From NCBI RefSeq assembly GCF_031769215.1, contig NW_026781870.1, positions 930,001 through 994,000 of the forward strand: 64,000 nucleotides of DNA. Direction: 5' to 3'. The translations under genes were made by a program, and so were the position numbers. How positions within the stretch are numbered: the first letter of the stretch is position 1; every line of letters starts with the position of its first letter. Source of the stretch: Ylistrum balloti. Its lineage: Eukaryota. The notes under the pieces were generated by a model. The model did no database searches, had not been told where the DNA came from, and was given only the letters and a program-made list of their open reading frames with translations. Positions 1-64,000 of the stretch are shown one piece after another.

Positions 1-808
1 AGTTTGAGTAAACTTACAACAACATGTCTAGATATTTCATATTTCTGTCACATAGTTCTTGGTGTTAGACAAGTAGTTGACCTCATTCACGATTAAAAGA
101 AATTTATACCAGTTACAAATGTTATGACCAACATTTATTTTTTCTTACTTACACAAAAGACTTTATTTTAAAGTATGTAATTATTGTAAAGTAATACCTG
201 ATTCTTTGTTAATAATAGTTGGTTACTGAAATTTCAAATTGTTACTGTGCTTCAACAAAAAATTACATGGAGATAGGGCGGGGATCTTCTTTTTCAAAAT
301 CTTTGTGATATATCTATTATTAGAAAGTGGACATGCCAAATCAATTCCGCTGTGAACAGCTGTATCATTTTGTATAAAGTGAATGGTTTGCCTGACATGG
401 AATATATTGAAATTAAAATGAAATGAATGAAAGAGGTTTCAGAAGAAATGTGTAGAAATTTGTAAAATCATTATATGGTTACAAGATAGTGCCAGACATT
501 TATAACAGGCTATTCTGAGAATCGGTTTTTTGCATCATTGACCTTTGAAAATGTACAGATCAGATGGGACCTTAGATAGGATATTCATCATGTGCTAAGA
601 AAAAAGGAAATAGAATTTTAAGTAAATCTTATGTTTGATAATGGAAGAAATATGAGTAGAAATTGGCAATGATAGTTTTAAATTGGTGTAAGATATACAA
701 GGTAGCCTATTATAAAAATTGGAAAGAAACAATATACAAAAGTTAAAAACTAAAGTTGATCTTAAAACATTTAATGCATATTTATTAATCTATAATTTTC
801 CATTTTAG

Positions 809-3800
809 GAATTCCATGTGGCCTATGTGTTCATCAAGATGGCTAACTCTCCACGTCCAGGAGTCTGGGCTCTGGAACGCTCTGTGGACAATGGAGAGAC
901 CTGGAAGCCTTGGCAATACTTTGCAGACACAGCCAGCGATTGTAACAAGTTCTTTGCTGTGGAAGCTGACACTAAATTGGTCGCTGACGATTCTGTCATC
1001 TGTGCTACTCAGTTTTCTAAAATTGTACCTCTTGTTAATGGAGAGGTAAGTATTTTCTAAAGTTTGTAATACTTTCTTAGGACTAGTTGAGCAGGTATGA
1101 TTGACCAAAAAAATACTGCATTATTTTAGATATTAGTATATGTGTCTACTAAAGCATTTTACTTTTCACTTTCACTTTGAAACAAATGCTCATTTATCCA
1201 TGGGGGTAGATCATGTTGGAAAATTTAAACAACTTCTCAATAACCAAAATGCCCTGGGTGTTGATATTAGCCCTGTAGCATGCTGGGATGAAGGGCTGCC
1301 AAGATGTTTGTCCTTTTTATTGACCTTGACCTACTTTCATACATTCAAGGTCATTGAAGTCAAATATGTTTAAATCTTTAAACTACTTCTCAATAATAAA
1401 AATGTTCAAGCTGTTGATATTGGTTTTTTAACATAAGTGGATAAAGGGATATCAATTTATTCAGCTAATTGACCTTGACTTATCATGAAGGTTTCTTTGG
1501 TCAAATGGTTGAGATTACAAAAGTTTTTCAACAGGTTCAGAGTAATGGCATTTTTGTAGTAGCATGTATAAAGAATATGATTTCAAGATTGCAGAAAATT
1601 TTTCTATGAACCAACAAGGTCAAATTGGTCAATTAATTTTAGGCCTATTTGGCCTGTTATATGTACAGGTCTTTACAGTCAGATGACCGTTGCTGCCTGT
1701 AGGCTCTTGTATTCTAATTTTGATATCACTTGGATCGAAATATTTTCTAGAGGTATTGACAGAACGGATGAGAGAGAAAAATCTAGCTATTGGTAACATG
1801 TGTGATTTCCCTGGCTTATGTACGGAAAGTTACTGTTTAAAAGGAATACTGTGTTATTTAAAGACTTTTAGAACTAGAATTATAGATGTAAATTATAAAC
1901 CTGGATAGTGAAAACACTTGTCTTTGTTGAAATTATCCTTCTAGAATTCAGATTTGGACAGGTAAAAATCTTTAGATAAAATCCATGACATTTAATACTT
2001 TACAAGAAGGTAAAATTACCTTCTGTCAGAATAAAGAGACAAATTCTGTGGTTTTCTAAGGTCATCTTTCTACCTCAGATAACATTGTAACTTAAGAAAA
2101 CATTGAACCCTGAGGCTCACATGTCATGTGGCCTCAAATGACCACCGTCAATAGCAATAGATGGGACAACAGTCTTTTCATTTCATTGAAAAACCACTGA
2201 CTCGGCAGAACAGTTTTTATAGGTTATTATTCATACTAAGTTGTCCTTTAAACTAGGTCATATGGTAAGAGTAGAAACCTGCTATGTTTGGGATAAAGCC
2301 CTCATGTAAATTTATACAAAATAGGTCAGTTGTCAATTATAAAAATGATGAAATTGAAGATAGCTTAATATTGTTGTATTTACTATATATAGCCCTGTAT
2401 GTACGAAATAAATATGCAGGATTTTCTAAAGTTAGATTTTTTTTCTTTTCATTTTTATTGGCCGAATTGCACATAGGATCTTTGTAGGATATTTCTTATA
2501 TATGTTTAAGATGTGCACCTCCTATTATGGATTCATTGCGGACATTTTCTCGGATTTTCGGGGCTTTGGAACTTAGTTATTTTCTGCAGTTTGGCAGGGA
2601 AAAGGGTTACCAGTTTTGTAGAATCAACTCCTCCTAGAGTTTTTGACATAGAAGCATGAAACATTGTAGAATATTTTTATATATGTTGAAGATGTGCACC
2701 TATTAATTAAGAATTCATTCCGGACGTTTTTTCTTGATTTTCCGGGCTTTGGAACTAAGACATTTTCAACAGTCTGGCATGGAAAATTCAAGATGGCAGC
2801 TTTTGCCTCTCATTGGTCGAGATGTTGTTTTGAGCGTGATAACCTCTCATTGGCTGAAACGTTGTTTTGAACATGATATATAACATTGCACTCATCCTGC
2901 AACCCGGCCAATTGTGGCTTTGCCCCATTTTTTTCACTTATGATTTGATGAAGGAAGATGTTTCTGTTGATTGTAAACATCAAATATATTTAACAATTTA
3001 CATATAATGAGGTGTTATTAATTTCAAGGAGTTACTGTAGTTTATAAACTGGTAAATAATCTAGAAGACAAAACTCAGAAATAAGAAGAAATGGAAAGAA
3101 AAAAAAAATCCAAGAAAAAAACTCCAATAAAGGCCGAACTTAACCCAAAATTGTAACTTTAATTTTTAACTGAAAACCGTGATTATTTTGATATAGCAAA
3201 TTACAACAAAAGAAAGGGGTGCAAATCGTAGCTAGAAAAATAAGGCACTTGGGTAGAAATGTTATCTTTTTAATTTTGATCTACTAGTTTATTTTCTTCA
3301 TGCAACTTTCATTCTAAGAAAATAATTACTGTCTTCTTTTTCACCAGATTGTCGTGTCTCTTGTGAACAACCGTCCAAATGCCATGAATTTCTCTTATGC
3401 GGAGACACTTCAGGAATGGACCAAGGCAACCAATGTAAGGCTACGTCTGATCCGAACAAAAACACTGCTAGGACATCTGATGGCTGTCGCACGTCAGGAC
3501 CCAACTACAACTCGTAGAGTAAGTATACGACTCATATCCTTGGTGAATTTGTTTAAAAATTACTGTAAATGTAAAAGTTTTTTTTTTTTTTTTTTGCAAA
3601 TATTGTATATATGTAAGGATATTCTGTTAATGTTTGTCTTAGTTTAATTGTTTGTGTCAATAACCATGAAATGCTTTGACTTTGAAAGGCATCGAATATG
3701 AAAACATAATTATATACTGTTTGTTTTTCTGAATTATAAACTTTGGCTATATCATAAAAATGAAACCCTGCCATATAGGACCATTAATCAATTGTGAAAG

Positions 3801-4194
3801 AAGATTTAGGGATAGATTAGATTTTTTAATATATGTCTTTGAAAGATATTTGTCAAAGAGTTTTCTTAAAATTCTTAAAAATGTTAAAGTTTGCCATTGA
3901 TAAACGGTTACAGGTGATGCCATGATGACGACTTCTGTTACTGGTTAAACTCCTAATATTATCTCTTGTGTGTATTATAGTACTACTACAGTATCAAAGA
4001 TATTTCTATTGGTGGGCGATGTGTGTGTAACGGTCACGCTGAGAGTTGTGTTAGGAGTGACTCTGCAAATCCGAACAAGCTTGTTTGCCAGTGTGAACAC
4101 AATACATGTGGCGACCAGTGTGATCGCTGTTGTCCCAATGCCATACAGAAAAAATGGCAACCTGGACGTGTAGACAAGGTTTTTCAGTGTGAAG
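809..4194 (+). CDS. Laminin alpha exons: C-terminal part of LN domain and LE1
   Basis: Exons 809-1045, 3348-3518, 3981-4194; AG/GT boundaries; phases 0,0,1. Confidence 0.95.
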
Positions 4195-7100
4195 GTAAGT
4201 GATGTGGGTTGTAAAAGTTGTCTCCCTTCGATAGTAAAGCGTTCTTAATATATTTGTAGAAAGTTAATATATTGATACAAATACACCAAGAAATCAATAT
4301 TCTGATTGTTGTGTGACATGACCACGTAAGCTGTGTAGATAAAACTGATTTGTGTTTATTTTTGTAGCCTGCCAGTGTTACAGACACAGTGACGAGTGTA
4401 TCTATGATGAGGAAGTGGATAAACTGGGACAGAGTATCGACATTCATGGTGACTACATTGGAGGTGGTGTCTGTCAGAACTGTAGGGTAAATACAGATTT
4501 ACTATCGTCATTTGATTTGAATACTTAAAATTAGATGATCTTGTAGAATTTTTGTAAATGAAAGAAATGGAAAAAAATAAACACTCAGAAACCATGATCT
4601 CAAGTTCAGACATTTGTGATAAGGAAGAGAAATGTGTGGTGAAAATTCAGAAGTTGCTGTAGGTATGAAAAGTGTCCTTTTCATCCAAAGTTCTAAATAT
4701 GTTCCTGTCAAGAATTAAAGATGCTTTTCAGTCCTTATATCCTCTTTATCAAAGCTAGAATAAGGTTAGTGTTAAGGCTGGTACTAAGATCTGACACTTG
4801 CTTATTGCAGCATAACACAATGGGTGTCAACTGTAACGAATGTGTGCCAGGTTACTACAATCCCTATGGTGTACCACTCGACTCACCAGAGGCCTGTGTC
4901 CGTAAGTATCACACTTTTCATTAAGGCAGTTTATTACCTTTATATACAAAAGAGTTCTTCACTTATAAGCCATTAAAAGGTGGTTTTGACACCAGATAAT
5001 GATAAAATTTTACATAATGTTTAGAAATGCTCATGCTATCATTAAACTTTGTGGATTGTTGTGGACATTTTCAACATCTATAATTATATTTATACAGTCT
5101 AACATTTTTATCTTGAACTCATATAATTCAAAGACCCTCTTTATGAATTTTGTTGGTCCCAGTCAAACTTCACACTAAACATTTTGAACTCATTTAAATC
5201 AAAAACTCAGATCACTTGAGGTTTTCCTGCGCTTCGCCGACTTTGAGATAACGCGGTTCGAATGCATATGTGGAATGTTGTTTCTATGCAATTTATGATA
5301 AAAGCTACTGGTAACATTGTTCATCTAATTATTAGTTTTGAAGTTTTATAAAACACTCACAAGATGCTTTAACCAAATCATGATTGACAACAGATACTAG
5401 GATTGAATTGATAAAGATGGTGTTTAAAATTGGTTTTTCATCAAATGAATGATTACCACTAAATGTACAACCCCATGGACTTATTGTTATTGACTGTGAT
5501 GTGTTCCAGCTTGTGTGTGTGAAGGTCAGAAATACACCGGGGAGTGTGAGGCGGGTACAGGGCGATGTCAGTGTAGTAAGGAATACACAGGTCTCGACTG
5601 TGACAGGTAAGGCCTTACAGGATTGGATAGATATTGGTTGTAGGATACAGCAAACAGGTCAAAGGTCAAGAATAGATTTCCATCAGATATTGATACGAGT
5701 GCTACAGATCATACAAGCAGTTTTATTTGATTGGGTCATTTTGTTGTTACAGTTGTAGTTTTGGTTACTATGGCTACCCAGACTGTATACCATGTGACTG
5801 CCATCTGAACGGTACAGAGGGGACAGTGTGTACTGTGGGTGGAGGACAGTGTCCCTGTAAAGAGGAGTATGTTGGACAGCGTTGCGACATGTGTGCTTTT
5901 GGTTTCTACAATTTTCCCACTTGTGAACGTAAGTAAAATATTGATTCTTTGTATGACCTTTCAGGTTATTTTTATCAAATAAAATCACCTTTTGAAATTT
6001 TAAGGTATATCAACACAAAATAAGAAAGTAGAATTTGTCTGTAGAACATGGATGCCTTGAGTGTCTTGTAAAGTATTTTAATGATTTTCAATAAATAGAA
6101 TGGTGACCTTGACCATGAAACCCTGAAACAATCATTACAGTAATGAAAATAGTAAAAGATACTGCATAACAGTACTTGTACACAACTTCATCAACAAAAC
6201 TTCAACAAGGATTGAGTGAGAAAATAACAATATTCTATCTGTTACAGCATGCAAATGTGATTCAACCGGGTCCACCAGTAATGTGTGTGATGTGGAAACT
6301 GGACAGTGTCAATGCCATCCCAACTACTCAGGATTAGAATGTAACCAGTGTGCCAATGGATACTACAACTACCCAGAGTGTAGAGGTCAGTAGGTCAACT
6401 ACCCAGAGTATAGAGGTCAGTAGGTCAACTTTCCAGATTGTAGAGGTCAGTATGTCAATATCCCAGAGTGAAGTGATCAATTAGTCATTGTGCCACAGTA
6501 TATTGGTCAGTAGGTCAACTACCCAGAGTGTGGAGGTCAGTAGGCCAACTACCCAGAGTTTAGAGGTCAGTAGGTCAACTACCCAGAGTGTATTGGTGAG
6601 AAGGTCAGTTGCCCAGAGTGTATCGGTCAATAGGTCAGCTATCCAAAGTGTTGAGGTCAGTAGGTCAACTACCCAGAGTGTAGAGATCAGTCGGTCAACT
6701 ACCCAGAGTGTAGAGGTCAGTAGGTCAACTACCCAGAGTGTAGAGGTCAGTAGGTCAACTACCCAGAGTGTAGAGGTCAGTAGGTCAACTACACAGAGTG
6801 TAGAGGTCAGTAGGTCAACTACCCAGAGTGTAGAGGTCAGTAGATCATATTAGATTTTATGTTAGCTTCTTAATGTACAATTGTTGTTATTCTGACTCGG
6901 GGGTTTGTTTTTCAGAGTGTGACTGTGTAGCGGCGGGTACAGAGGAGGCCATTTGTGACAAGGAGACAGGAGAATGTCTTTGTAAGGATAACTACCAGTT
7001 TCCTCGCTGTGACCGCTGTGCTCCAGAGTACTATGGATTTCCACTGTGTCAAGGTAAGTCCCTACACAGTCAGACAACTTGTGATCTCGTAACATACAAA

Positions 7101-10100
7101 GACATTGAGAAACCTTAAGTCAGATAAGAAATGTTTTGAGGATAAAATGTTTGACAAAATAAATTTAAATGGATGTTACACAGCATTAGATGGGAAAATG
7201 GTCAAACCTGTTTACAAAGGCCTCTTAAGAGAGAAGATAATAATAATCTTTATAGACAGGTGACCCTTATGTACAGGTTCAATCTCAATAACATTATGAT
7301 CAGAGATTAAATTGAGACCAGAAACTTGTGGCATTTATAGACAGGTATGTGATATATAGAGGTGACATTTATAGACATGTATTTACTATGTATATGTGAC
7401 CTTTATAGACAGGTATTTGTTACATACAGGTGGCCATTAAGGCATGTTAACCTGTAGCATCAAAAAGCTACAGAAAGCTGACCTTTAACTACAGCCTGTG
7501 TCATTCTCAATTAAATATGGGTACTGTAATGTTTAGTATAGATTTAGTGTTGATTTGAAATATAAAAACTTACATTTTTAATTGTGATGTTTTGTATAAC
7601 AGAATGTCAGTGTGCAGACCCTGGTTCCTATAGTAAAGTGTGTCGAGAGGATGGCCAGTGTGCCTGTAGTACCAACTTTGCTGGATATCAGTGTAATCGA
7701 TGTGCAACCGGCTTTTACCGCTATCCAGAGTGTAGACGTGAGTATTCTAGGTGATATCAATAGTGAGTCTGAAATATCAACTGAAATCTTGATATTGAAG
7801 CTTTTAGAGCTATGCTTGCACTGAACAGTATGAGAGAGAATGAAGACTAGAGAATCAAAGATGTAAAGATATAGGTATTTTGTATATGTTGTAGAGAGAT
7901 TTGTGTTAACATACAAATTTTATAGTTGTTTCTCCTTCCAAGTTAGTGAACGTTTTGTGAGATTCATGTTTGTCATTATGTGGTATCTACTTCAGCTTGT
8001 GAATGCGACTTGTACGGAGCCATTGGACAGTCCTGCGACCAGCTGTCTGGGCAATGTGAATGTGCTCCTACATTTGAGGGGCTCATGTGTAGCAAGTGTA
8101 AAGATGGATTTTACAACTACCCAAACTGTGAAGGTAGGCCTAGAAATAATCAACATACTTAATTATACTGATTATAATCCTGAGTGGATTTCTTTCAATG
8201 ATTCTTGGGATTTTTTTATGATAGAAGATTTCAAGAAGAATATTGTTTGTGCCTGTAACCTTAGTTACCAGTCGTGAGAACTGTATTACTTTCCATGCTG
8301 AATGCTAGGCTAATTTTGTCCACTAAAAAGTTGTCATTCAGTAGTGAAAAATGTTTTAAATTTCCACATAGTGTACTTCCCCTATGTATGCTTTTTTGAT
8401 GAATTTCCCCCATTACTTAGGGGATGGTCAGTGTGACTTCAAATGAGCTGTAAGGCTTTTGTGTTTTTTAGAGTGTAACTGTAACCCTGCTGGAGCTAAG
8501 GAGATTCCAGGCTTCCCCTTGGGGGGCTGTGGTGTGGTGACACGTGGCTTGTTGTGTGAGTGTAAGGAGAAAGTGATGGGACGAATCTGTGACCAGTGTA
8601 AACCAGGCTACTACAATCTCAACAGGAACAACCCACAAGGATGTCAAGGTGAGTGTTGGTGTCAGAGGTCAGTCAACAGACTGTTAAATGGGGTCAAGGT
8701 CAGTGTACAAACTGTTAGAAGGGGCCAAGGTCAGTGCACAGACAATTAAAGGGTCAAGGTTAATTTACAGACGCTTAAAAGGGATCACTTGTTCTGGATA
8801 AGGTCCTGATTTTTAGGATGCTTCTAATTTCAATAACTTTAGGGCCAACTGTAGCATTTCAGGAAATCTTTCATGGCCTTTCAGGGTTTTGGTCTATCGA
8901 TTTTTACTTGCTAAAGATAGTTGATAGTAAAATGTCAGGAAAACAGTTTATGATGATATTTAATTACTAGCAGGTCAAGGTCTTTGTACTGAGCTTTAGG
9001 TAACAGTGTCAGCTTACTGAAGACTCCAATTTAATTAAATTCTTATCTCCTTGGAGGCAGTGATTGTAGAGAGGATCCAGGATAGTAAAATAATCTACAG
9101 GGAGTTCAAAGTGTACAAACCTACCGGGTCAAGGTCAGTACACTGACCTATCCTACAAACCAACAGGGGGAGTCAAGGTCAGTGTACTGACCTACAGGGG
9201 GAGTCAAGGTCAGTGTACTGACCTATCCTACAAACCTACAGGGGGAGTCAAAGTCGGTGTACTGACCTACAAACCTACAGGGTCAAGGTCAGTGTTCTGA
9301 CCTACAGACTACAAGAGGGGTGGGTCAAGGTCAGTCAACTGATCAATAGTTTATCTCAAAAGTATTGTATGTGTTTATTATTGTTGAATTATTGAATAGA
9401 ACATTGTTTAAACCAAGGTCATTGTACTGATTTATAGGGGTCAAGGATAATTGATCAACCTATATTACGTCATAGGTCATATGGATGAAAGTCTTTGATT
9501 AAATTATATATTCATAGAATTTGTAGTAGAATTTTAAAGAATTGAATGGTAAATTGAATTGTTTTCTATGTTAAATAATGTTTTTAAGGTGTGATGCGGC
9601 AGAATAAACAAGGATGTAACCATATGAATGGCATGATAATCTATGTAACATCCAAACAGGCTGTTCAAAGATTTCTGTAGCATGGACAATTTTGCTCTCA
9701 GTAATTCGAGTCAATAATAGTAAAAGAATAGATGTGATTTTTGTTACCTTTGTTTTCATATACTTCTGTTGATTAAATATTGTGAGTTTTAATGATTGTA
9801 GTCTTAGATAGGCATGTTTATACATCTGCCACTGTTTACTCAATTTTTGCTACGAGTCTTTGCTAAGTGATAAGTTGTTTGTTTATAAGTTGTTGTTTTT
9901 TTTGGAAAGAAAAAATAATCAAAGCATATAAGATTGGAGGTACATAGTACTTTCATGGTTTTTATTCCAGTTGAGCTTTTACATTTTTACATTTTAAAGA
10001 ACGACTTTAAAAACCTTTGTTAAAAAGACTTCCTTCTTGACTTTATTTGTCTTTGAACAACCTGGTTAACAATTAACTTGTCTAACTGTAGAGGTGTTTG

Positions 10101-13100
10101 TAACATTTTCAGCTATACCATTCCGAGGTTGTAAGTAACACATGCACAGTCAAATTATGTGTCACAATGGAATAATGCAGTTATGAGCCTAATTTGATAT
10201 TTGATAATGGTCTGACAAACTTTAGGTTAAGGAGAGGGGAGAGGGAGGTGTAGAAAATATATTTCTAAAGTGAAAGTAAGTGAGAAGAAGTACACATGTA
10301 CTTCTAGCCTAAAAGTGGTATAGTATTGTTCACGTCATGCTTAAAAATTGGAACGTATGTGAGAAATACTGGTGACACACATGATTTGACTGTATGTGCT
10401 AAGGTTCCACGATACGTGGAGACGTGATTCGCTTTTGGAATTATATTGATATATCTTACCACACTGTACTGGCGTATTAACTGTGTGTCCTCTTACAAAT
10501 TCACATGTTATTACAATAGCAGTAGGAGTCCTGTTATTTTTCACAACCAAAATTTTTTTATCTTCTTTATGAACTAATCATTTTCAACCACCCTTGTCAA
10601 TAAAACAAAATTTCAATCTCCTTTGTCAACCAATTATTGTCATGATTTATCTTCTGGAACTGATTATCATAATAATCATTTGATGTTAGATCATTGATCT
10701 CGGTGGAAAGAATTACATTTTACTGGTGAGAATTGGCTAACAATAATCTATGGTGAGAGGAGACAAATCATCGACTATCATCGGACCAGAATCCTTGTTC
10801 GTATGGACCTTTGATTATCATTTGAAATGTAACTATTTTAAGAACCATTGATTAGCCTTAATAACCAATAAGGAGAAAATTATGTGGCAGTTATGTTTAA
10901 ATAATGTTACTCGTTTTTTTATCATTATCTAATTATAAGTTTTTTTTAAAGATACTATTCACTTGTGTGTTTTGTATTGTCCTTCATTGTCAACCATTTT
11001 GTTTGTAGGCTTTTAAATAAAGACACTATGCCTATTGCACTTGATATAGATATCAATACGTGTTGCTTTCAGAAATACTGCCTCCCTTGCCTACCCAACA
11101 TTCCTTGATGTTCACGTAGAAACCTGCTGTCCCATTCATGTGGGTCAGTCCTATTTACATTTGTAGGTTCTATACATCATCATTGTTTTCGCTTTGTGTA
11201 GAGGGAATTGGTAATTACATATACACCGTTAGTAGATTTGTATTTTGAATGTTCTGCAGTATATTATATTAAATGTTCATTGTGTATTATGCTTTTCATA
11301 CCTGGACTACCACAGAGCATTGGTTTAACCCAAGTATTCAAACAGCTTCAATTTTCATATCTTGAGAGATAAATATGCTGGCAAATAGATATTGGATACC
11401 AAATTAACAGCTTATGTGAGGTTAGCAACTGTAACAATTAGCTTATCCCTGGTTACTGAAGAATTTATAATTGGCATACATCTCAACCCCAGGAACAAAA
11501 TTATTATCAAAATCATAGTGTACAATGGTCGTTTATTCTTCTGAATTTTAAGACAATTATCAGACTAATAATTAGTTGGGTTATGTTACCAGTATTCTCA
11601 TCTCTTACAACAGTGTTGATAAGTCAAAATACATCAATGAAATTGAGAATGTAACAAAAAATTAACAATGCAACAATGTAACAAAACATTAAATTGCATG
11701 CTTCATTTTCTGCATGTTTTTTCTATCTTTTTCCAGTGTTCATATGTTAATGAATATTTATGTGATTGGAATATTTTCATGTTCTTCTATTGAACATTTT
11801 TAATATCAATTCCCATGAATATTTATGAGTTAATGTCTCTTCCACAGCCTGTGAGTGCTATGCCCCAGGGACAATGTCCGGTCTAAGTAACTGTGACCCT
11901 GTTGATGGTCAGTGTATGTGTAAGACTAATGCTGGTGGCCGTCGCTGTGACACGTGTCAGCCGGGTTTCTACGGACTCAGCAATGAAAATCCATTTGGAT
12001 GTGTTGGTAAGTGTTTAAATGCAATAAATGTGCAGTAGAATAAACAAATACACAAGAAATCAATTACACTTTCATTTATACAGAAGTAGTTTATGGTAAA
12101 TTGAATTAGAAAATTTGTTTCAGTTAGTGTACTAATCTGACTGTCATCTGTCCTAATTTCCTTAATATTTATTGAATTAAAGAATATAAGAGTGCTTTTT
12201 TCATGATTAATTTTATAGGATTTAAAGGAGACTCCAAAAATTTTCCTCAACATCTGAAATGCTTTTCAGTGGAAAATTTAATTTTTAGGAACTAACCTTT
12301 TGCATGAAATTTCTGACTTTAATTTTAGTTTTGATTCTTGTTTAAAGTGGGACTGTCCAATCAAGTTAGTTTTTTAATTTGGATAATGCAACAGTTTGAC
12401 TGAGATTTTAAGATCTTGGTTATAACACCATGTATGAGCACTTCCTGATGTTGAACTTTTCATGTTGCCATAGTTTAACTGTAGCATTAGGGGATCCAAC
12501 TTTAAAGAATGGAAGCTTTCTAATGTTAGTAGTTTTTAATGTGATATTTTTATTCTGTCCCTCAGAGTGTAACTGTGACATGGGTGGATCAGTGACTCCA
12601 GTCTGTGACAGTATGACCGGCCAGTGCAGATGTAAACCAAGAGTTCGCGGTAAACGTTGTGAAAGGTCAGTAAATCCATGGGTCTTGGTACACGTTGTGA
12701 AAGGTCAGTAAATCCATGGGTCTGGGTAAACGTTGTGAAAGGTCCAACTTGAAAACGTTGTGAAAGCTTTCTAATGTTAGTAGTTTTTTATGTAAATCCA
12801 TGGGTCTGGGTAAACAATGAGAAAAGGTCAGTAAATCCATGGGTGTGGGTAAACGTTGTGAAAGGTCAGTAAATCCATGGGTGTGGGTAAACGTTGTGAA
12901 AGGTCAGTAAATCCATGGGTGTGGGTAAACGTTGTGAAAGGTCAGTAAATCCATGGGTCTGGGTAAACGTTGTGAAAGGTCAGTTAATCCATGGGTGTGG
13001 GTAAACAATGCAAAAGGTCAGTAAATCCATGGGTCTGGGTAAACGTTGTGAAAGGTCAGTAAACCAAAGGTTTTGGGCAAGCAATGCAAAAGGTATGCAA

Positions 13101-16100
13101 ACCAAGGGTCTAGAGCAAAGGATGCAAAAGGTCTGTAAACCAAGGGTTAGGGCCAAATGAGGGTCCAGGGCAAACGCAGGGTAATGTCAGTAAACCAAGG
13201 GTCCAGGCAAATGTTTTGAAAACTCAGTAAAGCTTAGATGTGGATGTTTAGTAAGATGATGTTCTATGAGTTACAGACTTATTTTATTTCTTATGAATGT
13301 TTGTCAACATCTTGTATCGACTACTTAATTCTATACTTTACCAAATGTCTATACTGACTTGAATTTCGTATGTGATACATTGTATGTTGACAGCCCAGAC
13401 ACCCTTCATTTCTATCCATCCCTCCAACAGCTGATCTATGAAATTGAGGATGGACACACGCCAGAGGGTTCCAGCATCAGATACGGTTTTGATCAGGAAA
13501 TATTTAGTAACTTTTCCTGGAGAGGATACGCCATCCTTACTCATCTGCAGGTCTGTCACAAATGCTGTCACACTGTTTACATAATATAGAATTTGTCTGT
13601 CACAAATGTTGTCACACTGTCTACATAATATAGAATTTGTCTGTCACAAATGTTGTCACACTGTCTACATAATATAGAATTTGTCTGTCACAAATGTTGT
13701 CACACTGTCTACATAATATAGAATTTGTCTGTCACAAACACTGTCACACTGTCTACATAATATAGAATTTGTCTGTCACAAATGTTGTCACACTGTACAT
13801 AATATAGAATTTGTCTGTCACAAATGTTGTCACACTGTCTACATAATATAGAATTTGTCTGTCACAAATGTTGTCACACTGTCTACATAATATAGGTTTT
13901 GTCTGTCACAAACACTGTCAGGCTTTGTCTACATAATATAGAATTTGTCTATCACAAATGTTGTCACACTGAACATAATATAGAATTTGTCTGTCACAAA
14001 TGTTGTCACACTGTCTACATAATATAGAATTTGTCTGTCACAAATGTTGTCACACTGTCTACATAATATAGAATTTGTCTGTCACAAATGTTGTCACACT
14101 GTCTACATAATATAGGTTTTATTTATTTTCCTGCTATTGAGATGTGTGATCTCATTAAACATATCTTTGATGATTGTTGAATGAGAATATTTGGATTATA
14201 CACAAGAATTCTCACTTTATTTTTGTGTGTACTTTATTTTGAGAATTTTTATTGTCAATTTTGTTTAAGAATGCTTTGATTTTTTATTTCTAGAACACTA
14301 GAGCAGTATTAATTCACTTTCACAGAAGTTTTGAATTTATAAATGAGTCCTTTTGCTAATAAGTATGAAATCTCCTACAAATTCATTTAAAGTATGCAAA
14401 ATTAGGGGATGGTCCCATGAAACAAATCCATAAGTAGTAGGTAAAAATCTACCATTTTTTACCACTCTACATGAAAAGCAAAACAAGACTACATTACATG
14501 GTACATCTAGTTTCATCAAAGTTCAGGGAGGGGTTGGAGGGAAACATGAATTTTAGTGTATATGCATTTTGCTTAAAAAGTACCATTCTAAGAAACCAGG
14601 CGAGACCTGTAACTAAGTGTAAATCTTGTATTTATATATAGCCTGAAGTCTTGATGGATGTCAATGTGATGCGACCGAGTCTGTACCGTATCATCTACCG
14701 CTTTGAAAATCTGAACGCCTATACTGTTAAGGGGGAGGTAACTCTCACTCCACAGTCAGTGGCTGACGTTAAACAGACCAGTGAGGTATTGTTTGTCCAC
14801 TCAGAGATGCCACAGTTTGTGACGGTTGGCTCTACAACTGGAGTGAAGGACTTTGTGCTGAACCCTGGCTACTGGACAATCTCTATTAAATCCCCGGACC
14901 TTTTGCTCCTGGTAAGGTCTAACAACATAACTACCTATTGACATTTACTTATATAAATCATATTATGGTGATTGTTTACAGATGTTACTCTGCTCCAGGA
15001 ACATTCTTGACTAGATCTATTTTGTAGGTTACCTTTGAATGTCACTTTGATGTTACCATACATGTCTGGTAATAAGCCCAGGGGGCTAACATTCCAATTC
15101 TGATTCATTGTTAGGAGATGAGCTTGTTACAGGACAATGAAATAGCAAATGTTTGTTATTTTACTCAACATCAATAGGTAAAAATTGGTGTATTACCAGG
15201 TTTAGGTTTGTGGGATAAAGACATTGGAATAACACAAGGAGGGTGGTGTCTCTCCTATCTATTTATAGATCAGTCCATTGTGATAACATAAGGAGGGTGG
15301 TGTCTCTCCTATCTATTTATAGATCAGTCCATTGTGATAACACAAGGAGGGTGGTGTCTCTCCTATCTATTTATAGATCAGTCCATTGTGATAACACAAG
15401 GAGGGTGGTGTCTCTCCTATCTATTTATAGATCAGTCCATTGTGATAACATAAGGAGGGTGGTGTCTCTATCTATTTATAGATCAGTCCATTGTGATAAC
15501 ACAAGGAGGGTGGTGTCTCTCCTATCTATTTATAGATCAGTCCATTGTGATAACACAAGGAGGGTGGTGTCTCTCCTATCTATTTATAGATCAGTCCATT
15601 GTGATAACACAAGGAGGGTGGTGTCTCTCCTATCTATTTATAGATCAGTCCATTGTGATAACATAAGGAGGGTGGTGTCTCTCCTATCTATTTATAGGTC
15701 AGTCCATTGTGATAACATAAGGAGGGTGGTGTCTCACCTATCTATTTATAGATCAGTCCATTGTGATAACATAAGGAGGGTGGTGTCTCTCCTATCTATT
15801 TATAGATCAGTCCATTGTGATAACATAAGGAGGGTGGTGTCTCACCTATCTATTTATAGATCAGTCCATTGTGATAACATAAGGAGGGTGGTGTCTCTCC
15901 TATTTATTTATAGATCAGTCCATTGTGATAACATAAGGAGGGTGGTGTCTCTCCTATCTATTTATAGATCAGTCCATTGTGATAACATAAGGAAGGTGGT
16001 GTCTCGCCTATCTATTCATAGATCAGTCCATTGTGATAACATAAGGAAGGTGGTGTCTCACCTATCTATTTATAGATCAGTCCATTGTGATAACATAAGG

Positions 16101-19100
16101 AGGGTGGTGTCTCTCCTATCTATTTATAGATCAGTCCATTTGTATCAGGAAAATGTTGTTTTTAGTTTCATAATTATATTACTGAATATCAAAGTCATTA
16201 GACTTACTAATGTAAGTCTAAAGGATTTCTATACCAATGTATGACATGTTTTAAATTTTTTTGTATTTCTTTAATGTGACTTTCCTTAAAGCTTAATTGT
16301 CATCACAGTATTAAAATCCAGTAGCAAAGTTTGTGATTGAAATGTCTGACCATGTTAAAATGTTGATAGCACATTGTTTTTAGTTGACTGTAATGAGATA
16401 GTTCCTTGCTTTACTAGGATTACATGGTGCTAGTACCACAAGCTTACTATGAGGCTACAGTATTGCAGCAGACAGTCACACGTCCCTGTACCATACCAGA
16501 TGATGAAGGCCCGTAAGTATTGTCCTTGGGAACAATTAAAAACTTTTTAAGGCTGTAACAGGATATTTGTTAATGATATTTGTATGACTGATCTTACTAA
16601 GGTACTTTAAAATGACAGGTGTTTTTGAAATTTTGGCAGTTTTACCGAACACTTGTGGCCGGATGTGAGGTATCTTTTTTGTTTTGATAAAAAATAACTT
16701 GAAAATATCTTTTACAAAATAAACTTGATTGTGTTAATGCTGGACATTTTTCTTTTTGGTTATGAAATTTTTTAGTTGTACGTATTTGCATATTTCATTT
16801 AGTTGTTTACAGTGAGCAGTTGGGTACCAACATAGTGAATTGTAAGTTGATGAGAGACTGGAGTCCTTCTCATAGATATATCCTTCTGTGCTATACATTG
16901 GAGGAACATTTTACTTATATGATTTTGATTTTGGCAAATGTTTTAGGTGTCTGTATTATAACTACCCTGACCTGTCACGTTTCCCTGCGGTGTCTGGTGA
17001 GAGTGGGTACACTATTGATACAGATGGCAATGTGGTTCCCACACAAGTATTCAGTGACAGAGACATCCTAGATGAACTTGATCTCGACGGAATGGCCAAG
17101 TTAGACAAAAACCAGGTCAGTCATCAATATAACTTTCAAATGAATTTGAAAAATTGTGTGTACCTTTCTGTAGCTTTGTGGCTACCATTGCCACATAGAC
17201 AATATATATAATACTATGTTCATGACTGTACAATTGATGGTAGGTTTGTCTCCAAGAAATCGTAGAAAATTTCTCTTCTTAAAAATCATAGGTAATCACA
17301 CATGTTGATTTCAATAATGATTTAGTCTCATTAAACTGAGTGATGATTACTTAATATTTACATATCCCTGCAAAAGGGAGGTTTGTTTTTTTAAGGAGGG
17401 TTAGAACAAATTATAGTGATTCTAATAATAAAAAGCAAGAATAGAGTTTCCAGATGAACTGTAATTAGTATGACAGTTTTTATTGTTTCATACTTTACAG
17501 AATTCACTAAATCTGAACCTGGCAGTTCCTGATGCTGGTCAGTACATCATAGTGGTCAACTACTTTGCCCTATCCAACACAACACAGGAAATAAATGTCA
17601 CCATGAGGACTCCAGAAGGGGACTACCTTGGAACTGTGTCTCTTAGCAACTGTAAATACAGGTAACCATAGTGATGAATATCTGGTCTCAAATGATAGTG
17701 GTCAAGTGTTCGGGTCTTTTGGTTAAAATGCTTTTTGAGCTCTTTACAGGTTCATAAATGTGACTTAGAAATAATCTTTTAAGTCCTTGTGAATCCTGGA
17801 ATAATGGATTAATCCTACAAAGGTTGTTAATATTGTAGTAAAAATACCTCTGTTACAGTGTACTATGTCGTGAAGTACTGAAGGACCTAAACAGTATGCC
17901 AGCTCTCACCTTCATCAACGGAACTGCCCAGATCATCCTCACTGGTGACGATGACGTGGATGTAGCAATTGTAAGAATCCATTTTCTCAAGTTCAAACAT
18001 TCAAAAATATTGGTTATGATCATCATTTCATGCATGTGTAATATATAATAAGATTTTACATTCTGCTATATTTATGTAAGAAACTGTATTAGATTGAAAA
18101 GGTTTTAACTTTTCAATGTAGGGCTCTGTAGTGGCAATCCCATATCCTGATTGGACTCTCGGATACATTCGTCCTAGCATCATCTGCATCCGTATCAACG
18201 GCATGTAAGTAGCCACATCAACTCATGTCCTCCATTACGTCAGGTAATCGTTTTTTAAGGAGACAAAAATGCTTCAATGAATTATGCAATAGTTTAAACA
18301 ACATGTTTTTTTTTTTTCTCAGCTTCTTGTTACTTTAATGTCTGGAAGATAATGATTGAATTGTCTGACGTGATTCTTTATAAGGAGATAACGTTTTTGA
18401 TTATTGTTACTAGATCTAAACACATGGTATATCAGAAAGTTCCGAGATTTGTGGACCTTGACATCTTATGCTTATTTTGGTCATTTTGTTGATGTCAACA
18501 TTTTTTTCATTAAATTTTCATGATATTTTTACAATGCAAAAAACTCTTCGCTATAGATTATCAAATAGTTGATACTGAACTATAAAGCTGTATGTGTTGG
18601 CTTTCAGATGTATTGGTTCCCAGTGGTCAGTTCCAGCAGACTCTCGTAGGGTTGAGTTTGAGGACCCACCCAATCAAGACCTGCGTGTTGGACCCAACGA
18701 GTTCCCATCCTGGATTGTGGGCGATAATATTGGATTAGTGCATCTAAATGATACAGTAGTAAGTTAGATCGACAAATATTGATAAAATTTTGATATCCAT
18801 GCAAATATCAAACTTACTTAAAAGTTTCAACTGTATGTAAATTTCAGGAATATCTTAAAAAAAAAAAAAACAAAATTTCATGCTTAAAAAAAATTGTGAT
18901 GATTTTTACATTTTACATATTGACTTACAGTCAACTATTGAGGTGGAGACCACAGTTCAGAATCCTGACCGCTATGTGTTTGTCGTCCACTTCTACCTAC
19001 CAAGTGAAGCAGGAATTGACCTCCCAGTTACCATTCATGCTGATGGTCAAGTATATAGTGGTCAGTATTCAAATTTTACTAAAAAAAATGAATTGCTGCA

Positions 19101-22100
19101 TCTAAAGCTATGGCTATAAATCATATTCTTTGACAAAGAAAATTCAAGCATAGAAGACACCGTTGACATTTTGTTATGCAAAGGTCTTTCATGAAGTTTG
19201 TCCCAATCTGTCTTGTCCTGTTTGTTCCTAATATCAATATCGTTACTTTTGCAACTTCATCTCTGATTCTGGTTATTTATATAAAGGCTGACAGTAACAA
19301 TACCTGAGAATTGTTGTGTTTAAGGGTTTGACAAGTCACTGTTGGATTCATAAAAAGATTGTCAAACATTGCTATTTACATGTACGGGATTGAGTGATGG
19401 GGGACCATTTGTGTCTATCTAGCAGGATTTCTAGTTTTAATTTAAAAAAAAAAAAAAAGAAGTTACTTGCAGTTGTTGATGTTGGAAAAAATGTTTATGT
19501 TAAAGACAATGGTATGATATAATATGCCATCCTTCCAGGTATGTTCCGACCGAGGTATTGCCCAGGTGTTTCTGGCTGTCGAGGACTGATCTTCTTTGAC
19601 GAACAAGACGGCAGCAACACCATTGGTGTGAATGACAACAGGGTCTCCATTCGTCTCAACAACACCAGCGGCCGTGACATCTTCTTGGTAATTGTTCTGA
19701 ATTTGGTCACAATCCCAAAAGATATATGTGTAGTGAGGGAGGTCTTAATGGGCTATAGCTATATCATCCATCTGTAGAAAAACAACAGGAGATAGCTTTA
19801 AATTAACTGCAAAAAACCAAACATACAAAGAAAACATGGCACTGAGGCTTTAAGGAATCGCAAAGAGTCATCCACGGATAAGACGGGGTTAGAATCTCCG
19901 TGTTTCCCGGTTACACCTTTGTATGTAAGTTAATGAATGTTCAGGTATTGATAATCCCTTCTTTGGGGCGGAGTTTGTCAATGTCGGAGTCTACAGGTGC
20001 AAAAGCAATGAGAGAGATAATAGAATAACAATATTTTTTACAGTAATGTTGTATTTTCCTCTCAGATGACAAGATATATGTGAATATCTAGTGGTATTTA
20101 GGATTCATGGTCTTCCCTTGTTACTGGTATTTCTAGGACTACCTGTTGATGATTCCGGCTTCTCGCTTCTCCGCTGCTGACTTAGATGTTCAGCCAGTTG
20201 ATGACTCTGCTAACTTCCTGGCAAACTGTGTGGGCCCAGGCTTTCAACTTATGTATGTATCCTTAGGAAAACCCTTTTCTTTGCTCATTCAGCAAATGTG
20301 TATTTACATATACAGGCACTGACAAGTGATGGACTCTTTTTTTACATCATTATCACTTATATTGTCCATATATGAATAATTCATTTCCCTGAGTCATTAA
20401 TACAGCAATTTATTGATAATGAAATATTAAAGTTGATTGTTAAAAAAACATCTTTATGTTGATATGCATCTTGTTTACAGAAGCAACTCCGAGTTTTGTC
20501 GTCAGGGGATCTTCTCCTTGACCACCGAGTTCAACAATGGTGCTGTACCATGCAGCTGTGATATCGACGGCTCTCTAAGCTTTAGCTGTGTGAACTTTGG
20601 CGGTCAGTGCCAGTGTCGTGATAACGTCATAGGTCGCAGCTGTACTCATTGTGCTGAGGGTTACTATGGTTTCCCTAACTGTAGAGGTCAGTACAGATTC
20701 CATGAGCATATACATAAAATCTTTAATGATTTTTTCTTTTCATAGGAACAAGTCTGTTTTTATCTTTGGGAGCCTGAGTGAAAATTAAAAAACTCAGAAA
20801 GATTCATTTGAAAGTAAAACAACTTAGATGTTTTTATCCCATATCTCAGAAAAAATTGATTTTGACAGGCTTTCATGTCAAAATTTTTGGGACAAAATCA
20901 AACAGAAGCAACTATTTCACTATGCCATTTTCAGACATGATCTGTTGTCATTGTGCATATCATGGCATTACAATCGATGTATGACTGGCATGGCCAGTGA
21001 AAAATGTTCCAGGGTTTATTACTCAATTGACTTGCAGAATTATTACATGAGTGAACTCAATGGATAACAGGCTGATGACATGTAGAACAATACACCAGGA
21101 CCAAGACTTATGTTTAGTGAAGGTTGTTATGTTTCAGGTATTTTATTTTCCTCCGTTTTCGAAGGATCAATGAAATACAAAAAATAGATAAATTGAAAAT
21201 AAAGTAAACAAGAAATCTATTGTTTCATAACTTTTACGAAAAATACATCCCAACAATGGCCAAAATTGGAACCAGTGAAAATAATTTATGGAAACAAACC
21301 AACCTTCCATAGTAAATGAAATTAGGACATATAATTCTGAGGATTTTTAAAGTTTAAACCTCTCTAAGAAACTGTTCTCGTAAAAGTATCGCTGCTTAAT
21401 GATATTTCGTGAACACCTTGATGATTGAATTTATCATTACAACACAGTATCATAACATTGATAGTTGGGCAGTAATGTGATGACAAAAACTGTTGTATAT
21501 GACAGAGAAATTTTCATAGATTTTAATGTGAAAATGTGACTTGTTTTCAATTAAAGATTTGTTCATAGCTTTCAGTCTGTATATATGATGACTTATTGTA
21601 AATTAAAGGATATTTTGCTTTACAGAATGTAACTGCCCATACGGAAAGTGCCATCCCATCACGGGCGAATGTGTTTGTCCTCCCCGCGTGGCTGGAACAA
21701 TGTGTGACCAGTGTGTGGCCGAGACTTTTGGTTATGATCCTCTTGTTGGCTGTACTGTAAGTTATTCGGGTTACAATTGGAACTTTGTTATGACATGTTA
21801 ATAGAAGATATCATTTACGGAGATCAATGTTTCTGTTACCAGTTATTTCTTTATAGTTCAAATTTTCGGTTTTGCTAAAAGTAAAATCAATGAAGTCATA
21901 AAACAGACAATAAGTCTATAGAATAATACTTCTTATAACACAAACCATTAGGAGATTGGAGTTGGACATTTTGATGATGTCAGACTTATAACTTCTACTA
22001 TTTGTGTTATATGAATTCTTTTTGTAGTGACCTTATTAACCCAAAGAAAATTTTTGTAATAGACTATGATTCTCTATCAGTTCCATCTTTCAGGTGTATA

Positions 22101-25100
22101 ATTTGTCAATTTTAATCAATTTTGAAAATAACAAAAAACAATTGAACCTCTTGACAATAAAACCTTCACATTAAAACATTGAATTCTAGCATTACCTTAA
22201 ATTCTAAAGTCTTATTTTTAGAATATTTGTATTTTTCAAATACTAGGAGAAAAGCAAATTACAATTACAGTTGAAAATTGGAAATTTACAGAAATTATTC
22301 AAATAATGGTTTGAAATATCAAATTACAAAAAAAAGGAGGGGAGGGTGGTTAAAAAGACTATTTGTGGTGTCATTCTTAGTAAAATTATTAACATATGGT
22401 GTCCAATGAATGATTGATTTGTCCATTGTAATGATGAATATTTCACAGTCATTTTTCCATGTTTTGTAGGACTGTGAATGTAGCTACTATGGTGTGCTGA
22501 ATAATGACCTCAACTGTGAGCAAGGAACTGGTCAGTGCAGGTATGAACAATTCCCTATACTGGATGACCTCTTTAGTTAACATACTATTCCCTGTACAGA
22601 ATGACCACCTTTCTAGTGAACACATCATTACCTGTACAGAATGACCACCTTTCTAGTGAACACATCATTACCTGTACAGAATGACCACCTTTCTAGTGAA
22701 CACATCATTACCTGTACAGAATGACCTTTCTAGTGAACACATCATTACCTGTACAGAATGACCACCTTTCTAGTGAACACATCATTACCTGTACAGAATG
22801 ACCACCTTTCTAGTGAACACATCATTACCTGTACAGAATGACCACCTTTCTAGTGAACACATCATTACCTGTACAGAATGACACATCATCCCCTGTACAG
22901 AATGACCTTTCTAGTGAACACATCATTACCTGTACAGAATGACCTTTCTAGTGAACACATCATTACCTGTACAGAATGACCTTTCTAGTGAACACATCAT
23001 TACCTGTACAGAATGACCTTTCTAGTGAACACATCATTACCTGTACAGAATGACCTTTCTAGTGGACACATCATTACCTGTACAGAATGACCTTTCTAGT
23101 GGACACATCATCCCCTGTACAGAATGACCTTTCTAGTGAACACGTCATCCCCTGTACAGAATGACCTTTCTAGTGAACACATCATTACCTGTACAGAATG
23201 ACCTTTCTAGTGGACACATCATTACCTGTACAGAATGACCACCTTTCTAGTGAACACATCATTACCTGTACAGAATGTCACCTTTCTAGTGAAGTGTGAT
23301 AGTTGTGTAACTGTCAAACTGTCGGTACTGAACAGACCATCTGTGATCAAACCAATGGCCAGTGTCTTTGTAAGGTAAAGATTAACAATAGATATGTAGA
23401 CCAGTAAATCAAATTTTAAATGTTCTCATCAAAGTTTTAGATATAGTATTATAGATAAATAACATATACTGTATTCAATCCAATAAGCGCCCAGGGCGCT
23501 AAAAATATTGCAATTTAATGGGGGGGGGGCACTTATTAGAGACCATCTTAGATGTAAAAGAATCACATTAAGTACTAAAAATCTACTGTATGGTTCATGT
23601 ATTTATACAATCACTAGTTTTTTTACATGCAAAAAAACCATGTTAGATATAAAAAGTTTTTTATGTTTTTCTGGAGTACATCACCTTATAAACCGGCTTG
23701 AAGCAATTCTTGATTGTGACTAAAACGTAAGCAAATCTAGACTTTTAGGTATCTGAAAGGGGGAGGGGGCGCTTATAAGGACATGGGCGCTAATTGGGTC
23801 GAATATGGTATGTGATGTTTTTTATTTATTTACTTAGTTTTTATTTTTTCATTTTCCCTGAATATTTCTAGCAGTTTTTTTAAAAAATGAATATATTTTA
23901 AATTTTGGTATTTACCTATGTAGGCCAATGTTGATGGGGGCACGTGCGACAGATGTCAGCCAGGAACATTTAATCTTGACCCTCGCAACCCCAAGGGATG
24001 TACCAGATGTTTCTGTTTCGGCACAACTCAGACCTGTGACAGTACCATCTTTACCTGGGACATGGTGAGCTTACTCTAGGAATATCTGTCATTAGTCAAT
24101 CTCAGATTAAACGTTATATGACTCGGCCATCATTATTGTGCAGTCTCTTAGTAACTGAGCAGTCTATCATTGTATGAACAGTCTGTTTATATTTTAACAG
24201 TCTCTCAGTAAGTGAAGGAATTTACCCTGATATTTAATATATGTATTTATATTACATTAAAATATTAATATTATATATAGTATATATAAAATATATTTAA
24301 TATTACACAAGTAGCAACCATTGTTTTTTTTATGACAACATTCCGCACTTCTAATTGGTCAAAAATTGCTGTGCTGTCTGCTTGGATTAATGTATTTGCT
24401 GATGGAGTGTTAGGCCTATTGTAAATACAGACAGTAAAACATCCGTTTATATGATTTAATGATCAATAGTAAGTATACAGGTGAGATCTTTTTGGAAGTG
24501 TTTCAAGATTTGTTTTAATGGATGGATATTTTTATGTAAAATGGAAAAGCAGCTAACTTGTTCAAATTCAAATGACGAAAACCTTTGTTGTTCTATTGTT
24601 ACAGCACAAGGACATGATGGGATGGACAGCCACAAACGTCGACCCAAGTGCAGTGCGAGAGGCTGGAGATATTGTGGCTATTCTGAATGTACAGACCTAT
24701 ATCACCAACTCTGACGAAGCCATTTACTGGAGTGCTCCCCAATCTTACTTGGGCAACAAGGTCAGTATTTAGCACAGAACAATGGATATAATCCAAGGTC
24801 ATTTGGGTAAGGACATAAGAGGTCAATGGGTCAATATATGAAGTCGTGCTGATGGTATTAGATTTGTATGGATCTGGTTCAAGAAATCGTATCTAGGAAT
24901 TTTTTTAATTTGAAATTTCTGGGTCCTTAGATCATAAACCATATCCAGTATTCCAAGGTCATGTCAAGGGTTAGAGGTCATGTTTAGGAGATTTGAGTTT
25001 ATAGCTGGTTTTGTTTACCTGTTGGACCTGATTGGTCATATAACAAGGATGAAATTTATAATCTGATTTCACTTTATACAAATCCTTGACAGACTTTTAT

Positions 25101-28100
25101 GATGTATTAACATCTGCAGGTCAGTTATGATTTTACAAGGAAACGTTACATTTAAAATTATATGCACTACTTTGTTCACCTAAAGAAACAGGTCCATGGT
25201 GTCAGATGATAATGACATATATGTAATGGAAATAGCCCATCATACTCTGTTTGTGTAGGTGGTGTCCTATGGTGGTCGTCTGCAGTATTCCTTTATCTAC
25301 ATGCTCGAAGACCCCACAACAGAAGAGGAGACTACCGGACCTGCTGTGATCCTTACAGTAAGTGTTCCCTAAAATAACGGTGAAGGATGCTATCTTCATA
25401 GTAAACTAAAGATGCCACCCCAATAATTGATCATTAGATTCATAGCAAATTTTGGACCCTTTAAGGCAGATTGCTAATTTTCATAAAAATGGCAAATGAT
25501 AAATTGTTACAAATTAAATATGATACGGAAATGAATTAAAAGACCCGGAATGTTCATGGTAAAATTCATATTCATTAAAAACTAAACAAAAGTTTTGATC
25601 TGTTTCCTTAAAAACAATTTACTCAGAAATGTTATCTGTCCAGACAAGTGTGTAAACATTTATATATGATATCAGAATCATGCATGTGTCTACCCATCAA
25701 TATGACATCAGTTAACTACATGACAGATCGGCCAGCTCTGTGATCAAGGAATGTAAAGAACTCTTATAACTATCACAGGCAGTTAAAGCCGATATTCTAT
25801 CAAAGATTGAGGTAACGTCATAAACAGATGTCTATAATCTTATATAAGATATATCTGTTGGTCTGATTGAATATCTGTGTTTACAGGGTAGTAACATGAC
25901 CATTATGCACATGCTTGATGCTGCTGATTACCAAGGAGGTGGTGTTTACGAGGTCACAGTACCATTGGTGGAGGTAACTTCAATTTAAATACTTCTGATA
26001 AATACTTCTTTGTAGAGAGTTCAATTATATATCTTTTTCTCTAATTCAGATGTTAAGCTATGGAAAGTTAGGGCTTTTATCTGTTTTTGAACAATTCACA
26101 ATTTTAAATCTTCATATTTTTTTTTTTTACCCCGCCATGGTCAGGAGCATATAGTGTTACCCTTGTCCATCATTTGGTTATGATTTTGTTTTACGCTGTA
26201 ACAGATATAGAACTGTGATTTGATATGTCAGGCTTAGATTTGGTTATTGCCATTTTTCCATTGTTATGGCCATTTAACTGAATTCTAAATAAAATTTTTA
26301 CAGATATTAGCCTAACTTCAGAAGGATTTTTTTTTAATTCTTCAAGCAGGACTTCAGTTTTATCCCTGAACATTTACTATTGATTCTGCAGACATGACTT
26401 TCAATTCTATTTGATGAGTCGCGAGCACATCTCTTAACGATGACAATAACAGCACAACTTGTCCTTGATTGGTGGTTGGGTCAGTCATATCACCCCATCA
26501 CACCTAGGGTTATTGTAACTGTAGTTTGTTTCTGAATGCCTCCATATCTATCTGGCCATAAGCCCAGAGAGGCTAGACACAGCGAGGAAGATGTGCTAAT
26601 TTCAGGACAAAAGGAAAAATAACTGTTGGCATTAAAAAAAAAAGACAGTTGGTGTGGGTAGGCTTATTACCAGACATGGACTTATTGTTAGATCAATACA
26701 GTGATGGCTGATTCAGTTGTAGAGTGTTTTAGTGCCTAGGGAGTTCTTTCTTGTTGGTGCATAAAAATCCAAATTGATGTCAAATAACTTTTTTATATAG
26801 TAAGTTGATATGCTTTTTGCATGTGATATAGTTACACAGTATGATTGTTCTTCCTTTGTAGGCCCAATTTCTGTATAGTGATACAAGGACATTCGTGAAT
26901 CGTGACAATTTCATGTCAGTCTTAGTGGATCTCCAGTCCATACACATAAGATCGGCTTACACCACCAACATTGACCAGCTCAGGTACGTATTGGAAAGAT
27001 CAAGGTCAAAAACAAACACTAGTACATCAAGTCAAGGTCGTCATTTAAGCTTGATCAACAGAAATAAGACTACGTCAATAAGATCAATTAGAGGTTTTCA
27101 GACAAATGAGACGCATACTTCTCAAGTGTTCAGGGTTTTTTTTGGTTTTTTTGGTTTTTTTTAACTTTTTTATTTTTGGTATTTTTACACTGTAGAGTTG
27201 ATGAATACCTATATCTCTGTACAATAAATTATTCTGAATTTTATGTCCATAGCTCGTTTTTGGGACATCACTTATAAGATGTTATTTCTTGTATGTGATG
27301 CATGATGTTTTACCCAACAGGCTGATGAATGTGACTATGTTGGTGGCATCCCCTGATGGTAGTGATGGTCAAGCTTTGTCTGTAGAGCAATGTAATTGTC
27401 CTCCAGGTTACACAGGCACATCTTGTGAGGTGAGGGCCATGTTTGACTTTATCATCATTCTAATATCTTTATCTGTTGAAATTTAGTATAAATGTTTTCT
27501 ATAAAATGGCTTCAAATATTACAAACAAGAAACAAAATGCTGAAGGTGAAAGAGATGCAAATGCTGAAAAGTGTAAGGTGCTGTCCCTGTTGGAGTATAT
27601 TTATCATAGGGAAGGTCATTTATCAGCATTTCAATGAGAACAAAATTTGCTTGTTGTATTATGACTTTCAGATTGAAGGAAAATTTTACAAAATAAAGAA
27701 AATGTTACTGATTTTCAATAATTGAGTGAGGCTTTGTATTGTAAAATGGTTTGTATTATTTTGTAGAGCTGTTCTCAGGGATACTACCGCACTCAAAATG
27801 CACCATTCCTTGGTGCATGTATACCGTGTATGTGCAACGGACACACAGATACATGCGACCCTGATACTGGAATGTGTTTGGTAAGCACTCAGTTATAGAC
27901 ATTAAAAAAGGTTGAATATTGTTGAGTAGGGCTAAACTAGATCCTATTCTTTTTCAACTTCATCCATAATATTACTTCATAACACTAATCGAAGAACACA
28001 AGAGTTACTGACCTTTTTCTGATAGAGAGGTATAACGAGGTATCTAAAGTTTATATTCCTGTAAAGCAGATTGTCGATAGCTTTACAAAGCATTTAATGT

Positions 28101-31100
28101 GTGTGGAGTTTAATTTGATATCACTCTGTGTTTGTTTGACAGGGTTGTCTTGACAACACCATGGGAGACCACTGCGAGACCTGTCTGCCTGGTCACTATG
28201 GTGACCCGTCCCGTGAGGGCTGTACCATCTGTAGCTGTCCTCTCCCCATCGCTAGTAACAAGTTAGTACAGCAGAGTTTGTCTTTAAATAAAACCTTTCA
28301 GCAATTACATTCACGTGTGATATGTTATTTAGTGTAAAATTTCAATGGTGGACTTCGACCTTTTTTTTTTCAGTTTTGCGTTTGGATGTAATGCTTACAA
28401 TGGTGAGATGGTTTCCTGTGACTGTCAGCCGGGCTATGCTGGTCTCCTCTGTGATAGGTAAGTTCTGTACAATAGATACACCAGTGTTGACAGGACCACA
28501 GAGATAGACTGTGATTTAGATAGGAGAGGTGCGAATATGGGGCCAGTTGAGTAAAGGTGAAAAAGTTTAGTGTTTTATTTGTCATTTCATTCATATATAC
28601 TATACTATACACTTGTAATCCTTCAGAAAGATTTTTACTAGGAATGCCAGCAAACTTTCCAATATTTGTTAAGTAGGACAGTATTAGAATAGAAAAATGA
28701 TATTCAAATATTCATTTTTCACAATTGTTTGATAGAATTTGGAAGATCATTAAAATTCATTTATTTGCTCTGTCAAATGATTGTCAAATTTTCATTCTGA
28801 CCTGCTTTTTGTCAAGCAAACAATCAAGGTATCAGTGGTGTTCAAAATTTTACACCTGTATAATTCATATGACACTAATTAGCCAAAGGCAGGAGGGCTT
28901 GAGTTCACCCATATTCAGGTAAAACAAAGTGTTGTATGATCAATTATATGAATATTAGTCTTCTTTGATATTTAGCTAGTTTGATTGTAACACGGTCCGG
29001 TCCAGCATTGTTCCACATGTGGATATAATTATTTTTGTTTTAAGGTGTATTCTGAAACAGTTGATTTAATGTAGTACTATTACAATTGTTTTATTTATAT
29101 ATGTTTTGATACTACTTTTGACTTCTGATTTATGAGAGGATATATTGTTTCCTCAAATCTTCTCATTTCTGTGATATATTTTCTTGATATTTTTATATTT
29201 TAGAATCCCAGTTTTAAAGCTAGACAATTTGGTGTAGACAACTTTTCAGTCAAACTAGTTATATGCTATGTTAATCATATTAAAACAAAACGAGTCATTG
29301 TAGGTACCATTATGTTCTGTATTGGTAAAATGTTACAGTACAAAGGCCTAGTATATAAAGATGTGCACGCTGAATTTGAAAGTTGCATACCATATGGAAT
29401 TGACATTAATTTGAGTATTTGAATACAGAATTAGGCTAATATTTATATAGTTATTTTATCCTGCTATGAACTAGATATATAGATTGAGAACAATACATGA
29501 ATACTGACATATAGGTGGGCTTATTACAGGACATTGATATAGAATTTGTTGTCATTTCTACTGAAATCGCACTTAATGTCATATCCATGGAACATACAAC
29601 AAAATACAGTTTCTGATTATCTCCCGTTTTGTAGATGTGCCCCAGGTTACTATGGCAATCCCAATGAGGAGGGCGGTCGTTGTGAAATGTGTCAATGTTC
29701 CGGAAATATTGATATGAACAACCGCGGCTCGTGTAGCGAGGTGACTGGTGCATGTCTTATGTGTGACAACAACTCAACAGGCGTCGACTGTTCTCAGTGT
29801 CGTGATTGGTGGTATGGTGATGCTGTTGAAGCCAAAAATTGTCAAGGTATTGGAAATGTTCCTTCGATTCATTACAGTAATGAAAATATCAGTATGGCAT
29901 TAACCTGTTCTGTAGGGCGAATACTTCCAGACATTCTGTATACTTTATATTATAATTATAACACCTGTGTCCTTACAGCCTGTATACCTGTATTTTACCT
30001 GTAGTAAGTGCCACTGTATAACCTGTACTATAATTATAACACCTGTGTCCTTACAGCCTGTATACTTGTATTTTACCTGTAGTAAGTGCCACTGTATAAC
30101 TTGTACTATAATTATAACACCTGTGTCCTTACAGCCTGTACCTGTGACCAATGTGGTTCTCAGCTGTGTGACAACGCTGTAGGACAGTGTATGTGTAAAC
30201 CAAATGTGCAGGGCGAGGACTGCGATAGCTGTGCAGTGAGTAGAATTACTTACTTTTAGTACTTATTGCATGATACAGAATTCAGGATAGTCTGTATCAG
30301 TTTTTCTTTACAATTACACTCGACGTCAATTTTTCTTTCAAATCTACTGGAATTAAGAAATATGTTTTAAATTAAACAAATGAATTCAATGATTTTTTTC
30401 TCTCAAAATTGTTTTCATTAGTTTGGTATAAATTTGATAATTGATGGACTCCCATTATATAAGTAAGAAATCCAAGGTATTTAATTCAATGCACAGCCCA
30501 ACACATATGGATTTGACAACTGCGAGGGTTGTCGGGACTGTAACTGTGGACTAGCCGCCACCAGCCTTCAGTGTGACCTTGTCAGTGGACAATGCTCCTG
30601 TCAGCCGGGTGTTACAGGCCTGATGTGTGACGAGTGTATGGACGGCTTCTTCGACTATACTGCAACTGGTTGTCAAAGTGAGAACAATCATTTTCAATTT
30701 CTTAACATCAAAAAGTTTTTATTGCAAAAGTTAAAACTTGTGAGACAACTTTGATGAAATATATGAAATGAAAACAAAATTGAAAATACTTTTTATCACA
30801 TAAATCAAAAATATTTCACTTTGACGGATTTAATGGTAAAATGTGGAGGGCAATATCAAATGACGGTGGCCATATTGTTGTGCCATTTCCACTTCTTGAA
30901 GTAATGTCCTTGTCCAGATTGTGACATCGCAATCAATTTCATAATGATGCAGTCGATGAAAAATGCTCCAGGATAAATAAGGATAAAGATATATACTCGT
31001 GGCATATATGTGAAAAATTTACAAGGGGGTTAATTCACAGGATAACAGTCGGATAGCAAGATAAAAGCTGTTTCTAAAATAAAATTTCTATGATACATGT

Positions 31101-34100
31101 ACATTGAAACCCGTTGAATATCATGTTCCATTTGTTGGGGGAAAATGTGATAATAAGTGGAATGTGACATAAACAGTTGACACATTTTTTTCCGGACGTC
31201 TTAACCCAGAAGTTAATTTTCTGATGTGCCAAACTAACAGAAATTGTTTGTAGGTAAAACAATTGAAATTATTTGTTTTTCCCATAAGAACAATGAGTTT
31301 CCATAGCTTTCATTTGTTTATTCTTTGAAATACCTAAATTGGAATCATGAATTATCTTGAATGATGATGTCATCATTATGTAATATTCCATTTATATGTG
31401 GTTCATACATGACACTTGTCATCAGCTGATGTTTTGCCACATAATTCATTCTTTCTTTGATATATAGGCTTTATAATGGTGTATCATAGCAAAGTTGATA
31501 TATGTACAGTGTTTATCTCTGCAACTTTGATCAAATGTGATCTGAAGATCGCAGCTCAAGCATTACCACAAAAAAAAAGCTAACAGAGTGTGTATTGTTC
31601 AACTTTGAAACGCCATGTTTCACTGACTATTAATGTAAGTGGTTATTTTTAATGGCCAAACAGATGTCATGAAAATGGCATATGGAAAATAATGGTAATA
31701 CATAGAAACATGTGTTTCAAGAAAATGTGATATTAACTGGAAAGTGACATTAACAGAAGTGACATTAAGTGGGTTTCACTATACATATTCACTATACATA
31801 TTACTAAACAGTTAACTGATGCTTTTAATGGCAACAATATAAAGTGGAGTAAAGTGGATTATCATGTTGCTGTGTGTGTACAGAGTGTGACTGTGAGGCA
31901 GATGGTGCTATGACCTGTAATCCATTTACTGGGGTGTGTCAGTGTCTGGAGGGTGTCACTGGTGAAAGGTGTGATAGATGCCTTCCACGCTGGATCCTCG
32001 TACCCAATGAGGGATGCCGTCGTAAGTTGTCTCTTCACCCATGAGGAAAGATAACCTCATTAAAAAAACTATTAAAAGAACTTTTTGTCAGTACTTTGTT
32101 TTATTTTTTGAAGTAAACTGCTTGTACTTCTGTTGTCAAAAAGGAATTAGGCTACAATTAATGTATGAATTTTGATCTACATCTATTTTAGTGTAGCATA
32201 AAATAATGAATCGATGCAAACACAAAATGATGTCATGGCAATATTTTTACGCTGTCTTTAGGTCATTAACGTCATTAACAATCGCAGCTTATCTGTTCCA
32301 TCCCCTCTTTGTATTCTAGCCTGTGACAGTTGTGTGCACATTTTGCTGGATGACTTAGAATTCATGGATAGAAATCTAACCAGCTTGACCGGTAACCTGG
32401 CAACAGTCTCTGTTGGAGTGACAGCCATGAAGCGTCTGCAAGCCATCAACGATTCAGTCGCCATTAATGGAGTATGTTTTTAGTCAAGTTTCTATTAAAG
32501 TGTGTTACAGAAATCAAAGTGAAAAACGGTGATAGAATCGGACATTTTCATTTTCTTTTTAACGATTTAACCTGATATTTTGATAACAGTTTTGATAAAT
32601 AAATCAGAACTACCAATGCCCTGTGTATATAGTGCTAGTGTTGTGTATTATATAAGGGTACCAATGGCCGTTAAATATGGTAATGTACATAATATTTTCT
32701 GTAAAGAAAAAAGATATAACAAAAAAGGATCAGGGCATCAAAAACCAAGATAAATTCCTGTAAATAAAATCTTGAAGTGAAAGATCTTTTCTCCTCCATG
32801 GTTCTTGAAGTAAAAGATCTTTTCTCCTCCATGGTTCTTGAAGTAAAAGATCTTTTCTCCTCCATGGTTCTTGAAGTAAAAGATCTTTTCTCCATGGTTC
32901 TTGAAGTAAAAGATCTTTTCTCCTCCATGGTTCTTGAAGTAAAAGATCTTTTCTCCTCCATGGTTCTTGAAGTAAAAGGTCTTTTCTCCTCCATGGTTCT
33001 TGAAGTGAAAGATCTTTTCTCCTCCATGGTTCTTGAAGTAAAAGATCTTTTCTCCTCCATGGTTCTTGAAGTAAAAGATCTTTTCTCCTCCATGGTTCTT
33101 GAAGTAAAAGATCTTTTCTCCTCCATGGTTCTTGAAGTAAAAGGTCTTTTCTCCTCCATGGTTCTTGAAGTAAAAGATCTTTTCTCCTCCATGGTTCTTG
33201 AAGTGAAAGATCTTTTCTCCTCCATGGTTCTTGAAGTAAAAGATCTTTTCTCCTCCATGGTTCTTGAAGTGAAAGGTCTTTTCTCCTCCATGGTTCTTGA
33301 AGTGAAAGGTCTTTTCTCCTCCATGGTTCTTGAAGTAAAAGATCTTTTCTCCTCCATGGTTCTTGAAGTGAAAGATCTTTTCTCCTCCATGGTTCTTGAA
33401 GTAAAAGATCTTTTCTCCTCCATGGTTCTTGAAGTGAAAGATCTTTTCTCCTCCATGGTTCTTGAAGTGAAAGAATGGTTCTTGAAGTAAAAGATCTTTT
33501 TCCTCCATGGTTCTTGAAGTAAAAGATCTTTTCTCCTCCTCCATGGTTCTTCCAAGTGAAGTAAAAGATCTTTTTCCTCCATGGTTCTTGAAGTAAAAGA
33601 TCTTTTCTCCTCCATGGTTCTTGAAGTGAAAGATCTTTTCTCCATGGTTCTTGAAGTGAAAGGTCTTTTCTCCTCCATGGTTCTTGAAGTAAAAGATCTT
33701 TTCTCCTCCATGGTTCTTGAAGTAAAAGATCTTTTCTACTCCATGGTTCTTGAAGTAAAATAACTTTTCTCCTCCATGGTTCTTGAAGTGAAAGACCTTT
33801 TCTCTATGGTTCTTGAAGTAAATTAACTTTTCTCCTCCATGGTTCTAGCCTAAGATCGACAAAATGAAAGCAGCAGAAGATGCATTTTCCCTGACACCAC
33901 TGAGGCAGGCCGTTACAGAGATCATAGAACTGGCAGATGACACCGTGGCAATGGTCAGTATTTGTGAATCTTTTGGTTGATGTAAGAAGTCAAAGGTAAA
34001 CTATCGCAATAATGTAGATGGTTAGTAATTTACTAATGGTGATACGGTGGTGACTTGTGTTATATGGCAATTTTTTTACCCTAACCATGCAGAATTATTT

Positions 34101-37100
34101 CCTCTCATCACAGAAACATTTTCAACAAATTAGGACACTAAACTCCTTTTTGTTTTTGGGTCACTGTCTGTCTTGTTTACATGTTTGTCAAAAATATTAA
34201 TTCAGAGCAATGACCAAATATGTGACAAGGATGTGTCCTAAGTTTGGATATGTATTGATGATGTGCACATTCTTTATCTTACAGTCCAATACACAGATAG
34301 TGTCTGCTGGCCTGGTAAAGGAGGAAGCTGAACAATTCCTCACCAAAGCCCTTGACCTTGAACAGAACAGTGAAGATGTCAGTGCTGGATCTAATGGTAA
34401 ATATGATATGATGATAGTATTTGATGCCCAAATGTACACAAGAAAAAGAAAATATTTCTTTTTTTTTTCAGTTTCAAATGTATAAAGACATCAAAGTGGA
34501 AATGGCTGACAAAGTCTTAAAGACTTAGAAATAAAAAAAAAATAACTTAAAATTTTGAAATACCTAAAAGTACAATAATTTTTGTTGAAGTCTTAAAATG
34601 AAGATTGCTTCTTTGACCTGCCATCTTCTGTCTTTGGTGAAGTAAACATAACATGTAGTGTATTTGTAATGTAATCTTGACACTTCTAACTGTCAGAGAG
34701 GTGACTGTTGTAATCAGTATCATACCTTTGTTGGTCATCTCTCTACAGTCATCTCTGGATATTATCTCAGAATCCACCTGTCTTAATCTCACAAGGTCTT
34801 ACCCATTGATACAGAGATTAACAATATAGATTGTACAAGTTCCTTAAGGTCAAGGTCACCAATTCTAGAAATAGAACAAGACTCTGTTAGAGATATCTTA
34901 AGCTGACATTGGCTGTGCTAATTTACATATGCACTTGGAGTATTGATTGTGTTACTCCAGTCAGTCTCTGCTGTTTATTTCATTTAGACAGAAATGAGTC
35001 AACCATAGAATTCTTCAAAAGTTTTAAAGTAATTTAAAATTTAATTTAATTTAAAATTTAAAAGTAAATAAATATAAATAAATGAAAAATAAACAATTGC
35101 TTCTGTCTTGCCAGTAACTTTATATACCGTAGTATTTTGGAAAATGACCTTTGTACGACCTTGACCTTACAGTGGCTGTACAGGAGGTTGAAGATGTCCT
35201 TGCCACCATCCTGAGGGGGATCCAGGTGACCAACATAGACACATACATCAAGCAGTCCATTGATCTTTTGGATGACATCATGGCAGTCAACATAACTGGG
35301 GTAAATGACAGAGCAAACGCTGCTGTTATTGACATTTTAGGGTGTAAGTATACAACAAAAAATGGTTTAGTAATTTACAGAGCCTAAGTTTGGTCTATAG
35401 ATTCTGTGAAATTGATGAATAGATGTGCCTTGATCAATTTTGTTTTGATAGAAAACTAAGTGCACCAGTGGGAGGAGAGGTATACTGGATTATGTCACAT
35501 GTCTTACTTTGAGTAATTTGAGATACATTTCAGGTTGTCAAACAAAGTAATGTTTACCAAGGGAGTATACAAATGATGTATTGATAGGAGTTTTGTTGTT
35601 GTATTAGATTTTGTAAACTTTACATCCCAAACCCTGCTGGCTTTGGTTTTGGCCTACTGTTGGAAGTTTATGAGGTCGGATGAATGTTACTTCTGATTGG
35701 TTCTTTGCTTGACTTAATGATTTCAAGATTTATCAATTTTTATGTCCAGTTGACTTGGACAGATACAGGGTTGCATACAAGGAGAGTGAGAATGAGGCTG
35801 AAAGGCTAGCCAATGCTGTTAACGACCTCGCCGACAGTCTCTACAGCCTTCAGGAAAATGGTCAGCGCAGTCTCACTAACTCTTCTGACACCATGGCACT
35901 TGTTAAAAAGATTAGACAGCTGTCTCTTAATATCATTGGAGTAAGTAGAAAAGAATATTCCGGGTACTTAAACGGACGGTTTAGAACATAAAGCTTTTAA
36001 AGAAACCAAAATCAAAAGATTAAAGTAAATGCCTTACAAGTTTTTTGTTGTTGTCCAATTGAATTATGCTGAATTTGTGATCTATTTGAACTACGATGAG
36101 GTCTGGATCGCTGGGTTTTATAATGTAAGTTGTCATGATGACTGATTTTCATTTTCAATCAGCTGCGTCTGAAGGGAATTGAAGAGTCGAGCAGAGATAC
36201 AGAGATGATACTGAGAATGTCGCAAAGCGAAATTGATGCAGCTTTGGAGGCCTTACAGACCTGCAAGGCTGATACGGAGGTTCGTATACATTTCAGACCT
36301 GAGTTAGGTAAACTTTTGTTAGATTAAATGGCTTGAGGTTATGAGTTAGGGAAACATATGTGAGGTTAAATGGCTTGAGGTTATGAGTTAGGGAAACATG
36401 CGAGGTTAAATGGCTTGAGGTTATGAGTTAGGGAATCATTTGTGAGGTTAAATGGCTTGAGGTTATGAGTTAGGGAAACATATGTGAGGTTAAATGGCTT
36501 GAGGTTATGAGTTAGGGAAACATATGTGAGGTTAAATGGCTTGAGGTTATGAGTTAGGGAAACAGTTGTGGGGTTAAATGGCTGGAGGTTATGGTAATGA
36601 TGAATAGTCTGCTGTGTAGTAGATATTAGTCATGTGTTACTTGGTAATTTGTTTGTATCACATTTGTTTTATATCACGTTTATTTCTTGTGTATTATTTT
36701 TAGACGGTGAATGACCAATCGTTCACAATTGTGTTATATCACGTTTATTTCTTGTGTATTATTTTTAGACGGTGAATGACCAATCAGCTGCTCTAACTGA
36801 CAGTATCAATCAGCTGAAAGTCATCGACGACAACTTGAACAGCAGCTTGAGTGATTTGGATGAGAAACAAATGCAGGCACAGGCACACGCAGAAAGCTTG
36901 GTTGATCAGGCTAAAATGCTGGAAAGGTATTTTGTATAGTGTAAAATCAACAAGTTAAAAAAAACAATAGCGATTTCACAAATTTCAAATTTCCTTAATT
37001 TTTCTTTTGGCAAATACAATTTTCAAACTATCAACACACTTAAGAGAAAGGTCATCTAATTTTCATTTTTCTTTTTCATTTTAATGAAGACAGTAATGTT

Positions 37101-40100
37101 TTAGACTTCTGTATTGAACTAAAAGAAAACATTAACTGATGGATTATATATTTTCATGTCATAAGCACACGTGTGAAATATCAGAAGTCCCAACTTGCCA
37201 AACCACCAGCTCCCCAACCAACACCCCAATTTTTGTTTTTGCTTAGTGGGCCCTACCATATCAGATAAGAGTGAATTCTGTCTTTTGTTTTTGACAGTGT
37301 GTACACAGACACGCGTGACACTGCTGCCCTAGCACTTCGAGCAGCCAACGCCTACGAGGGTATTGTCATGGCAATCAATGATGCTCAAAACGCCTCACAA
37401 GCGGCAACAGGGGCAGCGTCCAGTGCACTGGGAAAGGTAACACATGAACTAGTGACTATGATATTTGACTTCATTGTATGTAATTTTATATGCAAATTAA
37501 TTGCAAGTTGCTGATGTTAGATACTGCTAAATGCTGAGCTATGTCCACTAATTGTCAGGCTATGCCTTGCTTGTGTGTTTTATTGTTGTTGTTACATGTA
37601 AAGCTGTCCTACCAGTGGTATGGTGTATCAGTCAGATTTTAAACAGCAAGCTTTTGATGGTACAGCATTATATTGATACGAATTGAGAGGAAATTAGGTC
37701 TTTGTTGCTTTGTATATGTATATATATGTATGTTATATATAACACCAGTTGAAGAAATAAAAAAATGCCCTTTCATATTTCAAGCGCAATACATTTTATG
37801 GGCACTCTTTATGTGTTGTATGTGAACTGGTGTATTGTTTAAAAAGAATTGTAGTGGTTGTAATGATAGAAACTTTGATAGGAGTGCATGTATCTTCTGG
37901 TTTCCATTTTCCTTCTCATTTCATTACCATCAAAAAATGTCCTTTTTTACAGACACTTGTCTTTCCTATATCCTAGTATAATGACAAATATAAATGAAAT
38001 TTTACTCTTCTGAAATTTAGAATTTACTTATTTCTGTCTTTTTAAATTGAATTTTGTTTTTGGTTGAGAGAGTGGCATCATCCAGTCTTTGCGAGTTAAT
38101 TATTGATGAGAGCACGGCATCGTTACACTAATTTTGGGGTTTTTATTTCAGGTGTTCCTAATGCCCGTAAGGACTCGTATTTATACACAATATATATATG
38201 TACTATAGTTACTTACATAACAACACGAAGGCTTCAGCTCTCTTTGGTAACCTTGGTAACGCCTAATGTAACAGGGCTGTGCAATGACAATGCGTGCTTC
38301 ACCAAAGTCTGTGACATTATATTTGTGGATTCTTAAAATGATTTTGAATTTGAAGAGCTGTTTCCTCCATTACACATATAACTGTAAAACCTGTCTAAAC
38401 TGAACACATACCAATATTTTTGTCCAAATATGCACAGAATGTGCAGGTTTTTATCTCATAATTGCATATTTATTATAAATCTGGTTTATGCAGGTTTACA
38501 AATTGATTTGATATATGTAAGTACACTAAAAGTGTTTGTTTGTTCCATTTCTTTTATAAGGAAAGTTTCTTCTTAAAAGGCTCTTAGACTTGAACAAGAG
38601 AAATTTGAAAACCGTTACATAGATCACAGCTATACTACACATTGACTGGGTATAGGGAAGAGAAAGCGATAAAAGGCTAAATATTGTGGTGATAGAAAGT
38701 GAAGTAAACAGAAAAGAGGATGTGTTTATCAGGCACGTATGCTTATTAGGTTGAGTACTGTACAAGTTAAAACATCAAACCCAAATTCATGATCTTTGAT
38801 TCCACAGGGTTCAGTTTAGACAGGTTAAACACTTTGATCATAGTTCTAGAATAGAATTGAGATTTGGAGTGAAGAGAAAAAACCCTTGAATAGATTAGAA
38901 ACTCATAATAACATGGACGTCCCTTAAAAAGGATACCCTTAATTCCTATGTGCCTTTCTTTCCTTGATTCTTTGTGACCCCTTACTGGTAGATTAGTGGA
39001 ATAGATCTTTCACCATTTGGAGGTATACTTCTCACAGATGTTTGTCAAAGTCATTTTAAAATTATAACTTACTGAATTGTGGAATTGATTCCAAATACAT
39101 TGGAGAATAATTCCCCTTTTTTTTTTGTCTTTTCGACATGACCGTGGGTTGAAAACACTGGTAGAAGTTTAACATTGGTGTTTCATTGATTGTGATATCT
39201 GTAAAGTGTTCACATGATTTCTGTTTGTACCAACTGGTTGCCGTAGTAACATAATATACCCTCTATTTAAGGTTCCTGGTACATATGTATGGATAACTCG
39301 TACGCTCTTCACTAACACATTGCAGCTGTAGTGTATTCTTTTCTTGGACTTGTTGCAATTTTAGGAAACAATTTTAATGAATTTCTGTGTTGCATGACAA
39401 GATTATTGATTCCTTTTGAATTAAAATTAATTTGGATGCAAATTATGAGAGGATCCATTAGATGCAGTGTATCCTGATTTGTAGGTAAATATGTAGATCA
39501 ATAAGAAGAGAATACAGCTACATTGAAATATATTCTTTAGTTGTGATAGTGCCATTCATAAACCTCATAATATGTATTGTTGAACTATATGTAAGATTTA
39601 CAACCCTTCTGGATCTTGTGTTTTACTGGGTATTAGATACATAGAATATCAGTGATCTGACTATTTCTGATATCCAATATAATTAAGTAAAAAAAATTGT
39701 ATAACATGAAATTTTTGTAGAATATTAATTGTTTTCATGGCTTTAGACAAACCACGAAAATAAAAAGCAATATATAAGACTGAATATTCAGTATCTATGA
39801 TATTGTAGACATTCATGTGACATTATGGAAATTTGCACCCCTTTAAAAATGTGCCTACAAACTTTATATGGTGGAAGTATAGTATATATATATTGTTATA
39901 GTCATTTGTAATTTTTGTTATTCCCCCTTAACAAAGCTGATGTGTAAAACACAAGCTTATATCGTGAGAGGGGGAAAAAGGCAAGGGGTTGGGGATGGGG
40001 GGTGGGGGAGTTACATACTTGATGATTGGCATAGTTCTTTTGCAGCAGTATTAAACACAAAAACTAAAACAATCTAAAGTTAATTGATCTGTATCATAAC

Positions 40101-43100
40101 TTTTACATCTGTGAATTGAATGGAGTTCATATCCAAAAAATACTGTGTTGATGAAGCTGTTTCACTACACAACCACCCTAGCAAGGAATAAAGGTAGCTT
40201 TTATCATGGGTCATCAATGAAGCTGTTTCACTACACAACCACCCTAGCAAGGAATAAAGGTAGCTTTTATCATGGGTCATCAATGGTTAAACCTACGTAA
40301 AAATGAGGAAGAAATCAGTAGACATGGGCTTATCAGTGGGTAAGCTTTTAATATGGTTGGGCTTAACAATCAGTAAGCACAAATTTATTAATGGTAGTCG
40401 GCAACACTAAACCCGGGAGATGATGGCATGAGATTATACTACAGAACAGCTCATTCATATTATCTTACATTAGCAGTAATATATAAGACAAAGTCTTGTA
40501 TATTTTGTGTTCATTTATTTGATATGTTTGAATTTTTATCCTAGAAATATTGAGAATTTACCAATTTCAGTATAAAATATGTTAAATAATGACCGAGAAG
40601 GTAGTATCCAGTGAAAAGCTGCAGTGTCAGTATTGGAGGAAGTTGGTGAATATAAAAATATTTTATTAATTTTCCACCTTATTCTGTGAATCTTTTCTAG
40701 AGCAATGAGTCTGTATGATGCATTTAACAACAACCTGACTTTTGCAGTCATTTGGGGTTGAGGAAGTGGCTGCCTCCAAAAGAGCTAGAAGTGCAGAGTT
40801 GCTTGCTGCTGCTGAAAAGAAGCTTGAAGAGACTGACATGGGTAGGTCAATTTTAGATGCTGAGCTTCTATAGCCATCAACAGATTTCATAAGCTGAAAC
40901 CTTGTTATTACTTCACACAAAAAAAAACACAACTACACACATCTAACTTTGAGAGAGGGATTAAGTGTGTTTTGAAATTTTTTCTTGTAATTGTTGCTGT
41001 AATTTTGCAAATTTTATTTGTGAGAATTATAAACCACTATGCACATATTACAACACCTTGTCTGTTTGAAAGAAAATGGTTTGCCTCCCTTCGTCCATCC
41101 AATCAAAGTTTCATATTCAAATGTGTGATAAAATCTTTATTCTATGACTTGACTAAAAGGGTCATGTGTATAACGACATTTTCACATCATTTTCTATATA
41201 TTATATGGAATATAAAATATGAAAAGTAATCCACTTTATATAAGTAATTATATACAATACTTTATTCATCACATAATTATTATACCTCTTCTTCAAGTTC
41301 TAGAAGCTGCAACTGGCAGCTTTAGCTGCTAAAAACACTGTTAATGGTTCATTATCCCAGGATGCACACGTTGGTTTAATCACATTTTGAAAATGGTGAT
41401 TTAAAAATCTTGTCAAAAAGCTCCAGAACTACTTCTTGTGAAAAATGTTTTGTGAATATTGTCCTAGTTTAACTATGATGGTTGAAACAGATGATTCACT
41501 CATGGCAGTCACATATCAGATAGACTCGGGGAAAGTTTGCAATACTGTTAATAGGCTGAAATTTAGGAAAACACAAAGAAGTAAATTGCTGCTAATCTGT
41601 GTATGATAATAGAGTCAGGGGACGGTTTGGTGTCAGGATGGAGGGCCATGAGTAGTTTATTTGAAGTTGTTTAAAAGGTGTGTTAGATTTCTAATTACAC
41701 AAGAAGGAATCCTTGTAAGGCAAGAGTTTACTGGACTTTCTTATAGAACAAGAGGATAGTTATATGGGTGTGAAATCTGTAGATACTCAGTAGAAGATTT
41801 GTTTTGTGTTTAGACTTACAGGAAAGGCTCGAGGATGCAACCTTCAACACAGACAAGGTGGAAGACACAAACCAGGAGTCAAAAGACCAACTTGACAATG
41901 TCAACTTTCAACTGCCATCACTGGAAACCGGTAGGTAGACAGAATGTTTCTTCACGTCACACTTTATCATTCGGGTACATGTTGTATATGGCAAGTTTGC
42001 AAGGTATGACAAAATGAAAGATACACAAGAAATGGAGACTCATTTGAAAACTTCAAAATTTAAATCATTTTCAATTTTCTTTACCTTTACCTGTAATCCC
42101 AGTCTGAGTCACTTTTGGGAAAAAAATCAAATTTTTCAACGACAGAAGTATTTACTGTGAATAGTTTGCAAAATAAGGAACTTGTAAATATAAAGAAATG
42201 CAGTTGATTGTGATCATAACATGAACGACACTTGCGTTTGAACTAGGAAATGGGTCATATAATTTATGACTTGATACCTTGATAGGAAACGTTGGGCAGA
42301 GGGCTCAAGATGCCATAATGCAAGCAGAAGAAGCAAGTGGTATGACGAAGGATGCCGGTAACAAGGTCAATGACATCATTCGAAAGTTGCCGTCAAACAA
42401 AGCCAAGGTCGAGCAACTCATCAATGATTCCACAAAGACCAAGAAAAACACCCAATACGCTGATCAGCAGAGTAAGTGTCTTATTGATATCAGAATTTAA
42501 ATTAAGAGGTCAGAGTTCAACAAAATCGGGAAAAAAGGAAGGTCTTTGTAAATCAGATTCAAATTTACAGTGAATCCTACTTTGTATTTAAACCTAAGTT
42601 TCTATACTACAGCTCAGGATGTGAAAGAGAAAGTGCCGCAGATCATGGACTTGATCAAGCTGGTTGGAACACAATCTAGGAATGTTCGTAGTCTTCGGGA
42701 CAGTGTTATGGGCAACATCACTGATCTCCGTGAGAAGATTATACTAGCCCGTGATGAGGCAAACAGGGTGAGATAACTACCTTTGCATGTCCTCCAATAT
42801 TCTGGAAGATTTAAACTCCTGACATAAGCACAATAATCTTGTAGAGACAATTCCTCTTGTAATACTAAACTGATTTTAGTATTATAATTACTGGTATCAT
42901 GACCTTACTATGCTAACCTTGTTTTTTATTCATGATTACAGATCCGAGTTGGAATGGAGTTCCTAGGAAACACAACAGTTGCCCTTAGAAATCCACCAGA
43001 TGTTGACTTGGCTGGGTCATACAGTCGCTTTACCACTTACATTCGTACCCAACAAAGTGATGCCCTGCTGGCTTACATCGGTGAAGAATTCATCCCTGAA

Positions 43101-46100
43101 CGATCTGCTGAAGTGAGTAAATGATGATTGGCTTTAAACATTACACCAAACAACAAAATAATATTTCATGTTTTGTATGGTAGAATTTTTTAATTTGCAT
43201 GTTCATTTTGAGTTTGGTTTCTTTCAATTTCATGTCTGCAGGACTTCTTGGCCTTGGAGCTTCGCGATGGCCGAGTAATGTTTAAGTATGACCTGGGGTC
43301 AGGACCAGCAGAAATCAGTCATCCATGGAGCGTCAACGACAACAAGTGGTATAAGGTTGTGGCAGAGCGGTGAGTCTGATGTTATTATAACTTTCTAGGC
43401 TACTGTATAAAGAATTGTGTGATACCTGACCTTTTAATATATGATGTATGTTAATCATTTTCCTGTATGCTGTTTCAGGATTGGTAAGACGGGTACACTG
43501 ACAGTCGAGCGTGATGTAGGTGTTGGGGTGGAGAGCGTGAAGGCTAGTGGTAATTCCTCTGGGACCTTTACTGTATTAGAGCTGAAGCCTGTCACAACAA
43601 AGTTCTATCTTGGAGGTGTGCCTAGTACATTTATGGTAAGGGCAAAGTAAAACTATGGTAAATGCTCAGTAAGGGTGTCTGAGAAACATTGAGGGAGTAG
43701 GTGGGTGATAGGAGGTAAAACATACTTTTTCTGACTGAGAAACGGTGAGAGTGTGGTGAAGGTGTGTGTGTGTGAGGTAAAACATACTTTTTCTGGCTGA
43801 GAAACGGTGAGGGTGTGGTGAAGGTGTGTGTGTGTGTGAGGTAAAACATTCTTTTTCTGACTGAGAAACAGTGAGGGTGTGGTGAAGGTGTGTGTGTGGG
43901 AGGTAAAACATACTTTTTCTGGCTGAGAAACACTGAGTGTGTGGGTGTGTGGGAGGTAAAACATACTTTTTCTGACTGAGAAACAGTGAGAGTGTGGGTG
44001 TGTGGGAGGTAAAACATACTTTTTCTGGCTGAGAAACGGTGAGAGTGTGATGAAGGTGTGTGTGTGGGAGGTAAAACATACTTTTTCTGACTGAGAAACA
44101 GTGAGGGTGTGGTGAAGGTGTGTGTGTGGGAGGCAAAACATACTTTTTCTGACTGAGAAACAGTGAGAGTGTGGGTGTGTGGGAGGTAAACCATACTTTT
44201 TCTGGCTGAGAAACACTGAGTGTGTGGGTGTGTGGGAGGTAAAACATAATTTTTCTGACTGAGAAACAGTGAGGGTGTAGGGGGTGGGAGGGGGGGGGGC
44301 TTTTAACTCGACAATGGAATAGTTTTTTGTTGGTATGAGCAATATATGGCTGACTTATTACCAGACATAAGATTTTTGCTAGATTATTACAGTAGTCACT
44401 TTGCTGTTGAATGCAGCACATCCTCTTATGTGTAAATCTGGTGGTTAGTTTGTCCAGTACATCTAACACCAGATTATACAATCAATTTGAGTAGGTTTGA
44501 AATTTCTAATATAGCTGAATGTCTGATAATTGTATGCTTATGTTGCTGATATATGTCAACAGCTGCCTAGATCAGTGATGGGTTCAAACTACTATGAGGG
44601 CGCAATGGAGGGTGTGGCCTTTGACAGCCAGCCAATGGGAATCTGGAACTTTGTGTATGGTGATAATAATTACGTTGGTGCTGTAGAGAGGTAAGTTGAT
44701 ACCATTAACAGTCTGACATAATCTCTGTGCCTTGGTAAGAAGAGGACTTCCATAGATTTATGTTTAGATATATTGATTATTGGGAAAGATAAAAGATGCA
44801 AGTGGAATAAAATAGAGATACCTTAAACTGCAAACATATCAGAAGGACATGAGTACATTGAATACCGAAAAATAACTAAACAACTAAATTAACACATTTT
44901 TATAAGTAAGAATGAAGGATCTTCTTTCTGATATAAAATCAATTATTTCTCAAACATAAAAAGGATTGTTATTTCATCAGAATTTTCTAAACTTCCAGGA
45001 ATGTACTGGTGGAAGAAAAGTCCAATGGCTTTAGTTTTAACGGTAATGGCTATGCCATTGTGAGTGCCAAGGAGATTAATTTCCGTCCCCAACAGAAGGC
45101 TACCATTATCCTGCATTTCAAGACTTATGCCAGTAATGGACTTCTCTTCTTTATTGGGAAGGGACGCGACTTCAGCTCCATCGAATTAAATGATGGCAAG
45201 GTATTGTTTCAGTATGATTTAGGAGGAATGCCAGCCAAATTGATGACAGAACAAACCTATAATGACGGAGCCTGGCATAAGATTCAAGCAGCCCGCGATA
45301 AACAAACTGGATTCCTTAGGGTCGATGAAGAAGGTCAGTACAGGTTTTCAGGGTGCTTCTGTTCAGATTAAAAAAATCTTTCTCATTGTTGTGACGACAA
45401 TGTCCCTAACTTGCATTAAAGTTCAATATGTTCTATGTATCATTGAATACGAAAAATCAGTAAAAACAAATGCCCAATAAGTTGATATGTATGTATTCTA
45501 TGCGTTTCAGATGGAATTGAGGGTCGCTCACCCGGAACACTGGCTTCTCTGTCATACACTGATGATATCTTCATTGGAGGGTTCAATGAGCTCGTCATGC
45601 CTGTAAAGTAAGTACTTGTAGATGGCTAAAACATGCCTTTTTCTTGTGGTTATTAGATTGTAAGGATATAGTATTTGACAGTTGTAAAATCTTTTTTGAT
45701 GCCCTTGTCATTAAATTACAAGAGAATACAGTGTTGACCTTGGCCGTCATTTTGTACTCTAGAGTTATGGCCCCTTATGGAAACTTTTAAGAAACTTCTC
45801 ACTTACTGATTTTCTTAGGAATTCATCCTTAGTCAACCACTACTTGATACCAAAAGAGTCTTTATCTTAAAAGTCATGAATTCACCTTTAAAAAAAACAA
45901 TATCAGTGAAAATGCCCTGTTTGTCTCCAAAATTCCCAAGAGAGGAGAGCATTCTTGACACTCCAACTCATCTTATTCCCTTTTATCTTGTAAAAAATTC
46001 ATCCATTCATTTTTAAAGACACAGGCTTTGAAACAAATTCAGTTTGGAATAGCTATACGGTACCTGATATATTGAACTAGTGTGAATCTTAGAATTAAAA

Positions 46101-49100
46101 TTTCAGGCTCAAATTTTTTACATGAAATTTTATCAATTAACGTAATTTAAATACATTAAAATCACATATTTTTGTGGGGTTAAATTTTCACAGTTGTTGG
46201 AAAAAATTACAACTTCATGAATTCTTGATTTCATTGATAAATGTGGCTGAATAAGTCTTCTTATTTTAACAGTGCATGGAGATAAGAATACATGGATTAA
46301 CAGCACTCACAAAAATGAAAACATATCCTTATACAATGTTCACTTAAGTACGAGTGTCAGTGAACACTACAGTGATATTGTTATGCTTGTTTGTACAGTT
46401 GCCCAATGCATAAAACACCTTTCGTGTGATCAATGCATCATTGATGAAATTCATGTGGTTATTTTTTTTCTCAGATATGTGAGTGCCCAGGGTTTCCGTG
46501 GCTGCATTAGGGATGTTCAGTTTGATAGTACAATCTGGGATCTTATCAACAACAAAGAGGCTAAAGGAGTTGTTCGTGGATGTCCCGAACAGGTAGGTGT
46601 AACATGGAGGTGTAGTGGGAAATTCTGTCCCCTAATCTCCACTCAAGGGTCTATCTGTCCCCTAAAACTCCTATATGGGACGATGATCTGTTCCTTAAAA
46701 TCCTATGGTAGGTTAATTTTCCCCCTAAAATCCTGTTAGGTTTATCTCTCCCCTAAACTCCACTTGTGGCGTGATTTGCCCCCTTGACTCAACTGGTGGG
46801 ACCAGCTGTCCGCTAAACTCTGAGGATGGGACTATATGTCACTATAAATCCTATGGTAAGTCTATCTGTCCCATAAACTTTACTTGTGGAAATATCTGTC
46901 CCTTAAACTCCATTGATGATTTGGTGGGGAAATCATTTAGAATGTTCTGAATTCTTTTTAACTGGACTTTAGTTTATAGGTCTCTGTGAGACTCTTTGTT
47001 CGATCCAGATATATATTCTCAGTGATTTTATTGTTTCTTTTCATCACCATCTACATTTGTAATAACATCTTGTTTACAGATGCTGCGAACAGCAACATTT
47101 GGAGGGGTGCCAGGTTACATTGCCATACCGATGGACAGTGTTGGCGTCAACTTTGATGTTACTTTCAGGATGAAGACCACTTCTAACTCCAGTCTGCTTA
47201 TGTATACCTCAAACAATGCACAGGTACAAATTCTGTCGGATATTAACACTGGCTTCATACAAAACATACAATGATATATGTGTATGTACCTGAATATCCT
47301 TTGGGTTTTTTTTTTTAATATTTGTCTGTTGTTTTACTGTCTTAGCTTCATCAAAGCAGTTACACATGTAAGTTGCAAAAGCACACCCCATAATATACTG
47401 CAAAAGTTGTGTTTATGGATTTTTATTTTAGACATTTCTTGCCAGGGATAAAAAAAGACTTGCAAATGAAGTGAAGAAATCAGTATAGCTGTGTATTTTA
47501 TGGCATTAGTGAAACATTAATCCCTGATGCCTCAAGCGTTCGGTAAAACTGCAAAATCAAATATAATCCATGTTACAGAACAGGGCCAGGTGTTCAGGTC
47601 TGATAATTTTTACAATTATTACAGAGCACTGTATTTTCTGTGTCAACATCTATGGGTAAGATCATTGTAACGACGGACCCTGGAGGTGATCTGACACGTT
47701 TGGAGAGTGTGGTGAATACCTACAATGATGGCAACTGGCATTATATCTCCATCATGAAGATGGGCAGAATGTGAGATCATTTTTCCTCTTTTTATATTGT
47801 TAACTTTTCAGTAGAACTATTTTATTGTTAACTATTATTGTCAGCAAGATACAAGATCTTTATCATTAAATGTATTGATCTCACCTTGTTTTCTGAAACA
47901 ATTCTCAATTATCTGAAAAATTAGCAGATTTAGAGTTTTTCTTTCACTTTTTTTTTTTTTTTAAAAATTTCCTTGTTTGTATTTAGGCTCATGTTGAACA
48001 TTGATGATCAGGAGATGATCGAAAACCCTACACATTCCGTAGAGGAAGAACTTATCACACAGAGACCTGTTTACTTTGGGGGCACTGACTTCTCCGTACC
48101 AGATACCTCTGTTGGTGCCACTGCTCCCTTCTTCGGCTGTATATCTGATATAACCATTAACGGAAAGTATGTTTACCAACAAGCCTTGTTTTACGTTGTT
48201 GAGCCAATTATTGAGTTCTCGTTTTGAAATCTGAATTTTTGTTGGATGTTCCAACAGATCAATAGCATACAGTAAACAATTCCTCTTAAATTCTGATCTG
48301 ATATTTTTTTCATTTCAGTTTTAAAAACTTTGCCAGTATACAGAGTCAGAATATAAGAGCTGTTTCCCTAGGGGACTGTTCTGAATCACAACCTACTGGA
48401 CCAGTGGTGCCACCTGTTGTCAAACCTTCACCAACACCAGGTATAGTGATATTCTCTTTTCTGTTACAGAAAAACATTTACAGGTAATGCAAAACCTGAC
48501 ACAAAATCTTGATGAATTTAGGAGTACAACCGCATCATTCAAAAGCAGTGATCGTTACCTGAAGGTCAAAGATCAAAGAAGTCTTTTTACTGTTTAATCA
48601 TTAGATTATGAAGCAGAAATGATAAAAAAATTGAAATGAATAAGTGCACCACAAATGTTAAGGTCAGATTAGATTTTTAATCACTTATTAATTCCCTGCA
48701 GGTGAAACCGGAGGGGACTGTAGGGTTTGTTTTCGTCATCTGTTTGTCTGTTTGGACCGGATGGTTTCCAGATGATGACTTTAGTTAGGGATGACCAGTT
48801 AAGTTGAAACTTGATACCATGTTAGTTTAGTAGTAGTGTGGCATTGTGTTTGTGGTCAAAAGGTCAGCTACAAAGGTCAGTGTTGCTAATAATAGATTTT
48901 TGGTTATCAGATTGTAAATTAAGTAATGGATGACCAATTAGGTTGAAACTTAATACCATGTTAGTTTAGTAGGAGACCTAGTGTGGTCATGGGTCAGTGA
49001 TAGTACTCGCTTTTCACCTAGCCATCCAGCTGAAACCTTGTTTCACCATCGTTGTTAAATATTAAATATCATTTATTTATTAATTTTATTTGCTATTGCT

Positions 49101-52100
49101 AAAAATAGATTTTTAGCCCACTATCATCAGTTGGTGATTTAAAAAGCTGTAAGTCCGTTGCTCGTCTGTCCGTAAACAATTTTTGTTGTTGCTATTTCTT
49201 GAGAAGCATTGGATGAATCTTTCTCAAACTGCATATGTTGGTTGCCCTTGGTCCCTAGTTATGCCTGTTTGATTTTGGGACTTATCAAAATGGCCTGAAT
49301 CCAGCAATCTTGGATTTTTCCTAGTAAAGATTGTTACTGCTGTTTCTTAAGAAGTACTGAATGGATATCTCTCAAATTTCATATGTATATTTCCTTTGTG
49401 CTCATTTGACTTTTGGACTGATCAGAAGAAACAAAATGGTTTCATGGGGGCCATTTTGGATTTGGCAGGTAAAGATTATCATTGCTATTTCTGCAAAGGA
49501 ATGTTCAAATGTCTTATCATTAAGAGCAAAAACAGAAAAAAAGAAAAGAAGAGAAAAGATACTACTTTCAAAGAGCAGATAAAGAGCAAACAAAAGTGGG
49601 CACCAAGATTCCTCTGGGATCTCTTGTTGGTTTTCAGATAACTTTAGTTAGACCAATTAGATTGAAACAATGAAAACCACTTGATACAATGTTAGTTTAG
49701 TAGGAGACCTAGTGTAGAAACATGTTTGGGGTCAAGAGGTCGACTACAATGGTAACGGTTGCGAAGAATATTTTTTGAGTTTTCAGATAATAATTATAGT
49801 TCGGGATGATCGATTAGGTTGAAACTTGATACGGTCTTAGTTGAGTAGGAGACCTAGTATGGTATTATGTTTTTGGTCAAAAGGTCAACAACAATGGTCA
49901 CTAATGCTTAGCATTGATTTTTGGTTTCCAGATGATAACTTGCTTCAAAAAATGCTAATTATGGCATGGCAGGGGATTTGTGTTGCTGGCTTGTAATCTT
50001 ATTGAATTGTTATGTTATGTTTCTTAGAAATTTCTTAGAGGGAATAAATTTTTAGTGTATCTTTTTAGTGAAATACATTTTTTCGGGGATTAATTGTAGG
50101 TCCAGTTGATAGAACCACTCCACCACAAGTCCAACAGTGTGCTTTGTCACCTAATGTGGACATCTCGCCTCCACTGGGAGATGCAGATGGAAAACTGTTT
50201 GGCACATACGCAGAGAGTCGTGAGGAATATGCTGTGGTACCAGCCAGTATGACTGTCAGGTATGATAGCATCTATAACAAACATAAAGGACACTTGAGGA
50301 GTTGCAGATAATTGATATCACCCAATATGATTTCAGGTATTTGACTTGAGGTAGTATATATTACCTGCAGAATATGAATTGACAGTAATACTGTCTTTGC
50401 CGTCCAAAAATTATGTGGGTTTATAGTCACCACCTTGTTTAATTTTGCATCACCAGCTTAATCATTGAGATGCAATGCTGATGTTATTTTTTATCAGGAA
50501 ATGCACAAATATCTTAAATCACAATTCCTAGGAATTTATTGTACAAAACTTTGTATTTTTACAGATTCAAATTAAGCATAGCATTCCGAACAACATCCAC
50601 AACTGGGGTATTATTTTACGCCTCAGATACACGACATCGAGACTTTGTCGGAGTGTATATGCTAAATGGCAAAATAGGAGCGGCTTTTAATTGTGGAACT
50701 GGAATAGGAAAAATACTGACAGCCCAGGATTACAATGATGGCCAGTGGCATACAGTGAGTTTCCTTGCAAAATCAAGACTTTTTTTCCTGAAAGAAATTA
50801 AAATTTCTCTGAAGTCATTGTTTTCATAATTTTATTTCATTATTCATTTTTATAAAAATTACAACAAGGAATTATCAATTATATCTATAAATTACAGATG
50901 GTATTTACAAGAGATTTAAAACGTGGTGAGTTGGATATTGACGGGGAGCCAAGTGGAGAGACCACATCTATTGGATTTACTCGTTCACTGAATGAGAAGC
51001 CACCATATTACCTAGGAGGTCTGCCAATGGATATCGGCAAAAAAGCATCTAAAAATCTTGAGGTATTTTACTTGAATTTCAAATTTGTTCATCTTAATTC
51101 TTGATAGCCTATATATTGAAATTTTCAATGGACTTGAGATAAGAAAATGAAAGATGACAAATATGGTTGATTATTAACTCTGAAAAAAAAACATGGAAGG
51201 AAAATGTTGAAATGAGTTTTTTTTATTTCATTTTTTAAAAGAGACAACCATTAAAAAACAAAAACAAAAAGGTGTTTTACAGAGATAATCCACATTGTGT
51301 AAAAAGCACTTTGTTTTTCTCATGTTAATTATAAGCTAGTGTAACTTGTTTATAATGTTGCTCAGGGTGCCATCACAAGTTTCCAGGGCTGTGTTGGGGA
51401 CTTGACAGTGAATGATAAGAGCTTTGGAACTCCTCAGCTCGAGTTCCAGGTACAGCCTTGTACCACTAGTGTGGAACAGGGCTCCTTCTTCTACTCGGAT
51501 GGAGGCTATGTTCAGCTACGTAAGTAACCAGCTACCACTTGGTAAATGAGTTCTCCCTTGGAGGTATTGATAGGGGATATATGATAAGGTCCCCACATTA
51601 AGCCAGGTAGCAGGGCCCTTGCTGACCTGTTTAGTGTGCTAGTTGATTCAGTTATTTTGGTTTTTTAAAGCTTTATTTCAAAGTTAAATGACATATTGAT
51701 CCATTTTTGAATAAATTTCTATAAGCAAAATTGAAGACAACAAAAGGTTGAATTGAAAAATTTAACAGACATGCTTCTCCTTATATGAATTATTATCAAT
51801 CGACAATTCTCTTTTGTTTTCCTTATTTGAGGTTAAGTTCTTGGATTCTGTTCCATCTTAAGATGTGTTACACTTGATTTTCTTGTTAATTCCAGCACCA
51901 GAGAAATTTGTTGTTGGCTTGGACTTGGAGTTCTCTGTGGAAATCCGTCCTCGTAACTTGACAGGTGTAATTTTAGCTGTGCACTCATCTGGAAGTGACT
52001 TCATGGCACTACAGATGAAGGATGGAGAGGCAAGTTATAGTTATATCATAATTGTCTAGGTGTTGTAGAGTATTCTCGGGAGCAACAAGTCTTTGAGATT

Positions 52101-55100
52101 TGTAGAATCAATTTTTCTTTTTCCAAACTAACATGATGTTAGTGATTGACTTGTTGAAACAAGAATTTTTCAAATAATTGTGGGTGGCAGACTTTCAATA
52201 CACTAAGAGTTTCATGAAAAGGACAGGTTTAGAGTTCTCGTACATCTTTGAAAGGTTCAAGTCATGGTTGCCTCAATTTAATTTACAAATGTTTCTTATT
52301 CATGAATGGTTAACAAATGGAATAGAAATAGTAAAATTTTGTGACCAATTGAATGAAGAAAATGTACAGGGCTGAAGAGGGTGACAGAAATCTGTTTTAC
52401 TGCCCTCTCACAAAAGTAATTTGATTAACAGGTTGTTGTGGAGAAGTAAAATCATTCTCTAGTGCATGCACTTGAATAGAAAAAAAAAACTTATTAGATG
52501 TCTTATCAATGTTTGAGGACTAACTGGTCCGCATTTTTTTGTTTTAATCAACAGATAATATTCAGTGCAGACAATGGCGGCGGAATCATTACCACCAAGT
52601 ACACACCCCCCACCAACAATCTCCTATGTAATGGTGACTGGCACAAGATCAATGGTATGACTACAAATACTTAACTTGTCTGCCAAACATTGTGTAGAAA
52701 TTTACCCTATATATCTCGTGATGATTTCAGCCTGATAATAACACCTTTCATATCATATGTTACCTGTACCGATGCTTTTTCTCTTTGTCCTGTAGTAAGT
52801 TCACTCCCTGACAATGAGCCAAAACTTAGTTTTAACGTTCTTTTTTTATTGTAGCTGTTAAAGCAAAGAGTACATTGCTGATGACCGTGGATGGTCAAAG
52901 AATACAACCAGTCAGCGGAAAGGCAGGCATTTCATCAGCTGACACTACAGAACCTCTCTATGTGGGAGGTGTACCCAGTAAGTGTTACACTGCTACTGTG
53001 GAATAGCATCTAAATCCTGGATGGCTTTACAAATTTTTAATTTAAACATGTCCAAGTCAAAGAGAATTTTGAATCTTTATATCCTCTTTTTTGTCTGGTG
53101 ATCTATAAATATACTGTTCCTTTGTGTTCTTTTGTTGTGACTTACTGTGATTAGTGACTTAGACGTACTGTGATTAGTGACTTAGACGTACTGTGATTAG
53201 TGACTTAGACGTACTGTGATTAGTGACTTAGACGTACTGTGATTAGTGACTTAGACGTACTGTGATTAGTGACTTAGACGTACTGTGATTAGTGACTTAG
53301 ACGTACTGTGATAAGTGACTTAGACGTACTGTGATTAGCGACTTAGACGTACTGTGATTAGCGACTTAGACGTACTGTGATTAGCGACTTAGTAGTACTG
53401 TGATTAGCGACTTAGACGTACTGTGATAAGTGACTTAGACGTACTGTGATTAGTGACTTAGACGTACTGTGATTAGCGACTTAGACGTACTGTGATTAGC
53501 GACTTAGATGTACTGTGATTAGCGACTTAGACGTACTGTGATTAGTGACTTAGACGTACTGTGATTAGTGACTAAGACGCACTGTGATTAGCGACTGTGA
53601 TTAGTGACTTAGACGTACTGTGATTAGTGATTTAGACGTACTGTGATTAGTGACTTAGATGTACTGTGATTAGCGACTGTGATTAGTGACTAAGACGTAC
53701 TGTGATTAGCGACTGTGATTAGTGACTTAGACGTACTGTGATTAGTGACTTTGACGTACTGTGATTAGGTACTGTGATTAGTGACTTAGACGTACTGTGA
53801 TTAGTGACTTAGACGTACTGTGATTAGTGACTTAGTAGTACTGTGATTAGCGACTGTGATTAGTGACTTAGACGTACTGTGATTAGTGACTTAGTAGTAC
53901 TGTGATTAGCGACTTAGACGTACTGTGATTAGTGACTTAGACGTACTGTGATTAGCGACTGTGATTAGTGACTTAGACGTACTGTGATTAGTGACTTAGA
54001 TGTACTGTGATTAGCGACTGTGATTAGTGACTAAGACGTACTGTGATTAGCGACTGTGATTAGTGACTTAGACGTACTGTGATTAGTGACTTAGACGTAC
54101 TGTGATTAGCGACTTAGACGTACTGTGATTAGCGACTTAGACATACTGTGATTAGTGACTTAGTAGTACTGTGATTAGCGACTGTGATTAGTGACTTAGA
54201 CGTACTGTGATTAGTGACTTAGTAGTACTGTGATTAGCGACTTAGACGTACTGTGATTAGTGACTTAGACGTACTGTGATTAGCGACTGTGATTAGTGAC
54301 TTAGACGTACTGTGATTAGTGACTTAGACGTACTGTGATTAGCGACTGTGATTAGTGACTTAGACGTACTGTGATTAGTGACTTAGACATACTGTGATTA
54401 GTGACTAAGACATACTGTGATTAGCGACTGTGATTAGCCACTTAGACATACTGTGATTAGTGACTTAGACGTACTGTGATTAGCGACTGTGATTAGTGAC
54501 TTAGACGTACTGTGATTAGTGACTTAGACGTACTGTGATTAGTGACTAAGACGTACTGTGATTAGCGACTGTGATTAGCGACTTAGACATACTGTGATTA
54601 GTGACTTAGACGTACTGTGATTAGCGACTGTGATTAGTGACTTAGACGTACTGTGATTAGTGACTTAGACGTACTGTGATTAGTGACTAAGACGTACTGT
54701 GATTAGCGACTGTGATTAGTGACTTAGACGTACTGTGATTAGCGACTTAGACGTACTGTGATTAGCGACTTAGACGTACTGTGATTAGCGACTTAGACGT
54801 ACTGTGATTAGCGACTTAGACGTACTGTGATTAGCGACTTAGACGTACTGTGATTAGTGACTTAGACGTACTGTGATTAGTGACTGTGATTAGTGACTTA
54901 GACGTACTGTGATTAGCGACTTAGACGTACTGTGATTAGTGACTTAGACGTACTGTGATTAGCGACTTAGACGTACTGTGATTAGCGACTTAGACGTACT
55001 GTGATAAGTGACTTAGTAGTACTGTGATTAGTGACTTAGACGTACTGTGATTAGCGACTTAGACGTACTGTGATAAGTGACTTAGACGTACTGTGATAAG

Positions 55101-55716
55101 TGACTTAGTAGTACTGTGATTAGCGACTTAGACGTACTGTGATTAGTGACTTAGACGTACTGTGATAAGTGACTTAGACGTACTGTGATAAGTGACTTAG
55201 TAGTACTGTGATTAGCGACTTAGACGTACTGTGATAAGTGACTTAGACGTACTGTGATAAGTGACTTAGTAGTACTGTGTTAGACGTACTGTGATTAGTG
55301 ACTTAGACGTACTGTGATTAGTGACTTAGACGTACTGTGATAAGTGACCTAGATTTACACAATTGAAGGATTGGTTCTCAAAGAGTATGCTTAGAATATT
55401 TAATGCTTAATGATGGTTCAAATCTGGAGAAAGTGGCAATTCATGGAAAAAAAAATCTTCAAATTGATAAACAAGCTTTAAAAAGACAAGTTTTGAAACA
55501 TTTCAACTCTGAAAAGTATCAATATATTGTGTCCTGATGTCCCATATTAACTTACATTTTCCATTTGCAGATTTGGGACGACGTGGACTGGTTGCCAATG
55601 GAAACTACCTCGGCTGTATACGTAACTTAGCTATTGGAGTGGAGCGTACCCCACAGTATATCACTGCTGGAACTGTATTTGGCTCAGTCAAGACGGACAC
55701 TTGTCCCACAAATTAA
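809..55716 (+). CDS. LAMA5: Laminin subunit alpha, alpha3B/alpha5 (LanA/epi-1) type; 5'-partial; 73 exons traced
   Basis: Spliced peptides give LN ([46 protein letters not shown]), Cys-rich LE modules, two L4 domains, a ~565-aa coiled coil and five LG domains ending ...TDTCPTN-TAA (55714-55716). Intron phases are consistent throughout except at 22541-23302. The symbol denotes the LAMA3/5 orthology group, assigned from domain architecture only. Confidence 0.96.
2480..2810. mobile_element. Interspersed-repeat fragment with ~180-bp internal duplication
   Basis: aagatgtgcacc...cggacatttt...gggctttggaact at ~2508 and ~2689, ending aattcaagatggcagc. Confidence 0.5.
4368..12665 (+). CDS. Laminin alpha exons: first LE (EGF-like) array, LE2-LE11
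   Basis: Exons 4368-4486, 4811-4901, 5510-5606, 5753-5928, 6248-6385, 6916-7053, 7603-7737, 7996-8133, 8472-8648, 11848-12006, 12566-12665. LE cysteine spacing with G(Y/F)Y.(Y/F)P.C motifs. Confidence 0.95.
5093..5266. mobile_element. Decayed Tigger-like MITE
   Basis: 5' tacagtctaacatttttatcttgaa versus 3' tttgagataacgcggttcgaatgca: degenerate inverted termini of the TACAGTCGAAC type. Confidence 0.55.
6368..6843 (+). repeat. 30-bp minisatellite (~16 copies) spanning the exon 6248-6385 donor junction
   Basis: Unit actacccagagtgtagag|gtcagtaggtca = last 18 exon nt plus first 12 intron nt. Confidence 0.95.
7198..7455. mobile_element. Decayed MITE with internal ttatagacaggt repeats
   Basis: 5' ggtcaaacctgtttacaaaggcc, 3' ggccattaaggcatgttaacctgta; repeated internal tatagacaggt. 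Confidence 0.45.
9120..9345 (+). repeat. Degenerate tandem repeat with ggtcaaggtcagtgtactgaccta core
   Basis: Several imperfect copies of (gggagt)caaggtcagtgtactgacctatcctacaaacc. Confidence 0.7.
12649..13070 (+). repeat. 38-bp minisatellite spanning the exon 12566-12665 donor junction
   Basis: Unit ggtaaacgttgtgaaag|gtcagtaaatccatgggtgtg, ~10 copies, decaying to ~13210. Confidence 0.93.
13394..20252 (+). CDS. Laminin alpha exons: large L4a (domain IVb) globular insert typical of alpha3B/5
   Basis: Exons 13394-13550, 14642-14911, 16418-16512, 16947-17115, 17501-17661, 17859-17970, 18122-18204, 18608-18758, 18931-19060, 19539-19687, 20137-20252. Motifs [35 protein letters not shown]. Confidence 0.92.
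13551..14116 (+). repeat. 44-bp minisatellite starting exactly at a splice donor
   Basis: Unit gtctgtcacaaatgttgtcacactgtctacataatatagaattt, ~13 copies; the first copy begins at the intron GT (13551). Confidence 0.95.
15238..16140 (+). repeat. 54-bp intronic minisatellite (~17 copies)
   Basis: Unit agggtggtgtctctcctatctatttatagatcagtccattgtgataacataagg; explains the 18-aa periodic ORF 15243..16244. Confidence 0.96.
20481..24064 (+). CDS. Laminin alpha exons: second LE array (IIIb), one coding segment missing
   Basis: Exons 20481-20686, 21626-21756, 22470-22540, 23303-23374 ([24 protein letters not shown]), 23924-24064 (...[10 protein letters not shown]). Phase mismatch (2 vs 0) between 22540 and 23303. 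Confidence 0.88.
22590..23292 (+). repeat. 37/40-bp minisatellite (~18 copies)
   Basis: Unit cctgtacagaatgac(cac)ctttctagtgaacacatcatta. Confidence 0.95.
23469..23808. mobile_element. 340-bp MITE, Tc1/mariner-pogo (Tigger-like) termini, TA target duplication
   Basis: 5' ta|ctgtattcaatccaataagcgccc versus reverse complement of the 3' end ta|ccatattcgacccaattagcgccc (26 nt including TA, 5 mismatches); TA at 23467-68 and 23809-10; no ORF. Confidence 0.8.
24605..27429 (+). CDS. Laminin alpha exons: L4b (laminin B / IVa) domain
   Basis: Exons 24605-24760, 25259-25357, 25887-25973, 26862-26983, 27321-27429. Motifs [46 protein letters not shown]. Confidence 0.94.
26120..26330. mobile_element. HINE-like repeat fragment
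   Basis: Begins ttttttaccccgccatggtcaggagcatatagtgttacccttgtccatc, the T-run/hairpin/gtcc type of head seen in this class. Confidence 0.4.
27767..32021 (+). CDS. Laminin alpha exons: third LE array (IIIa)
   Basis: Exons 27767-27880, 28143-28261, 28374-28457, 29635-29846, 30135-30235, 30497-30677, 31884-32021; phases consistent. Confidence 0.94.
29958..30140 (+). repeat. 78-bp tandem repeat (~2.3 copies) spanning the acceptor of exon 30135-30235
   Basis: Unit includes acacctgtgtccttacag|cctgta, with AGs at 29978, 30056 and the true acceptor at 30134. Confidence 0.92.
32320..42767 (+). CDS. Laminin alpha exons: coiled-coil domains I/II
   Basis: Exons 32320-32471 ([12 protein letters not shown]), 33849-33953, 34285-34396, 35173-35343, 35750-35940, 36163-36279, 36769-36926, 37298-37436 ([15 protein letters not shown]), 40748-40841, 41814-41930, 42286-42471, 42613-42767 ([14 protein letters not shown]). 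Confidence 0.9.
32777..33848 (+). repeat. 33-bp minisatellite (~32 copies) ending at the acceptor of exon 33849-33953
   Basis: Unit aagtaaaagatcttttctcctccatggttcttg; the last copy reads ...ctcctccatggttctag|CCT. Confidence 0.96.
36320..36592 (+). repeat. 42-bp minisatellite (~6 copies)
   Basis: Unit ggttaaatggcttgaggttatgagttagggaaacatatgtga, starting ~40 nt after the 36279 donor. Confidence 0.92.
36660..36785 (+). repeat. 65-bp direct duplication of acceptor plus first 17 nt of exon 36769-36926
   Basis: ttatatcacgtttatttcttgtgtattatttttag|acggtgaatgaccaatc occurs twice (AG at 36703 and 36768). Confidence 0.93.
40151..40285 (+). repeat. 66-bp perfect direct duplication
   Basis: atgaagctgtttcactacacaaccaccctagcaaggaataaaggtagcttttatcatgggtcatca at 40151 and 40217. 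Confidence 0.92.
42942..48440 (+). CDS. Laminin alpha exons: LG1-LG3 and start of Pro-rich hinge
   Basis: Exons 42942-43112, 43242-43369 ([21 protein letters not shown]), 43479-43635, 44563-44690, 44999-45333, 45511-45607, 46475-46592, 47080-47223, 47625-47770, 47987-48166, 48319-48440. Confidence 0.94.
43700..44280 (+). repeat. ~57-65-bp minisatellite with variable GT tract
   Basis: Unit gaggtaaaacatactttttctgactgagaaacagtgag(ggtgtggtgaag)gtgtgtgtgtgg; explains the three overlapping minus-strand His/Thr-rich ORFs. Confidence 0.93.
46620..46915 (+). repeat. Old degenerate ~34-bp tandem repeat
   Basis: Recurring atctgtcccctaaa(a/c)tcc...tgg core just after the 46592 donor. Confidence 0.65.
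48690..50000. mobile_element. Non-autonomous Helentron/HINE (pearl/DINE-1-like) element with a nested second repeat (~49110-49625)
   Basis: Subterminal inverted motifs aattccctgcag (48690) and gcaggggattt (~49968); gtct/gttt microsatellite after the 5' end; internal direct repeats (gttgaaacttgataccatgttagtttagtaggagacctagtgt). The nested piece starts ttttagcccactatcatcag...cgtctgtccgtaaacaattt. Family assignment is by structure only. Confidence 0.55.
50100..55716 (+). CDS. Laminin alpha exons: hinge, LG4-LG5 and stop
   Basis: Exons 50100-50259, 50565-50754, 50898-51062, 51366-51519, 51896-52029 (GC donor), 52555-52654, 52855-52977, 55571-55716. Confidence 0.94.
53143..55353 (+). repeat. 2.2-kb 23-bp satellite in the last laminin intron
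   Basis: Unit tactgtgattag(t/c)gacttagacg with interspersed 13-bp deleted units (actgtgattagcg). Confidence 0.97.
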
Positions 55717-55717
55717 A

Positions 55718-58118
55718 AATAAATCTGAATTTGATCGAATTTTTTTAAGGCTTGTTGCCATGGTAACCTTTAGAGTGAAATAGAGTATTTATGGCTTTTT
55801 GAAATTATTTTTCAAAATTTATATGCTTCAATTATAAAACATTTACTGTTATATAGCACATGAAATATGCTAGTTGAAGTTGTAGAATCTGGAGAAGGAA
55901 ACATGAAAATGTTAAATCAAGTTATTTAAACAATACTATGTTGATTAGATTTCTATTCTGCCATCCACTTTAAGATACCCAAATTCTACTGGTTTAATCA
56001 GACTATTTTGTTTTTTCATACATATTCAAAATAATGGTGTGTGCATATTCTTTTGGTAAGCAGTATAAAAATTGAATGTATTATTTAAAATCACATTATT
56101 CATAAAAAATAAAAGTATGTTTATTTACTTAGAAATTATTTTTCATTTTTCAAAAATGTAGGATGATATGTTTCTCTGACAGGGTAACTAGAAGTTGAGG
56201 TTATGGCTTATAGATTATTTTCAGCGTTTGATTTTTATGTATGGAAAGTATATAAAGATAACTCTTTACAGAAATAAGTGGTTAAGTATTAATGTTTTAG
56301 TGTAAATGGATGGCAGTATATATAGAACATGATGTGTGCAATATGTTGGATCTGAAGAATGATAGTAATTGTATGTGATTATGTTACAACCTGTAGAATA
56401 CTCTAGTGTCTTTAACTCAACTGACAATATATCAAGACCTGCATAAATCAGGGAGAAAAAACTACAATCATCTGATATTTCTTTAATTTTGTTTAGTATT
56501 GAAAAGTTGCAAATTCAATGTTTAGATTTAATGGACTCAAAATAATGTTCAACCATAACCTAGAACATCATCTAAATACATACAAATGTGATAACTAGGT
56601 AATATAATTGACTGTAAAATCTCTTTCCCTGATGACCCTTTCATGCACCCTGTTATTCTTTATTTTGAAGGCCGTGACCAGATATTATTTGACAAGAAGT
56701 TGGTGACTCTGATTTCAGTGTCATTAGGCTTGTAATAGTCTTTTTATTGAATAATGTGTTTAAAGGTTACCATGACAACTCTCCCGCTGCAATTTAAATG
56801 AAAATTGTGTCCTTTTTCCTCACAGAATATTTCCTTCTTATTTTGAAAACAGTTTCAGTCTCAACGGTTTTGTTGATGCATTATACATTTTTAAATTTCA
56901 TTAAGGAATTATGTTTTCGTTTTTAATGATTTGTCATCTTTCATATCTAAATAGGAATTATCCTGTGTGGATGGGCACATTTTCTCAAAGTTAAATCTGA
57001 GAAATCTGATATGTAAAAGGTGAAGACCCTTATCTCCCCTGGCCACAGTAGCTCAATAATACTGAAGTAAATCCTGCAGAAATTGTCCCTGGATAAATGT
57101 CAAGATTTGTTTTTACAATTGATATTGTTTTTACCTATAAGTCCTGTCTTTCATTTTTATAAATAATGTTTTTAAAGAAATTTTATGTCTTGTTATCAAT
57201 CAAATGATAGTAGATGAACATCTGCAAATTTTATTATAATTTAGAGTTAATTGTAGAATTTCGTAGATTTTAGAAAATACTTTACCTCATCTCAGTATTT
57301 TGTTAATTACCTGGAGGTTTGTAATTTTAAATTTTGTGATTTCCTTTATGTTCATCAGGGTACATGTATGTTTTTTATCTTATTAAAGAATCTCGGTTTT
57401 AAAATTTATGAATTTTGATGGAGTTGTTTATACATGCCATATTTAGAAATTGAAGTTGGTCTGAAATCCTATTATGATCATTTAAATTTGTCAAAGATTT
57501 TCATCTGTCAAGATCTGAATCAAAATCGATCTCTTGTTTTGTAACAAATTTGAATTGTCTTCCCTTCACCATGTCATTTTTTAATGATCACAATTTGTCA
57601 ACAAATTGAGATACATGCATATCATTGATAAAAGCATAAGTAATAATGTAATTAAATCTGATTTATATTTACGTTCTTAAATTTTACTTTCATAAAATTA
57701 GATAAAACTTTTCAAAGAACAAAAACATGAAATTATGGGAATCAAAGAATCAAAATTGAAGAAAAAAATTCGAAACATCATTTTAATATTTGTCAAAGAG
57801 ATGATTTCTTTCTCTATGCATGTTTCTTAATTTTTTGATATAAGTAATTTTGGCAACTGTCCGTCTGTTTTTGTACATTTAGTTACCTGCACATAAATTG
57901 TTTCGGGTATTTTTCAAGAATTATTTTGTGGACTCGTGATGGAAATTTTTTTCAGAGGGTTTTTTTTGTTTGTTTGATGGTTAGAAATTTTCTTATTATC
58001 ATTATTATTATTGCTATGTTTATGTGTATTACTTTAAATTTCAGTATCATGGATTTGGCATTTTTGAAGAAATTTTGATGAAAAACTACACCAAATTAAC
58101 TAAATGTACTGAAATAAA
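55718..58118 (+). terminator. Candidate laminin polyadenylation signals
   Basis: AATAAA at 55718, 56108 and 58113; the last is followed by a TG/T-rich downstream tract. Confidence 0.4.
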
Positions 58119-59162
58119 AAGGAGTTAATGAAATATGTGTTTTATCATTATTTCTTTCAGTTGCACTGTTTATCTTCCAAACTTTGCCAGACATTCTTGA
58201 AAAGTGGCCAAAGTAATTTTGTCCATTGAAAAAACATTAAGTAGTTCAGAAGTCAAAACTCACTAATTCCGAGGAAATGGGGTCGAGAGGGATATTTGAA
58301 ATAAAATTTTGATAAATTGATTTTAAATTTTGGGTAAAGTAGAAAATGACTGAATTTAATCCTGGTTAATCATGTTTCAAATATCAGTATATGTAAGCAT
58401 TTCTTTTAAACAGTTACATGATACATAGAATTCAGTTGATGCTGGTTTTCCTTTAAAACAAATATTTCCTGAAATTTTAATTTAGAGCATCTTAATTAGT
58501 TTAATGTACATATCTGGTATTCACCAAGTAGAGGCAGATTTTTGACACAATCAAAAACATCTGTCTTTGAAATTATGAGGGCAGTAAGGCAGCTGTGTTC
58601 CATATAGCACAACTAGAAAATAGTGTTTATGGATGATGGAGTCCACTTAACGGCCATCCTAAAATTATTTTTTGCTGAAATCTTTCCTTCATTTTACTGA
58701 AAATGGATCAGCCAGCGCCTATTTGAAGCTTAACTTCAACCAACAATTTCAAGGACTTTGGTTTGTCTTGGTAAAAATATTGAATTCCAAACCTTAATCG
58801 CATAGGTAAACATTTGACAACCAAGGCCAACCTTAGGTATTGCAAAGTGTTCCACTACTAGTAGTCCAAAATAAGAAAGAATATATGTCAATTACCTATC
58901 ATGTTCCAAGTAAATGGCACAAACTAAAACGGCTAAGATTCCACTACATATTTATATAAAAATTTAAAGTATGGAAGGAAAGTCAAAGGTACAACCATTT
59001 CATTCACTTCGACCAAAACATGCATTACAATCTGAAAGCTAAAAACTTGAATGGTGGAAGCATGCTTAAAAGGGCCAAGGCCCATAAGTATTCAACACTG
59101 GAAACACAACAAAAACTACACCACCCTGTAGGTATAGAAATGTACATTTATATACATAATAT

Positions 59163-59299
59163 TTTATTAAAGTGAATTTCAGTTTTAACAATATTGGTGC
59201 ATACAGGTTTCAACACATGCTATTTTTCTTTTTATGATTTTTTTGTTTACTTCAGAGTTTCATCATTTTCTGGCATAAATTGACAATATTTTCTTTATT
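59163..59299 (-). terminator. Candidate CFAP95 polyadenylation signals
   Basis: Minus-strand AATAAA (tttatt on +) at 59294-59299 and 59163-59168. Confidence 0.4.
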
Positions 59300-59448
59300 C
59301 CTCTACACAGAGTTGCTGCCATGCAAGTCTTTGAGCTCTTTGTTATCATGCTATACAACAAATCACAATTCTATTCTTCATGTTATGATAGTGTTTTCTT
59401 TCTGCAGTTGCTTGCCCCTTGTTTCCCTGTTTATGAAGTCTGGATTTA

Positions 59449-62400
59449 CTACACACTTTCTGGTATTGGATTGGATGATTTGATAACTTCTTTTTTGTAG
59501 TGAGTATTAGCATAAACGCCACTCTCATCCTGCCATGTATTGCGACCGGGACGCCGGTAATCAGCAGTGTCTGTGAACTGGGAGTGGCACTTCCGATATG
59601 CTGCAGACAAATCTGGAAAGTCTGGTGGCATCTCCTGAAAAAGAAAGTCCAAGCATGTATACTGATTTTTACATTTTAAAAGATAGCTCTCTTTAGATAC
59701 AGTACTTTTGCCCAGTAATAAAAAGCATTGACTGGAGAAATGGGAAGGAGTTTTGTTGTGATTTTATCAGTAGAAGATATGTCAGGCAAATTTTATCATT
59801 CTTTTCAGGCTGATTAATATTTTGTAACTGAAATCGAAATTTATACCAAGAAAAACCATAAATATGTTGATTCACATGTTCCACATGAGAACAGTTCAGG
59901 CACATCGGCAGTTCATTCAGTCAATATTTCTCGCTATCCAACTGTCCAGATTTTGTTTTTAAATTTTGTAATTTTGTTACACTACACTTTAATGCTCAAT
60001 ATTGACATGATCCAGTCAATTTTCAACAAATTCTGTTTTGCATTACAAGAGTTATGCCCCTTCTTTTGCATCTACATTCATTTTTTTATCTATTTTACTT
60101 TCGGACAAAGTCTTGATTTAGCTTTTCCATACTAATACTTGTTGGTCAATAAAATTAGTTCCTGAAATGTTACATTTAAAGTGTGGACGAATGTTGGTTA
60201 CGTGTACATAGAAGTCAGTCCGTGTCCCATTCTAAAAATACAACTTGGATGTAAATATTGACATGCACTTAGAGGGCCATAGCTGACCATGTGTGTTATA
60301 GTTTCCAGGTACAGTGTTTAACTCCCACCTTAAAAATCATTAGATTGGGAAATGGGGTTGGGCTTAATACTAAGCAGTACTGATCAACAGTGGCTAAAAA
60401 ATCTTATTTTTGATATTTTTGGTCATAAGTCTATTGAACTTACCGGGACTGTTTTGTAGTCTGGATTGGGAAGTTTGTAGTCGGCTCTGTGAGTTGTTTC
60501 TAGATGATGTTTGTTGTAGTCAGGATTATGACGGGGCAGCACTGAACCATAGCCTCTCTTTGGGAAGCCAACATCCCTGTTGACCAAAATAATACAAATT
60601 TAATGTATTGTACATGACATGAAAGCTGACATGTGATATATGAGGCAGGTATGGATAGAACCAACTAGATCAACTATGATGCTACATTGAATTTAGTATA
60701 TACATATGGTATACATTACTGGAATTGTAAACTTTGGTAGACATAATGAAAAAGATATGTCAAAAGTATATTGGTACAATTTCTAAGAAGTTAAAAATCT
60801 ATTCAATTGGAAATTATATAGAAAGCATCACTCATCATAAATTTTTAAAATCTTATCAGAATGACAAGGCCATTTGGTTACTACAATAGACATGATCTTG
60901 AAAATGTTATTGTGACTGAACATTAACCTTGAATCCAGGTTTATTTTGATGTGGTAAGGCAGATATGAGTGATTGTTTCAGTACATTTGATGTTGAAAGT
61001 ATTTTGTCTCTAACTGTTGCTTAGCTTCAATAATTATTTAACAAACAGGAATGGAGGACTTGAACAGTAATGTAATATAAGACTTCTTTCTATGTCATTT
61101 TCTGAAAATTTATCTGCATGAAATCAAAAATATATGCTGACAGCCATATTGAATTCTGAGTCTAACTTATTGAGTGTAGAACTGAAATTCCAATATTTGC
61201 AGGACCTTTATTTTAAAGAAATATTTAAAGGGTTGTTTCGTGCAACCATTTTTGTGGCACTTCGAGTAAAGAATCTCAAACAGATTGATAATCTGACTCT
61301 TTGTACTTGAATATTAAAGTGATCACTTTCATAATACAATTGCTGTAAACATAAAATATTCAATGGTAATCTCATTTTAGTGATTTTAACACCCCACAGG
61401 ACACCTTAAGTGTTAGTATCAACATGGTGCTTACCTGTCGAGATCGGCATGGCCAACAGTGTCAAGTGTTACCATGGACTTCCTCACTTGCTGTTCTTTG
61501 AAGTCGTCCTTGAGGTATGTTTGCTCCGCATGATCCTGATATGTTGTTTTTGGTAATGTCTGAAATAAAAATGTAGCTCATAAATATTTATTCTGAAGTG
61601 CAACCCAACTCCTGTAACCTGAGGCCCAATATCAGGGCTGTTGGGTAAGATATGATGTTCAACTTTCACAAAAATTCTCCAATCAGACATGAAAAGTTAC
61701 GATAATAGAAAATTTCTACTTACACCATCTGTTACATCTCCTATCTTATCATATGTTGCTTTACAAAGATTTCTTTCATCATTCCTGCTGATGTCATAGT
61801 TCTTGGGTTCTGCTTCCCTTGCTTGATGCCTGCAAATTAGGGAAATTAATCAGAGTTGCCGATTAACCAATGTTATCTATTTATTCTACAGATTTAGCTG
61901 CTTTGAGAATATTTGTTAATACTTAAATGTACACGCTCAAGGGATCAAATATTTGAGTCCTTGACTCATGTTTTGCCTCTTGAGTTCACTCAAACACTGC
62001 GGACCCATTGTTTCTTTGTAACTGGGCTCATCAAAATTTTGGAAATGGTGCTCTGGACTCACCAGAAAAATTATTACAAAAAACCACTGTAGAGTTAAAA
62101 CAACACCTAACTAAACCAAGGACTTACAACACATCCCAGCACCTTTAGGCTGAAAGCGAAGATCAAAAGAGAAATAGGAAATGATTTTTAAAAACTGATT
62201 TTACATAAGAAATACTTCTGACCGTGAAGAAAACAGCATTAAATAACTTTACTGACATTCACTTTTGCTAGAACACCATTTACATGTATGACCTGGTGCT
62301 GACACTATTCTGATTGGAATCCGATCTCTTGTTTTTGTGTTATGTGGTACAAGATGAGAAATCAGATTTTAATTATGTTGGTATTGAAGTGTCAGAGACA

Positions 62401-63177
62401 AGGGAAGCTTGTGCTACATAAAACCATCATAGACATTTTAAACATTAACGAAAAGTCTAACCAAAATATGAATGATGTACAGAGAGACAGGACCACTGCT
62501 ATTATGTCTTTGTCATTGATCGCAGGCATAAGAGTATATATATTACTGGAAACAGAGAGCATCACTTAAGCTCGATTGGTTGAGCACAAGACCAGTACGG
62601 AGTGTTGGGTTCCATCCCTAGCTCAAGTATAGTACAGACTACATGAAGTACCGGTACTACTCCATACAATGTACAACGTATAAATATCAAATCCGGCCTC
62701 CTCTGTCCCGCAATATAACAAAATCGTATCAATGTCAGTAGTTGTCTGCACGTACTTATACATTTATGATATACAATTTGTACATCATTGCAGCTATCAT
62801 ACTATAGTACATCTTCATTTAGGCGTTATATCTAAAACACGAACCCTGATTGGTACAGTCCACTTCTCTGCTGATAGTCAACATCGTGATCTAATCAGTT
62901 ATTTAGAAAGCTATCTTAAGTGTACTGACACACTGTAGGAAACGCACCAAAACAAACGTTTGAAGGAAATCAAAACTCCATAAAGGCACGGTAACCGACT
63001 AGTTAACAAAATATTTCGAGTGTTTATCACTGTAGAAAGTAAACAATCGTATTACCACAAGCAACATTCCAGAAAAGGCACCTACCAGTTCGAATTTAAG
63101 GTAGCTCTGCCATAGTTCATATGATCAGAACGTAAGAAGAGGGACCCCTTCCGCTCATGAAAATCTGGAACAGACAT
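59449..63177 (-). CDS. CFAP95: Cilia- and flagella-associated protein 95 (C9orf135) homolog, 5 coding exons
   Basis: Exons (minus) 63177-63086 MSVPDFHERKGSLFLRSDHMNYGRATLNSN; 61829-61724 (W)HQAREAEPKNYDI...; 61559-61435; 60576-60444 GYGSVLPRHNPDY...; 59634-59449 ...AYRKCHSQFTDTADYRRPGRNTWQDESGVYAN...stop. All GT-AG with matching phases (2,0,2,0). Motifs ERKGSL.LRS.H, W H..RE..PK.YDI and RKC.SQFTD...NTW.DESG.YAN recalled from human C9orf135. Confidence 0.92.
62564..62628 (+). pseudogene. tRNA-derived sequence (SINE head or tRNA pseudogene) in CFAP95 intron 1
   Basis: D-arm GCTC-gattggtt-GAGC (62570-62585, A-box-like); T-arm GGG-ttccat-CCC (62607-62618, B-box-like); the anticodon arm does not pair. 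Confidence 0.5.
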
Positions 63178-63180
63178 GAT

Positions 63181-63427
63181 TATTTACATTGACAGCGGAA
63201 GTAACCAAATCACACTCAAGTTAACAGCCCTCCGCGTAAAGAATTAAACCCACAAGTTGCAATTAAACAGGATGTGATAGTGAATGATAATAACATGTGT
63301 GTAAAACTCTTTTCTTCGTGCACAAATTATTTTCTACTTAAGGAAAAAATATTGAAACGTATAAATTTGTGATAAATAGAATTAACGGTTACTTTTGCGT
63401 ATCATTACGCTGATTTCTCATAGCAAC
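63181..63427 (-). promoter_or_regulatory. Putative CFAP95 promoter with X-box-like (RFX), ETS and forkhead motifs
   Basis: atttctcatagcaac at 63413-63427, gcggaagt at ~63195, tatttac at 63181, and gtaaaca at 63039-63045 in intron 1. RFX/FOXJ1 control of motile-cilia genes is established; function here is inferred. Confidence 0.4.
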
Positions 63428-64000
63428 TAATACACGTAGACATGCACAAGTCCCCAGTAGCAGGTGTATTGATTCTAAACTATCGAAAGTCATGTTGCTC
63501 TGGATGGACTTTGGTGGCCTTCAAAATATTCGTATTTCGAAAAGAAAAAGTTTCGCATCGGACACTGTTAAACGGTAGATGACGAATTTGATTAAAATGC
63601 AGCTCAAATGAAACCAAGAAGGGTTTATGAAACACTATGCCCTCGGCCTGAGTTGCAAATTGTAACAAAATTCTGATCCCCAGGAGGGACATTAAAATTG
63701 TGTGAGGCTTGTGCTAATTTTTCAAATGTAGGTCAAAGGTCACAGTCAATGTCATAATGGCAAAACATTTATTACCACCAGAAAGGTCTTGTCACAAGGA
63801 ACACTCATGCAAAATATGAAAGCAAAGCCTGCAATGGTGATGAGAAAGGCACGTTAGAGTGGACAACAGGCAAACACTACTGACAAACAGACACACAAAA
63901 ATATGGCCCATATCTCTCGATCAATGGCAAAAATGTTAGTCAAATCACGGACTTAAATACATTTTTATGTCTAACCAAGTTATATTATTATGTAACAGGA

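What the first reader, a model, noticed from the sequence alone, without database searches (positions are those of the whole stretch)
8649..40747. Candidate microexon program tuning a laminin alpha chain, hidden in the two long repeat-poor introns
Seen: many of the longer laminin introns here carry minisatellites or transposon-like pieces, but 8649-11847 and 37437-40747 (each over 3 kb) are mostly unique sequence. Each holds tiny AG...GT-bounded, frame-preserving, stop-free segments (18 and 27 nt; 15 and 15 nt). RBFOX-type TGCATG elements occur at 11695, 11711, 37885 and 39391. Established: 3-27-nt in-frame microexons are a bilaterian neural splicing program (SRRM3/4 eMIC, RBFOX). Inference: this laminin may have regulated micro-insertions at an LE-LE junction and in the distal coiled coil, which I do not recall being described for an invertebrate laminin alpha.
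Basis: partly seen in the sequence, partly recalled or inferred. Interest (0 to 1): 0.75.

Follow-up and report, generated by a model that had tools for sequence, protein, structure and literature searches.

The report
Two conserved scallop laminin microexons
Two tiny optional exons (18 and 15 bases) hidden in long introns of a scallop laminin alpha gene look real: three scallop genera keep them with intact splice signals and sister species' public gene models already include them, but nothing shows they are nerve-specific.

Summary
The window is the Ylistrum balloti (saucer scallop) laminin alpha gene of the LanA/epi-1 type.

AG..GT-bounded, in-frame, stop-free segments of 3-27 nt number 103 and 85 in the two introns; shuffles give 92 and 72. 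TGCATG occurs 35 times in the window against 35.2 expected.

Two of its four picks are nevertheless real:
- **ME1 (10113-10130, 18 nt)** encodes AIPFRGS. It matches the only difference between Mizuhopecten yessoensis RefSeq isoforms X1 and X2 (ELPFRG), exactly between LE9 and LE10.
- **ME2 (38152-38166, 15 nt)** encodes VFLMP. It matches the VFLTP insert in the Pecten maximus RefSeq protein at the same coiled-coil junction.

Both lie in the best-conserved island of their intron, and AG, GT, frame and peptide are kept in all three genera. A gene-wide screen of 1287 candidates returned only these two. Pearl oyster, Pacific oyster and mussel lack them.

The Ylistrum model omits both. The 27-nt candidate and the second 15-nt candidate are not conserved. 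Neural SRRM/RBFOX control is unsupported: no RNA run exists for this species and no conserved UGC or GCAUG lies near either exon.

The scan has confirmed other microexons in this genome, but not this pair.

The parts
8472..8648 (+). Constitutive exon encoding most of LE9; it ends with the first base of a split codon (phase 1)
   Evidence: Exact spliced match to the public Ylistrum protein P0269; 87-91% identical to the Mizuhopecten and Pecten exons
8649..11847 (+). Intron between LE9 and LE10 (3199 nt) that hosts ME1. It is 4885 nt in Pecten and 4552 nt in Mizuhopecten, but only about 236-845 nt in pearl oyster, Pacific oyster and mussel
10113..10130 (+). ME1: an 18-nt phase 1-1 cassette microexon. 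Inclusion turns Q-A-C into Q-AIPFRGS-C, lengthening the LE9-LE10 linker from 2 to 8 residues
   Evidence: Flanked by TTTTCAG and GTAAGT. Splice matrix scores 5.5 (acceptor) and 7.0 (donor), rank 3 of 276. Homologues at L001 23536-23553 (AVPFRGS) and L002 29592-29609 (ELPFRGS) keep AG and GT. ELPFRG is the sole difference between Mizuhopecten isoforms X1 and X2
10088..10176 (+). Conserved island around ME1, the highest three-way identity in the intron (0.85 in 40-nt windows; intron mean 0.34)
   Evidence: alignment A1
10356..10515 (+). Two further conserved intronic islands (10356-10428 and 10476-10515), 230-390 nt downstream of ME1; possible splicing control elements (inference)
11712..11716 (+). 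It lies 132 nt upstream of the LE10 exon and 1.6 kb downstream of ME1
11848..12006 (+). Constitutive exon encoding LE10
   Evidence: Pfam EGF_laminin starts at the first Cys after the insert
37298..37436 (+). Constitutive coiled-coil exon ending ...SSALGK (phase 0)
37437..40747 (+). Coiled-coil intron (3311 nt) that hosts ME2. It is 5036 and 5333 nt in the other scallops and about 154-1481 nt in the three non-scallop bivalves
38152..38166 (+). ME2: a 15-nt phase 0-0 cassette microexon encoding VFLMP, inserted between ...ALGK and SFGV...
   Evidence: Flanked by TTATTTCAG and GTAAGG. Splice matrix scores 10.1 and 6.9, rank 1 of 276. Homologues at L001 48475-48489 and L002 64991-65005 both encode VFLTP. 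The Pecten maximus RefSeq protein P0267 carries VFLTP at this junction
38092..38221 (+). Conserved island around ME2, with three-way identity up to 0.93. This is higher than the pairwise identity of the flanking coding exons (about 71-80%)
37491..37672 (+). Conserved intronic stretch just downstream of the upstream exon, rich in UGC/YGCY motifs
38322..38406 (+). Conserved intronic island downstream of ME2
38814..38938 (+). Conserved intronic island
39295..39354 (+). Conserved intronic island with a CACTAAC branch-point-like motif followed by TTGCAG
40748..40841 (+). Constitutive coiled-coil exon starting SFGVEEV...

Best explanation
The window is the Ylistrum balloti laminin alpha gene (LanA/epi-1, alpha-3/5 type). 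Its two long introns each hide one true cassette microexon that arose in the scallop lineage and is missing from this species' public gene model.

**ME1 (10113-10130, 18 nt, phase 1).** It is spliced in between the LE9 and LE10 exons. Every other LE-LE junction of this rod has exactly two residues between the last Cys of one module and the first Cys of the next. ME1 replaces that two-residue spacer with eight residues, [A/E][I/V/L]PFRGS. The inferred effect is an exposed, flexible hinge in an otherwise stiff short arm. The invariant Pro-Phe-Arg followed by Gly-Ser could also be a site for trypsin- or kallikrein-like proteases.

**ME2 (38152-38166, 15 nt, phase 0).** It inserts VFL[M/T]P at a Gly-rich break (..ALGK|SFGV..) in the C-terminal third of the alpha-chain coiled coil. 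The inferred effect is to enlarge a non-helical loop in the long arm.

**Shown.** Sequence, splice sites, frame and peptide are conserved across three genera. The microexons are identical in position to inserts in RefSeq proteins of two sister species. For ME1, both the including and the skipping form are modelled in one species.

**Inferred.** That the exons are used in Ylistrum itself, what controls their inclusion, and what they do to the protein.
For: **Identity of the window.** It is 100% identical to the Ylistrum balloti record GCA_031769215.1.

**ME1 in proteins.** Mizuhopecten isoforms X1 (P0173) and X2 (P0268) are 100% identical except for ELPFRG plus an S/A change at the LE9-LE10 junction. 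The window segment would give AIPFRGS and Pecten AVPFRGS. Of 126 orthologue representatives, 125 have a single residue at this junction.

**ME2 in proteins.** Pecten maximus P0267 carries VFLTP between ALGK and SFGV. The window encodes VFLMP and Mizuhopecten VFLTP.

**DNA conservation.** Both microexons lie in the top conservation island of their intron (0.85 and 0.93 three-way identity, against intron means of 0.34 and 0.37).

**Gene-wide screen.** 1287 in-frame AG..GT segments were found in 70 introns. 35 have good splice scores. Only ME1 and ME2 are conserved in both other scallops.

**Splice strength.** Their scores lie within the range of the gene's real exons, ranking 1 and 3 of 276.

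**Protein context.**
- All other LE-LE spacers are 2 residues.
- In an AlphaFold model of LE8-LE11 with the insert, the only internal stretch with pLDDT below 50 is FRG of the insert; the flanking blocks score 87-92.
- Pro-Phe-Arg-pNA peptides are used as chromogenic substrates for the trypsin-like protease KLK2 (PMC4256358).
Against: - No read-level RNA evidence was seen. No RNA run holds this locus, and the one run found is DNA. Searches for transcript fragments across both junctions found only one genomic fragment or nothing.
- Support from sister species rests on RefSeq models whose underlying reads I could not inspect.
- The Pecten model has an odd, frame-shifted stretch in the very next exon, so it is not a clean model.
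- Each microexon is annotated in only one of the three species.
- The flanking intron sequence is as conserved as the exons, so conservation alone cannot separate coding constraint from splicing-control constraint.
- The low pLDDT of the insert is partly by construction, since only 1 of 48 aligned sequences has it.
- The hinge and protease-site readings are untested inferences from vertebrate enzymology.
Confidence: 0.8

Rival explanations
1. One reading: the two microexons belong to the bilaterian neural microexon programme. On this view SRRM3/4 (eMIC domain) and RBFOX include them in ganglia and other tissues skip them.
For: - The size, the frame preservation, the strong donor sites and the conserved flanking introns are typical of that class.
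- ME1 is modelled as alternative in Mizuhopecten.
I did not check it.
- One GCATG core at 11712 is conserved in all three scallops.
- A UGC-rich conserved stretch lies at 37518-37600.
Against: - TGCATG is at chance frequency.
- No GCATG lies within 150 nt of either microexon in any species.
- No TGC occurs in the 150 nt upstream of ME1 in any of the three species. Upstream of ME2 there is one TGC per species, and it is not at a shared position in all three.
- Laminin alpha is made mainly by non-neural cells (general knowledge).
- No tissue data were available.
Confidence: 0.2
2. The conserved islands are intronic control elements or some other non-coding feature. On this view the inserts in the Mizuhopecten and Pecten proteins are annotation artefacts and nothing is spliced in.
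For: - No reads were seen.
- The flanks are as conserved as the putative exons.
- The Pecten model is irregular just downstream.
- The Ylistrum model omits both.
Against: - Two independent annotations in two species place inserts exactly on the two segments that an independent gene-wide conservation screen singles out.
- AG, GT, a length divisible by three and an open frame are kept in all three genera.
- The changes inside ME1 are conservative (I/V/L, A/E) or synonymous (CGA/CGT), with PFRG invariant.
- Gene predictors do not place 15-18-nt exons, or issue two isoforms, without transcript alignments (general knowledge of the NCBI pipeline).
- No Rfam family matches anywhere in the window.
Confidence: 0.08
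3. The microexons are constitutive exons that automatic annotation simply missed, rather than regulated alternative exons.
For: - Short exons are often missed by aligners (abstract of PMC7821500, listed).
- ME2 is in the only Pecten model.
- ME2 has a very strong acceptor, at the 89th percentile of the gene's real exons.
Against: - Mizuhopecten has both forms for ME1.
- ME2 is absent from all three Mizuhopecten proteins (two RefSeq isoforms and one GenBank entry) and from the Ylistrum model, although the DNA is intact.
- Strong conservation of long intronic flanks is the usual mark of regulated exons, not constitutive ones (general knowledge).
Confidence: 0.1
4. The candidates are chance AG..GT segments with no function. 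This is the right reading for the reader's 27-nt candidate, for its second 15-nt candidate and for the other roughly 270 segments in the two introns.
For: - The counts equal shuffle expectation.
- 271 of the 276 segments of 3-51 nt lose AG, GT or frame in the other scallops.
- Most have poor splice scores.
Against: This reading does not hold for ME1 and ME2.
Confidence: 0.02

Closest known systems
Mizuhopecten yessoensis laminin subunit alpha-like isoforms X1 and X2 (XP_021350179.1 and XP_021350180.1)
   Same: It is the orthologous gene, with exon identities of 80-95%. X1 contains the orthologue of ME1 (ELPFRG) at the same LE9-LE10 junction and X2 skips it. The genomic microexon has the same length, phase and splice sites.
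   Different: Two residues differ (E/A and L/I). The Ylistrum RefSeq model (XP_060062600.1) has no such isoform. Mizuhopecten models do not include ME2, although its DNA is intact.
Pecten maximus laminin-like protein epi-1 (XP_033739061.1)
   Same: It is the orthologous gene. It contains the orthologue of ME2 (VFLTP) at the same coiled-coil junction.
   Different: One residue differs (T/M). The model lacks ME1, although the DNA is intact. Its next exon is read in a shifted frame.
Bilaterian neural microexon programme (SRRM3/4 eMIC-dependent, 3-27-nt in-frame exons)
   Same: Size, frame preservation, strong donor site and long conserved flanking introns are shared. At least ME1 is modelled as alternative.
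   Different: No tissue data exist. No UGC lies next to the acceptor sites and no nearby conserved GCAUG was found. The host is an extracellular matrix protein, and the exons are restricted to scallops rather than ancient.
Short alternative inserts in LG-domain proteins. Agrin and neurexin splice sites are recalled from memory. In this gene family the examples are Mytilus VLLSY, Littorina EFWYGL, Biomphalaria QSFAHK and the Lingula 9-aa insert.
   Same: These are 5-9-residue optional inserts placed exactly at exon junctions of the same laminin alpha orthologue in other lophotrochozoans.
   Different: Those inserts lie in LG domains. The scallop inserts lie between LE modules and in the coiled coil. 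The orthologous scallop intron (51063-51365) shows no equivalent of the Mytilus/Littorina insert.

Membership tests
Laminin alpha chain, LanA/epi-1 (alpha-3/5) type | LN domain, LE arrays interrupted by laminin IV/B domains, a long coiled coil (Laminin_I/II) and C-terminal LG domains in one protein of about 3600 residues | tested here: met
   The exon chain matches P0173 and P0269 from residue 131 to the end. The orthologues carry PF00055, PF00053, PF00052, PF06009, PF00054 and PF02210.
Cassette microexon | An exon of at most 27-30 nt, divisible by three, open in the host frame and bounded by AG and GT | tested here: met
   ME1 is 18 nt (phase 1-1) and ME2 is 15 nt (phase 0-0). Both have splice scores within the range of the gene's real exons.
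Cassette microexon | Present in mature mRNA | tested here: inconclusive
   The inserts are present in RefSeq proteins of Mizuhopecten (ME1) and Pecten (ME2). No reads or transcript contigs could be inspected, and no RNA run exists for Ylistrum.
Cassette microexon | Both the inclusion and the skipping form exist | tested here: inconclusive
   For ME1, isoforms X1 and X2 exist in one species. For ME2, inclusion and skipping are seen only in models of different species.
Cassette microexon | The exon and its flanking intron are conserved across species | tested here: met
   Both are conserved in three pectinid genera and form the top islands of their introns.
SRRM3/4 (eMIC)-dependent neural microexon | Neural-specific inclusion | not testable with these tools
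   No RNA run holds this locus.
SRRM3/4 (eMIC)-dependent neural microexon | UGC motif close upstream of the acceptor site | tested here: not met
   No TGC occurs in the 150 nt upstream of ME1 in three species. Upstream of ME2 there is one TGC at about -60, and it is not shared by Pecten. The cis code in molluscs is unknown, so this is weak evidence.
RBFOX-regulated exon | Conserved (U)GCAUG in the flanking intron near the regulated exon, more frequent than chance | tested here: not met
   There are 35 sites against 35.2 expected. None lies within 150 nt of ME1 or ME2 in any species. Only the core at 11712 is conserved, 1.6 kb from ME1.

The most novel reading that the evidence does not exclude
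ME1 is a splicing-controlled cleavage switch. Inclusion would place an exposed Pro-Phe-Arg|Gly-Ser linker between LE9 and LE10, so that a trypsin- or kallikrein-like protease could cut off the LN-LEa polymerisation arm in chosen tissues or stages. ME2 would retune the long-arm coiled coil. Together they would be a scallop-specific way of changing basement-membrane assembly by splicing. They would also be one case of a wider, undescribed habit of lophotrochozoan laminin alpha genes: each lineage acquires its own 5-9-residue optional inserts at exon junctions.
Probability: 0.12. Interest if true: 0.7.

Novelty: new member of a known kind. Interest (0 to 1): 0.45.

Why it matters
- **Annotation.** The result corrects the public gene model of Ylistrum balloti. 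Two isoform-defining exons are missing from it. Separately, half an LE module is replaced by repeat-derived sequence.
- **Method.** A simple three-genome screen separates two real microexons from about 1300 look-alikes. Long, repeat-poor introns that have expanded relative to outgroups are a useful pointer.
- **Biology.** A core basement-membrane protein is tuned by lineage-specific micro-insertions. One is placed at the only LE-LE joint that becomes a long linker, with a protease-like motif. The other lies in a break of the coiled coil.
- **Breadth.** RefSeq isoforms show comparable inserts at other junctions in mussels, periwinkles, Biomphalaria and Lingula. I found no paper describing any of them.

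Tried and rejected
- **RNA evidence.** The run search found a single run. Laid on 37200-41000, it covers the intron continuously and shows no splice joints, so it is DNA.
- **Transcript fragments.** A word search with the Mizuhopecten junction-1 fragment found only one genomic fragment from another scallop. Its contigs do not reach ME1. The junction-2 fragment found nothing. The exact look-up of isoform X1 found no contig.
- **Deeper conservation.** The orthologous introns of Pinctada, Magallana and Mytilus hold no PFRG-like or VFLxP-like in-frame segment and no DNA similarity to either island.
- **Heptad register across junction 2.** A simple a/d-position score gave ambiguous registers and shifts that were inconsistent between species. 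I draw no conclusion on whether 5 residues restore or break the heptad.
- **RNA structure around ME2.** RNAalifold proposes a stem that loops out the exon, but three near-identical sequences give no covariation. I draw no conclusion.
- **Rfam.** There were no hits in the window, so the islands are not known snoRNAs or miRNAs.
- **Mytilus/Littorina LG-domain microexon.** I looked for its equivalent in scallop intron 51063-51365 and found none.
- **Literature.** I found no paper on laminin alpha microexons in invertebrates.
- **Joined model.** I sent no joined (spliced) model of the window to any search tool. Searches used single-exon references or stored public proteins. Exon pieces were compared with the public protein only inside scripts, to obtain coordinates.

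Full report
**What the window is**

The + strand from about 800 to 55713 carries a laminin alpha gene of the LanA/epi-1 (alpha-3/5) type. The window is 100% identical over 56.7 kb to Ylistrum balloti assembly GCA_031769215.1, contig JAUZWB010001339.1 (locus L003). Ylistrum balloti belongs to the Pectinidae.

The public protein for this locus is XP_060062600.1 (P0269, 3622 aa). An exact spliced walk of that protein along the window gave about 70 validated exon junctions.

**Checking the observation as written**

- The two introns are 3199 and 3311 nt. They are mostly unique sequence, with about 9% and 4% tandem repeat.
- The four TGCATG sites exist. However, the window holds 35 on both strands against 35.2 +/- 6.0 in shuffles.
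- AG..GT-bounded, frame-preserving, stop-free segments of 3-27 nt are not rare. There are 103 and 85 of them, against 92 +/- 9 and 72 +/- 9 in dinucleotide shuffles.

**Two of the picks are real nonetheless**

The closest protein is Mizuhopecten yessoensis 'laminin subunit alpha-like isoform X1' (P0173), with 80-95% identity per exon. I aligned the window's LE9 and LE10 exons separately to P0173. P0173 has seven residues, ELPFRGS, where a direct join of the window's exons gives one residue. Of 126 orthologue representatives, 125 have a single residue at this junction.

The 90% cluster of P0173 holds five proteins: isoform X2 (P0268), Pecten maximus XP_033739061.1 (P0267), the Ylistrum protein, and a GenBank Mizuhopecten entry. 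Their alignment shows two things.
- X1 and X2 are identical except for ELPFRG (plus S for A) at this junction.

Read in the host frame, these give AIPFRGS and VFLMP.

**DNA-level test**

I fetched the Pecten (L001) and Mizuhopecten (L002) loci and aligned the orthologous introns.

| | ME1 | ME2 |
|---|---|---|
| Window coordinates | 10113-10130 | 38152-38166 |
| Pecten (L001) homologue | 23536-23553 | 48475-48489 |
| Mizuhopecten (L002) homologue | 29592-29609 | 64991-65005 |
| Peptides (Ylistrum / Pecten / Mizuhopecten) | AIPFRGS / AVPFRGS / ELPFRGS | VFLMP / VFLTP / VFLTP |
| Kept flanks | TTTTCAG before, GTAAGTAAC after | TTTCAG before, GTAAGG after |

For ME1, the one change in the Arg codon is synonymous (alignment A1). 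For ME2, mean column identity is 86% over 215 nt (alignment A2).

In 40-nt windows, three-way identity peaks at 0.85 around ME1 and 0.93 around ME2. The intron means are 0.34 and 0.37. The ME2 island is better conserved than the coding exons on either side of it, which are about 71-80% identical pairwise.

**How selective the test is**

- Of the 276 candidate segments of 3-51 nt in the two introns, only five keep AG, GT, frame and openness in both other scallops. These are ME1, a nested 15-nt variant of ME1, ME2, and two 9-nt segments inside the same islands.
- No 27-nt candidate and no second 15-nt candidate in intron 2 survives.
- A splice-site matrix built from the gene's own exons ranks ME2 first and ME1 third of the 276.
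- Across all 70 phased introns there are 1287 in-frame segments. 35 have both splice scores at or above 3. Exactly two are conserved without gaps in both scallops: ME1 and ME2.

Two independent lines therefore converge on the same two segments: public annotation in sister species, and an unbiased conservation screen.

**How old they are**

Introns lie at both junctions in Pinctada imbricata, Magallana gigas and Mytilus trossulus. They are short there (about 236, 845 and 587 nt at junction 1; about 1180, 154 and 1481 nt at junction 2). They contain nothing like either microexon.

Within this sample the microexons are scallop-specific. They go together with a several-fold expansion of the host introns.

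**Where the inserts fall in the protein**

*ME1.* Cysteine spacing in P0173 shows LE modules starting at residues 280, 339, 409, 454, 500, 546, 592, 637, 683, 748 and 801. At every junction the last Cys of one module and the first Cys of the next are separated by two residues. The exception is LE9-LE10 in isoform X1, where the spacer is eight residues. Pfam's EGF_laminin match for LE10 begins at the Cys right after the insert.

An AlphaFold model of LE8-LE11 with the insert used 48 aligned orthologues and reached mean pLDDT 82.5. Its only internal stretch below pLDDT 50 is FRG of the insert, and the neighbouring blocks score 87-92. Only one aligned sequence has the insert, so this is partly by construction.

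The invariant core Pro-Phe-Arg followed by Gly-Ser resembles substrates of trypsin- and kallikrein-like proteases. Pro-Phe-Arg-pNA peptides are used as KLK2 substrates (PMC4256358). This is a lead, not a test.

*ME2.* It falls at residue 2473 of P0269. That is about 63% of the way along the coiled coil and 84 residues before Pfam Laminin_II (2557-2679). It sits at the edge of a Gly-rich, polar interruption that is also present in oyster, pearl oyster and mussel. A simple heptad-register score across the junction was ambiguous.

**Regulation**

- No RNA run holds this locus.
- The single run found is DNA of another individual or haplotype. It shows no variant in ME2.
- The sites at 37885 and 39391 are not conserved. 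At 11695 the hexamer is kept in Mizuhopecten only. At 11711 only the GCATG core is kept in all three species, and it lies 1.6 kb from ME1.
- No GCATG lies within 150 nt of either microexon in any species. No TGC lies in the 150 nt upstream of ME1.
- Several further conserved intronic islands exist (10356-10428, 10476-10515, 37491-37672, 38322-38406, 38814-38938, 39295-39354). They are candidates for control elements. The stretch at 37518-37600 is UGC-rich.
I did not verify it.

**A wider pattern**

RefSeq isoform pairs of the same orthologue differ by one short insert in several other species.

| Species | Insert | Position in the longer isoform |
|---|---|---|
| Mytilus (three species) | VLLSY or VLQSY | about 3435 |
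| Littorina saxatilis | EFWYGL | 3418 |
| Biomphalaria glabrata | QSFAHK | 2856 |
| Lingula anatina | 9 residues | 3111 |
| Aplysia californica | 25 residues | 1239 |

The Mytilus and Littorina inserts lie at the same LG-domain junction. That junction corresponds to window intron 51063-51365, which holds no equivalent in Ylistrum. I found no paper describing any of these inserts.

**Verdict**

The generic observation is chance. Two of the four candidates, 10113-10130 and 38152-38166, are very probably genuine, scallop-specific cassette microexons of laminin alpha that this genome's annotation missed. Their use in Ylistrum, their tissue pattern and their effect on the protein remain to be shown. 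This is a new member of a known kind, of moderate interest.

I sent no joined spliced model of the window to any search tool, and I referred no step.

Noticed in passing
window 22470-23374: The Ylistrum RefSeq protein replaces about 26 residues of an LE module (in other scallops ...CKENIEGRKCDTCHIGFYAFPHCQE) with sequence read from a tandem repeat in the intron. The expected half-LE exon is not found anywhere between 22540 and 23303. This is probably an assembly collapse in the repeat array plus a patched gene model.
   Followed up: partly
L001 52325-52417 (Pecten maximus exon orthologous to window 40748-40841): The Pecten exon after ME2 reads SFGVGE... in one frame and ...SAELLAAVKKLRETDMG in another. 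Either there is a 1-nt indel in the assembly or the gene is really shifted there. The RefSeq protein follows the shifted frame for about 16 residues.
   Followed up: partly
proteins P0291/P0168, P0286/P0287, P0289/P0292, P0283/P0165, P0273/P0152, P0300/P0176; corresponds to window junctions 51062|51366, 43635|44563 and 47223|47625: RefSeq isoform pairs of the same laminin alpha orthologue differ by single 5-9-residue inserts in LG domains in Mytilus (3 species), Littorina, Biomphalaria and Lingula. The Mytilus and Littorina inserts share one junction. This suggests recurrent, lineage-specific microexon gain in this gene.
   Followed up: partly
window 8649-11847 and 37437-40747 versus L004, L005 and L006: The two microexon-bearing introns are 3.2-5.3 kb in the three scallops but only about 0.15-1.5 kb in pearl oyster, Pacific oyster and mussel.
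   Followed up: yes
window 38052-38150: A GGCATC motif occurs twice upstream of ME2 (in GAGAGTGGCATC and GGCATCGTT) and is invariant in all three scallops. RNAalifold pairs the second copy with the acceptor and exon start, and pairs 38063-38076 with about 38209-38222 so that the exon is looped out. There is no covariation to test this.
   Followed up: partly
window 37518-37600: A conserved intronic stretch 80-160 nt downstream of the upstream exon is rich in UGC/YGCY motifs (GCTGCTAAATGC..., TTGCTTGTGTG). It could be a binding platform for splicing factors.
   Followed up: no
window 39312-39345: A conserved CACTAAC branch-point-like motif followed by TTGCAG lies deep in the intron, with no conserved open exon after it. 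It may be a decoy or a recursive-splicing-like site.
   Followed up: no
window 6386-6915, 15219-16241, 32768-33760: Several other introns carry long minisatellites that stay open in one frame. The array at 6507-6847 gives repeated [10 protein letters not shown]-like units and is also found in the Pecten and Mizuhopecten introns.
   Followed up: no
window 2067-2241 and 2488-2880: Repeat-like pieces shared with the other scallop loci lie in the intron 1046-3347. Two similar open stretches (...FRALEL..F.Q.G...) suggest a transposon-derived element.
   Followed up: no
window 10113-10127: A nested 15-nt variant of ME1 uses a GT three bases upstream (GAG|GTTGTA) and is also conserved in all three scallops. 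The donor is weak, and the Mizuhopecten model uses the 18-nt form.
   Followed up: partly

What the first reader, a model, noticed from the sequence alone, without database searches (positions are those of the whole stretch)
10113..10130. 18-nt in-frame microexon candidate between LE9 and LE10
Seen: tctaact (branch-like) ... gtaacattttcag|CTATACCATTCCGAGGTT|gtaagt, a good acceptor and a perfect GTAAGT donor in a phase-1 intron. Inclusion reads ...GCQ-AIPFRG-SCEC, in frame with no stop. An upstream AG (10091) would give an also in-frame 39-nt version. A six-residue insert between LE modules could add a kink, cleavage site or binding site in the short arm (inference).
Basis: partly seen in the sequence, partly recalled or inferred. 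Interest (0 to 1): 0.7.

Follow-up and report, generated by a model that had tools for sequence, protein, structure and literature searches.

The report
Conserved 18-nt laminin alpha microexon
The 18-base stretch is very probably a genuine, scallop-specific alternative microexon of the laminin alpha gene: it adds six residues between two normally rigidly joined laminin-EGF modules, a close relative already carries it as an annotated isoform, and I could get no RNA from this species to confirm it.

Summary
Window 10113-10130 is preceded by ttttcag and followed by gtaagt, inside the 3199-nt phase-1 intron between two exons that each encode one complete laminin-EGF module.

Splice signals alone prove nothing. 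The acceptor is weak, and 16 intronic decoys in the same gene score at least as well.

- **Isoforms in a relative.** Mizuhopecten yessoensis RefSeq isoforms X1 and X2 differ only by ELPFRGS versus A at exactly this junction. That is the footprint of an 18-nt phase-1 cassette.
- **Genomic orthologues.** The M. yessoensis and Pecten maximus genomes carry the element at the same place. It is 18 nt, in frame, stop-free, with identical splice sites and a conserved CTAAY branch site. The peptides are AIPFRG, AVPFRG and ELPFRG.
- **Conservation.** It is the most conserved 60 nt of the intron: 80% three-way identity against 29% overall. None of the 16 decoys is conserved.
- **Distribution.** Pinctada, Crassostrea and Mytilus have a 168-587-nt intron here and no such exon, so it appears pectinid-specific.

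The window's exons match the single annotated Ylistrum balloti protein, which is the skip form. The exon is therefore unannotated in this species.

I had no RNA data, so inclusion here is inferred. A conserved 27-bp long-range RNA stem starts 10 nt after the donor. AlphaFold2 predicts that the insert loosens the LE9-LE10 joint.

The parts
8472..8648 (+). Constitutive exon encoding laminin-EGF module LE9 of the laminin alpha (LanA/epi-1 type) gene. It ends in phase 1 (…GGATGTCAAG|gtgagt).
   Evidence: PF00053, E 1.2e-11, profile 1-49/49. It is 100% identical to XP_060062600.1 from Ylistrum balloti.
8649..11847 (+). Phase-1 intron of 3199 nt that hosts the microexon. The orthologous introns are 4885 nt in P. 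maximus and 4552 nt in M. yessoensis, but only 168-587 nt in oyster, pearl oyster and mussel.
10082..10086 (+). Candidate branch site CTAAC, with the branch A at 10085, 27 nt before the acceptor G. It is conserved as CTAAT in the other two scallops.
   Evidence: invariant CTAA columns. The CUAAY consensus is taken from PMC8797185.
10110..10112 (+). 3' splice site cag. It is weak, at the 4th percentile of this gene's real acceptors, and is preceded by ACATTTT, which is invariant in the three genera.
10113..10130 (+). 18-nt cassette microexon. With the split codons it turns GCQ-A-CEC into GCQ-AIPFRG-SCEC.
   Evidence: Orthologues lie at L006:23536-23553 (AVPFRG) and L005:29592-29609 (ELPFRG). 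M. yessoensis isoforms X1 and X2 differ only here.
10131..10139 (+). 5' splice site GTAAGTAAC, identical in all three scallop genera.
   Evidence: donor at the 22nd percentile of real donors.
10141..10168 (+). 5' arm of a conserved long-range RNA stem. It begins 10 nt downstream of the microexon donor.
   Evidence: 27 consensus pairs; z = -3.35.
10368..10398 (+). 3' arm of the long-range stem. It lies in the second conserved island of the intron (10370-10468).
11848..12006 (+). Constitutive exon encoding LE10. It starts by completing the split codon (G|CC = Ala in the skip form, T|CC = Ser in the inclusion form).
   Evidence: (PF00053, E 3.4e-13).

Best explanation
Window 10113-10130 is a genuine alternatively spliced cassette microexon of the scallop laminin alpha (LanA/epi-1 type) gene. 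It arose in the pectinid lineage inside an expanded LE9-LE10 intron.

At the RNA level it is defined by three conserved signals: a CTAAY branch site, a weak acceptor and a perfect GTAAGT donor. A conserved 27-bp stem pairs the sequence starting 10 nt after the donor with a conserved block about 230 nt downstream. I infer that this stem tunes donor use or brings distal elements close.

At the protein level, inclusion lengthens the invariant two-residue linker between the eighth cysteine of LE9 and the first cysteine of LE10 to eight residues. The insert is [A/E]-[I/V/L]-P-F-R-G. I infer that this makes a flexible, exposed loop or hinge in the otherwise rod-like LEa array of the short arm. It could be a binding or protease-accessible site.

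Shown: the element, its conservation, and the isoform pair in a related species. Inferred: actual inclusion in this species, the role of the stem, and the protein consequence.
For: (1) M. yessoensis RefSeq isoforms XP_021350179.1 (X1, 3633 aa) and XP_021350180.1 (X2, 3627 aa) differ only by ELPFRGS versus A at residue 741, the LE9/LE10 junction.

(2) Genomic orthologues exist in M. yessoensis (L005:29592-29609) and P. maximus (L006:23536-23553). Both are 18 nt, stop-free and in frame, and both are flanked by ttttcag and gtaagtaac.

(3) The best-conserved 60-nt block of the whole intron is 10103-10162, at 80% three-way identity against 29% overall. Only 3.9% of 30.5 kb of this gene's intronic sequence is conserved in both species, in six blocks.

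(4) Control: 0 of 16 decoy pseudo-exons with equal or better splice scores are conserved. The candidate is conserved in both species across both splice sites (E 3.5e-17 and 2e-9).

(5) The substitution pattern fits a constrained peptide. PFRG is invariant, position 2 is always aliphatic (I/V/L), and CGA/CGT is synonymous.

(6) The region is single copy in its own genome, so it is not a recognisable repeat.

(7) The long-range stem is predicted in all three species, with duplex energies of -32 to -41 kcal/mol and a consensus of 27 pairs. Six pairs are kept through one-sided changes.

(8) AlphaFold2 on the skip form gives pLDDT 85.7 and pTM 0.74 with a confident junction. On the inclusion form it gives pLDDT 75.2 and pTM 0.45, with insert residues below 50.
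Against: There is no RNA evidence for this species. The only public run found was DNA contigs, and no transcript-derived protein fragment spans the junction.

The annotated protein that matches the window (Y. balloti XP_060062600.1) and the P. maximus protein are both skip forms.

The RNA support behind the M. yessoensis X1 model could not be inspected here. That it rests on RNA-seq is my inference from how the NCBI pipeline builds alternative variants.

The acceptor is weak and the polypyrimidine tract is poor.

The stem shows no double compensatory changes, because its 3' arm is invariant. Sequence conservation for some other reason cannot be excluded.

The AlphaFold2 alignment has gaps at the insert in every other row, so a low pLDDT there is partly expected.
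Confidence: 0.88

Rival explanations
1. It is a conserved intronic non-coding element, such as a splicing-regulatory RNA structure, a decoy exon or an enhancer, that merely looks like an exon. It would be rarely or never included in mature mRNA, and the M. yessoensis X1 model would reflect splicing noise.
For: Conserved non-exonic islands do exist in this gene's introns, for example 2006-2328, which has no open frame. The block around the candidate takes part in a conserved long-range stem. The acceptor is weak. Two of the three scallop annotations lack the exon.
Against: The length (18 nt), the frame, the absence of stops and both splice sites are preserved in three genera. The changes inside the element are conservative or synonymous at the peptide level. 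An annotated isoform pair differs by exactly this cassette. A pure RNA-structure element would not need an intact AG…GTAAGT pair and reading frame.
Confidence: 0.08
2. It is a chance pseudo-exon: a fortuitous AG…GTAAGT pair in an AT-rich intron with no function.
For: Sixteen decoys with equal or better splice scores lie in 30 kb of the same gene's introns. The control strand has 30 such pairs.
Against: It is conserved with both splice sites in two other genera whose introns are otherwise about 29% three-way identical, while 0 of 16 decoys are conserved. It is annotated as an isoform in M. yessoensis.
Confidence: 0.02
3. It is a recursive-splicing intermediate exon, used to remove the expanded intron in two steps and then spliced out, so it never appears in mature mRNA.
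For: It has a strong GTAAGT donor shortly after an acceptor, and it lies inside an intron that expanded from under 0.6 kb to 3-5 kb in scallops.
Against: Recursive sites juxtapose AG|GTAAGT, whereas here 18 nt lie between them. The intron is short for recursive splicing. The open frame and the conservative peptide changes would not be needed. The X1 isoform retains the exon.
Confidence: 0.02

Closest known systems
M. yessoensis laminin subunit alpha-like isoform X1 (XP_021350179.1) versus X2 (XP_021350180.1)
   Same: It is the orthologous gene. Its LE9 and LE10 are 97% and 88% identical to the window's exons. It has the same 18-nt phase-1 cassette at the same junction, the same splice-site flanks and the shared PFRG core.
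   Different: The peptide is ELPFRG rather than AIPFRG. It is a database model only, with no publication or experiment known to me. In the window's species and in P. maximus the exon is not annotated.
Agrin y (4 aa) and z (8/11/19 aa) splice inserts
   Same: These are very short alternative exons in a basement-membrane protein of the laminin-related domain world. They add an exposed loop that changes binding: heparin and dystroglycan at the y site, LRP4 at the z site (PMC6966886).
   Different: The agrin inserts sit within loops of LG domains and have proven ligands and neural specificity. The insert here sits between two LE modules in the short arm, and its function and tissue pattern are unknown.
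eMIC (SRRM3/4, Srrm234)-dependent neural microexons
   Same: The exon is at most 27 nt and frame-preserving, has a weak 3' splice site and a strong CUAAY branch site, and has highly conserved flanking intron (PMC8797185).
   Different: There is no UGC motif within about 40 nt upstream of the acceptor in any of the three species. There is no UCUC-rich polypyrimidine tract. AG dinucleotides lie just after the branch site. Neural specificity could not be tested.
Other small cassettes annotated in lophotrochozoan laminin alpha genes
   Same: Isoform pairs in Mytilus (5 aa), Littorina (6 aa), Biomphalaria (6 aa) and Lingula (9 aa) differ by single tiny inserts. A 15-nt exon at window 38152-38166 is included in the P. 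maximus protein.
   Different: Those inserts lie in the LG domains or the coiled coil. None lies at an LE-LE junction. At this junction, 153 of 159 homologues show the standard spacing.
Long-range intronic RNA stems that control alternative exons (for example FGFR2 IAS2-ISAR, RBFOX 'RNA bridges', the SMN2 exon 7 long-distance structure)
   Same: Two conserved complementary intronic blocks about 200 nt apart lie next to the donor of a regulated exon. The named examples are cited from my own knowledge.
   Different: No functional test has been done. There is no double compensatory covariation, and the effect on inclusion is unknown.

Membership tests
Alternatively spliced cassette microexon | Length of at most about 27-30 nt, frame-preserving and without a stop codon | tested here: met
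   It is 18 nt and reads A-I-P-F-R-G plus Ser from the split codon. The same holds in two other genera.
Alternatively spliced cassette microexon | Canonical AG acceptor, GT donor and branch site, conserved across species | tested here: met
   ttttcag, gtaagtaac and CTAAY are invariant in three genera. The acceptor is weak by PWM.
Alternatively spliced cassette microexon | Both inclusion and skipping transcripts exist | tested here: inconclusive
   M. yessoensis RefSeq isoforms X1 and X2 differ only by the cassette. No RNA run was available for this species, and no transcript fragments were found.
Alternatively spliced cassette microexon | The exon and its flanking intron are more conserved than the rest of the intron | tested here: met
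   80% against 29% three-way identity, the top block of the intron. None of 16 decoys is conserved.
eMIC/SRRM3-4-dependent neural microexon programme | UGC motif close to the 3' splice site | tested here: not met
   No TGC occurs in the ~40 nt upstream of the acceptor in the window, L005 or L006. The feature is taken from PMC8797185.
eMIC/SRRM3-4-dependent neural microexon programme | Very weak 3' splice site with a strong CUAAY branch point | tested here: met
   The acceptor is at the 4th percentile. CTAAC/CTAAT is conserved.
eMIC/SRRM3-4-dependent neural microexon programme | Neuron-restricted inclusion that depends on the eMIC domain | not testable with these tools
Laminin alpha chain, LanA/epi-1 (alpha3/5-like) type | LN domain, LE arrays interrupted by L4 (Laminin_B) domains, coiled coil, and LG domains | tested here: met
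   Window exons align to residues 131-3622 of XP_060062600.1, with exon cores 100% identical. Homologues carry PF00055, PF00053, PF00052, PF06009 and PF00054/PF02210. The flanking exons are complete PF00053 modules.
Recursive splice site / RS-exon | Acceptor and reconstituted donor juxtaposed (AG|GTAAGT) in a very long intron | tested here: not met
   18 nt separate the AG and the GT, and the intron is only 3.2 kb.

The most novel reading that the evidence does not exclude
The microexon is a scallop-specific molecular switch that turns the rigid LEa rod of laminin alpha into a hinged or cleavable arm. The invariant Pro-Phe-Arg|Gly in an exposed eight-residue linker would be a site for a trypsin- or kallikrein-like protease, or for a binding partner. 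Tissue-specific inclusion would then allow release or reorientation of the polymerising LN-LEa1-9 arm. Inclusion would itself be set by the conserved 27-bp long-range RNA stem next to the donor.
Probability: 0.1. Interest if true: 0.6.

Novelty: new member of a known kind. Interest (0 to 1): 0.35.

Why it matters
LE modules are normally joined by an invariant two-residue linker that makes laminin short arms stiff rods. At this junction, 153 of 159 homologues from across the animals keep that spacing. An alternatively spliced six-residue insert exactly at such a joint would be a simple, regulated way to add a hinge or an accessible site to a basement-membrane scaffold.

The case has three practical uses:
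- It corrects two genome annotations. The exon is missing from the Y. balloti and P. maximus models.
- It shows that signal-only microexon calls need comparative support. Sixteen equally good decoys sit in the same gene.
- It gives a compact system, a microexon plus a conserved long-range stem, for studying microexon regulation outside vertebrates and insects.

Tried and rejected
- **RNA evidence.** The look-up of sequencing runs returned one run only. Read laying showed it to be DNA contigs of another individual, about 97-98% identical and continuous through the intron. Junction reads therefore could not be tested. Substitutions in its contig over 9850-10245 were not itemised, so the 18-mer's polymorphism state is unknown.
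- **Transcript-derived fragments.** A word search with the LE9-LE10 piece of the matching protein found only single-exon genomic ORF calls and no spliced fragments.
- **Joined model.** Exons were searched by reference, and database proteins were used for the junction.
- **Unnamed relative.** Contigs L002-L004 (LE9 91% identical at the protein level) extend only about 1.2 kb past LE9 and show no intron similarity or microexon motif. This is inconclusive, because the exon lies 1.5-3.3 kb into the intron in the scallops.
- **P0039.** Its 28-residue 'insert' at this junction is an intron read-through in a fragmentary model, not a microexon.
- **Isoform pairs in other phyla and classes** differ at other sites, not at this junction.
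- **Metagenome pattern scan** for the conserved 34-mer found nothing.
- **The 39-nt version** is rejected as the main form.
- **Repeat origin** is rejected: the region is single copy in its own genome.
- **A bacterial-style promoter and terminator scan** is irrelevant to a eukaryotic intron.

Full report
**Observation.** The sequence is exactly as described. CTAAC lies at 10082-10086 and a cag acceptor ends at 10112. The 18-mer occupies 10113-10130 and gtaagt occupies 10131-10136.

They are 8472-8648 and 11848-12006, separated by a 3199-nt phase-1 intron. Each exon is one complete Pfam EGF_laminin module.

Skipping reads GCQ-A-CEC and inclusion reads GCQ-AIPFRG-SCEC. Counting cysteines in the matching protein gives 74 up to this junction, which fits the name LE9/LE10.

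**Is the signal more than chance?** On splice signals alone it is not. I built a position weight matrix from 46 uniquely resolved real junctions of this gene. Against it, the microexon donor sits at the 22nd percentile and the acceptor at the 4th.

Sixteen other AG…GT pairs of 3-51 nt in 30 kb of the same gene's introns score at least as well on both sites. The non-coding minus strand shows 30 simple YAG…GTRAGT pairs per 64 kb. A reader scanning 64 kb would therefore meet such patterns by chance.

**What gene is it?** Searching the LE9 exon against 1.8 billion representative proteins returned invertebrate laminin alpha chains. A word search with the best full-length hit did the same. These are LanA/epi-1, alpha3/5-like proteins of about 3600 residues.

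The window covers residues 131-3622 of XP_060062600.1, 'laminin subunit alpha-like' of Ylistrum balloti, with exon cores 100% identical. The window therefore very probably comes from that scallop or a very near relative. That protein is the only isoform found for it, and it is the skip form.

**The decisive comparison.** Among 159 homologues that span both modules, 153 have the standard spacing. The exceptions are mis-paired modules, one intron read-through (P0039), and one real case: Mizuhopecten yessoensis isoform X1. Its LE9 and LE10 are 97% and 88% identical to the window's exons, and it reads GCQ-ELPFRG-SCEC.

Its cluster also holds isoform X2. X1 and X2 are identical except for ELPFRGS versus A at residue 741. 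That is exactly what an 18-nt phase-1 cassette produces.

**Genomic orthologues.** I fetched the orthologous genomic loci. Both M. yessoensis (L005:29592-29609) and Pecten maximus (L006:23536-23553) carry an 18-nt element in the same intron. In both it is flanked by ttttcag and gtaagtaac and preceded by CTAAT.

The encoded peptides are AIPFRG (window), AVPFRG (Pecten) and ELPFRG (Mizuhopecten). P-F-R-G is invariant, position 2 is always aliphatic, and the Arg codon change is synonymous.

**Conservation.** In a three-way alignment of the introns (3199, 4885 and 4552 nt), only 29% of window bases are identical in all three. The best 60-nt block of the whole intron is 10103-10162, at 80%.

Across 30.5 kb of this gene's introns, only 3.9% lies in blocks detectable in both other genomes. 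There are six such blocks.

None of the 16 decoys is conserved. The candidate is conserved across both splice sites in both species. The region is single copy in its own genome.

**Phylogenetic range.** In Pinctada, Crassostrea virginica and Mytilus the LE9-LE10 intron is only 242, 168 and 587 nt and has no such exon. Isoform pairs annotated in other molluscs, a brachiopod and a starfish differ at other places. The exon therefore looks like a pectinid innovation in an expanded intron.

**The 39-nt variant.** Its acceptor scores below every real acceptor and lies 5-6 nt after the conserved branch A. P. maximus has a 4-nt deletion in the extra 21 nt, which would shift the frame. I reject it as the main form.

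**How it may be regulated.** The sequence from 10 nt after the donor (10141-10168) is complementary to 10368-10398, which lies in the second conserved island of the intron. The stem appears in the minimum-free-energy folds. Its duplex energies are -32 to -41 kcal/mol in the three species.

It is also the main helix of the RNAalifold consensus, with 27 pairs. Six pairs are kept through one-sided changes, three are broken in one species, and none shows a double compensation because the 3' arm is invariant. The window segment folds with z = -3.35.

This resembles known long-range structures that modulate alternative exons (my own knowledge), but its effect here is inferred.

Compared with eMIC-dependent microexons (PMC8797185), the weak acceptor and the strong CUAAY branch site fit. 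The UGC motif and the UCUC-rich tract are absent. I therefore do not file the exon in that programme.

**Protein consequence.** All LE-LE joints in this protein have two residues between the last cysteine of one module and the first cysteine of the next. The insert makes this one eight.

AlphaFold2 with a 42-sequence alignment gives the skip form pLDDT 85.7 and pTM 0.74, with a confident junction. It gives the natural M. yessoensis inclusion form pLDDT 75.2 and pTM 0.45, with insert residues below 50.

That is consistent with a flexible linker. The alignment is gapped at the insert in every other row, so this is weak evidence. Pro-Phe-Arg followed by Gly resembles substrates of trypsin- and kallikrein-like proteases (my own knowledge). 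That idea is speculation.

**What is missing.** There is no RNA from this species. The single run found was DNA, and no spliced fragments were found. That the RefSeq X1 model rests on RNA-seq is my inference from how that pipeline makes alternative variants.

**Verdict.** This is a real, conserved, lineage-specific alternative microexon with about 0.88 confidence. It is annotated in one relative and missing from this species' annotation. It is a new member of a known kind and of moderate interest.

Noticed in passing
window 38152-38166: The other first-stage candidate, a 15-nt microexon in the coiled coil (attcag|GTGTTCCTAATGCCC|gtaagg, reading VFLMP), is also conserved in L005 and L006 with 2 mismatches. 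The annotated P. maximus protein contains the matching insert (ALGK-VFLTP-SFGV), while the Y. balloti and M. yessoensis proteins lack it. It lies inside a 344-nt conserved intronic island (38057-38400).
   Followed up: partly
window 2006-2328: A 323-nt intronic block in intron 1046-3347 is conserved in both other scallop genomes and has no open reading frame. It is a conserved non-coding element of unknown role, and one of only six such blocks in 30.5 kb of introns.
   Followed up: partly
window 37488-37664 and 38846-38981: Two more conserved intronic islands flank the 15-nt microexon in the same intron (37437-40747). They may be splicing-regulatory elements.
   Followed up: no
window 10399-10468: Downstream of the 3' arm of the stem, conservation continues (TATGTG…GGTTCCAC…GTGGA). 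It includes a small hairpin-like inverted repeat that is predicted in the window and in P. maximus.
   Followed up: partly
window 8657-8760 and 9128-9313: Tandem repeats with 31-, 44- and 75-nt units (GTCAAGGTCAGTG… type) lie in the same intron. The other individual's contig skips 74 nt at 9133-9208, which is a copy-number polymorphism of the 75-nt unit.
   Followed up: partly
window 13585-14112 and 15219-16241: Long intronic tandem arrays give spurious repetitive open frames, for example a 341-aa frame of repeated [17 protein letters not shown] units. They are minisatellites inside laminin alpha introns.
   Followed up: no
L009:64387-66683 (Mytilus trossulus laminin alpha locus): A hAT-type transposase gene (Dimer_Tnp_hAT, FAM200/ZBED5-like) sits inside an intron of the mussel orthologue.
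   Followed up: no
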